DNA of 64,000 bases from Candidatus Sulfomarinibacteraceae bacterium (lineage in GTDB: Bacteria > Acidobacteriota > Thermoanaerobaculia > Thermoanaerobaculales > Sulfomarinibacteraceae). Both the position numbers and the translations under genes were made by a program. The notes under the pieces are model-generated. The model worked only from the letters and a program-made list of their open reading frames with translations, was not told the origin of the DNA and made no database searches. Position 1 is the first letter of the stretch; each line of letters opens with the position of its first letter. Shown in pieces: positions 1 through 64,000 of this stretch. The DNA is taken from assembly GCA_963796455.1 (NCBI GenBank), contig CAWCLO010000001.1:352001-416000 (forward strand), written 5' to 3'.

Positions 1-2
1 TC

Positions 3-131
3 CGAGGCGCACCGCCGGCCGTCGTCGAGCCCGAGATCGGCCTCGACTCCTTCCGTATCCGAAGGCTCTACGAACACTGGGTGACCGAGGGGTCATTGGT
101 GCGGGTCGAGGATCCGCCGACAGCTCAGTAG
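3..131 (+). CDS. 3' end of a CDS entering the window (hypothetical protein)
   Basis: Open frame ...VEPEIGLDSFRIRRLYEHWVTEGSLVRVEDPPTAQ* ends at TAG 129-131. Confidence 0.45.
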   Translation, partial: RGAPPAVVEPEIGLDSFRIRRLYEHWVTEGSLVRVEDPPTAQ

Positions 132-377
132 CAGCCGACTGGAGAAACCCTAGATCACGCAGATATCCAATCGGTCTCGGTAGAGGTATCGCCTGCGAGG
201 TCCCTACACCAGATTGCAGAGGGGATCGATCCTAGATGCTCGATCCTAGATGCTGGATCACTCTTGTCCAAGACAGAGTCTCGGATAGCGTGCAGGGACA
301 GCGGCAGAGAACGGTCTACAGCGTCAGCGAACAGGAGTCAGGGGCAGCGTTCAGCTATCAGCGACAGCGATCAGAAC

Positions 378-731
378 TCACTTCGTCGGGTTCAAAAGGC
401 GCCAGGTCATCGCACGGACCTGATCGAAGGCGTTCATCGCGTCGCGGGCGGCTGTCGCACTGATCGCCCCGGCGTGGGCAGAGAGGTCCAAGTGGCTGTC
501 GACTTCTTTGGCCGATGCGTAGGCGATTCTCCAGTGGTTCAACCGGTCTCTACCAACTCGACCGTGCCCTTCTGCCAGATTCGCAGGGACCGAACTTGCT
601 GACCGGATTACCTGATCGGCGATAGGCTTCAGCGGAGCCGGAACCCTCATCACGAGCTTGATCGCGATTCCTGCTGCTTCCAGGGCTTTCGAGTGGGCAA
701 AGAGGTTGGTGTTCGTGGCGGCTGAGGACAC
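378..731 (-). CDS. Four helix bundle protein (23S rRNA IVP / Avd-like family), ~117 aa
   Basis: Motifs DQVIRSASSVPANLAEG and IAYASAKEV; probable GTG start at 731 lies 5 nt after GGAGG (ORF track starts at 758). Confidence 0.85.
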   Translation of the reverse strand: MSSAATNTNLFAHSKALEAAGIAIKLVMRVPAPLKPIADQVIRSASSVPANLAEGHGRVGRDRLNHWRIAYASAKEVDSHLDLSAHAGAISATAARDAMNAFDQVRAMTWRLLNPTK

Positions 732-734
732 GGT

Positions 735-864
735 CACCTCCGGGTCGTTCATGCCCATTCCCGCAAGCCGGTGTGGCGGCCGATGTCAAGGATGCCCTGC
801 ACCCTGCCTGTCCTTGACATCGGCCGCCCACCGGCTACCCCTTCCTTGGAACGACCCGGAGGTG
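735..864 (-). promoter_or_regulatory. Nested hairpin sequestering the SD of the four-helix-bundle gene
   Basis: 735-750 pairs with 849-864 (16 bp perfect); 775-792 pairs with 811-828 (18 bp perfect); 766-773 pairs with 829-836. Confidence 0.65.
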
Positions 865-1122
865 GCCATTTCGCCGACTGGACTCCTGATCGCTGCCGCC
901 GCCGCCGCTGTCCTCTGTCGCTGTTCCCTGACGCTGTTGCCTGTCGCTGACGCTGGACACTGCCGCTGCCGCTGCGATTCGGGATCGGTATCGGGTACCT
1001 GCGAACCACGAACCGGACATGCCAACAACCAACCCGTAAACCACGTGTTGTCAGGTAGGTAACTTCATGACGATCCGTTTTGGACAACAGTGATCCTAGA
1101 TGCTGGATGCTCGATCCCGATC

Positions 1123-1181
1123 CCGAAAGGGGAAAGGGAGAAAGGGGGAAAGGGAGAAAGGGGGAAAGGGGGAAAGGGAGA
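1123..1181 (+). repeat. Purine octamer tandem repeat (RGAAAGGG)n
   Basis: About 7 degenerate copies. Confidence 0.85.
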
Positions 1182-1218
1182 ACGTTACAGGAAGCGCGGC
1201 TTCTGATAAGGGCAGGGT

Positions 1219-1306
1219 CTCCTCTGCTCCTCTGCTCCTCTGCTCCTCTGCTCCTCTGCTCCTCTGCTCCTCTGCTCCTCTGCTCCTCTGCTCCTCTGCT
1301 CCTCTG
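1219..1306 (+). repeat. (CTCCTCTG)11 perfect tandem repeat
   Basis: Direct count: 88 bp. Confidence 0.95.
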
Positions 1307-1310
1307 CCTA

Positions 1311-4043
1311 CTACGGCGTGACGACCAACAGCATCTTTTCCGGCACGAGATATTTCTTCGCCGCGGACTGGATCGCTTCTGGCGTGACCTCGGCGTAGGC
1401 TTCTTCGTCCACGGCCAAGGGCGAACCCGGACCCTCGAAGAGCGCACGGCCCACTCGGTAGGCGCGTGAAGCCGCGGACATTCCGCGCAGCATCCGGCTG
1501 CGGCGTTGCCGTGCCCGCCAACGATCGAGATCGGATTCGTCCATTGCTTCCGCTGCCAGTTCGCCGACCAGCTCCTCGAGAAGACCGGCCACCCTGTCAC
1601 TGTTTTCCGGCCGGGTCCCGACGGTGGCCGACAAGATCCAGGATCCATCCGGGTTGTTTCTGACACCGGCGCCAAGTCGATAGGCCAGACCCTCGCGTTC
1701 TCGAATCACCGCTGTCATCTTGTCCGACAACGAATCCATCGCCACCAGGGTCGCGACCCGGTCCTCTGGCTCAACTTCCGCGATCCGGCCCCACAGGAGC
1801 GTCACCTGCGGCGCCTCACCGATCTCGACGATCGGAGCGTCGGTTGCCGGTTCGGGTTCGGGGTAGGGTCCTCGCCGCGGTTCGGCACTCGGGCCACCCG
1901 AGAAGAAGTCCTTCACCATCTCGACTGTCTCCTCCGCCGAGACCGGCGAGGCGACGGTCACCACCAGACCGGCGGGCGCAAAGAAACCATCCGGCCAGGA
2001 ATTCCACGTTTTTCGGACAGCGTCGGCATCGACCGGTGGTGCATCCAGGGGGCCCGAAACCGGCTGGGCCAAAGGATGTCCGGTACCGAGCAGGGCGCCA
2101 AAGAAAAGCTGTTGAGCCTTTTCCGAACCCCGGTTATCGGCCTTACGGGCCGCCTGGTGCGAAGTCATCGCCCCACGCCACCCTTCGTTGTCCCAGGCCG
2201 GGACGCGGATCATCTCCGCCAACATCGCGAGGGCGATCTCGAGACCGGTCGCGGGCCCTTCGATGCGGACATAGGAAAAATCGGGCACGTGATACCGGTT
2301 GTCGAAGGGAATCATCGGCGAGTCAGCGACCTTGACCTCGAAACCCGCCCTCTCGACACGGCGGGCAAAATCGCCACTGTCCCCGAGGGCCGTCCCGGCT
2401 GACAACAGCCGGTGAACGAAATCAGAGATTCCCGGCGCACCATCCGGTTCGCGGAGCGTGCGGTCAGCCACCAGAAGATGAATACCGAAAACATCGCTGC
2501 CCACTTCGGGGAGAACACCCACCACCACACCGTTCTCAAGTGTGGTGACACGGCTCCCGAGCGGTCCGTTTTCAAGCATCGCGCTTCGTGCTGTCGTCTG
2601 AGTCGCCTGCGCTTCGGGGAGCGCCACCCGAACTTCCGGACCACCCTTGCCCAGCCAGGCAGCACGCGATCGCGAAGAGATGTTTGTCAACAATGCCGCT
2701 GCCGTGCTCCGAAGAACAGTCGCTTCAACCACCGGCGGCGAGACCGAATCAATCAGTGAGCCACGGGCTGACGCCAGAGCCTCGCCAAAGAAAACCGCCG
2801 CATAATGCGGCCGCTGATCGGAAAGTGCCCGCTCTCCCGCCCAGGTGCGCTGAATGATCGCGGCCTCCGTGTCGGTCGGGCCGGCTGACGCGCGATTGAG
2901 AGTTCCGAGGAGCAATGCCAGGAGGCTCTCGGGATCGGCCCCCATCTCCGCCTCGACCCGGATCTCGAGAAGATCGCGGGGTTCGCGGGGCTGCCGCGTG
3001 ACGCTGATTTCGCGGGCCAAGCCGGGACCGACAATCGCCGCAAAGGGGCCATTGGAGTCCGACAACCATCGCGCCAGAATCTCCACCTCGGTTCCGGACT
3101 CGGACAACGCATCGGGCACCGCGATCACGACCGCGAGGGTCCCGCCCGACGGCGCCTGACCGCGGCCGGACATTCCGTGGCCGCCGCCACCCATCCCCAT
3201 GGTGGGCATTCCTCCGCCGGCCGGGGCCTCGGGCGCCGTCATGGCCACCCACTCACCCCACCCGGACCACTCCAGTTGATCCGGACGCGCAGCGGCACGA
3301 TCAGATGGACCGAGAGCTGCAAAGGGTTTCAAGACAGCCTCGAGGCCACCGACATCGAGATCACCGGTGATCAGCAGCCGAAAACCGGAGGGCACATAAC
3401 GTTCGTTCCAATAGGCGACGACCTTGTCCCGCGGGGTGGCCCCCACCGAGCTTTCCGATCCACCGACCGGGTGTTCGAGAGGGGTTCCCTGCCAGAGAGC
3501 CTCACGCAACCGATCCTCTTTCAGGCCGTCCGGAGAAGCATGATCCTTGGCCAACTCCTCGAGAATGACTTTCTTTTCTTTTTCGTAGACCTCTGCTTCG
3601 ATGGTCGAACGGGTGAGCATGCCCACCATGAGCTCGGCCGCAGCCACCGCGTCGGCGCGGGGAATCAGAGCGAAATACACCGTCGTCTGTTCGCGGGTAA
3701 AGGCATTCATATAGGCCGAAAGCCTTTCAAAGGCCTCGGTCACACCCCGCTCGTCGAGTTCGTCAAAACCATCAAAGAGCAGATGTTCCAGGTAGTGCGA
3801 AAGACCGCCCATCCCTGCCGGCTCGTCCTGCGACCCGGCAGGGACAGCGACTGCCACCAGGACAGTGCCCGAACCCGGGCGGGGCCACAACAGGGCGCTC
3901 GCACCCGACGGCAACGTCCGTTCGACGGGGCCGGATGCCGCCTTTTCCTCTGCCGCCAGCAACGGCTGGGCAGGCACCAGGAGGGCCGCAAGAACCAAAA
4001 CACAGATCACAAGCACAACGGGACGAAACATGGGTGTATGCAT
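1311..4043 (-). CDS. M16 family (pitrilysin/insulinase) zinc peptidase, secreted
   Basis: Signal peptide; HYLEH (HxxEH) motif, NAFT, REREGLAY; second half lacks the motif; exact start uncertain. Confidence 0.9.
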   Translation of the reverse strand: MHTPMFRPVVLVICVLVLAALLVPAQPLLAAEEKAASGPVERTLPSGASALLWPRPGSGTVLVAVAVPAGSQDEPAGMGGLSHYLEHLLFDGFDELDERGVTEAFERLSAYMNAFTREQTTVYFALIPRADAVAAAELMVGMLTRSTIEAEVYEKEKKVILEELAKDHASPDGLKEDRLREALWQGTPLEHPVGGSESSVGATPRDKVVAYWNERYVPSGFRLLITGDLDVGGLEAVLKPFAALGPSDRAAARPDQLEWSGWGEWVAMTAPEAPAGGGMPTMGMGGGGHGMSGRGQAPSGGTLAVVIAVPDALSESGTEVEILARWLSDSNGPFAAIVGPGLAREISVTRQPREPRDLLEIRVEAEMGADPESLLALLLGTLNRASAGPTDTEAAIIQRTWAGERALSDQRPHYAAVFFGEALASARGSLIDSVSPPVVEATVLRSTAAALLTNISSRSRAAWLGKGGPEVRVALPEAQATQTTARSAMLENGPLGSRVTTLENGVVVGVLPEVGSDVFGIHLLVADRTLREPDGAPGISDFVHRLLSAGTALGDSGDFARRVERAGFEVKVADSPMIPFDNRYHVPDFSYVRIEGPATGLEIALAMLAEMIRVPAWDNEGWRGAMTSHQAARKADNRGSEKAQQLFFGALLGTGHPLAQPVSGPLDAPPVDADAVRKTWNSWPDGFFAPAGLVVTVASPVSAEETVEMVKDFFSGGPSAEPRRGPYPEPEPATDAPIVEIGEAPQVTLLWGRIAEVEPEDRVATLVAMDSLSDKMTAVIREREGLAYRLGAGVRNNPDGSWILSATVGTRPENSDRVAGLLEELVGELAAEAMDESDLDRWRARQRRSRMLRGMSAASRAYRVGRALFEGPGSPLAVDEEAYAEVTPEAIQSAAKKYLVPEKMLLVVTP

Positions 4044-4142
4044 GGGCGGGATTGTACCTGCACTCAATCAGTTTTGAGTTTCAAGTTTTGAATTTTGAGG
4101 TCTGAAGATCCTCCGCCCCCGCCCAATTACCTGAGTGGATCA

Positions 4143-4203
4143 AACTCCGAACTCCAAACTCCGAACTCCGAACTCCGAACTCCGAACTCCGAACTCCGAA
4201 CTC
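4143..4203 (+). repeat. (AACTCCG)n heptamer repeat, ~8-9 copies
   Basis: Direct; a second heptamer run (GTTTTGA-like) lies at 4070-4098. Confidence 0.9.
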
Positions 4204-4226
4204 GACAAATGGTACCCTTCGCTCCG

Positions 4227-4967
4227 ATGGTAGAAACAAGAGACCTTTCACTCAGCCTCCGCGCCTTCTTGAAAGCCTATCCCTGGCGGGTCATCGATCC
4301 GGTACCGTGCACGGTTCTCGGAAGGCCTCTGCCCGAGTGCAGGGTGGCACTGCTGTCCTCCGCCGGCTTCGTGGTTCCCGGCGAGGAGCCGTTCAGCGCC
4401 TCGATCAAAGGCGGCGATTTCAGCTATCGCGTGATCCCCGACGATATCGACGTACAGACGCTCGAAGAGCACCATCGTTCGGACAGCTTCTCTCACGACG
4501 GAATCGAAGCCGATCGCAACATGGGCTTGCCCCTCGACCGTTTGCACGAGCTGGCGGCAGACGGTGTCATCGGATCGGTGGCGCCCCGCCACATTTCGGT
4601 CATGGGCTCCATTACCGCACCCGGAAGATACATCCGCAAGACCCTTCCCGTGGTGGCGGACATTTTCGTGGAAGACCAGGTAGACGTCGCGCTGATGGTC
4701 CCTGTCTGACCGGTCTGCGTCCAGACGGTCGGTCTGGCTCAGTCAACAGTCGAGGACCGGGGAATCGCCACCGCCTCCATCACCATGCTCGAGGACATCA
4801 CCCGCAAGATCCAGCCCCCCCGCGCCCTGTCGGTCCCCTACCCCCTCGGTTTCCCACTCGGTGAGGCCGGCAACCACGCGCTCCAGACCTCGGTTCTTCG
4901 GGCGTTGCTCGCGCTGCTCGATCGCACCGATGCTCCAGTTCTCGAGCGTTGGTCGCCGAATGGCTGA
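4227..4967 (+). CDS. GrdB/PrdB-family (glycine/betaine/D-proline reductase selenoprotein B-like) selenoprotein, Sec at TGA 4707-4709
   Basis: ORFs 4095-4709 and 4785-4967 are in frame; readthrough gives VPV-U-PVC-VQTVGL (UxxC), then GIATASI and PPRALSVPYPLGFPLG, typical of the family; start 4209 or 4227. Confidence 0.85.
4721..4737 (+). promoter_or_regulatory. Putative bacterial SECIS hairpin
   Basis: CCAGAC-GGTCG-GTCTGG begins 11 nt after the UGA; loop starts with G. Confidence 0.65.
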
Positions 4968-5088
4968 TCGGAAACGTCTCTTCCATAAACACTTGCGACA
5001 TTTCGACAGCACCAATCAGGGACATTCGTCAGCACTGACGACTGAGGACTGTCGACTACTGGCGTGTAGAATCCGCGCAACAAGGGTC

Positions 5089-7794
5089 TTACCCACCCAA
5101 TTCGAGGACCGTACAGCCTTCCGCGCGCTCGGCAAATGCTTGCACGGTCGCCGGATGGCAGGTGAAGAAGATGACCTGGCGACGATTGGCAAACTCCGCA
5201 ATGACCTCGGCCGCCGCTCCGCGACGCTCGTCATCAAAATTGACGAGAACGTCGTCCATCAGGACCGGGAGGGCGGGGTGGGCGCCGGACAGATTTTCGA
5301 TGTAACTCAGGCGGAGCGCGAGGAAGAGCTGTTCGGCGGTGGCGCGGGAGAGTTTCTGCGGAGCTTTGCCAATGGAACGGCCGTCACTCACCGTGGGCTC
5401 GAAAGAACCGAGGGGCGTTCCGATCTTTGTGTAGCGCCCGTCGGTCAGGCTCGAGAAGATCTCCTGGGCCCGCTGGATGACGGCCGGCTGGCGCTCGGCT
5501 TCATAGACCTCGAGTGACTCCTCGAGCAACCTCGCGGCCACGGCCTTGACCGCGTAGGCCTCCACCGTATCTGCGATTCGCTCAATGAGACCCGACTCGG
5601 CCAACCGGAGTTCAGATGACGCACTCTCTTCGGCGCCGCGCTGCAGGCGGCCGTCGAGGGTACCGCGATGCTCGAGGAGTTGGTCGCGTTCAGCCTCGAT
5701 CTCGCCGGCCCTTTTTCCAGCCACCGCTGCTGCTGCTTCGAGGTCGGCCATTGTCTTGCCGTCGCCGAGGTCGGCCTGCCCGAAGATCTCGGTCAACCGC
5801 CGCCGATTCCTCGTGATGCGTTCGGAGAGCACCGCACCCTGCTCCTCCGCTGCCGATGCCTCAGACAGAAGCTCACGCCGCTTTTCAGCCGAACGTCTTG
5901 CCGCGCCCGACCTCGCCAGGAGCGAACGGACCCCGTGCTCGGTCCCATCGAGATCCACTGATCCGTCAGCCTTCGAAAGGGTGGCCCCGGCAGTGCGTGC
6001 TTCTCGGCCATACTCCTGACACAATTCCTCACGGCGATCCACTTCGGCCTGGAGCCCGCGCATCGAATCCATCCGCGATCTCAGGTCGCGGAGCAATCGG
6101 AGCACCCGCCGCACGCTCTCCGGTTTATCCGAGAGCGTATGAAGCTGGTGCTCATCCACCCAGGCGAGCCAGCCGCGCCACGCGCGATCGTGGTTCTCGG
6201 CCGCGCTGCGGGCCGATTCCTCCCGGGCCGCAGCGGTCAGAGCGAGCTCGGTTTCGGTGGCCCACAGACGACGGCACTCCTCGAGCCGGTTCTTCATTTC
6301 CATCAACTCGATCGCGGACGGAGTTTCTTCGAGCTCGAGCACCGGCAGCAGCTCCGCCACCGCCCGCGGGATCCGACGACGATACAGAAGTGGTCCCACA
6401 GCGAGACCGACGGCCAGGAGGGCGATCGGTACTGCTGCCCACATCAGAGGGCGGTTGTCGACGAAAAACCCCGCCACCACGATCGCGACGGCCACGACAG
6501 CAGCAGCAGCAGCCGGCAAGAAGGACGGCCCCTGCGTATCGGGACCGTGACCGAGGGTGAGCAGACGATCGACGGTCTCGAGCCGGGTCCCCACCTCATC
6601 ATTGATCTGGTCGGCGTTCTCGAGACCCAGGTTCTGCGAAAGCTCTCGCGCCCTGTGTTCGGCCTCATCGTGTTCCTTGCGCGCCTCGCTTGCACGCCGG
6701 GCGTCCTCCTCCCTGCGACGCTGGGTTTCGCGCAGCCGCTCCTCCGATTCGTGGAGTCGGTTCTCGAGTTCGAGATCGAGATGCAGAGCGCCCGCCGTCT
6801 CCAGGGTCCAACTTTCACCCAGATCGGTGACCCTCCGTTCCAGATCCGTCTCGAGTTGACGCTTTTTCTCGAGGTCGATCTTGAGCTGCGAGGCCTCCGA
6901 TCGAAAGAGCTCGAAGCGCGCACCCAGTCTCTCGATCGTGTCGGAACGCTCGAGAAGCTCGTCGTCGACTTCGTGGGCCGCTGCCTCGCGCCGGGCCCGT
7001 TCCACATCGAGTTTTTTGCCCTCGAGCTCGGCCTCGTCCTCCTGGATCTTGTCTTCCAGCCGGTGGCCTTCGACAAGCAGCGCCCTGAGACGGGCCTCCT
7101 CCCGGCGACGGCTCTGAAGCTCTCCTTCAGCAGTTTGGAGGTTGGCACCGACCACCACCCGCTGCTCCCGATCGACCCGATAGCTCTCGGCCGCCTCCTC
7201 GAGTTTTCGCCGATCCTCCCGCAGCGATCGCAGATCCTGGTTGAGACGATGGAGTTCCTTGGTGCGCGCTCGCGGAGCCCATAGAGCGTCGGCATCGGCA
7301 CGAAGTTTTTCGAGAACATCGTAGGGATTCACCAGGAGGCCGGCGGAGGTTGCATAAAGCCGCGACTGAATTGACTCGAGGGCTGAAAAGTCAGAGAGCT
7401 CCTCGAGCGAAAACCCGAAGACGCCCTTGAAGACACCGGCACTCACACCGGCAATGAGGGGCTCGAGCAGGACATCTCCGGATTGCTCACCGTGCGGTCC
7501 CCTGGCCATCACCCGGCCGCCATGGGCGCCCTCGGTTCGCTCGACGATCCACGGCGTTCCATCGTCATCGAAGACGAGACGGCCGACCCGGGCGTCGCCC
7601 GATGGCGGCAGGTACTGCCGCTCGTTCGTCCGGCCGCGGGGAAAACCATAGAGGATCTGCCGAATCAGCGAACTGTAGGTGCTCTTGCCGGCCTCGTTTC
7701 GCCCGTAAACGACGCTGAGGCTTGCACCGAAGACGCCGAGGACCTCGTCCGAGAGCTCCCCAAAACGAACGGCTTCTACGTTGGTCAAACGCAT
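5089..7794 (-). CDS. yhaN: YhaN-like AAA_27 coiled-coil ATPase (SbcC/Rad50-like)
   Basis: GRNEAGKST Walker A; LSRATAEQLFLALRL; MDDVLVNFD; central transmembrane hairpin. Confidence 0.85.
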   Translation of the reverse strand: MRLTNVEAVRFGELSDEVLGVFGASLSVVYGRNEAGKSTYSSLIRQILYGFPRGRTNERQYLPPSGDARVGRLVFDDDGTPWIVERTEGAHGGRVMARGPHGEQSGDVLLEPLIAGVSAGVFKGVFGFSLEELSDFSALESIQSRLYATSAGLLVNPYDVLEKLRADADALWAPRARTKELHRLNQDLRSLREDRRKLEEAAESYRVDREQRVVVGANLQTAEGELQSRRREEARLRALLVEGHRLEDKIQEDEAELEGKKLDVERARREAAAHEVDDELLERSDTIERLGARFELFRSEASQLKIDLEKKRQLETDLERRVTDLGESWTLETAGALHLDLELENRLHESEERLRETQRRREEDARRASEARKEHDEAEHRARELSQNLGLENADQINDEVGTRLETVDRLLTLGHGPDTQGPSFLPAAAAAVVAVAIVVAGFFVDNRPLMWAAVPIALLAVGLAVGPLLYRRRIPRAVAELLPVLELEETPSAIELMEMKNRLEECRRLWATETELALTAAAREESARSAAENHDRAWRGWLAWVDEHQLHTLSDKPESVRRVLRLLRDLRSRMDSMRGLQAEVDRREELCQEYGREARTAGATLSKADGSVDLDGTEHGVRSLLARSGAARRSAEKRRELLSEASAAEEQGAVLSERITRNRRRLTEIFGQADLGDGKTMADLEAAAAVAGKRAGEIEAERDQLLEHRGTLDGRLQRGAEESASSELRLAESGLIERIADTVEAYAVKAVAARLLEESLEVYEAERQPAVIQRAQEIFSSLTDGRYTKIGTPLGSFEPTVSDGRSIGKAPQKLSRATAEQLFLALRLSYIENLSGAHPALPVLMDDVLVNFDDERRGAAAEVIAEFANRRQVIFFTCHPATVQAFAERAEGCTVLELGG

Positions 7795-9047
7795 CAGAGA
7801 TCATCCTCCGACACGAGATCGATGCAAAGGTCTCTCGCCAGCGCGACAATTTCCTCCGGCGAGGAGATGGTCTCGGGCCTCGCCGCGAGCTGATCGAGGA
7901 CCGGGTCGATGATCTCCGCCAGGAGCGAATGGGCCGCTGCTTGATCTTCCATTCGGGCGCCGGCCAGACGCGCAATGTCACCTCGAAGACCTTCTTCGGC
8001 CAGCACCTCTTCGAGGGCGACGGCCGGTCGCGTGCGATCACGGACCCGGTCGATCCACAACCATGGGTCGAGACCCAGCTGTTCGTCACGAATATCCGCG
8101 ACAAGATCTCTCATCACACCCGGTCGCAGGAGTGCACCATGGATCGGCGAGCGACCCGTCAAATCGATTCTCGCGATGACAGGACGCCCCGCACCTGCTT
8201 CACGAAGATTCTGGCAGAGCTCGCGGATCGCGGTCCGTAATCCGTCGAGTCCCGTGATCTCGGCGCTCGGCAACTCCACCCGTCGCCACAAAACGGAGGC
8301 CGTGGAAACGAATTCCTCAACGGCCCCGTCGCCGTCGAGCTCCACGAAAAGGCACCCGCGGGGCCCTTCCTCGGTGGGATCGAGACCCTGGGTCGACCCC
8401 GGGTACACGGCTGGCGGGTGATCCGAAACCCGGCCCGGCACATGTATGTGACCGAGCGCCCAGTAATCCATCCCCGCCGATCGCAGATCCTCGACCGAGC
8501 ACGGGGCGTAATTGTCGTGGCCCTCGCGTTGGCCCACGTTGGCGTGGAGCACTGCCAATGCAAGCGGGTCCCCCGTCCTGCGGCTGAATCCGCGCGCCAG
8601 GTTGTCGGTGACTTCACGGGTGGCGAAACTCCGGCCATAGACGGCACAAGCAACATCACCGTCACGCTCAACCTCGAATCGCGCCACCCGATCTGCCGGG
8701 AAAATCTTAACTGAGGGAGGAAGTTCCAACCCCGCCGACCAGCCATCCCTGGGGTCGTGATTGCCGTGGACCAGAAAGACCGGAATTCCAGCCTCGTCCA
8801 TTCGCATCATGGCCCTTTGAAAGGCGAGCTCGGCCCGCAGACTGCGGTCTGCGCTGTTGTGAAGATCTCCGGCGATGACGAGGAAGTCCGCCGACCGATC
8901 GATGCACAGGTCGATCACCCGATCGAGGGCTTCAAAGGTTGATCGTGCAAGGGCTCCCGACACCCGGTCGTCGGTGGCATCGACTCCGCCGAAGGTGGCA
9001 TCGAGGTGAAGGTCGGAGGCGTGGACAAAGCGAACCGACCCCTTCAT
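7794..9047 (-). CDS. yhaO: YhaO/SbcD-like metallophosphoesterase exonuclease
   Basis: SDLHLD, AGDL, GNHD, ALGHIH motifs. Confidence 0.88.
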   Translation of the reverse strand: MKGSVRFVHASDLHLDATFGGVDATDDRVSGALARSTFEALDRVIDLCIDRSADFLVIAGDLHNSADRSLRAELAFQRAMMRMDEAGIPVFLVHGNHDPRDGWSAGLELPPSVKIFPADRVARFEVERDGDVACAVYGRSFATREVTDNLARGFSRRTGDPLALAVLHANVGQREGHDNYAPCSVEDLRSAGMDYWALGHIHVPGRVSDHPPAVYPGSTQGLDPTEEGPRGCLFVELDGDGAVEEFVSTASVLWRRVELPSAEITGLDGLRTAIRELCQNLREAGAGRPVIARIDLTGRSPIHGALLRPGVMRDLVADIRDEQLGLDPWLWIDRVRDRTRPAVALEEVLAEEGLRGDIARLAGARMEDQAAAHSLLAEIIDPVLDQLAARPETISSPEEIVALARDLCIDLVSEDDL

Positions 9048-9051
9048 CGAA

Positions 9052-9768
9052 CTACAACCCGAGGTAGATAATCGACAGACCGGCTGCGGCGATCACGCAC
9101 CCCGCAAAGACGTGCGACCACCGTTCCAGCGGACCGAGTCGTACCAGCTTGAGACCTTCATAGCCTGCAAGCACGGCGCCGACCATGGACACCAGGGTTG
9201 CGACCGCAAAGACCAGGGCCGTCAAAATCGCCACGTCCCATCGGCCCTGACTCGCCGGCAGGGCAAAAAGTGGAATGAGAGGTTCGCACGGCCCAAGGAC
9301 GAAAATAATGAACAGCGTCCAGAAGGTGGTGTTGGTGCCGATTGTTTTGCCCTCATGACCGTGAGGACTGATGCCGTGGCTGTGGATGTGGACCTCGTCA
9401 CCGTGGGTGTGGGTCTCGATGCCGCGGCGCTTTCTCATTGCGTGGCGAATGCCCCACAATGCGTAGGCAAAACCAAAAGCCACAAGAGCCCACGCGGCAA
9501 GCGGTCCGCGCCCCGTTTCGACCCCCTCGATCTGCCCGATGGCAAGTCCCAGGGCGATACCGATCCCACCCAGGATCACCGACGACGCGATGTGTCCGAG
9601 ACCGCAGACGGCGGTCACGACGACCGTCTTCAGTCGGCTCCAGTCGCGCGCCTTGGCGAGCATGATGAAGGGAAGATAGTGATCGGGCCCAAGCAGGGTG
9701 TGCACAACACCCACGCCAAAGGCCGCTGCCAGTAGACTCCACGAAACGCTCTGAGCATCCATCAACAA
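9052..9768 (-). CDS. Nickel/cobalt transporter-like membrane protein
   Basis: HTLLGPDH motif, His-rich loop HTHGDEVHIHSH, LGPCEP; downstream of hyp genes. Confidence 0.75.
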   Translation of the reverse strand: MLMDAQSVSWSLLAAAFGVGVVHTLLGPDHYLPFIMLAKARDWSRLKTVVVTAVCGLGHIASSVILGGIGIALGLAIGQIEGVETGRGPLAAWALVAFGFAYALWGIRHAMRKRRGIETHTHGDEVHIHSHGISPHGHEGKTIGTNTTFWTLFIIFVLGPCEPLIPLFALPASQGRWDVAILTALVFAVATLVSMVGAVLAGYEGLKLVRLGPLERWSHVFAGCVIAAAGLSIIYLGL

Positions 9769-10782
9769 ATCCTCGGAAGATCCAATCCAGAAAGCAGATC
9801 GAGCGGCCTCTCACCCCCGATCCGGGTTTTCATTACGACCGGCGGCGCTCCCTTTGGAGCCTCCTCCATCCGGCCGATCACCATGGCACCGGCCCCGGCG
9901 GGGTCGGCGCGCATCGCCTGCAACGCGCGATCCACATCCTCGCTCGCGACCCACACCAACGCACGGCCCTCGCAGGCCAGGGCCAGCGGATCGAGCCCGA
10001 GGAGATCGCAGACCGCCGCGACGGTCTTCTGCACCGGTATCTGAGACTCTTCCAGAACCACCCGCGCACCACTCCGTTCGGCGACCTCGTGGCTGACCGT
10101 CACGACCCCCCCACGGGTCGGGTCGTGCATGCTTCGAACCGCTGCACCGCTTGCCATCAGGTTTTCGACCAGCGACGTCAACGGACCACAATCGGACTCG
10201 AGCCCGGGAGCATCGAGCTGGTGCCGGTGCGCAAGCACCGTCGCTCCGTGGTCGCCGATCGGACCGGAAACCAGGATCGCGTCTCCCGGTTGGATGTTGG
10301 TGTCCGAAATATCACGCCCCGGAGGCACGACACCGAGACCGGCGGTCACCGCGAAAATGCCGTCACCCTTGCCTCGCGGCACCACCTTGGTGTCTCCGGC
10401 AACTACGGCGATCCCAGCCTTTTCGGCGGCGGCTGCAGCACCCCGGACACAGGTCTCCAGGAGCACACCGTCGGCGCCCTCCTCGAGGATCAGGGCCCAC
10501 GTCAGCCACAGGGGCTTGGCCCCACCCATGGCGAGATCGTTCGACCGTGCCGTAAATCGACAAACACCCCAGATCACCACCCGAAAAAACCGGTGGATCG
10601 ACCACAAACGCATCGGTGGTCATGGCCGGTCGTCCCGGCGGCAGTTCCGGCAGCACCGCAGCGTCGGTCAAATCGGCCAGGTGTTGATTGTGAAACGCCG
10701 GCAGGAAAAGCTCCTCAACCAGGCGCCGGGTCAGACGCCCTCCCCCACCGTGTGCCAGAAGGACCTTGTCGGGCGCCTTCAC
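9762..10782 (-). pseudogene. hypE: HypE with an apparent single-base frameshift near 10542 (or sequencing error)
   Basis: N-term LAHGGGG...TTDAFVVDP...GTV is in one frame; NDLAMGGA...MHDPTRGG...LPRIC is in another; extra G in gtc-g-aac. Confidence 0.85.
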
Positions 10783-11885
10783 GATTGCCCCCCGCCTGCC
10801 CACCGCTCGTGGCGATACCAGGCGGCGCAGGTACCTTCGGAGGAGACCATGCAGGCCCCAATCGGCGTATCAGGATCGCAGCCCGCATCGAACAGTGGGC
10901 ATTCCGGCGGGTCGATCACACCGCGCAAAACATCACCGCACGCGCAACCCACCGGTTCGTTCGGCGGCGGCAGTTCGACCTCGATCAAGGAGGCGTCGCG
11001 GTGCGCCCATTCCGAGCGCAGACCGAGCCCAGATCCCGGGACCATTCCAAAGCCCCGCCAGATCTCGTCCGATGGTTCAAAATACCGATCCACCAGGTCC
11101 CGCGCATGGACATTGCCGTCGGGGGTCACGACCCGGCCGTAGACATTGCCGATGGATGCCTCGCCCTCTGCCACCTGGCGGATGAGAGCCACCACACCCT
11201 GGGCCACATCGGTAGGCAGGAAACCGGCAACCACACCCGACACGCCATAGTCCTCGGCGAGAAACTCGAAGAGCTTCCAACCCGTGATCACCGAAACGTG
11301 ACCCGGCAGCAAAAAGCCATCCACATCCAGATCAGGATCGTCCACCAGCACCCGCATCACCTGCGGCATGGTTTTGTTCCCCGGCAGCAGGAGGAAATTC
11401 GGCACGCCGGTTCGTTCCGCCTCGTCGAGCGCGCCGCCGATGGTCGGAACGGTGGTCTCGAATCCAACCGCCAGGAAGATCACCCGGAGCGCCGGGTTTT
11501 CGCGAGCCAGCGCCACGGCGTCCCGTGGCGAGTAGACGATCTCGACGCGAGCGCCTTCCGCCCGAGCCATTTCCAGAGACATGGTGCTCGACGGAACGCG
11601 CATCAAATCGCCAAAGGTGCACAACACAGTGTCGGGCTGGGCCGCCAGGGCAAGCGCCCGATCGAGGTATTCAACCGGGGTGACGCAGACCGGACAGCCA
11701 GGTCCGGAAATCAGTCGCACCCGTTCCGGCATCAATCGCCGCAGACCCGCTCCGGCCACGCTGTGGGTATGGGTGCCACAGACTTCCATAAAGGTCACTC
11801 GGCGATCGAGTTGACGAGCCTGCTCGCGGAGGTCTGACAAAATCCCATCCATGACCTCCGGGTCGGAGAAGAGCCCGGTGCTCAC
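10779..11885 (-). CDS. hypD: Hydrogenase maturation protein HypD
   Basis: MEVCGTHT, GPGCPVCVTP, GFETT, PGHVS, CMVSSEGTCAA. Confidence 0.97.
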   Translation of the reverse strand: MSTGLFSDPEVMDGILSDLREQARQLDRRVTFMEVCGTHTHSVAGAGLRRLMPERVRLISGPGCPVCVTPVEYLDRALALAAQPDTVLCTFGDLMRVPSSTMSLEMARAEGARVEIVYSPRDAVALARENPALRVIFLAVGFETTVPTIGGALDEAERTGVPNFLLLPGNKTMPQVMRVLVDDPDLDVDGFLLPGHVSVITGWKLFEFLAEDYGVSGVVAGFLPTDVAQGVVALIRQVAEGEASIGNVYGRVVTPDGNVHARDLVDRYFEPSDEIWRGFGMVPGSGLGLRSEWAHRDASLIEVELPPPNEPVGCACGDVLRGVIDPPECPLFDAGCDPDTPIGACMVSSEGTCAAWYRHERWAGGGQS

Positions 11886-12109
11886 AACTCCACCATCGAG
11901 TCGGAGTACTCGCGCAACAACTCGAGAGTTTTGGCTGCTTCTTCTTCGTCCACCTGAGAGATCGCAAAGCCGGCGTGAACGAGCACGTAATCACCGACCT
12001 TGGCGTCGGGCACGTACATCGTCGAAATCTGCCGCCGCACACCGTCGATCTCGGCGACTCCGTCGAATTCGGTTCGTTCGACCAATACCATCGGGATGGC
12101 GAGACACAT
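11882..12109 (-). CDS. hypC: Hydrogenase chaperone HypC
   Basis: MCLAIP N-terminus, YVLVHAGFAI. Confidence 0.97.
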   Translation of the reverse strand: MCLAIPMVLVERTEFDGVAEIDGVRRQISTMYVPDAKVGDYVLVHAGFAISQVDEEEAAKTLELLREYSDSMVEL

Positions 12110-12193
12110 GAGAACCCTCCCTCTCGGTCACGACGCCCCAAGGTGAAACGTCGGGTTTGTTACATGTACATCCTACAGAAGCCTGAAGCGAAA

Positions 12194-12288
12194 ATCGCTC
12201 TCGCTATCGGAATAGCTCTCGCTATCAATACAGCAAATCGAGACTGTCATTGCTCGATAGCGATACCGATAGCGATTGCGATAGCGAC
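12194..12288. repeat. Inverted hexamer (TCGCTA / GCGATA) repeat arms between hypF and hypC
   Basis: atcgctctcgctatc...gatagcgataccgatagcgattgcgatagcga. Confidence 0.6.
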
Positions 12289-12317
12289 TGGTTATCAGCG
12301 TTTGGCGCTGCCGGACT

Positions 12318-14669
12318 TTAACCGGCGGCCGGCTCCATTTTGAGCGTCACGCCTCTTGCCTCAGCCACTGCCGCAAGAACTGCCTGTCCATACGACAATC
12401 CCCCGTCACCCGGCGGCAACTGGCGCGGCAGCAGGACCTCATGCCCAATGGCCACGAAGCCCGCGCTCAGTTGAGAACACAGGATCCGATTGACCAGACA
12501 TCCCCCACCCAGCGCCACTGGATCGGTCGATTCTCCGCTGACTCGTCGAGTGATCTCTACCACCAGGCTAGAGAAGGTCTTATGAAAACCGAGGGCCACC
12601 CTTGAAGGGTCCTGCCCATCGACCACCCTGCGTGCGGCCGCGGCGAGGAGGCTCTTCGAGGGCAGAACCGGGTCTCCGGAGGTCATATCAATCTCGACCT
12701 CAGACCAGACTTCGGCCGATCCCGCCGCCTGCGCTGCCAAAGCCTCGAGCCTCGCTGCAGCTTCACCTTCCCAGCGATTCGATTCGGTCACGCCCAACAG
12801 AGCTCCTGCCGCCTCGAACACGCGTCCCGCCCCGGAAGCAAGCGGCCACCCGGAATCCTCCGCGAGCCGCCGCACCGAATCCATGCGAGCAGTCTCAACG
12901 AGATTGGCCATCGGCGTGGCGGCGATCAGATCGGCATGTCCGCTTCGCACCAACGCCGCCACCGCGACCCGCCACGGCTCACGCACCGCCGCCTCGCCCC
13001 CGATCAGATCCAGAGCTTCGAGATGGGCAAGCCGCCGCCACGAAAGATCGCCCTGGATCTCCAGCCACTCGCCGCCCCATGAGGTCTCGTCGGGCCCCCA
13101 CCCGGTTCCATCCAAAGCGATGCCGAGTGCCGTCTTCCCCGGGTCTGGGAAGTTTCCACTTTCGGCGAGCACCGCAGCAATGTGGGCTAAATGATGTTGG
13201 ACCTGGACCAGCCTCGCGCCGTGGGTCTCGGCCAATTCTCGCGCGTACCAGGAACTCGGGTAATCCGGGTGCAAATCGGCGACGACCACATCGGGGGTGG
13301 CCTGAAGAAAATCGAGCAAACCCTCGATGACCTCGCGATGAAACTGCCGGGCCGGCACCGACTCGAGATCGCCCACGTGTTGCGTGGGAAAGGCGCGATT
13401 TCCCTGCGCGACACACCCCGTGACCTGAAGGAATCCCCCGACGGCCACAACGACCGCGAGCGAAGATACCGGCAGGGGCACCGGCTCCGGTACCCAGCCC
13501 CGAGCCCGCCGAACCAGAATCGGGCCCAGTTCCGAGCTCCTCACCACCGAGTCATCCACCCGGCGCACAATGTCGCGGTCGTGCAACAAAAAGAGATCGG
13601 CGATACCAGTCAGCCGTTCGACGGCCTCTCGATTGCCGCGACACAGGGGTTCTTCCGAGAGATTGGCCGAGGTCATGACCACGGGTGGCAACCGCGGGTC
13701 GCGGGTCAGTTCGATGTGCAGGGGCGTGGTTGGGATCATGACCCCGAGATCATCGAGCCCTGGTGCCACCTCGTCGGAAATCGGAGCCTCCTGACGACGT
13801 GGAGCAAGGACGATGGGCGCCCTGGAAGATGCCAACAGGGCCTCCGACTGCTCCTCGAGGTGGACCACGGATCTCGCGACCTGAAGGTTACGAACCATCA
13901 CCGCAAAGGGTTTCCCAAAGCGGCGCTTTCGCCGACGCAGACGATTCACCACGTCGGGATCGTCGGCCCGGCAGGCGAGTTGGAATCCTCCGAGCCCCTT
14001 GACCGCTACGATTCGACCATCGAGGAGCGCTTGTTGCGCCTGGACGATGGGATCCTCCGAGGTGATCAACTCCTCGCCGTTCTCGTCGGCCAGCCACAAA
14101 CGGGGGCCGCAACGTGGACAGGCCACGGGCTCTGCGTGGAAGCGCCGATCCGCAGGGTCCCCGTATTCACGCTCGCAGTCCGGGCAGAACGGGAAACACG
14201 CCATCGACGTCCGTTCACGATCATATGGCAGGCTCTTGACCAGTGAGAATCTCGGACCGCAATTGGTGCAGGTCGTAAAGGGGTAGTGATGGCGTCGATC
14301 CATCGGGTCTTCGACCTCACGCCGGCAGTCCGCGCACAGGACGGTATCGGGTGGCACCAGGGCCCCTTCGGGGCGCCCGGTCGTCGAGGTCCGGACTTCG
14401 AATCCTTCGGCCTGCACGGGATCCAGTTCTACTCGCTCGATCGCATCGAGGTGCGCCAGGGGCGGCAGTTCGGAGCGCAGCCGTTCGACGAAGAGATCGA
14501 TCATCTCCGATGATCCCTCAACCTCCGCGGTCGCGCCCAACGGATCGTTGATGACCCACCCCGCGAGACCGATTGATGTCGCGATGCGGTGGACGGTCGG
14601 GCGGAAACCCACACCCTGAACGGTGCCGCGACACCGGAGCTGGACGCGAATCAGTTGTTTGCCAATCAA
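12318..14669 (-). CDS. hypF: Carbamoyltransferase HypF
   Basis: GTVQGVGFRP acylphosphatase domain, CTNCGPR zinc fingers, HHLAH, DGTGWG, PPGDGGLSYGQ. Confidence 0.97.
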   Translation of the reverse strand: MIGKQLIRVQLRCRGTVQGVGFRPTVHRIATSIGLAGWVINDPLGATAEVEGSSEMIDLFVERLRSELPPLAHLDAIERVELDPVQAEGFEVRTSTTGRPEGALVPPDTVLCADCRREVEDPMDRRHHYPFTTCTNCGPRFSLVKSLPYDRERTSMACFPFCPDCEREYGDPADRRFHAEPVACPRCGPRLWLADENGEELITSEDPIVQAQQALLDGRIVAVKGLGGFQLACRADDPDVVNRLRRRKRRFGKPFAVMVRNLQVARSVVHLEEQSEALLASSRAPIVLAPRRQEAPISDEVAPGLDDLGVMIPTTPLHIELTRDPRLPPVVMTSANLSEEPLCRGNREAVERLTGIADLFLLHDRDIVRRVDDSVVRSSELGPILVRRARGWVPEPVPLPVSSLAVVVAVGGFLQVTGCVAQGNRAFPTQHVGDLESVPARQFHREVIEGLLDFLQATPDVVVADLHPDYPSSWYARELAETHGARLVQVQHHLAHIAAVLAESGNFPDPGKTALGIALDGTGWGPDETSWGGEWLEIQGDLSWRRLAHLEALDLIGGEAAVREPWRVAVAALVRSGHADLIAATPMANLVETARMDSVRRLAEDSGWPLASGAGRVFEAAGALLGVTESNRWEGEAAARLEALAAQAAGSAEVWSEVEIDMTSGDPVLPSKSLLAAAARRVVDGQDPSRVALGFHKTFSSLVVEITRRVSGESTDPVALGGGCLVNRILCSQLSAGFVAIGHEVLLPRQLPPGDGGLSYGQAVLAAVAEARGVTLKMEPAAG

Positions 14670-15409
14670 ACCCTTGGTCGCCGTTTTTCGGCTAGCCGCG
14701 ACCGCAACAGATCGATCCAGGCATCGATACCGTCGCCGCCGAGCGATGAGGTAACAAGAACGCAGCCCGAAGGGTTGAGGGTGGTGATGTGCTCCTGGAC
14801 CGCGTCCATATCAAAGGGGACATAGGGCAGGAGATCCGACTTCGAGATCACCGCGACCTCGGCGCGAGAGAAGATGGCGGGATATTTGACCGGTTTGTCA
14901 TCACCCTCGGTCACCGACAACACGACCACCTTGAAATCCTCGCCGAGGTCATAGGTCGTCGGACAGATGAGGTTGCCGACGTTTTCGATGAAAAGAATAT
15001 CCACCAACGGTATCGCGCCGTCGCGCAATCCACTGTCGACCTGGCGGGCATCGAGGTGGCAGGATCCGCCGGTCAGAATCTGGTGCGCCGGCACGCCGAG
15101 GGCACGAATCCGATCGGCATCGTTTTCGGTCGCCACGTCGCCTTCGATGACCGCGCAACTGAGCTCGTCTCCGAGGGCGCGAACGGTCGCCTCGAGCAGG
15201 GTCGTCTTTCCCGAACCGGGCGAAGAGATCAGATTGACGACCAGTGTTCCCGATTCGGCGAATCGCGACCGCAGCAACTCTGCCTGTTCTTCGTTGGCTG
15301 CCAGGGCGCGGCGTTTGACTGTCACGATTTGCGTCATCTTGGGGACCTCTCCTACCGGAATCTTCGCCTCACCGGAAACAGCCTCAATCCGACGGCTCGT
15401 CGGTTTCAA
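14666..15409 (-). CDS. hypB: Nickel-insertion GTPase HypB
   Basis: SSPGSGKTT, CHLDA, ENVGNLICP, EGDDKP; start may be ~15337. Confidence 0.95.
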   Translation of the reverse strand: MKPTSRRIEAVSGEAKIPVGEVPKMTQIVTVKRRALAANEEQAELLRSRFAESGTLVVNLISSPGSGKTTLLEATVRALGDELSCAVIEGDVATENDADRIRALGVPAHQILTGGSCHLDARQVDSGLRDGAIPLVDILFIENVGNLICPTTYDLGEDFKVVVLSVTEGDDKPVKYPAIFSRAEVAVISKSDLLPYVPFDMDAVQEHITTLNPSGCVLVTSSLGGDGIDAWIDLLRSRLAEKRRPRV

Positions 15410-15746
15410 AACTGAGATCGATCACATCGAGTTCATCACCGCCGGTGACCTCCAGCGGCATGCCGCAGTCGGCACACAACCGCATCCAACTTCCCTCCGA
15501 CCGGTCCTTGTCCTCATCACATTGAGCGCAATGTTGAGTCGCGGTGCACCACTGAATGACAAGTTCGGCGTCCACATCGGGGCCTTCGGCAACAACAGCC
15601 TCCCAGGCGTAGACCAGGAGGTCGGGTTCGACCGCCGAGAGCTCGCCGACGGCGAGGCGAACCCGCTGCAGTGTCCCACCGCCATGCTCTTCGACCGTTT
15701 CGCGGCTGGTCCGGTAGACCTCGAGTGCGATACCCATTTCGTGCAC
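15384..15746 (-). CDS. hypA: Nickel metallochaperone HypA
   Basis: MHE start, VGELSAV, two CxxC motifs. Confidence 0.95.
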   Translation of the reverse strand: MHEMGIALEVYRTSRETVEEHGGGTLQRVRLAVGELSAVEPDLLVYAWEAVVAEGPDVDAELVIQWCTATQHCAQCDEDKDRSEGSWMRLCADCGMPLEVTGGDELDVIDLSFETDEPSD

Positions 15747-15766
15747 CTGGACAGTATACCGAGCAC

Positions 15767-15823
15767 GAAAGGGAGAAAGGGAGAAAGGGAGAAAGGGGGA
15801 AAGGGGGAAGGGGGGAAAGGGAG
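15767..15823 (+). repeat. Purine octamer repeat (GGGRGAAA)n
   Basis: About 7 copies, just upstream of hypA. Confidence 0.85.
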
Positions 15824-15916
15824 ATCGCCAGTCGATCTGTCCGAGATTGGAGAACCAGGGTCCATATGGCAGAGGGGCGGAGGGGCAGAGGGGCTAGATG
15901 CTGGATGCTGGATGCT

Positions 15917-16546
15917 GGATCACTCTTGTCCAAGATAAAGTCTCAGACAGCGATCAGGGACGGCGGCAGCGATCAGCGTCAGCGACAGGGAACAGCGATC
16001 AGCGTTCAGCGTTCAGCGTCAGCGTCAGCGTCAGCGAACAGTAGTCAGCGTCACGTTTGATTGGTATGGAGCACTGAAATCAAGACTTTGGGTTGAGTAA
16101 ACGCCATGTCATGGCACGGACTTGATCGAAGGCCTTCGTCGCTTCACCGGCTCCGTTCGGGCTGATCGCCTCGGCGTGGGCGAGGAGCTGCAAGTGGTTG
16201 TCGACCTCTTTGGCCGAGGCGTAGGCGATTCTCCAGTGGTTCGACCGGTCTCTACCGACTCGGCCGCCCACCGGCTACCCCTTCCTTTGAACGATCCGGA
16301 GGTGGCCGCTTCGTCGCCTGTACTCCTGACCGCTGCCGCTGGATACTGACCGCCGTCCCTGACCGCTGTCTCTGTTCGCTGTTGCCTGTCGCTGCCGCTG
16401 GACACTGTCGCCGCCGCTGCAATTCGGACGCGGGCACGGGCACAGGCACGGGCAACCGCGAACCGGATATGCCGAAAACCAACCCATAAACCACGTGTTG
16501 TCATGTGGGAAACTCCAGGTGACGATCTATTTTGGACAGCGGTGAT
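15917..16546. mobile_element. TIR-bounded element copy B with 5'-deleted four-helix-bundle gene
   Basis: Ends GGATCACTCTTGTCCAAGATAAAG and CTATTTTGGACAGCGGTGAT; internal homology to copy A. Confidence 0.75.
16080..16271 (-). pseudogene. Truncated four-helix-bundle gene (C-terminal half)
   Basis: GRDRSNHWRIAYASAKEVD...WRLLNPKS is fused directly to the upstream hairpin arm. Confidence 0.8.
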
Positions 16547-16659
16547 GCTGGATGTTCGATCGAGCCCGAGCCCGTTGCCGTTGCTGAGCGGGGAAAGGGA
16601 GACCCGAACCGGAAGCGATGGACGTGACCGAATCTCCCTGAATCAGAGTGTCGCCTCCC

Positions 16660-16813
16660 GATGTCATCCTGAGGGGAGCCCCGCCTTGTCACGGCGCAGC
16701 CTGAAAGGCGAAGCCGGAAGGGGCGTAGTCGAAGGATCTATGGGATGAATGGAACACCTCAGTCCGCAGATCCTTCGACTTCGCGCCAGGGGCGCTTCGC
16801 TCAGGATGACATC
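16660..16813. repeat. Palindromic MITE-like element (GATGTCATCCTGAG...CTCAGGATGACATC)
   Basis: 14-bp terminal IR and inner GTCGAAGGATCT/AGATCCTTCGAC IR; second copy at 28652. Confidence 0.8.
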
Positions 16814-16832
16814 TTGAACGACAGTTCCGTTC

Positions 16833-17071
16833 CCGAAAGGGGAAAGGGAGAAAGGGAGAAAGGGAGAAAGGGAGAACCATACCGGAGACTTAGTTCGTGA
16901 TAAGGGCGGGTCTCCTCTGCTCCTCTGCTCCTCTGCTCCTCTGCTCCTCTGCTCCTCTGCTCCTCTGCTCCTCTGCTCCTCTGCTCCTCTGCTCCTCTGC
17001 TCCTCTGCTCCTCTGCTCCTCTGCTCCTCTGCTCCTCTGCTCCTCTGCTCCTCTGCTCCTCTGCTCCTCTG
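16833..17071 (+). repeat. Purine octamer run followed by (CTCCTCTG)20
   Basis: 16912-17071 is 160 bp of perfect repeat; same layout as 1123-1306. Confidence 0.95.
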
Positions 17072-17108
17072 CGCGAGACTCGGGTGGGGTGTACAATGCC
17101 CGCTGTTT

Positions 17109-18626
17109 ATGACACTCCCACGCATCGTCATCACCGGCGCATCGGGCTTCATCGGCCGCAATCTTCTGCGAGACTTCAAGAACGATTTCAAAATCGTCGG
17201 TTTGGCCCGTCGTTCACAACTCCATTGCGGAGCGCCGATTCACAACAACATCACCTGGTATCAGGTCGACATCGGCAACCGCGAACAACTTGCCACCGCA
17301 TTCAAGTACATCCGCGAGTCGGGCGGAGCCGACTATGTGATCCACCTCGCCGCCCACTACGATTTCACCGGTGAGAACCATCCCGAGTATTGGCGGACCA
17401 ATGTGGAAGGCATGCGCAACGTGCTGGAGGAGTGTCGCGGCCTCGATCTGAAGCGTTTCATCTTCAGTTCTTCGATCGCAGCCTGTGAATTTCCCAGAAC
17501 CGGCGAAACGCTCAACGAAGAGAGTCCGCCCGATGGCGAACATGTTTATGCGGTGACCAAACGCATCGGCGAGGAGATGCTGGTCGAGTACGACGACATC
17601 CCGTCCTGCATCATCCGTCTCGCCGCGTTGTTCTCCGACTGGTGTGAATACGCTCCACTGTATATCTTTCTCGAGACCTGGCTTTCGGATGTGTGGAACA
17701 AGAACATCCTCGGTGGTCGAGGCACCACCGCCATCCCTTATATGCACGTCCGCGAGATGGGGCCCTTTCTCCGCCGTCTGATGGAGCGGGGAGATTCGAT
17801 CGGGCAACGGGAAGTCCTTCTCGCCAGCCCCAACGAAACACTTTCCCACAAAGAGCTCTATGACCTGGCCAACATCGATTATTTCGGCCAACGCCGGCGC
17901 CCGATCTTCATGCCCAAGGCCCTCGCCCAGATTGGTGTCTGGGGCCGCGATCTGATCGGTCGCCTGCTGGGTAACCGGCCCTTCGAACGCCCTTGGATGA
18001 TTCAGTACCTGGACACCGATCTCGCTGTCGACACCAGCCGTACAAGCGAGCGTCTCGGGTGGAGACCGAGAAAACGCCTGCTTCTCCAGCGTCGGATGCC
18101 CTTCATGGTCGAATACAGAAAAACGAATCCCAACGAATGGCACCGTCTCAACCGCGCTGCCCTCAAAGAGGTTCATCTCCGCGACAATTTGCGGATCAAC
18201 GGATTGCTCGAAGTGCACCTGGATTCGATCTGCACCGAATTTCTCGACCAGATGCAGTCTCCTGGTTCGGCGTCGCGTTTTCCGTCCTATCAGAATGTTG
18301 CCAGGGACCGCCTCGAGTGGCGTTTCATCATCCTGCTACGCCATCTTCAGAGCTCGATCCGAACCCACGACCGCGGTCTCTTTACGACCTACTGCAGAGA
18401 CCTGGCGGAAAAACGGCTGATGCAGGGCTTCGGGGTGCGCGAAGTGGTCGGTGCACTGCTGACGATGAATTCCATTTGCGTCGACACGCTGCGATCGGAC
18501 CCCGAGGGCGAAGACCTCGGCACGGCGATCCACGACTACCTCTCGATGACCGTCCAGTTCGGTTGTGATCAGATCCTGGAGATCTATGAAGAGGTTGGTG
18601 GCGAAGAGATCGACGAAGACTTTTGA
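17109..18626 (+). CDS. NAD-dependent epimerase/dehydratase with helical (globin/RsbR-N-like) C-terminal extension
   Basis: ITGASGFIG, HLAA, YAVTK; ~150 aa extra helical domain. Confidence 0.8.
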   Translation: MTLPRIVITGASGFIGRNLLRDFKNDFKIVGLARRSQLHCGAPIHNNITWYQVDIGNREQLATAFKYIRESGGADYVIHLAAHYDFTGENHPEYWRTNVEGMRNVLEECRGLDLKRFIFSSSIAACEFPRTGETLNEESPPDGEHVYAVTKRIGEEMLVEYDDIPSCIIRLAALFSDWCEYAPLYIFLETWLSDVWNKNILGGRGTTAIPYMHVREMGPFLRRLMERGDSIGQREVLLASPNETLSHKELYDLANIDYFGQRRRPIFMPKALAQIGVWGRDLIGRLLGNRPFERPWMIQYLDTDLAVDTSRTSERLGWRPRKRLLLQRRMPFMVEYRKTNPNEWHRLNRAALKEVHLRDNLRINGLLEVHLDSICTEFLDQMQSPGSASRFPSYQNVARDRLEWRFIILLRHLQSSIRTHDRGLFTTYCRDLAEKRLMQGFGVREVVGALLTMNSICVDTLRSDPEGEDLGTAIHDYLSMTVQFGCDQILEIYEEVGGEEIDEDF

Positions 18627-18681
18627 GTTCGGAATTCGGAGTTCGGAGTTCGTAGTTCGGAATTCGGAGTTCGGAGTTCGG
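18624..18681 (+). repeat. (GGAGTTC)n heptamer repeat, ~8 copies
   Basis: Reverse complement of the unit at 4143. Confidence 0.9.
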
Positions 18682-18777
18682 CTATAGGGCCCACGCTCTC
18701 CATCTCAACCCATAGGTCATGAACACACATCTGCGTTTTTCTGCGCTTTCTGCGGTTCCTCCGATTGGTGGCCGATT

Positions 18778-19158
18778 TCAGCCTCTGGCAACCGCCCGGT
18801 GCACCAGATATGCCACCAACGCCATCGCGCCATCGGCAAAGCCGGAGAACCACACGGACCACGGGGTGTCGGCAATCAGCGATCCACCGATGAGAAAGAC
18901 AAAGGCCGAGCTCTTGGCGATCAGCAACATATTGATGGTCCCATGTTGTTTGTACTCCACCACATATCCGGCCGCGAGCACGAAGTGAAACGCCCCCGCC
19001 TGCCAGATGAAGAAGATCGGATCAGCGCCGTCCCAACCGGCAAAAGCCACCGCCCATTCGGAAAAGAACATCAGCATGATGCCGACGATGAAGCTGTGGA
19101 GGGCGATCAGACCGATGAGGATCTTTTCGTGCGTTGTGGTCAGTTTCAAGGCCATCAT
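18778..19158 (-). CDS. Small 4-TM membrane protein
   Basis: Hydrophobic helices; overlaps the hybD stop; start 19158 or 19164. Confidence 0.75.
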   Translation of the reverse strand: MMALKLTTTHEKILIGLIALHSFIVGIMLMFFSEWAVAFAGWDGADPIFFIWQAGAFHFVLAAGYVVEYKQHGTINMLLIAKSSAFVFLIGGSLIADTPWSVWFSGFADGAMALVAYLVHRAVARG

Positions 19159-19679
19159 GCCCACCAGATATCGAGTTCGAGGGGAGGATCTCGACGTACG
19201 GCGGGACAGCCGAGTCTCTCGAGTTCAGCGAGCACCGTTTCAGTAACCGCGGGAACCGCATTTTGCACGGCATCTGTCAGCGCGGTGCCCTGCCCGGTTG
19301 TCTCAGGCACGACTCCGACGAGGAGAATTTCATCCGGACTCGAGTCCGAAAATTCGGTCGCCATGAGTGCCTCGCGAAGACCCGGCTCATGGGGGCTCAT
19401 ACGGGAAGGGGGTGGCGTCGAGACGATCTCTCCGTCGCGAAGCAGACGCAGGCTGCCAGGTTCCTGCTTGCCACTGATCGTGTCGATCACAATCACCATT
19501 CGGGCATCCGCCAGGTAGGGCGTGAGATCCATCCCCGGGGTCCCGAGGTCGATCACCTCGACACCCTCTGGAAACTCGTACCCGGCCTCGAGGACCTTGA
19601 TCGTGTAGGGCCCGAGACCGTCGTCTGTACACAAAATGTTACCGACACCGAGAATGCGGACGGGCTTGGTCTCAATCAT
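19155..19679 (-). CDS. hybD: Hydrogenase maturation protease (HybD/HyaD)
   Basis: LGVGNILCTDDGLG, DLGT, SPHEPGL. Confidence 0.92.
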   Translation of the reverse strand: MIETKPVRILGVGNILCTDDGLGPYTIKVLEAGYEFPEGVEVIDLGTPGMDLTPYLADARMVIVIDTISGKQEPGSLRLLRDGEIVSTPPPSRMSPHEPGLREALMATEFSDSSPDEILLVGVVPETTGQGTALTDAVQNAVPAVTETVLAELERLGCPAVRRDPPLELDIWWA

Positions 19680-19788
19680 CCGATGATTGTGCCAGAGCGG
19701 TGGGGTGATGGATAGTGCAGATATTCGAGTTCTCGGATCGGATGATCGATCCTCGGCGCTGGATACTGGATGCTGGATGCTCGTTTCT

Positions 19789-20581
19789 GGATCACCCTTG
19801 TCCAAGACAGAGTCTCAGACAGCAACCGGGGACAGGGACGGGGAACGGCGGACAGCGTCAGCGAACGGTTGTCAGGGTCAGCGATCAGCTATCAACAGCA
19901 GCGACAGACAGCAGCGCTCACCTTTTCGGGTTCAAGAGCCGCCAGGTCATCGCACGGACCTGATCGAACGCCTTCATCGCTTCACTGGCTCCGTTCGGGC
20001 TGATCGCCCCGGTGTGGGCGAGGAGTTCCAAGTGGCTGTCGACCTCTTTGGCCGAGGCGTAGGCGATTCTCCAGTGGTTCAACCGGTCTCTACCGAAACG
20101 GCCGTGGCCTTCTGCAAGGTTCGCAGGGACTGAACTCGCCGATCGGACGACCTGATCGGCTATGGATTTCAGCGGAGCCGGAACCCTCATCACGAGTTTG
20201 ATCGCGATGCCTGCTGCTTCGAGTGCTTTCGAGTGGGCAACGAGGTTGGTGTTCGTGGCGGCGTTGGACATGGTCACCTCCGGGTCGTTCATGCCCATAC
20301 CCACAAGCCGGTGTGGTGGCCGATGTCAAGGATGCCCTGCACCCTGCCTGTCCTTGACATCGGCCGCCCACCGGCTACCCCTTCTGTTGAACGACCCGGT
20401 GGTGGCCACTTCGTCGCATGTACTCCTGATCGCTGCCGCTGAACACTGATCGCTGATTGCTGTTCTCTGTCGCTGCTTCCTGTCGCTGCCGCTGGACACT
20501 GTCGCTGTCGCTGATTCCTGTTGACTGCCCCTGCCCCTGCCTCTGAACGCTATCCGAGACCCTTTCTCGGACAAGAATGAT
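19789..20581. mobile_element. TIR-bounded element copy C (two 'left-type' ends) with intact four-helix-bundle gene
   Basis: Left end GGATCACCCTTGTCCAAGACAGAGTCTC; right end 20548-20581 is the reverse complement of the left-end module. Confidence 0.75.
19918..20271 (-). CDS. Four helix bundle protein, paralog of 378-731
   Basis: About 16 differences over 117 aa vs copy A; GGAGG-TGACC-ATG start. Confidence 0.87.
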   Translation of the reverse strand: MSNAATNTNLVAHSKALEAAGIAIKLVMRVPAPLKSIADQVVRSASSVPANLAEGHGRFGRDRLNHWRIAYASAKEVDSHLELLAHTGAISPNGASEAMKAFDQVRAMTWRLLNPKR

Positions 20582-20610
20582 GCCGCATCCAGTATCCGGC
20601 ATCCAGCATC

Positions 20611-20638
20611 AAAAAAAGCCGGGGGCGAAGCCCCCGGC
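20611..20638 (-). terminator. Rho-independent terminator after hybC
   Basis: GCCGGGGG...CCCCCGGC stem followed by a T7 run on the minus strand. Confidence 0.8.
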
Positions 20639-20660
20639 GATTGAACAGGTTTGGTGCTAC

Positions 20661-22361
20661 TTACAGCACTCTCACCTTCGACTTCTCGTTGCCTTCCGTA
20701 TCGTGGGTGTGGATCGCACACGCCAGACACGGGTCGAAGGAGTGAATGGTCCGCAAGACCTCGAGCGGCCGTTCTTCGTCAGCGATCGGGTTGCCGACCA
20801 GCGACGCCTCGTAGGGCCCCATCCGGTCGTTTCCGTCACGCGGCCCGGCATTCCAGGTCGAAGGAACAACGCACTGATAGTTTTTGATCTTGCCGTTTTC
20901 GATGACGCACCAGTGCGACAGGGTGCCGCGCGGCGCCTCGTGGAAACCGAATCCCTGGATCTCACCCGCCGGGAACTCGAATGGGGTGAAGATATCGGTG
21001 TCGCCCGATGCGATGTTGGCAACCAAAGCCTCCCAATGGGCGAGGGCCTGGTGAGCGATAACCCGTGCGCGAATGGCCCGGGCCGCGTGGCGTCCAAGAG
21101 TCGAATGCAGCACGGCCGGAGTCAGCTTGGCACCCGCGATGCTGCCCGCAACGTCGAGGAACTCGAGCGCGAACTTGGTGGTCATCTCGTCGCCGGCTGC
21201 CAGGGCGGCGAGCACCTGAGCGAGCGGTCCAACCTGCATCGGTTCGTCGTTGAAACGCGGTGCTTTGACCCACGAATAGCGGCCGTTGTAATCGTACTCG
21301 GAGTACGCCGGGACGGTGTCCTCTTCCCACGGATGTTTCTGCCAGTCGCCGTCGTACCACGCATGAGCGATCGATTCGGCGACATTGTCGCGGAAAAGAG
21401 GATCGTTGAACGATGTGATGGCCTGGAAGCTGCCCAGGTCGGCGTTCATGATGACTCCGCCAGGCATCTGGAACTGGGTGCCCTCGGCATTCAGCGGCAG
21501 TTCAGGAACCGACAGGTAGTTGGTGACACCGGCGCCGTAGCCGAGCCACGGAGCATACATGGCGCCGATCGCGGCCACGTCGGTGAAATAGACCTGGTCG
21601 ATAAAGGTCTTGACCTCTTCCAGATAGCCTTTGATCTGATAGAGCTTCGCCATATTGAGCGTCGCCTCGTTGTCGAGGTTGATGGCATTGGCCACACCAC
21701 CGACAGCGAGATTCTGGATGTTGGGAGTTTTGGAACCCAGCACCGTGACGACCTTGTTGGCGATCTTCTGGACCTCGAGAGCCTGCAGGTAGTGCGAAAC
21801 TGCCAGCAGATTCACATCCGGCGGCAGATCCATCGCCGGGTGGCCCCAATAACCGTTGGTGAAAATACCAAGCTGGCCTTTGGAGACGAAGTCTGCAACC
21901 TTGGCCTTGACGGCCGCAAGGTCCTTCTCGCCGTTACCGGGCCAGTCGGACAGCGACTCAGCAAGGCGTGCCGTGGTTCTCGGATTGCCGTCGAGGGCCG
22001 ACACGACGTCAACCCAGTCGAGCGCCGACAGGTGGTAGAAGTGGACAATGTGGTCGTGCAGCGAGTGCGCCGAAATCAATAGATTGCGGATCAACTGGGC
22101 GTTAAGCGGCGGGTTGATCTGGAGCGCGTTCTCAACCGATCGCACCGATGCGATCGCATGAACTGTCGTGCACACACCGCAGATGCGCTGGGTGAAGACC
22201 CAGGCGTCTCTCGGATCGCGGCCTTCGAGAATCTTCTCGATGCCGCGCCACATCTGACCGGAGGACCAGGAATTGGTGACCTTCCCCCGGTCGACCTCGA
22301 CGTCGATGCGCAAATGACCCTCGATGCGAGTGATCGGGTCTACAGTGATCGTTTTGGCCAT
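20661..22361 (-). CDS. hybC: [NiFe] hydrogenase large subunit (hydrogenase-2 type)
   Basis: RIEGH, L1 RICGVCTTVH, L2 DPCLACAIH plus cleavable tail. Confidence 0.95.
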   Translation of the reverse strand: MAKTITVDPITRIEGHLRIDVEVDRGKVTNSWSSGQMWRGIEKILEGRDPRDAWVFTQRICGVCTTVHAIASVRSVENALQINPPLNAQLIRNLLISAHSLHDHIVHFYHLSALDWVDVVSALDGNPRTTARLAESLSDWPGNGEKDLAAVKAKVADFVSKGQLGIFTNGYWGHPAMDLPPDVNLLAVSHYLQALEVQKIANKVVTVLGSKTPNIQNLAVGGVANAINLDNEATLNMAKLYQIKGYLEEVKTFIDQVYFTDVAAIGAMYAPWLGYGAGVTNYLSVPELPLNAEGTQFQMPGGVIMNADLGSFQAITSFNDPLFRDNVAESIAHAWYDGDWQKHPWEEDTVPAYSEYDYNGRYSWVKAPRFNDEPMQVGPLAQVLAALAAGDEMTTKFALEFLDVAGSIAGAKLTPAVLHSTLGRHAARAIRARVIAHQALAHWEALVANIASGDTDIFTPFEFPAGEIQGFGFHEAPRGTLSHWCVIENGKIKNYQCVVPSTWNAGPRDGNDRMGPYEASLVGNPIADEERPLEVLRTIHSFDPCLACAIHTHDTEGNEKSKVRVL

Positions 22362-22374
22362 CAGGCCCCCCCTT

Positions 22375-23580
22375 CTAATGAGCCGCCTCGGCCGGACGCG
22401 TGCCGCCGAGGATCGGGTAGCGTTTGACAATGACGATGTAGAGGAAGATCTCGAACGCGATCACGCCCAGGGTGATCAGGAGTTCGAGGGTGGTCGGGAA
22501 GTACGACCAGTTGTCTCCCGGATTGTATGCCACGATGTATGCATCGAACCGGTAGAGTCCTCCGGCGAGCATGAACAGGATCGATGCCTTGAATATGGTC
22601 GAAAACTTCATGTTCCCTTTGGACCGCATGAGCATGACCATCGGCGCAACGAAGAGGGCGATCTCGATCCAGAACATAAGGCTCAGGAAGCCCGAAGTGA
22701 ACATCAGCATCGTCTTCCCGCTGATGATGAGATCGGTGAATCGAATCAACAGATACAGACCGGTGACGACCACCATCGCACCTGAAAGCGAGATCAACAT
22801 CTCGTCTTCGCGCACGCGGTTGAAGGCCTTGCTCGAAATCGCGGACTCCCAGACAACCACCGCATATCCCATTCCCACGCAGGAAACGAGGAAGAGGAGC
22901 GGGATCCAGGGAGTGTTCCACAGCGGGTGGAGCTTCCAGCCGGCGAGCAGCATCAGGGTACCGAGCGACGACTGGTGCATGGTCGGAAGCAGCACGCCAA
23001 GGGCGATGATCCAGATCAGGGCCTTGTCATAGAACTTGAGACCGAACTTGGCGAATTTCACGAGTGAAGAGTTCTTGGATGTGGCTTCCCATTTTTCGAG
23101 AAATGCCGGACCGAGCTCGATCCACAACACACCCACGTAGGCCATGACGCACAGCGCCACCTCGAGGAGTGCGGAGTTCCAGTTGTAAGAACCCATGTCC
23201 GGGAATCCGCCCATTGGGATTCGCCAGACGCCCCACCAACGACCGACATCAATGACGATCGAGAGTCCCGCCATCGAGTAGCCGAGTGCACTGGTCAGCA
23301 GAGCAGGCCGCACCAGCGGGTGGTACTTGCCTTTGTTGAGGATGTAGGCCAAAAGGGCGACCGCATAACCGCCGCAGGCGAGCGCAGTGCCGGTGACCAC
23401 GTCAAAAGCGATCCAGATGCCCCAGGGATACCCATCGGTGAGACCCGAGACAACGCCGATTCCAAAGAGGAAGCGGTATGCCAGGATCAGCACCCACAGC
23501 CCGAGGAAGATCGCCAGGAACCGGGTGAACCGGTTGTAGATAACGGGGCCGCCGACGGGTTCAGCGCGGTGCTCACTCAT
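22375..23580 (-). CDS. hybB: Ni/Fe-hydrogenase membrane subunit HybB (NrfD family)
   Basis: GYPWGIWIAFDVVTGTALACGGY, LPTMHQSSLG. Confidence 0.93.
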   Translation of the reverse strand: MSEHRAEPVGGPVIYNRFTRFLAIFLGLWVLILAYRFLFGIGVVSGLTDGYPWGIWIAFDVVTGTALACGGYAVALLAYILNKGKYHPLVRPALLTSALGYSMAGLSIVIDVGRWWGVWRIPMGGFPDMGSYNWNSALLEVALCVMAYVGVLWIELGPAFLEKWEATSKNSSLVKFAKFGLKFYDKALIWIIALGVLLPTMHQSSLGTLMLLAGWKLHPLWNTPWIPLLFLVSCVGMGYAVVVWESAISSKAFNRVREDEMLISLSGAMVVVTGLYLLIRFTDLIISGKTMLMFTSGFLSLMFWIEIALFVAPMVMLMRSKGNMKFSTIFKASILFMLAGGLYRFDAYIVAYNPGDNWSYFPTTLELLITLGVIAFEIFLYIVIVKRYPILGGTRPAEAAH

Positions 23581-24475
23581 CGGAGCCCCCCTTCTTTGCC
23601 GCACGGCTATTGCGCCACATCACTGCGCCGAGAACCCCGTACAGAGCAACCGGTGCGATGAAGCCGCGGTAGATGCCGTGCTGGATGGTCCGGGCCTGGA
23701 CTCCTACGCCCTCATGACCCACATCCGGCAGACCGAGTTTGTCGAAACCGACATCGGCGAGATAAAGCACCTGGGTGCCGCCACCTTCGGTGTCGCCGAA
23801 TATCTGCGGATCACCGGCCGGGTAGTAGCGCTCCGGATGCTCGGCAACCCGTTGCCGGGCATCAGCCAACAGATCTTCGTATTTGCCGAAGATCACGGCT
23901 TCCTTGGGGCACGACTGGCAGCAACCCGGTTGGGTCCCTTCCTTGTACCCGCCGGTCGAGGCGTCGACGATCATGTGGTGGCACAGCTCGCATTTGACGA
24001 TCAGAGGAATCGCCGTGTCCCACTGGAATTTGGGAACATTGTAGGGACACGCCACCTGGCAGTACCGGCAGCCAATACAACGGTCCGGGTCCCAGGTGAT
24101 GATTCCCAGTTCGCGTTTCTTGAAAGCACCGATCATGCATGCGTTGACGCAACCGGGGTCGATACACTGCATGCACTGTTGTTTCATATACGACTTTTCG
24201 CCGTTTTCCTCATACAGCTTGATGATGTTCTTGGTGTAGCCGTCGAGGTCCTTCGGCGGGTCGTACAGATTGCCCGGGAGATTATTGGCCGACTTGCAGG
24301 CGGTCACACAGGCCTGGCACCCAATACAACGGGTTGCGTCATACAGCATCCCGTACGCATCGGGCGGCGCTTCGACCCGATTCGAAGAGGCCTCGGCGTT
24401 CGTTGCGGCCGAGACCGCAGCGCCGGCGCCTACCGCGGCGGCTCCTTTCAACAGAGTTCGTCGATCCATGGTCAT
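23573..24475 (-). CDS. hybA: Hydrogenase-2 4Fe-4S ferredoxin subunit HybA
   Basis: Tat motif DRRTLLK; CIGCQAC, CIGCRYC; GGTQVLYL. Confidence 0.93.
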   Translation of the reverse strand: MTMDRRTLLKGAAAVGAGAAVSAATNAEASSNRVEAPPDAYGMLYDATRCIGCQACVTACKSANNLPGNLYDPPKDLDGYTKNIIKLYEENGEKSYMKQQCMQCIDPGCVNACMIGAFKKRELGIITWDPDRCIGCRYCQVACPYNVPKFQWDTAIPLIVKCELCHHMIVDASTGGYKEGTQPGCCQSCPKEAVIFGKYEDLLADARQRVAEHPERYYPAGDPQIFGDTEGGGTQVLYLADVGFDKLGLPDVGHEGVGVQARTIQHGIYRGFIAPVALYGVLGAVMWRNSRAAKKGGSDE

Positions 24476-25590
24476 GACGACTCCTCCTCGCCCCCTTCTT
24501 CCGCCATCTTCTTGGAAGCCATCAGCCCGGCGCCAACCACGGCGCCACCGACGATGCCGGCAACACCCGCGGCAGCCGCGGACGGACTGCTCCGATGATC
24601 TGGGAAGATCGGCGGCACGGCGTTTTCGGGCAACGCCGCCTCCTGATGGAGCGGTTTGTGGAAAGCCACACCTTGCTCTGTGCAGCCGAAGCACGGATGC
24701 CCGATCCCGATCGGCCAAGCATCCGGCATCTCACCGAAGGGCTGGACCGAGCAGTTCGCGTGGGTCTCGGGACCCTTGCATCCAAGCGCGAAGAGGCAGT
24801 AGCCCAGCCGGTGACCCTCGTCTCCGTATTGACGGGCGAATCGGCCGGCGTCAAAGTGCGCCCGGCGCGGGCAATGCTCGTGGATCGTGCGACCGTAGGC
24901 AAAGAGCGGACGGCCCTTGTCGTCGAGTGCCGGCAGCGAGCCGAGAGCGACGAATTGCAGCACGGTGCCGAGGAAGTTGTAGGGGTTCGCCGGGCAACCC
25001 GGGATGGTCACCACAGTCGTTCCCTCGAGAATCTGCGGCGCACCGACGGCGTCGGTCGGGTTCGGGTCGGCCGAGGGAATTCCGCCCCACGAGGCGCAGG
25101 ATCCGATGGCGACCACAGCAGCAGCCTTGGATGCCACATCGTTGAGAATATCGATCGCGGTCCGACCACCGATCTGGCAGTAGATACCTCCGTCTTTTCT
25201 CGGGATCGCACCCTCCACGACGCAGACGTACTGGCCCGCGTGCTCTTCCATTGCCTGGTGCAGCGCGTCTTCGATCTGATAGCCGGCTGCGGCAAAGAGC
25301 GTCTCGTGGTAGTCCAGTGAGACGAGATCGAGGATGAGCTCCGCGATTCCTGGACTCGAGGTGCGGAGAAGCGATTCCGTGCACCCGGTGCATTCCTGGA
25401 AATGAAGCCAGATCACCGACGGTTTGAGACCCGCCTCAGCGGCCTCCGCCCATTTGACTCCGACGCTGGCGGGGAGCCCGACGGCTGCTGCCGCCATCAT
25501 GCATCCCTTGACGAAGTCCCTCCGGTCGACGCCCCCCTCTTGAGGGCAACCTTCGGGCACACCTATGTTCTCTTCCCTCCAACCCATCAT
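24472..25590 (-). CDS. hybO: [NiFe] hydrogenase small subunit
   Basis: Tat motif DRRDFVK; QECTGC, PGCP, GCKGP, HPCFGC; C-terminal TM anchor. Confidence 0.95.
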   Translation of the reverse strand: MMGWREENIGVPEGCPQEGGVDRRDFVKGCMMAAAAVGLPASVGVKWAEAAEAGLKPSVIWLHFQECTGCTESLLRTSSPGIAELILDLVSLDYHETLFAAAGYQIEDALHQAMEEHAGQYVCVVEGAIPRKDGGIYCQIGGRTAIDILNDVASKAAAVVAIGSCASWGGIPSADPNPTDAVGAPQILEGTTVVTIPGCPANPYNFLGTVLQFVALGSLPALDDKGRPLFAYGRTIHEHCPRRAHFDAGRFARQYGDEGHRLGYCLFALGCKGPETHANCSVQPFGEMPDAWPIGIGHPCFGCTEQGVAFHKPLHQEAALPENAVPPIFPDHRSSPSAAAAGVAGIVGGAVVGAGLMASKKMAEEGGEEESS

Positions 25591-25645
25591 GGCCTCCTTT
25601 GGAAAATCGCCATTAAAAAAAACATCTCACATATTTGACCGACCC

Positions 25646-25695
25646 ACACTACGAGGGCGCTCCGACGATTGTCAATACAACTTGAGTTAATTCAA
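25646..25695 (-). promoter_or_regulatory. Candidate sigma70 promoter of the hyb operon with FNR/CRP-like palindrome
   Basis: TTGACA-18 nt-TAGTGT on the minus strand; TTGAGTTAATTCAA at 25682-25695. Confidence 0.45.
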
Positions 25696-26017
25696 CCTTA
25701 TCTCAATTTGATCGATGTTTGTGAATGCGAATCAGTTGCATTTTGGATGCACGAATTGGCGGGGAACAGACGTTTTTGACGCGACGAGAAAAAGCCGTTT
25801 TGCGCCGCATTCCGACCAAGACTGTCCGATAGACGCACACAACGCATGATCAGGTCGTACCGCCTCGAAGGGAGATGCTCGGATTCCCTGCTCGCGTCGC
25901 CATCGAAGGCCCACCGGCGAACCGAAAATTCTCGTCCGTTGGTCGAGATTGAGTTGCTGAATGTTTTCAGGAACCGGACTGAATAGCGGCTCCCTCATTT
26001 CCGGGGCTGATCGCAGC

Positions 26018-26048
26018 AAAAAAAAAGCACCCTCGGATCGAGGGTGCC
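26018..26048 (-). terminator. Terminator after the AGCS gene
   Basis: GCACCCTCG/CGAGGGTGC stem plus T run. Confidence 0.75.
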
Positions 26049-26077
26049 TGGCGGATATTTTCGGTTCGCGGCTCTGT

Positions 26078-27823
26078 TCAGTGCTTTGGCGGTTCCAGTT
26101 TTCCGTCGGCCACATATTCCTTGGTCCATCCCTTGACCATCCCGGTCAGCAACAGGATCGAAATCAGGTTGGGAATCGTCATCAGACCGAGCGCCATGTC
26201 TCCAAAGGCCCAGACGAGCTCGAGCGAATAAACGGCCCCCAGAAAGTGGGCAATGCAAAAGACCACCCGGTACGGTACGACCCACTGGGGACCGGCCAGG
26301 TAGAGGATCGACCGGTCGCCGTAGTAAGACCAACTGATGGCCGTCGACAGACCGAAGAGGAAGACCGCGAGAGTCACCAACAGGTGACCCTTGCCGAAGG
26401 CAAGCTTCCCGAGACCCTCACGGAAAGCCCACGCGGTGAGCGGCGAACCGTTCTGCATCGCCCGCCCCCGCATCACCAAAACACCCTCCGCCGGGTCACC
26501 GTCCTCGGCGAGAACTGTCCCGTCCTCGAGGTGGCCCTCGTCCTCAGGCTCGAGCACGATCAACCCCGAAAACGGCCGCAGATCGCGAAGCAAAACCTGA
26601 TCGTCGGCGATGAGAATCTCGACGTCATCGACCAGTGCGTGATTGCGCACCAGCTCGAACTCGATTGGGTGGCCGTCCCGCACGACCAGCGCACCACTCG
26701 CGAGCGCTTCATTAGAGAGGGAGCCATTGACCCCAACCCTGGTGCCCTGGACCACGGCTGTGAGAGCTGACTGATCGTTGACCAGCAGCTGCTGTTCCTG
26801 CTTGTCGTGCCAGACGCCCGACACCAGGATCACGAGGCCTGTCATGGTGCAGATTATCAGGGTGTCGATGAAAGGACCGATCATGGCCACGACGCCCTCT
26901 CGGATTGGCTCATCAGTCTTAGCCGCGGCGTGGGCGATCGGCGCGGAGCCCTGACCGGACTCGTTGGAGAAGAGGCCACGTTTGACGCCCCATGTGAGCA
27001 TGAAAATGAACGTGCCTCCCGCAAACCCGCTGATACTCGCCGCCGGAGTAAAGGCCGATTGGAAAATAGTGACAAGCAATCCCGGCACCTGCCCGATGTG
27101 CATTACGATCACGATGAACGCGGTGCCAACGTAGAGCGCTGCCATAAAGGGCACCAACTTCGAGGTCACGCGACCGATGCGGCGAATTCCGCCAAGGATC
27201 ACCATCGCCACCAGCGAGGCGAGGATGAGTCCTGTCACCCAGGTGGGCACACCCAGGTCCTGGCGAAACTGATCGGCGACGGTAAAGGACTGCACCGCAT
27301 TGCCAGATCCGAATGAGGAGATCACCGCGAAACACGCAAAGGCGATGGCCAAAGGCTTCCATTTCGGACCCAGACCACGTTCGATCGAGTACATCGGACC
27401 GCCGGACGCCGCTCCTCCTGGAAGAATGGTCCTGAACTTCATCGCAAGGGTGCACTCGGTGTACTTCAGCGCCATTCCGAAAACGGCCGTCACCCACATC
27501 CAAAAGAGAGCCCCAGGGCCTCCGTAGTGGATCGCGGTGGCCACGCCCGCGATGTTGCCGATTCCAACGGTTGCCGACAATGCGGTCGTCAGAGCCTGAA
27601 AGTGGGAGAGGTCACCCTCGTGCTCGGGATCATCGAACTCGCCGCGCAAAACCCGCAGCCCGTGACGAAAGTAACGGATCTGAATCCAGCCGAGACGAAA
27701 GGTGGTAACAAGGCCGGTGCCGACGAGCAACACAACGAGCAGCGGCATCTGTTCGGGCCAGCCCCAGATCGCACCACTGATGCTCTCGATCGTCGATCGC
27801 ACCCATTCGAAGAATGTACCCAT
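26078..27823 (-). CDS. Alanine/glycine:cation symporter (AGCS) with inserted soluble domain
   Basis: TVGIGNIAGVA, GGPGALFWMW, RGLFSNESGQGS, IDTLIICTMT. Confidence 0.93.
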   Translation of the reverse strand: MGTFFEWVRSTIESISGAIWGWPEQMPLLVVLLVGTGLVTTFRLGWIQIRYFRHGLRVLRGEFDDPEHEGDLSHFQALTTALSATVGIGNIAGVATAIHYGGPGALFWMWVTAVFGMALKYTECTLAMKFRTILPGGAASGGPMYSIERGLGPKWKPLAIAFACFAVISSFGSGNAVQSFTVADQFRQDLGVPTWVTGLILASLVAMVILGGIRRIGRVTSKLVPFMAALYVGTAFIVIVMHIGQVPGLLVTIFQSAFTPAASISGFAGGTFIFMLTWGVKRGLFSNESGQGSAPIAHAAAKTDEPIREGVVAMIGPFIDTLIICTMTGLVILVSGVWHDKQEQQLLVNDQSALTAVVQGTRVGVNGSLSNEALASGALVVRDGHPIEFELVRNHALVDDVEILIADDQVLLRDLRPFSGLIVLEPEDEGHLEDGTVLAEDGDPAEGVLVMRGRAMQNGSPLTAWAFREGLGKLAFGKGHLLVTLAVFLFGLSTAISWSYYGDRSILYLAGPQWVVPYRVVFCIAHFLGAVYSLELVWAFGDMALGLMTIPNLISILLLTGMVKGWTKEYVADGKLEPPKH

Positions 27824-27985
27824 GCCTGGAACCCCCCGTGACGCGCTGGTCGGTCTAACCGCCGCGACACGGCGGGTGGACCTATGCTAGCCGAGCGCCC
27901 TCCGACGAGGCAAGCGGCAGCCGCCGGACTGGAGTGAAGCGCGGCTCGTGATTCATCTATAATCCCGCCCGAAGGAGTTTCAACA

Positions 27986-28495
27986 ATGCGTCCTGCATTC
28001 GCAGTCGCCGTCGTCCTGACCGTGGTCCTCACCGCCTGCGGCGGATCCTCATCGGATAGCGGCACCGATTCGAGCGCGGGAGCGGTGACAGGGGCACAGG
28101 AGCCCTCCTCCGAGAGCCCCCGCAGCGCGGGCCTCGACACCCAGATCAGCCTCCCCCCAGAGATCGAGAACGCCTGGTCCGGTATTCGGATTCGGGTGAT
28201 TCGGGTCGAAGACCAAAGCTCCGAGACCTTTGAGGTCCAGCTTGGAGGGTCGACTGTTCTCGGCGAGAGCGGGCTGATTCTCTCAGCGGAGTCTTTCGTT
28301 CCCGATTTCGTGATGGACGAAGACGGCATCACGAGCCGTTCCGAAGCCACCGACAACCCCGCCGCTCGCGTTCAGATCAGCGACGGCGGCTCTTTTCAGT
28401 ATGAGGGGTGGCTCTTTGCCGCGATGCCCGGCATCGATGCTGATCCTCATCCCGTGTATCAGATCCAGTTGCTCGAGGGCATCCCTGCCGGGTAG
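27986..28495 (+). CDS. Lipoprotein (DUF2155-like C-terminus)
   Basis: Lipobox LTAC; NPAARV...GWLFA...HPVY. Confidence 0.7.
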   Translation: MRPAFAVAVVLTVVLTACGGSSSDSGTDSSAGAVTGAQEPSSESPRSAGLDTQISLPPEIENAWSGIRIRVIRVEDQSSETFEVQLGGSTVLGESGLILSAESFVPDFVMDEDGITSRSEATDNPAARVQISDGGSFQYEGWLFAAMPGIDADPHPVYQIQLLEGIPAG

Positions 28496-28651
28496 GGCGC
28501 AGAGAGGCAGAGGATCGCTCGGCATCTTCGCTATCGCTATCGATGGGCGAATTCCGATTCGAATCTTCTTGCGCCAGCCGCGATTCGTACGCTTTCCCGA
28601 AAGTCCGAACCACCCGCTCTGACTTCGAACTCAAGCGAATGCCGCCTCCCG

Positions 28652-28771
28652 ATGTCATCCTGAGCGGAGCGCCTTTGGCGCGTAGTCGAAGGATCTGCGT
28701 CTCGGAATCTTTGTGTTCCGTCTCATAGATCCTTCGACTCGGCCGTCGAACGGCCTCGCTCAGGATGACAT
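28652..28771. repeat. Second palindromic GTCATCCTGAG MITE-like element
   Basis: Same terminal and inner inverted repeats as 16660. Confidence 0.8.
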
Positions 28772-28873
28772 ATTGAAAAGACCCACCGAATCAACTTCGG
28801 ATCAGGAGACGGGGAGATCATCGCGGATCAAGAAACTTGATAAGAGCGGAGTCTCCTCTGCTCCTCTGCCGAC

Positions 28874-30508
28874 CTAAAGCAACTTATGCAGATTCGCCAT
28901 CAGTGTGGTTTTGCGCACCCGCTTCTGAAACCTCCTGGTCTTGGCGAGATTGCCGAGGGTCGCGAATTTCCCGAGGCCCTTGCCATAGAGCATCGGTAGC
29001 GCAGCACTCAGGAACGACCCGAAGTCCTTGTCGTAGGGGTAGTACCAGGGCATTGCCTTGTCGCCGCCGGCGTCGTGCATGACATATTTGACGTTGACCA
29101 TCTCGTGCAGACCAAAGGCGCCGTGTGCGCGTCCGATCCCGCTTTCCCGAACCCCACCCCAGGAACCGGTCGGTTCACCAAATGCCACCGCGTGGTCGTT
29201 GATCGTGACCACCCCGGCATCGAGCTCGGCCTGCAACCTCTCCGCCGTTTTTCTCGACCTGGTCCAGCCCGAGGCGGTGAGTCCGAACTGTGAGGTGTTC
29301 GCCCGTTCGATGGCCTCGGTCAGCGATTCCACCGCCACCACCGGCATGATCGGACCAAAGGTCTCCTCGCGCAAGACCTCCATCTCGTCGGTGACCTCGG
29401 TGAGCACGGTTGGCGGGTAGAAAAAACCGGGCCCGTCGGGCAGCTCGCCGCCGGTGAGCGCTGTGGCACCTGCGGCCAATGCGTCCTCCACCTGACGAAC
29501 GACGATCCTGAGCTGACCTCTCGTAGTCAACGGGCCCATGTCGGTGTCAGGCAACGATGGGTCACCCAGCTTGAGCTGACGGGTCAGCTCGACGACCCGG
29601 GCCAGAAACGGATCGTGAATCGACCGCTCCACATAGACCCGTTCGACCGATGCACAGGTTTGGCCGCTGTTGAGAAAAGCACCCCACACGATTCCCCGTG
29701 CCGCGCGCTCGATGTCGGCATCGGCAGCTACAACGGCAGCATCCTTTCCGCCGAGTTCGAGTTGGGCAGGCACGATGCGTTCGGCGCAGCGCCGCGCGAC
29801 GTGACGCCCGATCTCCACCGACCCGGTGAACAAAACCTTGGCCACATCCGGGTGGTCCAGGAGAACATCGGTTGCGGCACCGGGCAGCGCTACCGTATTG
29901 ATCACACCCGGTGGGAACCCTGCGCGGCGGGCCATGTCGCCCAGCGCCAGCCCGGTCAATACCGTCGCCGATGCCGGTTTGAAGACCACCGTATTGCCGG
30001 CTCCAACCGCCGGCACGATCTCGGCCATCGGGATCCCGACCGGATAGTTCCACGGGGTGATGACCGAAAACACCCCGATAGGATCGAAACGGTAGCCTGC
30101 CTTCCAGTGGGCAAACAGGACCTGGTAGGGCTTGACCGGTTTGAAAGCCAACATTTTTTCGAGTTTGTCGGCGTAGTAGGCCAGGGTCTCCAGACCCGGG
30201 AACACATCCACAAGTTTTGCTTCGGTGACCGGTTTGCCGCCTTCCATCGAGACGAGCTTCGCTAGATCGTCGGCTTCGGCAAGCATGATCTCGAGCCAGC
30301 GGCCGATGATCTTGCGGCGCTCGGCAACTGGTGTCGCGGACCACTTCGGGAAGGCCGCCCGGGCCGACTCGACGGCGCGCCGAGCACCTTCGGTATCGAG
30401 GGCCGGTACTGAAGCGATCTCTTCTTCGGTAGCCGGATTGGTGGAGACGATGACGCCGGGACCGTCGACGTCTGCGTTGTCGATGATCGATTGAGTCACA
30501 TATTGCAT
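28874..30508 (-). CDS. Aldehyde dehydrogenase
   Basis: ITPWNYP, FTGS, LELGGKD, GQTC, EETFGP. Confidence 0.95.
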   Translation of the reverse strand: MQYVTQSIIDNADVDGPGVIVSTNPATEEEIASVPALDTEGARRAVESARAAFPKWSATPVAERRKIIGRWLEIMLAEADDLAKLVSMEGGKPVTEAKLVDVFPGLETLAYYADKLEKMLAFKPVKPYQVLFAHWKAGYRFDPIGVFSVITPWNYPVGIPMAEIVPAVGAGNTVVFKPASATVLTGLALGDMARRAGFPPGVINTVALPGAATDVLLDHPDVAKVLFTGSVEIGRHVARRCAERIVPAQLELGGKDAAVVAADADIERAARGIVWGAFLNSGQTCASVERVYVERSIHDPFLARVVELTRQLKLGDPSLPDTDMGPLTTRGQLRIVVRQVEDALAAGATALTGGELPDGPGFFYPPTVLTEVTDEMEVLREETFGPIMPVVAVESLTEAIERANTSQFGLTASGWTRSRKTAERLQAELDAGVVTINDHAVAFGEPTGSWGGVRESGIGRAHGAFGLHEMVNVKYVMHDAGGDKAMPWYYPYDKDFGSFLSAALPMLYGKGLGKFATLGNLAKTRRFQKRVRKTTLMANLHKLL

Positions 30509-30555
30509 GCGCGCATTGTATGACATCGACGAGGCGCGGCATCGCATTTTCGCAA

Positions 30556-31341
30556 TCAGATCAGGGCCCGCTCACTCCCCTTCTGATAGGCGTCGATCAC
30601 CGCCGAGATATCGTGCGCGCCGAGTTCGATGGCACGCCCGATCTTCGACCACTCCATCGTCCACCGGGCAACCGGCAGCTCCCGGCTGGGAGTTACGACA
30701 ACGAGGCGCTCTTTCCGCCCACTCTGTGCGATTTCCTGCTCGAGCTCTTGCAGGCCGTTGGGAGAACACGCGGCGACCCACAACTCGTCGAAACGATTCT
30801 CCGGAACCATCGAAAACGGAACCCGATGGACCAGGCCGCCGTCGAGATAATGCTCACCTGCGATCTCGATCGAACTGCGAAAACCGTTGATCCACGGAAC
30901 GAAGGCCGTCGCTCGCAGCATCATCCCGAACTGGTTTCTGCTCATAGCGCCCCGATTCGAAAAGACCCGGAATTCAACCTTCGGCAGCGGGAACCCGCCA
31001 CCCACGATCCGGGCCGTTCCCACCCGAACCTCACATTTCGCCGTCCGTGCCGCTTCGACGTCCATCGTCTGCAGGGTGATGTGCTGGATCAGACGATCGA
31101 CGGTGCGTCGTTTGCCGAAGGCCAGCCACGGATGGAGGGCGATGCGCCACGGGTCGGCCTGACGCCACGAATCAATCAGGGCATCGGCATCGCCGGCGGC
31201 AAACCAGGCCGCTGCGATGCCGCCGGCAGAGATTCCGGCCATCAATTCAAAATCGATGCCCTCGTCCTGGAAACGCCGCAGAAAACCCGCGTAGTAGGCG
31301 CCTCGATTGGCGCCGGAGGCGAGCAGGAGCGCACGCCGCAT
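30556..31341 (-). CDS. Patatin-like phospholipase
   Basis: SGANRG, GISAG nucleophile elbow, DGG. Confidence 0.85.
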   Translation of the reverse strand: MRRALLLASGANRGAYYAGFLRRFQDEGIDFELMAGISAGGIAAAWFAAGDADALIDSWRQADPWRIALHPWLAFGKRRTVDRLIQHITLQTMDVEAARTAKCEVRVGTARIVGGGFPLPKVEFRVFSNRGAMSRNQFGMMLRATAFVPWINGFRSSIEIAGEHYLDGGLVHRVPFSMVPENRFDELWVAACSPNGLQELEQEIAQSGRKERLVVVTPSRELPVARWTMEWSKIGRAIELGAHDISAVIDAYQKGSERALI

Positions 31342-31346
31342 TCGGA

Positions 31347-32123
31347 TCAACCCTTTCGGTGCACGTGAACCGCGGCCGCCTGAGCGGAGGGCATCAGGAT
31401 CATCTCGCGAACATTGGCGTGTGGAGATCGGGTGGCACAAAAGAGGACCGCTTCCGCGACGTCTTGACCGCTCAGGGGCTCGAGACCGGTGTAGACGCCA
31501 TCCGCCTTGTGGTGGTCGCCGTGGAATCGGACCAATGAGAACTCGGTCGCGACCATTCCGGGATCGACCGACGAGACCCGGACTCCGGTACCGAGGGTGT
31601 CGATCCCCACGCCACGATTGAGGGCGGCCACCGCGTGCTTGGTGGCGCAGTAGACATTGCCGCCCGGATAGGTTTCGTGCCCGGCAATCGACCCAATGTT
31701 CACGACGTGGCCGCAGCCATTTTCGACCATCGACGGCAAGACCGCCCGGGTCACGTAGAGAAGACCCTTGATATTGGTGTCGATCATTTCTTCCCAGTCC
31801 TCGATATCGCCCTGGTGGAGCGGCGCCAATCCGCGCGAAAGCCCGGCATTGTTGATCAGGATGTCGATCTCGCTCCAGGAATCAGGGAGGCCTTCGTGCC
31901 ACGCTTCGACGGCGCCACGATCGGAGACATCGAGTTTGCAGGCGAGGACCTCGCAACCGGAACGATCGCGGAGGCCGGCGGCCATATCTTCGAGTCGTTC
32001 GATGCGGCGCGCGGCAAGAATCAAGCGGCAGCCGGCGTCGGCGAATGTTTCGGCACATGCCGCACCGATTCCACTTGAAGCTCCGGTGATGAGGACGGTC
32101 TTTCCTGAGAGCTTGACTGCCAT
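31347..32123 (-). CDS. SDR oxidoreductase (YdfG-like)
   Basis: TGASSGIG, NNAG, YCATK. Confidence 0.92.
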   Translation of the reverse strand: MAVKLSGKTVLITGASSGIGAACAETFADAGCRLILAARRIERLEDMAAGLRDRSGCEVLACKLDVSDRGAVEAWHEGLPDSWSEIDILINNAGLSRGLAPLHQGDIEDWEEMIDTNIKGLLYVTRAVLPSMVENGCGHVVNIGSIAGHETYPGGNVYCATKHAVAALNRGVGIDTLGTGVRVSSVDPGMVATEFSLVRFHGDHHKADGVYTGLEPLSGQDVAEAVLFCATRSPHANVREMILMPSAQAAAVHVHRKG

Positions 32124-32157
32124 TTCCGAGTCCCCCTTTTGTGAGGAGACATAGTAA

Positions 32158-32549
32158 CTCGATACTCGATGCTCGATACCGGATCGATTCGCGTTCCGGA
32201 GAAACCGCAGATCACGCAGATGAACGCAGATCACGCATCGCAATTGCCAGCGATAGAAAACGTCCCGATGGGTCAATTCGATGGCAAACCCCACACTCCC
32301 ACGTCACAACCAACAAGACACCAAGGAACACCGTTGAGTTCATCGTGCCCGACAAGAGAGCTCTGTCAGAATCGGAGTCCGTTCTTCATCGGAAATCGAT
32401 AAGAGAATTTGAGGTCAGTATGTACTTGGCGATTTCTTGGTGTTCTTGGTGTCTAGGTGGTGAATGATTCGCCACCATCCAGTGGGAACTCCCTGGATAG
32501 AGCGATAGCGATTGCGACGGTCAATCTGCGTTCATCTGTGTGATCTGCG
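32158..32549. repeat. Nested composite repeat island (7-mer and 9-mer inverted arms)
   Basis: CCGCAGATCACGCAGATGAACGCAGAT at ~32206 is inverted at ~32524; inner CACCAAG/CTTGGTG arms. Confidence 0.65.
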
Positions 32550-32589
32550 GTAACTCCGGTTGACCCAGCTACCGGACCGGACGACAGGC

Positions 32590-32620
32590 AAAAAAACCGC
32601 CCCGGTTGAACCGGGGCGGT
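32590..32620 (-). terminator. Terminator after 32647-33489
   Basis: ACCGCCCCGG/CCGGGGCGGT stem plus T run. Confidence 0.8.
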
Positions 32621-32646
32621 GTGCAGTCGGAGTGAATCTCGTGCGA

Positions 32647-33489
32647 TCAGTCTTCTTCGTGCGCCTTGACGATTCGTTCCTTGTGAATCTCGACCAGGCG
32701 AACGGCCACTTCACCGTCGACCTTTTCCATCACGCAACCCGTCACAGGATCGATATAGCTCTCGAGCAACGCGTCATCCTTTTTGACGGTCAGCATCGAG
32801 CCCGTCTCTTCACAACGGTAGTGGGCGAAATCGCCGCCACCCACATGCACGCCCGATTTGATCATCACCGGATGGGCGCCGTGACCGGCGCTCTTCCATT
32901 TGTAGATCTTTTTGCCATCCTCGGTGGTGTCGACATCGAAGTCGTCGCCGAATTTCTCGCGCATGGCGTCAATATCGATCTCGCCCTCGTCACCCTTCAT
33001 GATGATGACATCGTGGTCACCCGGGTGTCCGTCACTGATAAAGATGGCATCACCTTCGCCCTCGTAATCACCGAGGACATCCACAACCACTTCGTCGCCA
33101 TCGCCCCGTTTGATGATCTTGACTCGTTTGACGCCGTCGCCCATTTCTTCGTCATCCGTCACCCACACGTGATGGGCATCTCCCTCGCCAAAGTGCTCCA
33201 TGAGCATGGCGTGGCCGTCGTGACCGTCGTGGACCAGGGTCAATTCGTCGCCGACGCGACGCACCGTGAAGGGATGTCCGCCGACCTCGTAATCGAGTTG
33301 CTGGCCGTCCGCGAGGTCATCGAGCGCGATGACTTCGGTCTCGCCGTTGACGTCGATGGTCAGTTCCTGACCGTCCTCGTTGCGCACCTCGACCTTCATG
33401 ACCTTCTCTTCAGCAAACACCCACACGGCGCCGACGATCAGAACCAGCGCTGCCGCCACCAGATATTTCGTCCAGTTCTCTCGATTCAT
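32647..33489 (-). CDS. Secreted acidic His-rich hypothetical protein
   Basis: Signal peptide; D/E/H/G-rich; C-terminal C...DPVTGC. Confidence 0.8.
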   Translation of the reverse strand: MNRENWTKYLVAAALVLIVGAVWVFAEEKVMKVEVRNEDGQELTIDVNGETEVIALDDLADGQQLDYEVGGHPFTVRRVGDELTLVHDGHDGHAMLMEHFGEGDAHHVWVTDDEEMGDGVKRVKIIKRGDGDEVVVDVLGDYEGEGDAIFISDGHPGDHDVIIMKGDEGEIDIDAMREKFGDDFDVDTTEDGKKIYKWKSAGHGAHPVMIKSGVHVGGGDFAHYRCEETGSMLTVKKDDALLESYIDPVTGCVMEKVDGEVAVRLVEIHKERIVKAHEED

Positions 33490-33558
33490 GCAATCCTCCG
33501 CTTATATTTTTCGGCCGCCAGATGAGGTCCCCGGCCTTTTTCTTCGTCCTTCAAGAGA

Positions 33559-33574
33559 GCAAGCGCCGTGCCAA
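33559..33574 (-). promoter_or_regulatory. Sigma54 -24/-12 promoter
   Basis: TTGGCAC-GGCGC-TTGC, a consensus match. Confidence 0.85.
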
Positions 33575-33598
33575 CTCGTGGCCGCGCCTGAAGCCCCA

Positions 33599-35029
33599 TC
33601 ACCTTCCCACCTCGGGAGATGAGTTCCCCATTTCGGGAGATTCAGCTTTCTCATCAGCATCCTGCCCGGCCATTGCGTATTTTTCCAAGCGATAGAGCAG
33701 AGCCTTGTATCCGAGCCCGAGCAAACGGGCAGCCGCCGCGCGATTGCCCTGAGAACGCTCGAGCGCCTGCCGCAACAAACCGGCCTCAACCTCTTCCCAA
33801 ACCAGCCCCTCGGGTGGGAGTTCGAAAGGGCAACCCTCGCCGGCTCGTGCACGGCGAAATTCGGGAGGAAGATCATCGGCGCTCACCTCGCCGTTCTCAG
33901 CCAACAACACCAGGCGTTCCACCATGTTGGAAAGCTCGCGGACGTTGCCCGGCCAGCCATGTTCCATCATCTGTTTCAACACGGTCGAGGGGAGGGATCC
34001 GACCGAAAGCCCATGACGAACGGATGCCTGGTCGAGAAAGGCGGCCGCGAGCAGCGGCACATCTTCCGATCGTTCGCGCAACGGCGGAAGCTCGACCGGC
34101 ACCACGTTGAGTCTGTAATAGAGATCTTCCCGAAACCCGCCCGAGTTCACCAGGGCCGGCAGGTCACGGTTCGAAGCCGCAATGACTCGCACATCACACG
34201 AAACCTCGCCACTGCCGCCGACCCGCGTGAAATTTCGCTCCTGCAACACCCGCAGAAGAGTGGCTTGCAGGGGCATCGGCATCGATGCGATCTCGTCGAG
34301 GAACAGGGTCCCGCCGTCGGCTTCTTCGAAGCGGCCTTCACGCCGCCGGTGGGCCCCGGTGAAGGCGCCCTTTTCGTGCCCGAAGAGCTCGCTTTCGATC
34401 AGGCTTTCGGGGATCGCCGCACAATTGACGGCGACAAACGGTTGTGTGGACCTTCGACTGGCGCGGTGCAGGGTTCTGGCCACCAGTTCCTTGCCGGTTC
34501 CGGACTCGCCCACCACCAATACCGTGGCATCGGTGGCGGCCACCTTTTCGATGGTCCGGTAGAGCTTTCGCATCACATCGGAACGACCGATCAGCTCCCC
34601 GTAGCCGTCGCTCTCGCGGATGACTTCCCGCAGCTTGATGTTCTCGCGCTGGAGATCGTGGGTCCTCAACACCCTCTGGATCGCCAGTAGGAGGGCGTCC
34701 CGCTCGAAGGGCTTGCCGAGATAATCATCGGCGCCCCGCCTGACCGCATCGACCGCATGGGCGATGGAACCGTAGGCCGTCATGACGATGAATGCGCATT
34801 CCAGAGATCGCTTCCTCACCATGTCGAGCAACTCACCACCGTCGCGACCCGGCATCCGCCAGTCGCACAAGATGATCTCCGGCACCCGCGTGTCGAGGAT
34901 CTCGAGCGCTTCATCGACGGTGCGGGCTTCGCTGACCTCATATCCATCACGGCTGAGGATGTCCGAAATCAGCCGACGCTGGGCGACCTCATCTTCGACC
35001 AACAGCACTGTAGTCACTGGGTCACTCAC
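33599..35029 (-). CDS. NtrC-family sigma54 response regulator
   Basis: REC domain, GESGTGKE, GAFTGA, WPGNVREL, Fis-type HTH. Confidence 0.96.
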   Translation of the reverse strand: MSDPVTTVLLVEDEVAQRRLISDILSRDGYEVSEARTVDEALEILDTRVPEIILCDWRMPGRDGGELLDMVRKRSLECAFIVMTAYGSIAHAVDAVRRGADDYLGKPFERDALLLAIQRVLRTHDLQRENIKLREVIRESDGYGELIGRSDVMRKLYRTIEKVAATDATVLVVGESGTGKELVARTLHRASRRSTQPFVAVNCAAIPESLIESELFGHEKGAFTGAHRRREGRFEEADGGTLFLDEIASMPMPLQATLLRVLQERNFTRVGGSGEVSCDVRVIAASNRDLPALVNSGGFREDLYYRLNVVPVELPPLRERSEDVPLLAAAFLDQASVRHGLSVGSLPSTVLKQMMEHGWPGNVRELSNMVERLVLLAENGEVSADDLPPEFRRARAGEGCPFELPPEGLVWEEVEAGLLRQALERSQGNRAAAARLLGLGYKALLYRLEKYAMAGQDADEKAESPEMGNSSPEVGR

Positions 35030-36567
35030 TCGCGATCTCCCTCGCTGGCGCCTTCCGCGACCGACGGGAGGGTCACCGTCGCTACGGTTCCACCGCCGTC
35101 GGCGTCTTCGATCGCGAGACTGCCACCGTGCATACCGACAATCAACTGCTTTGCCAGGAACAGACCCATCCCGGAACCACCCACTTTGGTCGTCACGTGC
35201 GGCGAGAAGAGCTTCTCGCGGACTTCCTCCGGAAGCCCGGGCCCATCATCTTTGACCCGGACGATGACCGCGTCGTGAGCCCGTTCGAGACCGACAACGA
35301 CGGTACCGCCCGCCGGCGAAACCTCGATCGCGTTCTCCACCAGGTTGGCCAGGGCAGCACGAACGGCTCCGGCAACAACCCTGGCCCGGAATTCGCCATC
35401 GATCCCCTCGACCTTGATCTGGGCTCCCTCCTGGACCGATTCAAGTGCGACCCCGTCGACGATTTCCGCGATATCGACTTCTTCCGCCTGCGCGGATTCC
35501 TCCGCCCCGAGGGCGAGAAACGATCGCAGCCAACGATCAATTCTGCGAATCTGAGTGCGTGAGGTGGTCACCAGACCCCGATTGTCATCCTTGCCATCGG
35601 CGAGTTCCTCGACAGCTAAACCAAGCGTATGCAATGGATTACGAAGCGTATGAGCGAGGCCACGAGAAAGATCTCCGAGTTGGGCGAGATGTTCCCGCTT
35701 GCGCCATTCTTCGCGTTCGCCCTCGAGCAAAGCCAGCCGGGTCGACATGGTGTTGAAGGCGTTCTGGAGGTCGCCGATTTCCCCGGTCGCCGAAACCGGC
35801 ACCTGGACGCCGAGATGCCCTTCTCCCAGGGCCTCGGCACCATCTGCCAGCGAGCGCAGAGGCCGCACCAAACGCCGCGACATCACGGCCGATGCGAAGA
35901 GCCCGACAAGCAGCAACAGTCCACCGACAGCCGCACCTTCGCGCATCGTCCCCTGCACCCTTTCCACAGTCGGTGATGTCGGAATAGGAATGCGATGAAG
36001 ATCCTGGATCTCGTCTTTGACGACCAGAATCCGGTCGCTCCGTCGTTCGCCGAATTCCACATCGACCTTGAGCCGTTGCACATCCTCTGTGACCTCTCCG
36101 TCAGGTCCGAGGCGGCGGACAATCCTCTGCACGTATCGCTGATCCTCTGACTCTCCCTCGGCCCCACGCACCAGCAACTCGATCTTTCCTTCGACCATTC
36201 CGTCACTGATCCCATCCTCGGTGAACTCCGCATCGATGTCGTGTTCATCACCAACGACAACTTGCGGAATCGGAATCTTGACGATATGGACTTCGCCTTT
36301 TGCGCCGTGCTCCACCACCGTGTCGAGATCGGTCAGTGACCCTGCATCATCCGTTTCTCCAACCCAGACAATCCCCTCGCTATGTCCCTCGTCATGACCG
36401 AAAAAGACATTTTCAGCTGTGAGGATTTCACGCCCTACCGTTGTTGCCACGTTACCGAGTTCTTGTTCGATCGATCGCAGCTGACGCGAGTACAGCCACC
36501 ACTGCAGCCCCATCAGAGCGAGCACAAGGGCCGCGGTGCCGAGAAAAAGTCGAGTCTGAATTCGCAT
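35026..36567 (-). CDS. HAMP sensor histidine kinase
   Basis: Two TM helices, HAMP, H-box AHTLRNPL, DDGPG, GSGMGL. Confidence 0.93.
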   Translation of the reverse strand: MRIQTRLFLGTAALVLALMGLQWWLYSRQLRSIEQELGNVATTVGREILTAENVFFGHDEGHSEGIVWVGETDDAGSLTDLDTVVEHGAKGEVHIVKIPIPQVVVGDEHDIDAEFTEDGISDGMVEGKIELLVRGAEGESEDQRYVQRIVRRLGPDGEVTEDVQRLKVDVEFGERRSDRILVVKDEIQDLHRIPIPTSPTVERVQGTMREGAAVGGLLLLVGLFASAVMSRRLVRPLRSLADGAEALGEGHLGVQVPVSATGEIGDLQNAFNTMSTRLALLEGEREEWRKREHLAQLGDLSRGLAHTLRNPLHTLGLAVEELADGKDDNRGLVTTSRTQIRRIDRWLRSFLALGAEESAQAEEVDIAEIVDGVALESVQEGAQIKVEGIDGEFRARVVAGAVRAALANLVENAIEVSPAGGTVVVGLERAHDAVIVRVKDDGPGLPEEVREKLFSPHVTTKVGGSGMGLFLAKQLIVGMHGGSLAIEDADGGGTVATVTLPSVAEGASEGDRE

Positions 36568-36624
36568 GAATCGCTCCTTGAGGGAGTATACGCACCGTTC
36601 CGGCGTTCTCCGCACGAAGATGAA

Positions 36625-36640
36625 GCAAGGGTCATGCCAT
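36625..36640 (-). promoter_or_regulatory. Sigma54 -24/-12 promoter upstream of the kinase
   Basis: TGGCAT-GACCC-TTGC. Confidence 0.7.
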
Positions 36641-37295
36641 CTATATGAACGGGAGTGACGGAACCTGGGGGAATGGGAGGCCATGGATCAGCAACGCGGG
36701 AATGCCTGGTTCACATCGAACGTCGTCTCGTGCTGAAGATCAGAAGTCGGGAGAGAACCAACGTGTGGTCGCCCTTTCTCCCTTTCTCCCTCTCTCCCTT
36801 TCCTTCGTTCTGCGCCGGGCGCAGCAATGAGGGCGAAAACAATCAGTCGTCGGAGCCTTGACCGCCCCGATCGGTGCGGCGAATCTCCCACCGGCCCATG
36901 AATTCCACCCAGTTCAGTGGTGATCCCCCGTTCCAGCTCTCGACAAAGATCGGGCTGCTGAGGCTGGCTGTCCGCAACGGCAATTCGCTTCGCACCGCTC
37001 GGCGGTGGGTCGTGCCGGTCTTTGGCGGCGCCGAATTTCTCCTGAAATATTTCATCGTTCTCCGAAAGGCCTCCGCGACGGCTGATGGTTGGATTCGTTT
37101 CGGTATACGTTCTTCGATCACGATCTGTCGTTCTGTATACGGGCCAACCCTGATGTTCATCGGGATATTCTCCCCGACGAACACATCTTTTTGACATTTC
37201 GCCGCGGTGTTAAGATGTGTCCATATGACCAGGGTCACCTTTTGCCCCGGATCTCGCCTCGTCAGACACGGCCGGACGGATCCGCACCCCCATCG

Positions 37296-38231
37296 ATGGC
37301 TATGAACAAACCCGTCACCAAGGTGCCCCGCGTCTGGGCGATCGGCGGCGGTAAGGGCGGTGTCGGGAAATCGGTTATCGCTTCGAATTTGGCGGCAATC
37401 CTCGCTTCGAACGGTCATCGTGTGGCCCTCGTCGACGCGGATCTCGGCGGTGCAAATCTTCATACCCTGCTCGGTGTGCCCAACCCCAGGGCGAGCCTGT
37501 CAGACTTTCTCGCAAAAAAAGTCGATTCCCTGGGCAAGGTCATGACGCCGACCTCCGTCGAAAACCTGTGGCTGGTCAGCGGAGCCAAGGCATTGGTTGA
37601 AATCGCCAACCTCAACTACGGCCAGAAGGCGAAAATGCTCCGCCATATCCGGAGCCTTGCAACCGATCACGTGGTTCTCGACCTCGGCGCGGGGAGCGCC
37701 TTCAATGTGCTCGACTTTTTCCTTGCCGCCCGCAAAGGCGTTCTGGTGGTTGTTCCGGAACCGACCTCTGTCGAAAACTCGTATCACTTCCTCAAAGCGG
37801 CTTTTTTCCGCAAGCTCAAACGAGCCGAACCACGCGATCAGGTTCGCGCTGCCGTCGGCGAAGCCATGAAACCCACCCCGCAGGGGGCAATGGTTCGGAC
37901 GCCACGGGAACTGATCGCGCGGGTCTGGGATCTGGATCCAGAGGCTGGTGCAGCGATGATTGACGAAGCAAATCAATTCCGACCGGCACTGGTTGTGAAC
38001 CGGGTCAACGGTGAACGCCAGGAGCGCCTCGGCCACGACATGGTGACCGCCTGCCAGGATTATTTCGGTGTTCGGCTCCAGTTCCTCGGCGCACTCCCGA
38101 TGGACCCGATCGTGGCGCGGTCGGTCATGGATCAACGCCCTGCCGCAAAATTCTATCGAGAAATTCCATTCATCGCGGCCCTTCGTACGGTCGTCGACAA
38201 CCTCACTTTTGTTCGTCCGAGGCCCTCATGA
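37296..38231 (+). CDS. MinD/FlhG(FleN)-like P-loop ATPase
   Basis: GGKGGVGKS, DADLGGANL, DLGAG, PEPTS. Confidence 0.9.
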   Translation: MAMNKPVTKVPRVWAIGGGKGGVGKSVIASNLAAILASNGHRVALVDADLGGANLHTLLGVPNPRASLSDFLAKKVDSLGKVMTPTSVENLWLVSGAKALVEIANLNYGQKAKMLRHIRSLATDHVVLDLGAGSAFNVLDFFLAARKGVLVVVPEPTSVENSYHFLKAAFFRKLKRAEPRDQVRAAVGEAMKPTPQGAMVRTPRELIARVWDLDPEAGAAMIDEANQFRPALVVNRVNGERQERLGHDMVTACQDYFGVRLQFLGALPMDPIVARSVMDQRPAAKFYREIPFIAALRTVVDNLTFVRPRPS

Positions 38232-38767
38232 CAGTCCGCCAGGAGGACTGGGATGTGCTCGGCCTCGAAGCGGATGCGGATCTTGCCGCCGTCAAAAAGG
38301 CCTACCGCCACCGTCGCTCTTTATATGAGCCCTCTGCACTCGCGACATACAGTCTGCTTGACGACGAGGAACGTACAGAGGTCGCGAACCGAATCGAGGA
38401 GGCATACCGTAGAATCATGGAATACCTTGTTCCGGAGGAAGCCGTCGCAGCGCCGCCACCTCCTCCACCGGAGAAAGTGGATATGCCTACCGGTCCCGCG
38501 CCGGATCCAGTCGAAGATCCCGGTCGACACCTGCGCCACCAGCGGCTGACCAGAGGATTGTCGATCGATCGGATCGCCACCGCCACGAAGATCAGCGCGT
38601 CGATCCTCAAACAGATCGAAAACGAGGACTTCGATGCTCTCCCGGCGGCCGTTTTTGTTCGCGGCCACATCGTTCAACTCGGCCGCGAGATCGGCATCAC
38701 CGATATCGAGGGTCTGGCCAAGTTGTATATGGCGAAGATGGCCAACTCCGTCGACGACGAGGCTTGA
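38228..38767 (+). CDS. J-domain-like N-terminus plus RodZ-type HTH protein
   Basis: WDVLGL...VKKAY; LRHQRLTRGLSI...IENEDFDALP. Confidence 0.75.
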   Translation: MTVRQEDWDVLGLEADADLAAVKKAYRHRRSLYEPSALATYSLLDDEERTEVANRIEEAYRRIMEYLVPEEAVAAPPPPPPEKVDMPTGPAPDPVEDPGRHLRHQRLTRGLSIDRIATATKISASILKQIENEDFDALPAAVFVRGHIVQLGREIGITDIEGLAKLYMAKMANSVDDEA

Positions 38768-38880
38768 GAGGGCCCGGTCGCTCGATGCTCGATGCTCGAT
38801 TCTGGATGCTGGATCGTGTCGCGTTTCGGAGAAACCGCAGATAGCGCCGATGAACGCAGATCAGGCATCCAGCATCCAGT

Positions 38881-39609
38881 ATCACTCTTGTCCAAAACAG
38901 TGTCTCGGACAGGGTTCAGGGACAGCGACGGAGAACGGTAGACAGCGGCAGCGAACAGTTGTCGGCGGCAGCGACAGGGTCCAGCGTCAGCGACAGGCAG
39001 CAGCGAACAGGGACAGGGAACAGCGGTCAGTGTTCAGTGTTCAGCGACGGAGCGCAGCGGCAGCAGTCTGGAATTCAGGCGACGCAGTGGCCACCTCCGG
39101 GTCGTTCAACAGAAGGGGTAGCCGGTGGGCGGCCGAGTTGGTAGAGACCGGTCGAATCACTGGTGAATCGCCTACGCCTGGGCGAAAGAGGTCGACAGCC
39201 ACTTGCAGCTCCTCGCCCACGCCGGGGCTATCAGCCCGAACGGAGCCAGTGAAGCGATGAATGCCTTCGATCAGGTCCGTGCCATGACGTGGCGTTTACT
39301 CAACCCAAAATCTTGATTTCAGGGCTTCATACCAGTCAAACATGACGCTGCCTCCTGTTCGCTGACGCTGAACACTGATCGCTGTTCGCTGTTCGCTGTC
39401 GCTGCTCACTGTCGCTGCTCACTGTCGCTGTCCCTGTTCGCTGTTGCCTGTCGCTGACGCTGGACACTGTCGCTGCCGCTGTAATTCGGACGCGGACGCG
39501 GACACGGACACGGGCAACCGAGAACCGGATATGCCAAAAATCAACCTGTGAACCTCGTGGTGTCAGGCGGGCAACTTCACCTGACAATCTGTTTTGGACA
39601 ACAGCGGTC
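38881..39609. mobile_element. TIR-bounded element copy D with inverted truncated cassette
   Basis: Ends ATCACTCTTGTCCAAAACAG and CTGTTTTGGACAACAGCGGT; cassette orientation is opposite to copy B. Confidence 0.75.
39125..39316 (+). pseudogene. Truncated four-helix-bundle gene with internal stop
   Basis: GRDRSNHW*IAYAWAKEVDSH...WRLLNPKS*. Confidence 0.8.
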
Positions 39610-39622
39610 CCTGCCCCCCTTC

Positions 39623-39655
39623 AAAAAAAAAGGGCGCCCGGATGGGCGCCCTTTT
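39623..39655 (-). terminator. Terminator after citrate synthase
   Basis: AAAAGGGCGCCC/GGGCGCCCTTTT stem plus T run. Confidence 0.85.
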
Positions 39656-39673
39656 GTATTGAATTGAAGGAAC

Positions 39674-40978
39674 CTACTTGATGCCGGCTGCTTCCTCGAG
39701 CATCGCGGTGGTCAGCGACTTCGGTCGTTCGATGGGATAACCGAGGGCGCGATCCCAGGTGATGTTGGTCAGCACGCCCAGCGCGCGGCCGATGCCGAAG
39801 AGGACCGTGTAGAAGTCCCACTCGGTGAGGCCGTAGTACCACTGGATGACGCCGGACTGCGCATCGACATTGGGCCACGGGTTCTTGGCCTTGCCCTGTT
39901 CTTCGAGCACACCGGGGGCGACCTGGTAGATCATGCTGATGAGCTTGAACAGCGGGTAGTCCGGAAGGTGCTTGAGGCAGAACTCACGCTGCGACTCGTA
40001 GCGCGGGTCGGTTTTGCGGAGCACCGCATGGCCGTAGCCCGGAATTACCTGACCGCTGTTGAGGGTGTCCCAGAGAGCTTTCTTGACGAGCTCTTCGGTG
40101 GGCTCGGCGCCGCCGAGGCTTTCCATGAACTTCATGGTCCAGCTCAGCACTTCCTGGTTGGCGAGGCCGTGGAGCGGGCCCGCGAGGCCATTGATGCCGG
40201 CCGACAGCGAGTAGTAGGCATCCGACAGCGCCGACGCCACCAGGTGGGTGGTGTGGGCGGAGACGTTCCCCGACTCGTGATCGGAGTGGAGGATGAAATA
40301 CATCCGTGCAACATCGTCGTACGGCGCGTCGATGCCCATCTGATGGGCGAAGTTGCCGCCCATGTCCAGATTCGGGTCCTCGGCGATCTGGTCGTCGTCT
40401 TTGTACTTGAGACGATAGATGAAGGCCGCCAGAACCGGCAGTTTGGCCATCAGGTTGCAGGAATCCTCGAACATCGGATCCCAGTAGTCCATCTTGGACA
40501 TGCCTTCGTTGTACTTCTTGACGAAGATCGATTCGCGCTGCATGGCGATGATACCGGCCGAGTACATGGTCATCGGGTGGGTGTCTTTCGGCATCGCGCG
40601 AAGGATGTCCTTCACATAGTCGGGCAGCTGGCGCCGGGTCTTGAAATCGGCGACCACTTCTTCGGCCTGCTCGTCGGTGGGGATCTCTGAGGTCATCAGA
40701 TAGTAGAAGAAGCCTTCGACGCTGGGGTACTCCTGGCCTTCAACCGCGGGCAGCGCTGCAAAGGTCTCCGGGATCGTGCGGCCCCTGAAACGAATGCCCT
40801 CGAAGGGGTCGAGATAGGACACGTCGGTCACCAGGCAACGAACTCCACGCGCGCCGCCGATCGCCTGGGCGATGGTGACATCCCAGATCTTGGTGTCGCC
40901 ATACTCTTTGAGCAGGCGCACCGTCCGCGGACGATGCTCTTCGATTTTCTTGTACAGGGTTTCCTTTAAAGTCGACAT
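39674..40978 (-). CDS. gltA: Citrate (Si)-synthase, eukaryote-like type
   Basis: HSDHESGNVSAH, GPLHGLANQE, GYGHAVLRKTDPR, NPWPNVDA. Confidence 0.95.
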   Translation of the reverse strand: MSTLKETLYKKIEEHRPRTVRLLKEYGDTKIWDVTIAQAIGGARGVRCLVTDVSYLDPFEGIRFRGRTIPETFAALPAVEGQEYPSVEGFFYYLMTSEIPTDEQAEEVVADFKTRRQLPDYVKDILRAMPKDTHPMTMYSAGIIAMQRESIFVKKYNEGMSKMDYWDPMFEDSCNLMAKLPVLAAFIYRLKYKDDDQIAEDPNLDMGGNFAHQMGIDAPYDDVARMYFILHSDHESGNVSAHTTHLVASALSDAYYSLSAGINGLAGPLHGLANQEVLSWTMKFMESLGGAEPTEELVKKALWDTLNSGQVIPGYGHAVLRKTDPRYESQREFCLKHLPDYPLFKLISMIYQVAPGVLEEQGKAKNPWPNVDAQSGVIQWYYGLTEWDFYTVLFGIGRALGVLTNITWDRALGYPIERPKSLTTAMLEEAAGIK

Positions 40979-41216
40979 CATGCCTCCCGTTTTTTTCCAG
41001 CCGGGAGAGCTGCCGCGCATTGATCTCGCCGCCTCTCGACCCGGTCATTTCACATCGCACGAGGGTTCATTCTGTCTGGTACGAAAAATCCCGAAAAGGT
41101 TTCCCGTGGACAAGAGTATAGAGCTTGTGAAGAAAAGTGACAAGCTATATTTCAGTTGATCAGACGCTCACTTTTCGGCCAAAGCCGATCAATGAATGAA
41201 CGCTCATTCATTGAAA

Positions 41217-41386
41217 GGCTTGGGGCTTGGGGCTTGGGGCTTGAGGGGGTTGGGGCTTGGGGCTTTGGGGCTTGGGGCTTGGGGCTTGGGGTTGGGGCTT
41301 CAAAGGATCGATCTCGCTTCTGAGCATGTCAAGCCTCAGCCTCAGGTCCCAGGTCCCAGGTCACCGGTCTCAGGTCTCAAGCCCCC
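41217..41386 (+). repeat. (GGGGCTT)n heptamer array with degenerate opposing arm
   Basis: About 11 copies at 41217-41300; AAGCCTC/AGGTCCC/AAGCCCC units at 41331-41386. Confidence 0.85.
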
Positions 41387-41459
41387 GTATCAGCTACAAT
41401 GTCGACGTACGCAGTCGAATATCGGAATCGTCGATCGACCCGAGGAGGATACTCCGCCA

Positions 41460-44237
41460 GTGAATGTTGTCTGGCAGCTCCGCGGAACGTCAGATTCGGG
41501 CAGCGTCGAGCTGCAATTCGGTGCCGGTGTTCATGTTCTCGGCTCGGCGACCGACTGCGACCTCATCATCGCCGACCGAACCATTTCTCGTCGCCATGCC
41601 AGAATCGTCGCCGGCGAGAGCGGTGTTTCGATCGAAGATCTTGCTTCAACCAATGGCACGACGGTCGACGGAAAGACCGTTGATTCGCCGACCGACATCA
41701 ATAAGGACTCAGAGATCAAACTCGGTCACGTGTTTCTTCACATTTCGGTCGTCGCCGAACACGATGGTGAAGAACAGCTCGAAGAATCCGATATCAGCGG
41801 TGGGCAGTCCTTGTTGCTCGGGCCCGCGACTGTCGGCTTTCTCCGCGATGCCGGCCAGGAGGTCTCGTTTTCTTCGGGTGAGGTTGTGGTCCGCCGCGGC
41901 GAACGGCAGGAGTTTTTCTTTGTCGTCATCGAAGGCGAGGTCGAGCTTTTTCTGAGCGAGGATGAGGATCGTGGCCGCCCCCTGGCCCGACTGGGTGAGG
42001 GAGGGATCTTCGGCGCCGAGTCGGTTCTCGGCAAAGGCGGCGCGGCCACCGGTGCCGTAGCCGTGACCGACGTCCGGTTGCTTCGCTATCCCGCCCACGC
42101 CCTACCGACAGCCCTTCAGGAGTCGGCTTCGCTGCGCAGCAAACTTCTCGGAGGGTTTGCCCGGAACCTCCAGAAGACCACCTCTGATGCGCTCGACCTC
42201 ATGCGCGGCAACGAAGTGATGGCCAGACTGGTTCAGGGCGACAACGATCCTGATGCCCTGATCGCGGTCTCGCCGAGGATGAAGGCCATCCGCCGTAAGA
42301 TCGACGCGCTCTCCAAGTCCAGAGACGCGGTCCTGATCGCCGGCGAAGACGGAACGGGAAAGACTCTCGCAGCGCGGTTGATTCACGATGCCTCGGAGCG
42401 TTCTTCCGGGCCGCTGATTGCGGTCAATTGCCGCGATCTGCGATCCGGCCACGCCGCAGAGCTCATCCTCGGCGAAGATCTCGGCGGGCGCCTGCCAACC
42501 GGACGGCGTGGCAGCGGCGGAATCCATCTGGCACACAACGGAACCCTCGTCCTGCGCGGCGCCGATGAGCTCGAGGCAGCCGTGCAACAGATGCTCGCCG
42601 CCTATATTGCGACGGCGAAGGGCAAGCCACCGGGGTCCTACCCCGACACCCGATTCGTCCTCACGACCCGATCTGCCTCGAGCGCCGACGGCGGGCCGAC
42701 CGCCGCATTGGCCGAGACCGTCGACGAGATCATCGAGATCCCGCCCCTGGCAAAACGGCCCAAAGACATCATTCCCCTGGCCGAGGAGTTCCTCTCCCGC
42801 ACTGGGCCTCCGGCGCCGACTATTACCGAGGACGCACAACACGCGTTGCTGTCGCTGCGCTATCAGCGCCGAAATGTGGCCGAGCTACGTGAAGTTCTGG
42901 GGCTCGCGTCGCGGCTCGCCGATGGCCCGGAAATCCGTGCCGAACATATTTTCGGTGGAGTCGGCGACGACGACACGGCTCCGGGTCTCTCCATCACCGA
43001 CACGCCGCTGATTCGTCGACTTCTCCGGCCCTTGGGCATTCCACTGGCAAGGGCTCTGACTTTCGCCGGTTTTGCGGCAGTCATCGTCCTCTGTCTCGGA
43101 TTCGCCTCGACAACCGCCGGTCGGGTGGCCAACACCGCCATCTGGTCGGTCTGGGAACCCGCGGTCTTCGGTTTGTTCTTTCTCATCGGCCCGGTGTGGT
43201 GCACGATCTGCCCGTTGTCCACCGCCGCGCGTCTCTCGAAGAAGCTCGGGTGGCCGGAGCAATCGCCGCCGCCCTGGATCATTCGCCATGGGCCGTGGCT
43301 GACGATCGTCGGTTTCGCACTCATCGTTTGGGTCGAACGGTTTTTCGAGTCAACCATGAATCCCGTTGCCTCCGGGTTTCTGCTCGCTTCCCTGGTCGCC
43401 GCCGCGGTGATCTTCGGAGTCCTTTACAAGCGAGAGGTGTGGTGTCGCTATCTGTGCCCGTTGGGCCGTCTGGCGACCGTGCTCGCTCCCGCCTCCCCTC
43501 TTCAGATCAAGGCAAAACCAACCGTCTGCGCTTCGACCTGCACCACCCACGAGTGCTACAAGGGAACCATCAAGATCCCCGGTTGCACGGTCTTCCACCA
43601 CCCTCTCGAGGGCAAACAGGCCTACCGATGCAAGCTCTGTGGTGATTGCCTGAACAACTGCACGCACCATTCCGCACAGCTTCAGGTGAGAGCGCCGCTG
43701 ATGTCGGTCTGGCGCCTCGATTCGAGTGCCCAGGATCTCGCCCTCTTCGGGCTTGCCATCTCGATTCTCGCGTTGGCTCTTGTTGCATCCCGAAGCTTCG
43801 AAGCCCTCGCCACCCCTCTCGCTTTTACCGTCCTTTGCGTCCTCAGCCTGGTGGCCGGAATCGCTCTCCACCACGTCGTCATGGCGATCGCACACACCGA
43901 TCGCCGGATCGCCATCATGGTGCGTCTGGCCGTGGCCCTCATGATCCTCGGCTGGAGCACATTGATGGTCAGTCAACTCGCGAATATCGTGGTGCTCGAC
44001 AAAGCCGAGATCGTGTTGCCGGCGGTCGACTGGCTACCCCTTTGGATTCCACTGCGTTTCAGCTTGCTCAAAGGTCTGCAGATAACTTTCGTCCTCTTCG
44101 GGCTGACCCTCGCCACCATCGCGCTGAGCCACATTCGTTTCGAGGGCACCTCGATCTGGACCCGCATCGGTCGTTTTCTGACGCCCCTGGTTCTCATCGG
44201 ATATGCCGCGTCAGTTGTGCTTTTGATCCTCTTCTGA
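41460..44237 (+). CDS. FHA + cNMP-binding + sigma54-type AAA + membrane 4Fe-4S (NapH-like) fusion protein
   Basis: ISRRHA/STNGT (FHA); GEGGIFG; GEDGTGKT; WCTICP, WCRYLCP, CKLCGDC; GAGGAGG upstream of the GTG. Confidence 0.85.
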   Translation: MNVVWQLRGTSDSGSVELQFGAGVHVLGSATDCDLIIADRTISRRHARIVAGESGVSIEDLASTNGTTVDGKTVDSPTDINKDSEIKLGHVFLHISVVAEHDGEEQLEESDISGGQSLLLGPATVGFLRDAGQEVSFSSGEVVVRRGERQEFFFVVIEGEVELFLSEDEDRGRPLARLGEGGIFGAESVLGKGGAATGAVAVTDVRLLRYPAHALPTALQESASLRSKLLGGFARNLQKTTSDALDLMRGNEVMARLVQGDNDPDALIAVSPRMKAIRRKIDALSKSRDAVLIAGEDGTGKTLAARLIHDASERSSGPLIAVNCRDLRSGHAAELILGEDLGGRLPTGRRGSGGIHLAHNGTLVLRGADELEAAVQQMLAAYIATAKGKPPGSYPDTRFVLTTRSASSADGGPTAALAETVDEIIEIPPLAKRPKDIIPLAEEFLSRTGPPAPTITEDAQHALLSLRYQRRNVAELREVLGLASRLADGPEIRAEHIFGGVGDDDTAPGLSITDTPLIRRLLRPLGIPLARALTFAGFAAVIVLCLGFASTTAGRVANTAIWSVWEPAVFGLFFLIGPVWCTICPLSTAARLSKKLGWPEQSPPPWIIRHGPWLTIVGFALIVWVERFFESTMNPVASGFLLASLVAAAVIFGVLYKREVWCRYLCPLGRLATVLAPASPLQIKAKPTVCASTCTTHECYKGTIKIPGCTVFHHPLEGKQAYRCKLCGDCLNNCTHHSAQLQVRAPLMSVWRLDSSAQDLALFGLAISILALALVASRSFEALATPLAFTVLCVLSLVAGIALHHVVMAIAHTDRRIAIMVRLAVALMILGWSTLMVSQLANIVVLDKAEIVLPAVDWLPLWIPLRFSLLKGLQITFVLFGLTLATIALSHIRFEGTSIWTRIGRFLTPLVLIGYAASVVLLILF

Positions 44238-44408
44238 GTCCCGATCCTCGCCCAGTGGCCGTCAGGTCAACTGACAGCCGCTTCTATCAGAACCGCGTAA
44301 AAGAGACACAATCTCCTTGATATCCTTCTCAAAACCGGATAAAATCTGCGCTCATCGCACTATGACGCAACAAAAATGATGCAACCACAGGGTCTTGGAG
44401 GCCGCACC

Positions 44409-47400
44409 ATGAGACGCATTCTTAGTTTCATTTTCCTTCTCACGCTCATTTCCGCACCTGCCATCGTCGGCGCTCAGCAGGCTGGCGACAACATTAATGT
44501 CCTACCGTTGGTTCCGAACGTCGATTCGTCCGACCCAGGCTATGATCCCGATTGGTTTCTGAAGGGTGACGGCTACCTACAGCGTCAGCTGGAGCCGACA
44601 ATCGCCGCATCGACCCGCAACCCGGACCACCTGCTCGCGTTCTTCAACGATTACAGGGCGGTGGATGTGGGTGACGACATCGGACTCGGCGAAGGCGAAA
44701 TCGGATCGGCCGCCCTCAAGACCCTCAACCTCATGCTGGCTTCGGTGCCATGGCTGCAAATTCCAGACCTTGGTATCACGATGATTCGCCCGCAGCCGAT
44801 GGCGGCGTCCGAAGCATGGGTGGGTATGAGTCGATCTTATGATGGCGGCCTGACCTGGAGTGGCGGCTTCTTGCCCGGCGCACCCTTCGACGGCTCCCCC
44901 GCATCGCTCGATTCTCCCGTCTATGGCCTCGAGGCGGCCACCGATCCGGTGACCGTCTGCGGTCCGTGCGGCCAATTCTATACTGTCTTCGTCGCCTTCA
45001 CTCGCGGCGGCCAGAGCAAGCTCGCGGTCGCGCGTTATGAGGACCTCAACAATGACCCCGGCGGCGACACCCTGGTGTACAAGGGCACGACCGTTGTCGA
45101 CTCTGGAGCCAACGCGAATTTCGGGCATTTCCTCGACAAGCCCCATATCGCCATTGATGTCTGGCGCAATGAATCATCAAAAGCGGGAATTGAAAAGAAG
45201 AAAAAGCCGAAACCCTCGGAAGACAACGACGATCCCTGCGCGCATCGCGTTTACGTGAGCTACAGCACCTTCACCGGAAAACCGAAACCCAACAAATTCC
45301 AGAGCAAACTCTACGTTGCGACGTCGGAGGATGGTGGCGAGACTTTCAACAGGACAAAAATCAACAAGAACTTCGGTCAGAACCAGGGATCGGCCCTCGC
45401 TGTCGATCCACGCGAAGGAACTCCGACGACAACCGGGGGCGGAACCCTCTATGCGTTCTGGCGTCATTTCAACGGTCCTGACAGCATCGTCATGACCAAA
45501 TCGCTCGATTTCGGCGGTTCGTGGAGCAGACCGGAGCAGATCATCGGCAGCACGCCGATGGCGCCATTCGATCAGCCGACGATTTCGACCCAGGCCGTCT
45601 ACGATTTCGGTTTGTTCGACCCCATCACCGGTTTGCCCGAAGTTGCTTTTCGTTCGAACGGATTCCCCACCGCCACCGTCGCGACCGACCCCCAAGGTGA
45701 TGCAACCGTATTTGTAGGTTGGCAGGAGCGGGTTGGCGGTGACGGCTACCCGCTCGAAAACGGAACGCCCCGGATCGTGCTGATGCGCTCCGACGACGAC
45801 GGCGATTCGTGGACGGACATCGAAGGCAACCCCGGTCAGCGGAAAGCCGTCGATATCGGCTGGCGCGACCTCGAGAGTGATCCAAGTGCTCCCGAGCCAG
45901 GATTTGGGACTGTGCCTCTCGAGCGCCCCTCGGGACCCCAGATCCAACCCGCCCTCTCATTTGCCGGCGGGCGATTGATGATGGTGTACTCAGAGTCCCG
46001 CGGTCGGATCGCCAACTACGGCAACCCTGATCTTGAAGAAATCCTGACGTCGCAGTTCAACCCGGACGCAGACATCGATTCGCAAACCGGTTTCATCAGC
46101 GGCTACGATCGACTGATGGATCATCGCGCCGCGCTGCTCGACCCCGCGACCGGTGAACTGTTGTCGACGGTGCAGGTTTCGCGCTATCCCTTGAGGGCAG
46201 GTTCAGACCTTGCCGACGGCGAGGACTATGAGGACGTCGCGCCGATCAACCCGCCGTGCTCGCCGGACTATGACGCATACTTCAACGCGGGTGAACTCAA
46301 CCCCTGCGTGCGCCAACTCAACCGCGTCAACGCAGTGACCTCGGCCGCCGGAACCTCTCCATTTGTCGGGGACTACCCGGGGATCCATCCCTTCGTCCAG
46401 TTCGTGACCGACTCCGAAGGCAACTGGCGGTGGGCGACCGATCCCGATGACCTCACAACCCGCGGTTTCCACACCATCTGGGCCGACAATCGCCACCTGA
46501 TTCCGCCGCAAAACCCGTCACCTGGAAGTCCATGGGTCGAATGGCAGGACTATCCCAACTATGACGCACCCGGGTCAGGCGATCTTTCCTGTGCCAACCC
46601 GGGATCGCGCAACACCGATGTGTTGACCTCGAGGGTTGATGCCGAGCTGGTCATCAATTCGCCGACGACCTTCAAGGCGATCGGCGCCACCGGGGCTAGC
46701 TTTCCGTTTTCTATCGGCAACAAGACGGGCGAAACCAGAACCTACCAGATCAGCATCGAACCGGATGATGGCAATGCCTCATTCCTGTCGCGCTCGGTGG
46801 TGACCACGGCCTCGGTCGAGATCTTTCCCTTCTCGAGCACCTCGCAGGTGGTCTATGTTTCGGGGCCGACGACCGACCCCATCAAGGTCACTGTCCAGGA
46901 GACCGGCGGTTGCGGCAGCGATTGCCAGAGCGGCACCATCGTCTTCAACGCCCACCAGAGCATGGCCTCGGAACAACTCGCTTCGGAGGAGTTCTTCAAC
47001 CCGACGGTCACGCCCGACGCGTTCGTCATCAATCAGAATCTGGAAAACGCTTTCGTGATCAACCAGGGTGCTGAAAACGCATTCGTCATCAATCCAACAG
47101 TTGACAACGCCTTCGTCATCAACGGCGGCACGGAGAATGCGTTCGTTATCAATGCATTTGTCATCAACGCATTCGTCATCAATGCATTTGTCATCAACAG
47201 CGGCCTCCCGGCAAAGGCAGGGGAAGAGCCCGAGTACTACGATATCCACAACATCATCGACACAACCTGGACGGTGACTCCAGGTGAGAGCACCGATGCC
47301 TCGAGCTTTCTGCCAATCATCAATATCGACAAGGCGGAGCAGTTCCTCGACAAGTACGTCTTCCAACTCATCGTCCACAAGGGCGCGCTCTACGGTTCCC

Positions 47401-48815
47401 CGAGTTTGGAGGGTTGCGACTCAACCAATGTGAACCAGCCGCAGATCCTCTCGACCTTTGCGCAGGGCCCGGGCACCAACCCTGCCGACGCCTTTGTCAT
47501 CAACCCGGCGCCAAAAAATGCCTTCGTCATCAACCAGGGATTTCCCGGCGATGCCTTTGTCATCAACTCGACATTTACCGTCGCACCATCCGACGACGGC
47601 CCGGACAACTCAAAGAACGGCTCCCTGAGCAACGACGGCACGCTCAAAGCTCCGCGCGCGCCGGACACCGTCAACGTCACCCTGCGGGCCTATCAGATCG
47701 TGCCTGACGAAGAGTTGGGTGAGTTCCGCTATAACCCGTTCCCCGCGGACGACCCGAACAATCCGAACCCAGGCACGGCCGGCGATCGCGCATCCTTCGC
47801 CGCATCCTCACACAACTGCGACACCCTGGATCCCTTGTCAGAGTGTTTCGAGTTCAACGCACCGGACCTCGTGCCCATCGACGTTGATCCAACCGAAATC
47901 CTACCGACTCTGGTCGGCGAAAGCTTCGACTTTCCGTCCTGGACCCTGCTCAACCAGGGAACGACGGATGGCAACGCCGAGAACGACGATCTTCGTCATG
48001 GCTTCTATCTCTGTCCGCGCTGGGTTGTGGCAGATGCTCCGGAGGATCTGACGCTCGACCTTTCGCCGTGCACACAGTTCATTGACGAAGGAGAGATCCT
48101 GTTCACCACCGACAACTCCCTCCCGCCTGCGGGTGAAGATGATTTCGATGCAACCACGTTGAACATCCCGGAAGGAACCCTGCCGGGTCTCTACGACGTG
48201 GTGCTCTACGTAGACGATCTCTTCCAGGTCTCAGAGTTCATCGAAGTCAACAATTACGCATCGGTACCCATCATCGTCATCGACGAGTTGCTCGAGAACG
48301 GCGGTTTCGAGACGCCGGACGTGGCCGCCGGAGCCTGGGCCCTCTTCGAAAACGGGACGGATGGGCTCGATTGGAGCTTCGAGTGGGTGAATTGCGGTGG
48401 CTGCGAAACCGATCCACTGCTCGAGATTCAGAGCAGCGGCGTGGTGATCACCACACCGGACGGCGGTCAGGTCGCCGAACTCGACTCCGACTTCGGCGGT
48501 GCGGAACCGGGCAGCCAGACGAGTCTGCGCCTGTACCGCGATTTCGACACCTGCGAGGGAGTCACCTACACATTCGACTATTCGTGGGCAAAACGCACCG
48601 GCTCGGATTTGATGACCGTCTCATGGGACGGATTTGTCTTCGCGACACACGGTGCAGGCGCTCCGACCCTGCAATGGAATGTGGAGAGCTGGGAACTCGA
48701 TGGCGACGGATCGACCATTCGTCTCGAGTTCGTTGAGACCGGACCGGCCGATTCGTTGGGCATGCTGCTCGATGCCGTGAGCCTGATCGGACCGCTTTGC
48801 CCGAACGTTGAATAA
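44409..48815 (+). CDS. Large secreted protein: BNR/Asp-box repeats, AFVIN repeats, CARDB-like and DUF642-like C-terminal domains
   Basis: Signal peptide; SYDGGLTW, SEDGGETF, SLDFGGSW, SDDDGDSW; LLENGGFETP. Confidence 0.85.
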   Translation: MRRILSFIFLLTLISAPAIVGAQQAGDNINVLPLVPNVDSSDPGYDPDWFLKGDGYLQRQLEPTIAASTRNPDHLLAFFNDYRAVDVGDDIGLGEGEIGSAALKTLNLMLASVPWLQIPDLGITMIRPQPMAASEAWVGMSRSYDGGLTWSGGFLPGAPFDGSPASLDSPVYGLEAATDPVTVCGPCGQFYTVFVAFTRGGQSKLAVARYEDLNNDPGGDTLVYKGTTVVDSGANANFGHFLDKPHIAIDVWRNESSKAGIEKKKKPKPSEDNDDPCAHRVYVSYSTFTGKPKPNKFQSKLYVATSEDGGETFNRTKINKNFGQNQGSALAVDPREGTPTTTGGGTLYAFWRHFNGPDSIVMTKSLDFGGSWSRPEQIIGSTPMAPFDQPTISTQAVYDFGLFDPITGLPEVAFRSNGFPTATVATDPQGDATVFVGWQERVGGDGYPLENGTPRIVLMRSDDDGDSWTDIEGNPGQRKAVDIGWRDLESDPSAPEPGFGTVPLERPSGPQIQPALSFAGGRLMMVYSESRGRIANYGNPDLEEILTSQFNPDADIDSQTGFISGYDRLMDHRAALLDPATGELLSTVQVSRYPLRAGSDLADGEDYEDVAPINPPCSPDYDAYFNAGELNPCVRQLNRVNAVTSAAGTSPFVGDYPGIHPFVQFVTDSEGNWRWATDPDDLTTRGFHTIWADNRHLIPPQNPSPGSPWVEWQDYPNYDAPGSGDLSCANPGSRNTDVLTSRVDAELVINSPTTFKAIGATGASFPFSIGNKTGETRTYQISIEPDDGNASFLSRSVVTTASVEIFPFSSTSQVVYVSGPTTDPIKVTVQETGGCGSDCQSGTIVFNAHQSMASEQLASEEFFNPTVTPDAFVINQNLENAFVINQGAENAFVINPTVDNAFVINGGTENAFVINAFVINAFVINAFVINSGLPAKAGEEPEYYDIHNIIDTTWTVTPGESTDASSFLPIINIDKAEQFLDKYVFQLIVHKGALYGSPSLEGCDSTNVNQPQILSTFAQGPGTNPADAFVINPAPKNAFVINQGFPGDAFVINSTFTVAPSDDGPDNSKNGSLSNDGTLKAPRAPDTVNVTLRAYQIVPDEELGEFRYNPFPADDPNNPNPGTAGDRASFAASSHNCDTLDPLSECFEFNAPDLVPIDVDPTEILPTLVGESFDFPSWTLLNQGTTDGNAENDDLRHGFYLCPRWVVADAPEDLTLDLSPCTQFIDEGEILFTTDNSLPPAGEDDFDATTLNIPEGTLPGLYDVVLYVDDLFQVSEFIEVNNYASVPIIVIDELLENGGFETPDVAAGAWALFENGTDGLDWSFEWVNCGGCETDPLLEIQSSGVVITTPDGGQVAELDSDFGGAEPGSQTSLRLYRDFDTCEGVTYTFDYSWAKRTGSDLMTVSWDGFVFATHGAGAPTLQWNVESWELDGDGSTIRLEFVETGPADSLGMLLDAVSLIGPLCPNVE

Positions 48816-48843
48816 CGCTGAGAACAGCAGCTGAACGCAACCA

Positions 48844-48873
48844 CGGGGTCGGGCAACCGGCCCCGTTTTTTTT
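48844..48873 (+). terminator. Terminator between convergent genes
   Basis: CGGGGTCGG/CCGGCCCCG stem plus T run. Confidence 0.75.
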
Positions 48874-51800
48874 ATTTATCTGGCCCGTCCGCCAGGCGAT
48901 CGGTGGCGTCGGCCGCGAATGCGTCCTGAGGCTCTGATTCACCGCGCAGCGCAACGTACTCGGAGTACAGCGTGCGGGCAGCCTCGGCGTTGCCAAGCTT
49001 CTCGTGGCTTCGGCCGAGCCAGTACAGGGCCGGTGGGAAATACCGCAGGGTGGCACTGTCCACAAGGAAAACGTCGGTGATCTCGCCCTTGGCACGCACC
49101 GCGTGATCGAACTCGTCGAGCGCTTCGGGGTACTGCTCGGCCTCGAAGAAGACCCGCCCCATCAGGTAGTGTCCGAACCACATATCGAATTCCTCGCGGG
49201 CAAGTCGGAACTCGCGCATGGCCGTGCCCAACTGGTCGTTCAAGAGCGCTTTCTCACCGCGGATCAAGGCCGCCAAGGCCGTGGTCTGGCTCTTGAGCCT
49301 GTTTTCCAGGTCGAGAGCGATTTCGTCCGCCCTCTCCTCGTCGCCGGCAGCTAAAAAGACCCGGGCCGCGAGATAGTGGATGCTCTCGTGCTGGCTCAGA
49401 GTCGACCGCTTCGGCGGCCGACGCCACCGCGGCGGCCTTGTCACCCATCGCCATCTGCGATTCGGCGTGGGCAATCAGCATGTTGGCCTTTTCAAAGGGG
49501 TTGTCCGATGACTGTATCGCCGGATAAAGCACTGTAACGGCTTCTGCATGGCGACCCAGGTACATCTCGAGATCGCCCACTGCGATAGGCACCAGCGAGG
49601 AACCCATGCCTCCCGATGCTTCGAGACGGGCATATGCAGCCCTGGCCGCCTCCGCGTCGCCTGCGGCGGCAGCCGCGCGACCGAGGGTGAACAGCGCGTA
49701 GCCGAACTGCTCATTCTGTTCGAAGACCTTTTCCGACTCACCCATCGCGGTTTCGAAATCACCCGCGTAGGTCGCGTAAATCGCGTAGTTGATCCTCTTG
49801 ATCAGATTTCCAGGATCAAGCTCCACCGATCGCCGTCCCGCATCGACGGCGTCGTCAAACCGGCGAACCATGTGGTAGGCATAGCCCAGGTTGGAGTAGG
49901 CACCGCCATCAGCCGGATACTGGTCGACCAGGGTTTGGTAGTTCTCGATTGCCTTTTCATAGTTCCGGGAGACCAGCAGATAGTAGCCACCGAGAGTCCG
50001 GTAGCGTTCGCGTTCGGACATCCGGTCCAGACGCTCGAAAGCCAGCTGATAGGCCTCTTCGGCCTCCGCCTCGCGGCGCAGATTGCCGTAGGTCACTCCC
50101 ATCCCGGCAAAGGCCCTGCCGAACTCGGGATCGGCAGCAACCGCCTCCTGGTAGGCACCGAGGGCAGCTTCGAACTCACCCTGCACAGCCAGATCCTGGC
50201 CGCGCGCGTAGGCCTGCATGGCCTCGACCGATCCCGCAGTGAAGGTCTCGGTTGCCGCCAGGCGATCGCTCTTTGGAGTCGTGTCACCGAGGTCCCCGCG
50301 CAGTTCGGCGGCGATTTTGCCAACCGCGGCCAGCACCGCGTCTTTGTCGTCTGCGGAGGCCCGGACCGTCGCCAGCGGCTTCCCCTCGCCCGGTTCGAGA
50401 CCGGGATCGAGTGCTCTCACCGACAACTCATAACCTTCCCCATCACTCTCGATCGCACCGGCCAGGATCACGCTCACCCCTTCGCGACGAGAAACCAGCC
50501 GGGCCATGGTTTCGTCGAGGGAGCTGCCCGGTTGGATCTGTTCCGCGATCTGGCGGGCATTGGCGGGCTGAATCGCACTGATAAAGGCCGCACCCTCCAT
50601 CGCGATGGTGAGCGCCTGCTCGAGGGCGCCATCAAAGGAGGCGTCGCCGGTCTGATTGCTGAAGTCGGCCACCAGCACCGAGAAGGGGTCCGGTTCGACC
50701 GCCGGCCCGCGCAGGCTGGCGAGCCACCACGTACCTGCAAGCAGGACAGCAACCATTGCCGCTGCCGAGATCACCCCCTTACGGGTGAGACGCCTCGTGA
50801 CCGGAAGCAGATTGCCCTCTTCATCGAGACGATCGAGGTCGGCACGAAGTTCGGCGGTGGTGAGGTAGCGCTCGTTCGGATCGGGGTCCAAACAGCGCGA
50901 GATCATCCGGTCGATCGGCTCGGGAATCGTCGGATCGACCCCACGAATCGGATCCGGGGCTGTCTCGACCCGGCCGCGAAATTCCGCAAAGGCGCTTTCG
51001 GCCCGCTCGATCCGGCGCCGGCCCACCAGCATGTCGCGAAAGATCAAACCCAGCGCATAGATATCGGCCCGTTGATCGACTCCCTGGCCGGCAAATTGTT
51101 CCGGCGCCATGTATTGAAGGGTGCCGACCACGGCACCTGCCTGGGTCTCTTCGGTCACTCCTGCCCGGTGATCCGCCTTTGCACCGACAAGCTCACCAGC
51201 CACCTCGCTGCCGGCCGGGGTCGCCGAGCGGGCGATCCCGAAATCCATGATGTAGCTCTCACCCGTGGATGGTTCGACCATGATGTTGGCGGGTTTGAGA
51301 TCGCGGTGCACCACATCCGCCTCATGGGCCGCGGACAAGCCGGCAACCACCGGGCGAATGATTTCAAGGGCATCGGAAACTGAGACCGTTCCCTCCCGCT
51401 TGAGGATGTGCGACAAATCCTCGCCCTCGATAAAGGTCATGGTGATGTATTTGACGCCCTCGATCTCACCGAGATCGTGAATGCGAACGACGTTTTTGTG
51501 GGTGACCTTTCGTGCCAGCAGCAGTTCTCGTTTGAAGCGACGGTCGAGCTGTTCAGCGAGCGCCGGGTCGGCCGCGACCTCGGGTCGGATCACCTTGAGA
51601 GCGACCGGAATCTCGAGTTCCTTGTCCCATGCCTTGTACACCGCGCCCATACCGCCGAAACCGAGCAGAGTGTCGATCTGGTATCGGCTGCCGAAGCTCT
51701 CTCCGATCTGGAGCGGTCCGCCCATGTCTTTGGGAACCGAAACTGTGACGCCGCCTCCGCCGCGCGACAGGGCCTCGGCCTCGGCAACGCCCATGGTGTG

Positions 51801-52034
51801 ATCAAACTCCGGTTCCTCGGACAGATCGATGGCGGTCTGATCGTCTCCCCCACCGCTGATGATCGCGGTGTGGTCGCCGCTTGCCGCCAAGCCGTCCACC
51901 GGCGTGTGCTCGTCATCCGATGCGGAGTCGAGCGTGATCCGGCTCGATGTCCTCTCACCGATCTTGGAACCACAGTGCACACACCGGTCACGATGAGGGG
52001 CGTTTTCTTTACCGCAGGATGGACAGTTCAGCAA
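48872..52034 (-). pseudogene. Zn-ribbon + Ser/Thr kinase + TM + TPR protein with frameshift near 49401 (or sequencing error)
   Basis: CPSC..CVHC, GFGGMG, HRDLKPAN, DFG, YMAPE; TPRs continue in another frame after AEAVD. Confidence 0.85.
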
Positions 52035-52539
52035 TTGAATACCACCAGTGGATCTCTCCCGACATTCTCCACTTCGACAGCCCTCCGAGGCGCCGTATCT
52101 ACATGAGACAACCACGCACTGCCTGTGATGCTTCCTCGATGAGGATGATTTCTTTCGCACCACATGACGGACAGTTCAGCACGGTTTCACCACCTCGACT
52201 ACATTTTCACGGTTACGTTGCGGCATGCCACAGATAACCACCGAGTTGACCGCAAGCTTCCTGGTTCGCGATATTATCTCGTACACCCAGATGATAGCGT
52301 GGACGCGATCTCAATTACAAATACAGACAGGGGCCTGAAGCTTGGATCTTGATACGTCAAAATTCCCGACCTGTGAAACCTCACGGGTCGGGAGTGGAAT
52401 ACCTCCTCGACTGGCTGATCAATCGGCCGGTCCAGAGTGTCGAACCACCCCTCGCACCGGCCCTGGACTTACAACCACTGTCGGGCACATCACGGATCAG
52501 GTCCGCCGAAAATACCCCATCGCCATCGTTGGCGGGACG

Positions 52540-53280
52540 CTACTCCCCAAGCACACAGCGAATGCCGGGCGCGCATACCGTCGGAATGCCTTCGACAATG
52601 AAACCGCAACAGAACGCGTGACCTTCGACCTCGTTCCAACAGGGATCGCTACAGCACTCCCCATCGGGCGCCCACGGCAGGCAACACGCCGAGTCGCACG
52701 GTTCCGTACAGTCGTCACACGGAATCACATGAAACAGGGTCGAGTCTGACCAGGAATCTCCGGACCTGGGCGACGAAAGATCAGCCGTGACTCGATGAGC
52801 GCCGGGTCCCTCGGCAAAGTCCATCGCCAGCGCGATCGTAAACGACGTGACCGGCAGCAGATCACCCGGCATCGGCGACACCACCGACCACTCAAAGCGC
52901 GAAGGATCGACGCTCCAGCAGTCAACAGTTTTGACACGCCAGCGAAGTTTCGTTCCTCTCCTCGTTTGAATCCTTTTTCTCTTGAGATCGACAACGCAGC
53001 TCCCCATTTCTTCAAAGACGGTCATTTCCTCGAATCCCTGGTCCCAGAAGATTTCCACACGAGCCGGGCCCTTTGCCGAGAACTTCCGATTCATCTTGAA
53101 GAGAGCGGTTACCGGAACATCCTGGAGGTCGGTAAGGACCTCATCCATCACAGGCTCGATGATTTGAACTTTGGCTTTGATCTGTCGGCCGCACTTTTCC
53201 GGAGCCTGCTCGATTTCACCCGCGACGGTGAAACCCGAAATCGCAACAACCAAAACCACAATGAACGCAGATTTCGACAT
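52540..53280 (-). CDS. Secreted hypothetical protein with Cys-rich C-terminus
   Basis: Signal peptide; CDDCTEPCDSACC...CC...C...CC...C...C. Confidence 0.65.
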   Translation of the reverse strand: MSKSAFIVVLVVAISGFTVAGEIEQAPEKCGRQIKAKVQIIEPVMDEVLTDLQDVPVTALFKMNRKFSAKGPARVEIFWDQGFEEMTVFEEMGSCVVDLKRKRIQTRRGTKLRWRVKTVDCWSVDPSRFEWSVVSPMPGDLLPVTSFTIALAMDFAEGPGAHRVTADLSSPRSGDSWSDSTLFHVIPCDDCTEPCDSACCLPWAPDGECCSDPCWNEVEGHAFCCGFIVEGIPTVCAPGIRCVLGE

Positions 53281-53373
53281 CACTCAATCTCCCTTCATTC
53301 AAGATCTCAAAAAACCTTCGCAGACACTCGATACTTTCCCGCCCCTTTCCGGGCACCTTCAAATCGTCTCCCG

Positions 53374-56300
53374 CTAGTGCACAACCCAGGACCAGCGGTC
53401 GGCGAGCCCGGTTTCGAAATGCCCTTTGAAAAACAGTCGCTTCCCACCGCAACCGGTAGCGTGCAGGGTCGAAATTTCGTTCGCAGAAAGTGCCCGATTG
53501 TAGATCGCGAGGTCGTCAATAAGCCCATCGATGACATCCCAACCGTCATGCCCACCGATGTAAACAGTGGGCATCCCCGGAGGCAATGCCTGATCAACGA
53601 CGACCGCAGTAGCATCCGGTACACCGTCGATAAACCCGGTCATTACATCGCTTGTGGCGTCGTAGGTGATTGCCACGTGGTGCCAACTTTGGGCCGAAAG
53701 CTGCAGCTCGCCGATAAAAACCGCTCCGTAGTCGTACCAGCACAGCCGACCATCGTTCAGAAAGAACCCGTGTTCCGGATCGGCATAAATAGTCGCCCAC
53801 GGCGGCGTGTTGGTTCCCTGATAGGAGACCCAGCCCTCGACCGTGAAGCTGTCGGCAACGGGGAAATTGGTCAATGCGACCTGATCGTCAACGGCATCAA
53901 ACGAAAACGCCTTCCCCGACACGCCGCTCTCGAACGCAACCCCGTTGTCGAGGGTGCAGGAAGACACTCCAACCACGTCATCGCCCGAACCATTGGCGGG
54001 CCAATACGCAACCATGCCGGGCGGCAAGCCCGCTATCGGGCCACCAAAGACCCCTGCCACCACGCCCCTCGTTCGATTCGCCTCGGTACCGAGGTCCGAG
54101 CACGTGAAGGATCCCGTACCGGTATTGATACAAAGTTGGTTTCTCTCGTCCGTGTTGGCGAGAACCACGTCGAGGTCGTTGTCGCCGTCGATGTCTGTCA
54201 ACGCGACCCCACTGCTCGCGTTGACATCGGGCGAAAGGTCACCGCACGAAAACGAAGCTGTCCCATCGTTCAAGCAAAGGCGATTGGTCTGTCCCTCGTT
54301 CGCGATCACGATATCGAGTCCGCCCGAACCGTCGACATCCCCTATCGCCAGCCCTCGGCTGAAATCATCTCTCGAGCCCAGATCAGCGCAACTGAAAACT
54401 GCAGAACCGTCGTTCAAACACACACGGTTCCGAGACCACTCATTCGAAAAGACGATATCGAGACCGTCTTGATCATCGAGGTCGGCCACGACAACCCGAA
54501 GGCTCCTGTCAGCATCCGTACCGATATCGCCACAGGAGAACCCGCCGCTTCCATCGTTCAGGCACAATCGGTTGACTCCGCCCGACTCAGCTGGGTGTCC
54601 CCAGTTTGCGAATACGAGATCGGCCCCATTGATTCCGTCAATGTCCGCACGCGCAACACCCACATTGCCGTCTGCGACCTCGCTGATGTCGCTGCACGAG
54701 AAGACGCCGGCACCTTCATTGAGACAAATCCGGTCCCTTTGCCGGTTATTGGCGAATGCCGCGTCGAGATCATCGTCGCCGTCGAAGTCCCAGAGAACGA
54801 CACCGCGCGACATGTTTTCGTCAGGACTCACGTTCCGACAGGTAAATGATCCTGCACCGTCGTTGAGGCACACACGATTCGTCTCGCCATCACCGTTCGC
54901 CAGGCCCTGGTTCGCGATCACCATGTCGATCCCATTGCCGCAATCAATCGGACCAAGGGCAATCACCCAGCTTTCCCGAGCGTCTGTGCTGATATCCGTG
55001 CAGCTCAACCCTCCGACACCATCGTTGAGACAGATCCGGTTCTCCTGGTATTCATTGGCAAAGACGAGATCGACAATTTTGGGGTCGTAGGAGTGATCGC
55101 GATTGAAGGTCGCTATGCAGCTCGTATCAACCACCATCTCGGCCGTCGCATCGTCACAGTCAGAATCACCCGACCATCCGGCAAAAACCGAATCGCTGTC
55201 CGGCCGCGCTGTGAGCTTGACCTGTGTTCCGGCATCGTACGGTTCCACACAATCCGATCCGCAATCAATCCCCGGCGGAGTGGTGGTCACTGCGCCGCCG
55301 CCGTCCCCCGCGAGAGTGACCGTCAGAGTGAACGATTCAAGAGTGGTGACGGTGAAGGTATCTGAAACACCTCCGATCGTGAGAACCAAATCGGTTGCGA
55401 TGAGGTTTTCGGACGACGAGGTCTGACGCACGCGCACTTCCTGGCCATCACCGGCGGTTCCGGAATCCGACGACCACCCGCCGCCAGCCACCGAGTACTC
55501 ACAGGACGAACTCGTGCAGGATTCGATGGCAATCGACACCGCCGTGTCGATTCCGGCAACGGTGACAGCATCCGACTCCACCGTCGAGTCCCGCGGCACG
55601 TCAACCCGGTCGTTGAACACAAAACCATCGGGGGTCGCGTCACGGAGCACACATTTGCCTGAGCAGCCCTGCTGGTAGAGGGCATAGATCTCGTGCCCGG
55701 TCAGCACGCCGTCGTAGACAGAAAGTTCGTCGACCTTGCCATCCAACACATCCCAGCCATCGTGACCGCCAATGCTGACGTATGGCAAACCCGGGGGAAG
55801 TGCACTGCCGGCAAAGGTGGACGTACCGTCTGCCTCGCCATCAACGTATCCGGTAAAGGTGCTCGTATTCGAGTCGTATGTGATCGCAATGTGGTGCCAC
55901 TCCTGGGCTGGTATGGCGATATCGCCGACGAATTGATTCCCGAACTCGTACCAGTTGACCCTTCGATCAAGCAGAAAAAGCCCGTGATCGCCATCGGCAT
56001 AGATGGTTGCCCACGGCGAATCGTTGGTGCCGACGTAGTACACCCAGGCTTCGATTGTGAAATTGTCCGCTGCGGGAAAGCTCGTGAAGGTTACCTGGTC
56101 GTTCATACCGTCGAAGCTGAAGGCCTGTCCCGCCTTGCCGTCCGCGAAGGTCGCACCGCCCTCGAGCACACCCTCGTAGCTGCCGACCACATCCTTCGCC
56201 GATAAGTCGGCGGCCCAGTAGGCAACGAGATTGGCCGGAGCGCAGCTCGTTGTGTTCCCGAAGACCCCGGTCACAACACCCCGGGTGTGGTTGGTGTCCG

Positions 56301-57405
56301 TGCTGACATTGCTGCACAAAAATGAACCGGATCCGTCGTTCAGGCAGACCTGGTTCTCCTGGTCCAGGTTCGCGAACAAAGCATCGAGATCACCATCCTC
56401 ATCGACATCCGCGAGTGCGACACCGGTGCTCGCGTTGACGTCCGGACTGGCATCGACACAACCCAGACCTCCCGATCCGTTATTGAGGCAGATCTCGTTC
56501 TTGACGCCGATATTGGCGAAGAGGACATCGGGACCGTTGGCTCCATCGAGGTCTGCGATCGCCAATCCGTAGCTGAAGTCCTCCCTGGCGCTGACATCGC
56601 CGCACGTGAAAGCTCCCAAACCATTGTTGAGGCAGATCCTGTTCTTCTCCCCATCGGTCGAGATCACAGCGTCAATGCCGTTCGTACCATCGATATCATC
56701 GAGAGCGACCCGCAGGCTGGAAAAAGTGTCCGCGCTGACGTCGCTGCACGAAAAGGAACCAGATCCGCTGTTGAGGCAGACTCGATCGGCTTCGCCGTAG
56801 TTGGCGAAGACCAGATCGAGACCATTGACACCGTCAAGATCGGCGGCGGCCACACCGACAGAGCTGTTGGTGTCGTCGTTGAGATCGACGCAGGTGAAGC
56901 TCGCCTTCCCGTCATTGAAGCACAACCGGTTTTCCTGACCGTTGTTCGCCGTGGCGGCGTCGAGATCGCCATCGTCATCAAAATCGCCGAGAACAACACC
57001 TCGGGTTGCGCCGACATCACCGTTGACCGCGGCGCAGGTGAGGGAGCCGGTGCCATCATTGAGACAGATTTCGTTCGCGGGGCCCGCGTTCGCCACAAAG
57101 ATGTCCAAGCCGCTGCCGCAGTCGAGCGGTCCGACGGCGGCCGTCCAGGTCGACAACTCGGACAAACTCAGGTCGGAGCAGGCGAAGTCACCTGCGCCAT
57201 CACCAACGCAGATCCTGTTCGTCTGCCCGTCGTTCCCGAAAACGGCTTCAACGTGAGGCGTCTGAATCACAACTTTTTGCCGGTCGGTGTTTTTTGACTG
57301 ATTGCCGGCGCTACCGGTCACCCCGCGTTCCTCGGCACCGAGAGCAACCCACGGGCATAGCAGCACCAGCACCAACACCAAAAAGTCGAAGCACCTTCTG
57401 ATCAT
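53374..57405 (-). CDS. Secreted FG-GAP/VCBS repeat + LamG protein (duplicated module)
   Basis: DxDGDxDLD repeats with paired Cys; two LamG blocks (WHHxAITYD); InlB-B-like repeat; SD upstream of MIRR. Confidence 0.88.
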   Translation of the reverse strand: MIRRCFDFLVLVLVLLCPWVALGAEERGVTGSAGNQSKNTDRQKVVIQTPHVEAVFGNDGQTNRICVGDGAGDFACSDLSLSELSTWTAAVGPLDCGSGLDIFVANAGPANEICLNDGTGSLTCAAVNGDVGATRGVVLGDFDDDGDLDAATANNGQENRLCFNDGKASFTCVDLNDDTNSSVGVAAADLDGVNGLDLVFANYGEADRVCLNSGSGSFSCSDVSADTFSSLRVALDDIDGTNGIDAVISTDGEKNRICLNNGLGAFTCGDVSAREDFSYGLAIADLDGANGPDVLFANIGVKNEICLNNGSGGLGCVDASPDVNASTGVALADVDEDGDLDALFANLDQENQVCLNDGSGSFLCSNVSTDTNHTRGVVTGVFGNTTSCAPANLVAYWAADLSAKDVVGSYEGVLEGGATFADGKAGQAFSFDGMNDQVTFTSFPAADNFTIEAWVYYVGTNDSPWATIYADGDHGLFLLDRRVNWYEFGNQFVGDIAIPAQEWHHIAITYDSNTSTFTGYVDGEADGTSTFAGSALPPGLPYVSIGGHDGWDVLDGKVDELSVYDGVLTGHEIYALYQQGCSGKCVLRDATPDGFVFNDRVDVPRDSTVESDAVTVAGIDTAVSIAIESCTSSSCEYSVAGGGWSSDSGTAGDGQEVRVRQTSSSENLIATDLVLTIGGVSDTFTVTTLESFTLTVTLAGDGGGAVTTTPPGIDCGSDCVEPYDAGTQVKLTARPDSDSVFAGWSGDSDCDDATAEMVVDTSCIATFNRDHSYDPKIVDLVFANEYQENRICLNDGVGGLSCTDISTDARESWVIALGPIDCGNGIDMVIANQGLANGDGETNRVCLNDGAGSFTCRNVSPDENMSRGVVLWDFDGDDDLDAAFANNRQRDRICLNEGAGVFSCSDISEVADGNVGVARADIDGINGADLVFANWGHPAESGGVNRLCLNDGSGGFSCGDIGTDADRSLRVVVADLDDQDGLDIVFSNEWSRNRVCLNDGSAVFSCADLGSRDDFSRGLAIGDVDGSGGLDIVIANEGQTNRLCLNDGTASFSCGDLSPDVNASSGVALTDIDGDNDLDVVLANTDERNQLCINTGTGSFTCSDLGTEANRTRGVVAGVFGGPIAGLPPGMVAYWPANGSGDDVVGVSSCTLDNGVAFESGVSGKAFSFDAVDDQVALTNFPVADSFTVEGWVSYQGTNTPPWATIYADPEHGFFLNDGRLCWYDYGAVFIGELQLSAQSWHHVAITYDATSDVMTGFIDGVPDATAVVVDQALPPGMPTVYIGGHDGWDVIDGLIDDLAIYNRALSANEISTLHATGCGGKRLFFKGHFETGLADRWSWVVH

Positions 57406-58483
57406 TTCCCCACCTCCCCGAGTCGTCCCGAAGTTCATTATTGATTCCATAGGTGACACCACCTGAGTAATGGGAATCGCCAAACTGTGACAAGAAAGAC
57501 CAAAACCGCGTGTCGCGGATCAAATTTGCGAGCAGGGACTTGTTTGAACCGAATTCGAGGAGGATGCCGGTAATTGAAATACCTGAAAATTCCAGGTGCG
57601 ACACCTCGGAATCTGAGACGCAGACAAGATGTGGGCCGAAATAGCCCTGATCTGCCGCGATGCTTGTTATCAGGACATTCTCTCGATCGTCTGCATACAC
57701 GAGCGTGTCGGCAAGATCCGCGACAATCCCGAAACCGGCTCTATCCACCGTCACCCCTTCCGCATCGATATTGAGCGCGGTGCCGGCGAACACCTCCGGA
57801 CACACCATTTCCTGATCGAAGACGACGGTTTCGCCCGGGCGTGGTGAGGACCGTTCGACAGCGTGGCGTTGCTGAGGTGGCTGGACGGACAATCAAAAAA
57901 ACGACCGTGCTTCGACCGAACGGACCTGTATGGACCTCACGGAACATGAAGAACTTCCTCGTCAAGACCATCTGACAGAATGGAGAAAAAACTTCGTATT
58001 GTGAAGGGTCAGAGACTTATGATGATGTCTTTGCGTTGAGGCGACTATATCGGGGAAAAGTGGGTCATCAACACGAAAGATCATGAACCAAGACGAACCC
58101 TGCGAACGGAACCTTACGAGGAACACCGGCATTCAGAATCCCCAGCCCCTGAGAAAAAGAAAAAATAACCCGCAGCGATATTCTGCGGACGATCGAGAGC
58201 AAGAATCTGTCTCAAAAACCGCGGGCTCACCACTAGCAATACACCTTCCGGGGCAATTCCATACTCAAACTTTTTCCGATAATCTGAATGTGGGTCCAAA
58301 TTATAGAATTGTCAACTAAAATACATTTGAGCAGTAACGATTCTCAATGCAAGTCTTAAACTTGATCACACATGCAATTTTCATGTTGTAGCGTGTCCGT
58401 ACAGCCGACCGATCACAAGAGGCCATCAAGCGATCGGGAGAGGTACAGTTGACATCTGCGGTCCCACAACCAAGAATCGTCCG

Positions 58484-59845
58484 ATGCAGGAAATTGCCGA
58501 CAACCGGCGGCCGACCCAGATGATGCTCGCGATTGCGGATGCCGTCGTCCTGGTGGCCTCCGGTTGTGCCGCGACCATGATTCGTTTTGGCAGCGGTCTG
58601 TTCGATCGCGAAATCGGGCGGTTGCTCGAGCACCCGGGCTTTATCGCCTACGCGATTCTCGCTCAGCTTGCGCTGGCCATCACCTTCGATCTCTACCGAC
58701 CGGAGAGTTGGCGCACCCGCGACTATGTCCTCGCCCGGATTCTGGCCCTGGGTGCATGCCTGGCAATGGCTCTCGCGCTCGGGACCTATCTCGTGCCGCA
58801 ATGGCGTTTCGGCCGCGGTCTCCTCGCCCTGACCCTGGCGCTCTCGCTACCGGCACAGACGATCATCCGCTTGCTCTGGCTCCGACTGACTTCTCGACCG
58901 CCGTCGCGAAGGGCAGTCGTCATCGGTGACGGACCGATCGTCGGGGCTCTCGAACAGGTCCTTGCAAACCGGCCGTCGCCGCCGTTTCAGATCGTCCGCC
59001 ATCTGCCGGCGCCAAACGGTACGGAAGGCAACCCCTTCGGAGAGGAGGACATCGACGACGCCGACCTCGTGATCGTGGCCCAACTGGCCGATGACGAGGC
59101 CGCCAAACGTCTTGCGGCGCTCAATTTCCGGGGCACCACGGTCATCGATTCAGCCGGCGCCTATGCGGCACTCACCGGCCGGATTCCCGTCCGCCAGGTC
59201 GATTCACGCTGGTTCATCGCGACCGGTGATTTTTCGTCGCTCGCGACCACCGGTTTTCGCTACGTTCAGCGTCTGCTCGATGTGGCTGCCGCCACCGTGT
59301 TGCTCATTCTGACCTCGCCGTTGATTCTGCTCGCCGCTTTCAGCACCATCGTCACGGATGGCTTGCCGGTCATCTATCAACAGCAACGTCTGGGCCTCTT
59401 CGGGCGGCCTTTCACCCTCTTCAAGTTGCGCACGATGCGCCGGTCCGCCGAGGACGACGGCCCCCGGTTTTCGAGCGACAACGATGCGCGAGTGCTGCCG
59501 ATCGGCCGCTTGCTCCGGCGATGGCGGATCGACGAACTTCCCCAACTCGTCAACATTCTGCGCGGCGAGATGAGCCTGGTCGGGCCCCGACCGGAACGAC
59601 CCGTCCTCGCCGAAAAACTGGAACGGGAGATTCCGTTCTACGCCTTCCGGTATTCGGTTCGACCCGGTCTCACCGGTTGGGCCCAGGTGCAGTTCCCCTA
59701 CTGCTCGGATCCCGAGGAACACCAGGTCAAACTCGAGTTCGATCTCTATTCCCTGCGCCACCAGGGACCGGCGATGTACGTGATCGTACTGCTGAGGACC
59801 CTCGGTGTTTTGATCTTCCCACCGGAGAAGAAGCGCGCAGGATAG
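58484..59845 (+). CDS. Polyprenyl glycosylphosphotransferase (WcaJ-like sugar transferase)
   Basis: FKLRTM, RIDELPQL, MSLVGPRPE, PGLTGWAQV. Confidence 0.93.
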   Translation: MQEIADNRRPTQMMLAIADAVVLVASGCAATMIRFGSGLFDREIGRLLEHPGFIAYAILAQLALAITFDLYRPESWRTRDYVLARILALGACLAMALALGTYLVPQWRFGRGLLALTLALSLPAQTIIRLLWLRLTSRPPSRRAVVIGDGPIVGALEQVLANRPSPPFQIVRHLPAPNGTEGNPFGEEDIDDADLVIVAQLADDEAAKRLAALNFRGTTVIDSAGAYAALTGRIPVRQVDSRWFIATGDFSSLATTGFRYVQRLLDVAAATVLLILTSPLILLAAFSTIVTDGLPVIYQQQRLGLFGRPFTLFKLRTMRRSAEDDGPRFSSDNDARVLPIGRLLRRWRIDELPQLVNILRGEMSLVGPRPERPVLAEKLEREIPFYAFRYSVRPGLTGWAQVQFPYCSDPEEHQVKLEFDLYSLRHQGPAMYVIVLLRTLGVLIFPPEKKRAG

Positions 59846-59883
59846 CCTGATCCTGGATGCTCGATACTGGATGCTCGATGCTC

Positions 59884-60344
59884 GATCACTCTTGTCCAAG
59901 ACAGAGTCTCGGATAGCGCGCAGGGACAGCGGCAGAGAACGGTCGACGGAGTCAGCGGCAGCGTTCAGTGTTCAGGTTCAGCGATCAGCGGCCGGGACAG
60001 TGAACAGCACTCATTTCTTCGGGGCTCCGGCCTTGGTGGTGCGGCCGTCTCGGCCGCACGGTGTGCAGGCGAGACGCCTACACCACAACGGCTGTTCCTT
60101 ATGTTGAAAGACTCGGAGGTGGCCATACCGCCGCATGAACTCCAGACTGCTGCCGCTGATCGCTGAACACTGATCCCTGCTCACTGTCGCTGCCGCTGCC
60201 GCTGGACACTGTCGCTGACGCTGCAATTCGGGATCGGGTACGGGTACGGGCCAATCGCGAACCGGATATGCCAAAAACCAACCCGTAAACCTCGTGTTGT
60301 CAGGCGGGTAACTTCATGACAATCTGTGTTGGACAGCTGTGATC
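59884..60344. mobile_element. TIR-bounded element copy E without the gene, carrying a REP-like doublet
   Basis: Left end almost identical to copy A; right end CTGTGTTGGACAGCTGTGATC. Confidence 0.75.
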
Positions 60345-60383
60345 GATTATCCAGTATCCAGTATCTGAATCGAACCCGGGCGC

Positions 60384-60412
60384 TTGACACGTTTCCCCAC
60401 TCGCTGGATACT
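60384..60412 (+). promoter_or_regulatory. Sigma70 promoter upstream of the riboswitch
   Basis: TTGACA-17 nt-GATACT. Confidence 0.6.
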
Positions 60413-60444
60413 CGCGTTAGTTCTTTGGCGTACTGACGCTATTG

Positions 60445-60527
60445 CGTTTCCGTGGGGGTGCCCTTCGTCAAATGGGCTGAGATCACACCCCTCGAACCTG
60501 ATCCGGGTCATGCCGGCGGAGGAAATG
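60445..60527 (+). ncRNA. TPP riboswitch
   Basis: GGGGTGC...GGCTGAGA...ACCC...GAACCTGATCCGGGTCATGCCGGCGGAGGAA; P1 TTTCC/GGAAA. Confidence 0.92.
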
Positions 60528-60613
60528 GAGACGCCCACCCCCTTGCCGTGGCGCATTTGGAGCGGGCATCCCTTTTGTACCGGCCCACCCAAAGTATTCG
60601 GAGCTACGGACCC

Positions 60614-63049
60614 ATGAAAATACTCATCGTGCCGCTGATCGTCTTGACGATGCTGCCACTCACCGTCGACGCTGCCGACCTACCCGGCAAGCTGGTGGAT
60701 GCAACGACCAATATTCCGATCGCCGGGATCGAGGTCCTCGCCACAGCAGCGGGGGTCGACCTCCGGGCGACGACAGACGAGACGGGCTCCTTCGTCCTTT
60801 CGCTGCCCGATCCGCCTCCCACCAGCCTCAGGGTGCACATCGACATCCCCGGCTATCAGCCCATCGACCTCAATGTCACCGATGTATCCACCACCCGATT
60901 GCTCTCACTGCAGGCGCAGCAGATTTTCGCCGGCGAAGTCGAGGTGACCGGTCTCCGGGCCGATGCCGGCGACACGCCGATCACGGTCACCGATGTGGAT
61001 CGCGAAGAAATCGAGAGCCTCTATTGGGCCCAGGACGTGCCGGTTTTTCTCCAGTCCACGCCGAGCTTCTACGCCTACAACGATTCCGGCAACGGAATCG
61101 GTTACTCCTATTTCTTCCTTCGTTCCTTCGACATGCGGCGAACCGCGGTGAGCCTCAACGGAGTTCCACTCAACGACGCCCATTCGCACGGTCTTTTTTT
61201 TATCGATCTCGCCGACTTTCTGGCCACCACCGACAATGTCCAGATCCAGAGGGGCGTCGGCACCAACCTTTACGGTGGTAGCGCGATCGGCGGATCTATC
61301 GATCTGCAGACCAGTGAGCCATCTGCCGAGCGACGGCTGCGGCTGGTGACTCTGGGCGGGTCCTTCGGCACATCCCGCCTCAGCCTCGCCTTCGACACCG
61401 GCATGCTCAACGACCGTTGGGCTGCGACTTTCAGGTACTCGAAGGTTCAGAGCGACGGCTACCGCGACCAGTCTTGGGTCGATATGTGGAACTACTTTGG
61501 CTCCGTCACCAGGTATGGCGAAAAAACGACCCTGCGCATCAACCTTTTCGGCGGGCCGCAGGAGACCCACCTCGCCTTCGAGGGCATCACGAAGGAATAC
61601 CTCAACGGACAGGTCACCGGCGATGTCCGGAACGACCGGCGGTACAACCCCCTCGAGTACGCGGGAGAAATCGACAGCTTTTTTCAACCTCACTACCAGG
61701 TCGTCCACGACTGGCAGGTCAACCAGGATCTCGTTTTTCGAAATACCCTCTTCTACTTCACGGGCGACGGGTACTTCCAACAGTTCAAACAAGACCGCTG
61801 GTTCCCTGAATACGGTTTGCAGCCATTTCCCGGGCCCGACGGCGAAATCATTGACGCCACCGATCTGATCAGGCGCCGCGAGGTCGACGAGTGGGACGGC
61901 GGTTGGATCCCGAATCTGGAATGGCGCCACGGAAACGGCCGGGGCTCTCTGCAATTCGGCGCCGCCATCAGGCTCCACAGCGGGCGCCATTTCGGTTCCG
62001 TTCAATGGGCTCAGTTCTATCCTCCGGATCTGGCGCCGGACCACCACTACTACGACTACATGCTCGACAAGACCACTGTGCAGCCGTTCGTCCAGGAGAA
62101 TTGGCGTTTCAACGAACGCTGGAACCTGCTCGCCGGGATGACCTGGACGTCGCACAAATATGACATGCACGACGACCGGATCAACGATGTCGAATTCGAA
62201 CAGTCCTACCAGTACCTCCTGCCGCGCCTCGGACTCGCTTTCCACCCGGATGCCAACTGGAGCCTCTACGGCAACATCTCGCGTGGCGGTCGAGAACCCG
62301 CCTTCCGCGATATCTACGATCCGCAGAGCTATTGGACGCCGCCGCCGCAGGACATCGACCCCGAACGGCTGACCGACTACGAACTCGGCGCCAGCTATCG
62401 GTGGCAGACCGGAGCCGCGACACTCAATTTCTTCTATCTCGATTTTTCGAACGCTATCGTCTGGGCCGGCGGGCTCGACAACAACGGTGATCCAGTGACA
62501 GCCAATGGGGCGGTGACCGAGCACAAAGGTGTCGAGTTCGATCTCGACTGGTCACCTCTCCCACGCTTCAGCGGCAAACTGTCGATGGCCTGGGCCGACA
62601 ACACGATCGTGGATTTCACCGAGTTCGGCTATGGCGGCGAGTTCTTCGACCACTCGGGCAATTCACTCCCCGTAAGCCCCGAATGGATGGGCACCCTCGA
62701 AATCCGCGGCGGCGCAGGACCGGTGGACGGTTTTCTCCAGCTGCGTTTCGTCGACGAGTTCTTCCTCGACAACACCGAGGACATGCGGAAGTTCCCCGAA
62801 ATCCGCGACGACCCGGATTACATCCATCGCGTCAACCCGGCTTACACGGTGCTCGATCTCGGGCTCGAAGTCGATCTGGGGCGAACGGTCGCCCATCTCA
62901 TCAGCGCCCGACGAGTCAGTCTTCAGGTTCGCGCCAACAATCTGACCGACAAGCTCTATACGACCTTTGGTTACTTCGACGGCTATCAGCCGGTGTGGAT
63001 ACCGGCAGCGACCCGCAACGGCTATCTCGGTTTGACCTTCGATTGGTGA
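60614..63049 (+). CDS. TonB-dependent receptor, probably thiamine uptake
   Basis: Signal peptide, plug NGVPLND...QRGVG, C-terminal LTFDW; TPP riboswitch upstream. Confidence 0.9.
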   Translation: MKILIVPLIVLTMLPLTVDAADLPGKLVDATTNIPIAGIEVLATAAGVDLRATTDETGSFVLSLPDPPPTSLRVHIDIPGYQPIDLNVTDVSTTRLLSLQAQQIFAGEVEVTGLRADAGDTPITVTDVDREEIESLYWAQDVPVFLQSTPSFYAYNDSGNGIGYSYFFLRSFDMRRTAVSLNGVPLNDAHSHGLFFIDLADFLATTDNVQIQRGVGTNLYGGSAIGGSIDLQTSEPSAERRLRLVTLGGSFGTSRLSLAFDTGMLNDRWAATFRYSKVQSDGYRDQSWVDMWNYFGSVTRYGEKTTLRINLFGGPQETHLAFEGITKEYLNGQVTGDVRNDRRYNPLEYAGEIDSFFQPHYQVVHDWQVNQDLVFRNTLFYFTGDGYFQQFKQDRWFPEYGLQPFPGPDGEIIDATDLIRRREVDEWDGGWIPNLEWRHGNGRGSLQFGAAIRLHSGRHFGSVQWAQFYPPDLAPDHHYYDYMLDKTTVQPFVQENWRFNERWNLLAGMTWTSHKYDMHDDRINDVEFEQSYQYLLPRLGLAFHPDANWSLYGNISRGGREPAFRDIYDPQSYWTPPPQDIDPERLTDYELGASYRWQTGAATLNFFYLDFSNAIVWAGGLDNNGDPVTANGAVTEHKGVEFDLDWSPLPRFSGKLSMAWADNTIVDFTEFGYGGEFFDHSGNSLPVSPEWMGTLEIRGGAGPVDGFLQLRFVDEFFLDNTEDMRKFPEIRDDPDYIHRVNPAYTVLDLGLEVDLGRTVAHLISARRVSLQVRANNLTDKLYTTFGYFDGYQPVWIPAATRNGYLGLTFDW

Positions 63050-63138
63050 CCCAAATGGCCGAGAATCCGATTGCCGCAGTGCGACATGCCGCAGCTTGAC
63101 GGAACAGGTAAGCTAGCTCCCATGTCGTGGAGCGGCGC

Positions 63139-63828
63139 ATGATCAAGTCTATTATCACCTTCTCTCTCTTGGTGACGATCCGGATCTCGAGCCGGGTCTT
63201 TTTCAAGCTCAAGAACGCGTGGCCGGTGACTCCCGAGCCGGAGGACTACGCCAAGGGCACGAGAATCATCGCGGTGCTCAATCACACCAGCCTTTACGAA
63301 CCGGTGATCGCCGGATACGCACCCTACAATCTGCTGTGGAAGTTCGCCCGCCACGGCGTCCTTCCGGTGGCCGAAAAGACCATGAAACGCAGGATCGGGA
63401 TTTTCTTTGCATTCCTGGTCCGGCACACTGTTGTCGTCACCCGCCAGCGCGATCACACCTGGGACAACGTGCTCAACAAGGCAGATGACAAATCGATCGT
63501 GATCATCCTCCCCGAGGGCCGGATGAAGAGGGCCAATGGCCTCGATTCCAAAGGCCGCGAGATGACGGTCCGTGGAGGCATCGCGGACATCCTCGAGCCC
63601 CTGCAGAAGGGCCGAATGCTGTTTGTCTACTCGGGCGGACTGCACCACATCCAGGTTCCCGGCGAACTCCTCCCGACACCCTTCAAGACCATCAGCGTAC
63701 AAATGGAGTTTGTCGACATCGCCGAGTACAAAGAAAGCCTGAAAACCCTCTATCCCGATATGGATTTCCGCAAGGCCGTAATCACGGACTTCACCAAACG
63801 GCGTGACAAGTACTGTCCGACCAACTGA
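63139..63828 (+). CDS. PlsC-family acyltransferase
   Basis: NHTSLYE, LPEGR. Confidence 0.8.
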   Translation: MIKSIITFSLLVTIRISSRVFFKLKNAWPVTPEPEDYAKGTRIIAVLNHTSLYEPVIAGYAPYNLLWKFARHGVLPVAEKTMKRRIGIFFAFLVRHTVVVTRQRDHTWDNVLNKADDKSIVIILPEGRMKRANGLDSKGREMTVRGGIADILEPLQKGRMLFVYSGGLHHIQVPGELLPTPFKTISVQMEFVDIAEYKESLKTLYPDMDFRKAVITDFTKRRDKYCPTN

Positions 63829-63864
63829 ATCTACTCCTGACTCGAGAACAGCGGTCGCAAATCA

Positions 63865-64000
63865 TCACAATTTGCCGTTCAGCCGCGCCAGGAACAATGT
63901 CGCGATCGTTTTGCTGTCGCGAATCAATCCGTTACGGCAGGCCTCGAGCGCCTCCTCCACGGTCATGGTAACGATCTCGATCGCCTCGTCCGGGTCGGGC
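63865..64000 (-). CDS. NUDIX hydrolase (ADP-ribose pyrophosphatase-like), C-terminal part
   Basis: PDPDEAIEIV...G LIRDSKT. Confidence 0.75.
   Translation of the reverse strand, partial: PDPDEAIEIVTMTVEEALEACRNGLIRDSKTIATLFLARLNGKL

Follow-up and report, generated by a model that had tools for sequence, protein, structure and literature searches.

A dispersed, transposase-less cassette with IS4-type ends and a four-helix-bundle gene in a Candidatus Sulfomarinibacteraceae genome

The window analysed here is a stretch of 64,000 nucleotides from a Candidatus Sulfomarinibacteraceae bacterium. It holds five members, A to E, of a repeat family with terminal inverted repeats, located where the first-pass annotation placed them. 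End-like matches number 222 in the genome and 2 in a base-shuffled genome, which excludes chance, and the family amounts to ~200 copies in 5.0 Mb. All five window copies are intergenic and have CAGCGN/NCGCTG arms, both as first described. Their cargoes also agree with that description, with an intact gene in both A and C, only half of it in B and D, and a REP doublet in E. Of the 43 host ORFs scanned in the window (several match no family at all), none matches a transposase, integrase/recombinase or reverse-transcriptase family, again in line with the annotation.

Copy A is a complete cassette on the minus strand (259..1092), with a left-type end at 259-276 and a right-type end at 1075-1092; both match the ends of autonomous IS4 elements. 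The left copy of its target duplication (250..258, plus strand) lies within a GATGCTG-type heptamer array, and the right copy (1093-1101) is 7/9 alike. The intact four-helix-bundle gene (378..758, minus strand) belongs to TIGR02436/PF05635. Its start more likely lies at 728, behind GGAGG, judging by Shine-Dalgarno spacing. A hairpin of ~154 nt (723..876, minus strand) pairs over the Shine-Dalgarno sequence and the start codon. The conserved right module of the first-pass annotation corresponds here to the inverted repeat together with the adjoining subterminal part of the IS4 parent's right end (1010..1092, minus strand), and aligns without gaps to the right ends of autonomous IS4 elements. 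This module stands as an IS4 right end, but it is absent from copy C, which has two left-type ends.

Copy C (19793..20579, minus strand) lies between the genes for a hydrogenase large subunit and a maturation protease, behind a terminator-like hairpin. It contains an intact four-helix-bundle gene (19918..20304, minus strand; likely start 20271) and a hairpin covering the Shine-Dalgarno sequence and start (20263..20416, minus strand). Copy B (15921..16544, minus strand) is of the half-gene type and is flanked on both sides by a perfect 9-bp duplication, ATGCTGGAT. Its 3' half gene (16080..16274, minus strand) is fused to the left arm of the hairpin at a 7-bp microhomology common to 9 copies. 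Copy D (38883..39606, plus strand) has a 3' half gene (39130..39316, plus strand) with the same junction, and its interior is inverted between the CAGCG arms. Such inversion relative to the ends is seen in 3/72 paired copies. Copy E (59887..60341, minus strand) is of the gene-less type, one of ~69 copies with identical junctions, and lies upstream of a TPP riboswitch, the only Rfam match in the window. A REP doublet (60033..60088, no strand assigned) replaces the gene; compared by eye, it resembles the palindromes flanking two Y1 (RAYT-like) transposase genes at other genomic locations.

The terminal inverted repeat is 18 bp long, CACT(C/G)(T/C)TGTCCAA(G/A)ACAG, and is of the IS4 family (IS4Sa-like). 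An inverted repeat of ~22 bp had been proposed; the repeat itself holds, but not its length, as the leading GAT closes a 9-bp target duplication. This duplication is present with at most one mismatch in 38/72 paired copies versus at most 15 in 300 shuffles, and the other 34/72 have more than one mismatch. Outside the heptamer arrays, it is found at 9/32 copies, with at most 3 in shuffles. No duplication signal is observed in the paired copies at lengths of 3-8 or 10-15 bp. A 2-bp AT duplication was also considered and is accounted for as the ends of the 9-bp duplication. Within the window, the match is 7/9 for A, 9/9 for B, 5/9 for C, 3/9 for D and 4/9 for E, and is thus perfect only in B. The target consensus, ATSCWGSAT, is symmetric and recurs every 7 bp within heptamer arrays, where insertion sites usually lie.

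Orthologous sites in relatives are consistent with insertion. The site of copy C is empty in all four relatives having both flanks, and that of copy E in 3/4, the fourth carrying the same gene in a cassette with ISL3 ends. An ortholog of the left flank of D was not found in 5 genomes. One near-identical pair of copies (98.4% over 863 bp) occupies different genomic sites, and in another pair the shared identity begins at the right-type end. The earlier view of a dispersed mobile element is upheld.

The exact right-end 18-mer occurs in 110 genome stretches. In 10 of these, a second end follows at a distance of 1371-1422 bp, and the ORFs enclosed belong to one related family; these autonomous relatives are 1.37-1.42 kb long and have a YREK-type motif. 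Two of the ORFs were tested, and both are IS4 transposases of NF033592 (249 and 260 bits; cut-off 115) composed of DUF4372 and DDE_Tnp_1. A clear duplication (8-9/9) flanks 3/10 autonomous elements and is lacking at 7/10. Genome G017, of the same genus, has a complete autonomous IS4 element with an identical right end and flanks that are not duplicated. The size, the CA------T ends and the 9-bp repeat fit subgroup IS4Sa, whose target duplication is 8-10 bp, about one helix turn (PMC2266710 Table 1); the assignment is by end, size and duplication features rather than by a transposase tree. A match of the ends to a known IS or MITE with a cognate transposase had been named beforehand as an outcome that counts against the first interpretation. 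The ends do match autonomous IS4-family elements, and a 9-bp duplication is present; neither undescribed ends nor independence from a transposase is supported.

No transposase is encoded inside the cassettes. The cognate transposase was also not found elsewhere in this assembly, which is 90.5% complete (tblastn best E 0.29). End pairs 0.95-6 kb apart number 24 by weight-matrix scan and are mostly ends of neighbouring copies. The sole DDE_Tnp_1 gene of the genome (C7; DUF772 plus DDE, under all NCBIfam cut-offs) was rejected as a candidate, as its ends differ. By protein search, the cognate transposase is present in 1/30 relatives. The IS4 cut-off is passed by 2/25 genomes of the genus, one of which, G031, has an element without such ends. 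The family is a transposase-less mobile insertion cassette or MITE, with IS4-type ends and a 9-bp target duplication, that is probably moved in trans.

Intact genes are found in 59 copies, half genes in 9, and a REP doublet in place of the gene in ~69. Searches for the junctions give 70 REP-type matches, among them one that resembles a free REP, and 9 half-gene matches. The half-gene and REP types are amplified deletion types of one gene-bearing cassette. The proposed swappable cargo is in fact a single cargo with derivatives that share junctions. Gene-less derivatives have multiplied too, which means that the protein is dispensable in cis for IS4-type movement.

The hairpin of ~150 nt holds the ribosome-binding site of the gene and covaries. 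Both sides have changed in 10/48 pairs, a value reached by none of 500 shuffles, although the sequences are related and the covariation fits an RNA or a DNA palindrome alike. Mismatches per 16 in the hairpin arm are 0.26 in gene-bearing versus 1.12 in gene-less copies. A difference was also seen for one of the two control modules (P 0.003), and part of this contrast is therefore due to age. TTGAC is present on both arms, as in putative divergent sigma-70 promoters; the gene side has no -10 consensus by eye.

The proteins of A and C score 57-59 bits against TIGR02436 (cut-off 24) and also match PF05635, which bears out the assignment to the Avd-like family of 23S rRNA intervening sequences. The best PDB match is 2GSC (E 0.006), and the protein is basic (pI ~10). 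Across 58 ORFs, mean dS is 0.33 and mean dN 0.047 (dN/dS 0.14). Shared variants have a pN/pS of 0.09-0.12 versus 0.55 for private ones (Fisher 4e-9). Private changes number 31 synonymous and 43 nonsynonymous in the 32 copies missing an end or module (P 0.001-0.009 against neutrality). Where both ends are kept (26 copies), the counts are 8 and 23 and look neutral; the difference between both-end and end-less copies does not reach significance (P 0.13). These substitution patterns indicate that the gene is under purifying selection, also in copies without their ends. The copies are mosaic, with four-gamete values of 60-84% and linkage that declines with distance (P 0.001).

In relatives, the module is found on other ends. 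Copies with ISL3-type ends occur in G003, G008, G014, G017, G064, G065 and G069, and similar ends bound ISL3 transposase elements; these calls were made by reading sequences, as a loose ISL3 pattern yields false matches in GC-rich DNA. IS4- and ISL3-ended copies are homologous from base 93 to 724 of 862. In a quick tree of 123 columns with a midpoint root, the IS4-ended genes group together (support 81) within a 99-supported clade that includes ISL3-ended genes. The passenger is likely self-serving and, on these comparisons, appears to switch vehicles between lineages.

The most probable explanation, held with good confidence, is a transposase-less IS4-ended cassette that is likely moved in trans by IS4, and whose hairpin and four-helix-bundle passenger, under purifying selection, are likely older than the present ends. 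The transposase would have come from an IS4 copy now lost or unassembled. The IS4 form may well derive from one with ISL3 ends, the ends having been swapped at a short-repeat tract. It is also somewhat more probable than otherwise that the hairpin blocks translation when host transcripts read through. The role of the protein is more tentative. It could assemble into an XCC0516/Avd-like ring and bind nucleic acid, with its own hairpin RNA as the most likely ligand, and serve persistence of the module rather than host metabolism. Missense copies would then poison the shared oligomer and be purged, while nulls are tolerated. This joint proposal is rather doubtful as a whole. It is a puzzle that missense changes are still purged from a gene dispensable in cis and with ~60 copies.

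Another explanation, which is unlikely though the strongest of the rivals, is that the hairpin and gene module is itself the replicator. Recombination-like spread into short-tandem-repeat arrays would be promoted by the protein, and IS ends would be later, optional vehicles. Module matches number 32 in G047, 22 in G091, 37 in G094 and 9 in G046, and a scripted search of 24 copies of these genomes gave no inverted-repeat pair accompanied by a duplication. Inspection of 23 of these copies by eye shows that the arrays of repeats often continue straight into host genes. The lineages of G091, G094 and G046, but not G047, branch deeper on the midpoint-rooted tree. Four more distant TIGR02436 genes in the present genome also lie between inverted short-repeat arrays without IS ends. 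Private synonymous change in the gene is only 0.6-1.7%, versus ~8.6% for duplication decay and 3.0% for end-module change, as if interiors were refreshed after insertion. However, the same script overlooked eye-visible ends in G064, G069 and 3/4 in G065, several loci ended at contig ends, and old ends can erode (33/59 intact copies here). Some G046 and G094 copies have other upstream modules in common, and the gene-less types multiplied well. The four-helix-bundle fold is not known to have a catalytic role, which also counts against a replicating module.

A wider form of this idea is speculative to the same degree. The module would be a selfish element, present in each genome in dozens of copies that recombine and are under selection, and spread via short-tandem-repeat arrays without its own transposase. 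It would have acquired ISL3 and then IS4 ends, ORF-bearing 23S rRNA intervening sequences would be members that landed in rRNA, and the Avd-like protein would be a maintenance or propagation factor.

In a slightly less probable alternative, the gene is an ordinary passenger of benefit to the host, through dosage or as an RNA chaperone, and is preserved through host selection, with gene conversion making the copies alike. Selection on immobilised copies is in agreement with this, as is the presence of the subfamily in 57/76 genomes of the family. Yet copy number ranges from none to dozens between close relatives, each of ~60 redundant copies should be almost free of selection, and the start codon is buried in the hairpin. 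Intact genes also avoid co-orientation with flanking genes (7 same, 18 opposite, P 0.04), whereas other copies do not (32 same, 22 opposite; Fisher 0.015).

It is improbable that the cassette is an IVS-like element cut from transcripts by RNase III via an end-to-end stem. Such a fold, suggested in the first-pass annotation, is indeed predicted for the sense strand of copy A (z -7.8), but inverted ends fold by construction. The protein family is that of 23S IVS ORFs, as described in a portion of PMC4990558. However, 183/186 copies examined leave called host genes untouched and 66/186 lie between convergent genes, where excision rescues nothing. No gene copy is present at rRNA primer sites on contig C10, and RNA contigs of relatives give no interpretable joints (one run with 0.13 of the words; contigs mostly <95% alike). 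For the IVS-like nature first proposed, no sign of excision from RNA is seen here.

Very improbable, and largely refuted, is a retroelement role in which the cassette partners a DGR-type reverse transcriptase and the protein serves as Avd, which PF05635 resembles (a section of PMC10053308): the incomplete genome has no RVT_1 match (a control was detected in 3/14), variants show no adenine bias, and inverted ends with a 9-bp duplication mark a DDE transposase. An equally remote REPIN-like element moved by RAYT is suggested by six Y1_Tnp genes in the genome and the doublet of E, but the Y1 genes have palindromes of their own on either side rather than cassette ends, and REP is internal to one derivative class with fixed junctions that also has the 9-bp duplication (13/25 at 8-9/9).

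The preferred reading, an IS4-ended cassette with an older passenger, can be compared with several known systems. Proteins of TIGR02436/PF05635 are common, with no function known for them. The DGR accessory protein Avd is a structural relative of PF05635 according to part of PMC10053308; unlike in Avd systems, no reverse transcriptase or adenine-biased change is found here. ORF-bearing 23S rRNA IVS (Coxiella S23p, Leptospira; XCC0516, PDB 2GSC) have the same protein family and, in a passage of PMC4990558, a gene enclosed by stems with poor translation access. The cassette differs in being intergenic rather than in rRNA, in its IS ends and duplication, and in giving no evidence of RNA excision. 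Two hypotheses for the origin of ORF-bearing IVS are given in that part of PMC4990558, a remnant of transposition or a mobile element with a mobility ORF. Both become testable with the gene on a defined cassette for which the transposase family can be named, a target consensus is available and natural deletions serve as controls.

The gene-less class of 430-460 bp is made up of plain IS-derived MITEs, as are elements of 310-410 bp bearing the same ends in other genomes, but the founder form here is coding and under selection. IS4Sa elements (NF033592; DUF4372 and DDE_Tnp_1) have the same CA------T ends and 9-bp duplication, and the cassette differs in having no transposase. There is also a close likeness to mobile insertion cassettes, such as MIC231 from Bacillus cereus, which belongs to the IS231 subgroup of IS4, and mic elements with qnrD/qnrS2. 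Portions of PMC3913671 describe IS4-family inverted ends, a target duplication, a passenger replacing the transposase, and movement in trans. The present family differs in that its ends are IS4Sa-like rather than IS231 and that ~200 copies lie on the chromosome, of which 59 have the gene intact; moreover, its passenger has no known host function, recombines between copies, and is found on ISL3 ends in relatives. Such a cassette was not found described in the full-text literature searched, which covers few subscription journals and excludes supplements. The ends themselves are already known; the unusual part, on sequence comparison, is a selected passenger that changes transposon ends between lineages.

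The five window copies belong to a dispersed family, and the features that the first-pass annotation ascribed to them were confirmed at their places. Copies A (259-1092) and C (19793-20579) contain an intact four-helix-bundle gene, B (15921-16544) and D (38883-39606) contain a half gene, and E (59887-60341) has a REP doublet and no gene. BLASTN with the five copies as queries, the count that the annotation had proposed, gives 245 merged loci, or 2.3% of the 5.02-Mb assembly (G000); 195 hold a typed end or gene fragment, and the remaining 50 include many scraps and free REP matches. The genome has 222 end-like 21-mers, a shuffled genome 2. The loci comprise 59 intact ORFs, 6 full-length broken genes, 9 half genes, 22 other fragments, and 149 gene-less loci. 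One junction is common to all 9 half genes, and ~69 gene-less loci are joined in the same way as copy E, whose junctions gave 70 matches, one of them a free REP. Of 18 genomes of the same genus, 15 contain similar DNA. The protein subfamily is present in 57 of the 76 family genomes and, elsewhere in the order, in 2 of 42.

The ends, which had been taken for those of a possibly undescribed element, match a known insertion sequence with its transposase, namely autonomous IS4-family elements. An exact-match scan with the right-end 18-mer returned at least 110 stretches, 80 of them with full flanks. In at least 10, a second end lies 1371-1422 bp away and the pair encloses one ORF family; both ORFs tested are IS4-family transposases (NF033592, 249 and 260 bits), and 3 of 10 such elements have 8-9/9 duplications. 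Size, ends, and duplication agree with the IS4Sa subgroup as described in the part of PMC2266710 considered here. The "right module" of the copies aligns without gaps to the subterminal right ends of the autonomous elements. The same-genus genome G017 has one complete autonomous IS4 element with such ends, its flanks not duplicated; none was found in the G000 assembly. Among the matches listed, the end sequence also occurs in titled records of Ca. Sulfomarinibacteraceae or Holophagae, and 4 of 5 genomes from such records hold the gene at ~66-80% identity. Elements of 310-410 bp in other genomes, again among the matches listed, share these IS4 ends, show duplications that agree at 8-9/9, and constitute a MITE family (stretches L009, L010, L011, L014, L016, L018, L046, L053, L073, L075, L084).

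The alignment covered 261 typed ends, of which 168 are of the left and 93 of the right type, and yielded 72 pairs that face inward. Their 9-bp flanks agree perfectly in 21 of 72 and with at most one mismatch in 38, a number that did not exceed 15 in any of 300 shuffles. For paired copies lying outside heptamer arrays, the count with at most one mismatch is 9 of 32 (at most 3 in shuffles). Across the 72 pairs there is no signal at lengths 3-8 and 10-15, and agreement at lengths 2 and 16 is an echo of the 7-bp period. The target preference has the consensus ATSCWGSAT; 139 of 261 ends adjoin a 9-mer of this kind, and elements lie next to 44 of the 75 GATGCTG-type arrays. Some copies at different sites are 98.4% identical from end to end, which argues for fairly recent movement. 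An IS4 transposase acting in trans would very probably move the cassette by cut-and-paste.

Copy C sits in the spacer between hybC and hybD, encoding a hydrogenase large subunit and maturation protease. The proposed comparison of this orthologous locus revealed empty sites: in four relatives the element is absent and inverted heptamer arrays are present, so the arrays are older than the insertions. An inverted array stem is found in all five genomes (window 19730-19792 and 20580-20610; L165-L168), its unit being GATGCTG in the window and G006, ATTTCGG in G005 and G014, and ATGCAGG in G008, a pattern suggestive of array replacement or re-homogenisation in each lineage. In G008, an ISL3-ended copy of independent origin, flanked by an 8-bp duplication, occupies the spacer orthologous to that of copy E. 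The spacers holding the copies are also crowded with further repeat families: arrays of GGGAGAAA and of CTCCTCTG, and palindromes of the GTCATCCTGAG...GAAGGATC family (window 1124-1190, 1220-1307, 15769-15823, 16660-16740).

The cargo gene matches both TIGR02436 and PF05635 in the profile searches that had been proposed. The closest solved structure is XCC0516 (2GSC, E 0.006), a homopentamer according to the portion of PMC4990558 used. Copies B and D represent a single deletion type with 7-bp microhomology at the junction, and in E the gene is replaced by a REP doublet resembling those beside two Y1 transposase genes. The "swappable cargo" described earlier stands insofar as intact, half-gene, and REP types exist, but there is one cargo gene, lost twice, and both losses were multiplied; the protein is therefore dispensable in cis. 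A near-identical Y1 transposase gene pair lies at G000 C4:1144044 and C4:1147021 (L001, L002), ~3 kb apart with another gene between, and short inverted repeats bound each. Four distant TIGR02436 genes in G000 (C4:1278079, C1:983116, C9:2705, C10:733016) each have inverted short-repeat arrays on both sides, the repeat differing from gene to gene, and no IS ends.

The cargo gene is under selection, with dS 0.33 and dN 0.047 (58 ORFs, 1653 pairs) and a pN/pS of 0.09-0.12 for variants in at least three copies vs 0.55 for private variants. Private changes are constrained in 32 copies without an end or module (31 synonymous, 43 nonsynonymous; P 0.001-0.009) and neutral-looking in 26 complete copies (8 and 23), a contrast that is not significant (P 0.13). 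Copies are mosaic, with four-gamete violations of 60-84% and linkage that decays over tens of bases (P 0.001 by permutation), a pattern to which repeat mutation may contribute. Private change at fourfold sites is 0.6-1.7%, whereas the duplications have decayed by ~8.6% on each side (measured in 22 copies, after 4 of 26 were dropped for unrelated flanks), which suggests conversion after insertion, though array slippage may inflate the decay figure.

The passenger module consists of a hairpin and the gene. GGAGG lies 5 bases upstream of the second Met; the ~155-nt hairpin pairs over the two of them. Among 19 copies drawn from seven genomes, bases can pair in 97% of cells, and in 10 of 48 pairs both partners have changed (0 of 500 shuffles as high), covariation that could also reflect relatedness or DNA-level palindrome repair. 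The hairpin would more probably than not shut off translation. IS10 and IS50 provide a precedent for a guard against read-through translation, and by analogy the hairpin would, on balance, be such a guard. More tentatively, the basic protein (computed pI 10.1) might form a ring, bind its own module's RNA and aid the module's persistence; missense subunits would poison the ring and nulls would be harmless, which would account for plentiful deletions alongside the purging of missense changes. In G078:C128:11013-11850 (L174, L189), a head-to-head four-helix-bundle gene pair has one common symmetric hairpin with a SD and ATG on each arm; this hairpin may have originated when the 5' end of the gene was duplicated in inverted orientation.

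Gene context was taken from a custom gene caller (3809 genes). Overlap with a called gene is seen for 3 of 186 copies. Convergent spacers hold 66 of 186 copies, vs 585 of 3799 among all spacers (P ~1e-11). In tandem spacers, intact genes run 18 against the flow and 7 with it, and other copies 22 against and 32 with (Fisher 0.015). A eukaryote-like citrate synthase is encoded at window 39674-41020 (NF007128, 752 bits; TIGR01793, 573 bits, under its cut-off). A TPP riboswitch at 60444-60541 lies 100 bp downstream of copy E, ahead of a TonB-dependent receptor gene.

Relatives contain the module with other ends. All 7 copies read in G006 are the same IS4-ended cassette. GG(C/T)TC(A/G)TCC-type ends, in some cases on the upstream side only, are found on copies of G003, G008, G014, G017, G064, G065, and G069, and similar ends in G008, G017, and G031 enclose elements with an ISL3 transposase. 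Homology between IS4- and ISL3-ended copies spans base 93 to 724 of 862. A quick midpoint-rooted tree was built from 77 proteins, with 8 of the 59 intact copies in G000 joined by stop-free copies of relatives and one weak hit excluded. The 15 IS4-ended proteins are one group (support 81), nested alongside ISL3-ended genes from a different genus in a clade of support 99. This nesting suggests end swap and transfer, and the IS4-ended form would more probably than otherwise derive from the ISL3-ended form through such a swap. In G017 (L148:948-3186), an ISL3-ended four-helix-bundle cassette and an autonomous ISL3 element are neighbours at a distance of ~150 bp, each within AACGTT-type arrays.

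Module matches number 32 in G047, 22 in G091, 37 in G094, and 9 in G046. No inverted ends flanked by a duplication turned up, either in 24 copies examined by a script, which overlooked some real ends in other genomes, or in 23 read by eye; some loci were incomplete. Repeat arrays there often continue into host genes. These four genomes are a lead to a module that may lack inverted IS ends. That the passenger module is itself the actual selfish element is rather unlikely.

Carriage by IS4-type ends remains the preferred reading in comparison with known systems. REPIN identity was rejected. The IVS-like nature put forward in the first-pass annotation was not upheld, since the copies are not in rRNA. 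PF05635 is linked to Avd in the section of PMC10053308 considered; DGR identity was rejected because no RT was found in the G000 assembly and variation among copies has no adenine bias. Such genes are reported scattered in cas loci in the excerpted text of PMC3936711, consistent with a dispersing gene. Full-text literature searches turned up no published account of this cassette. The element works like a mobile insertion cassette and displays the testable features of that class as defined in the relevant part of PMC3913671.
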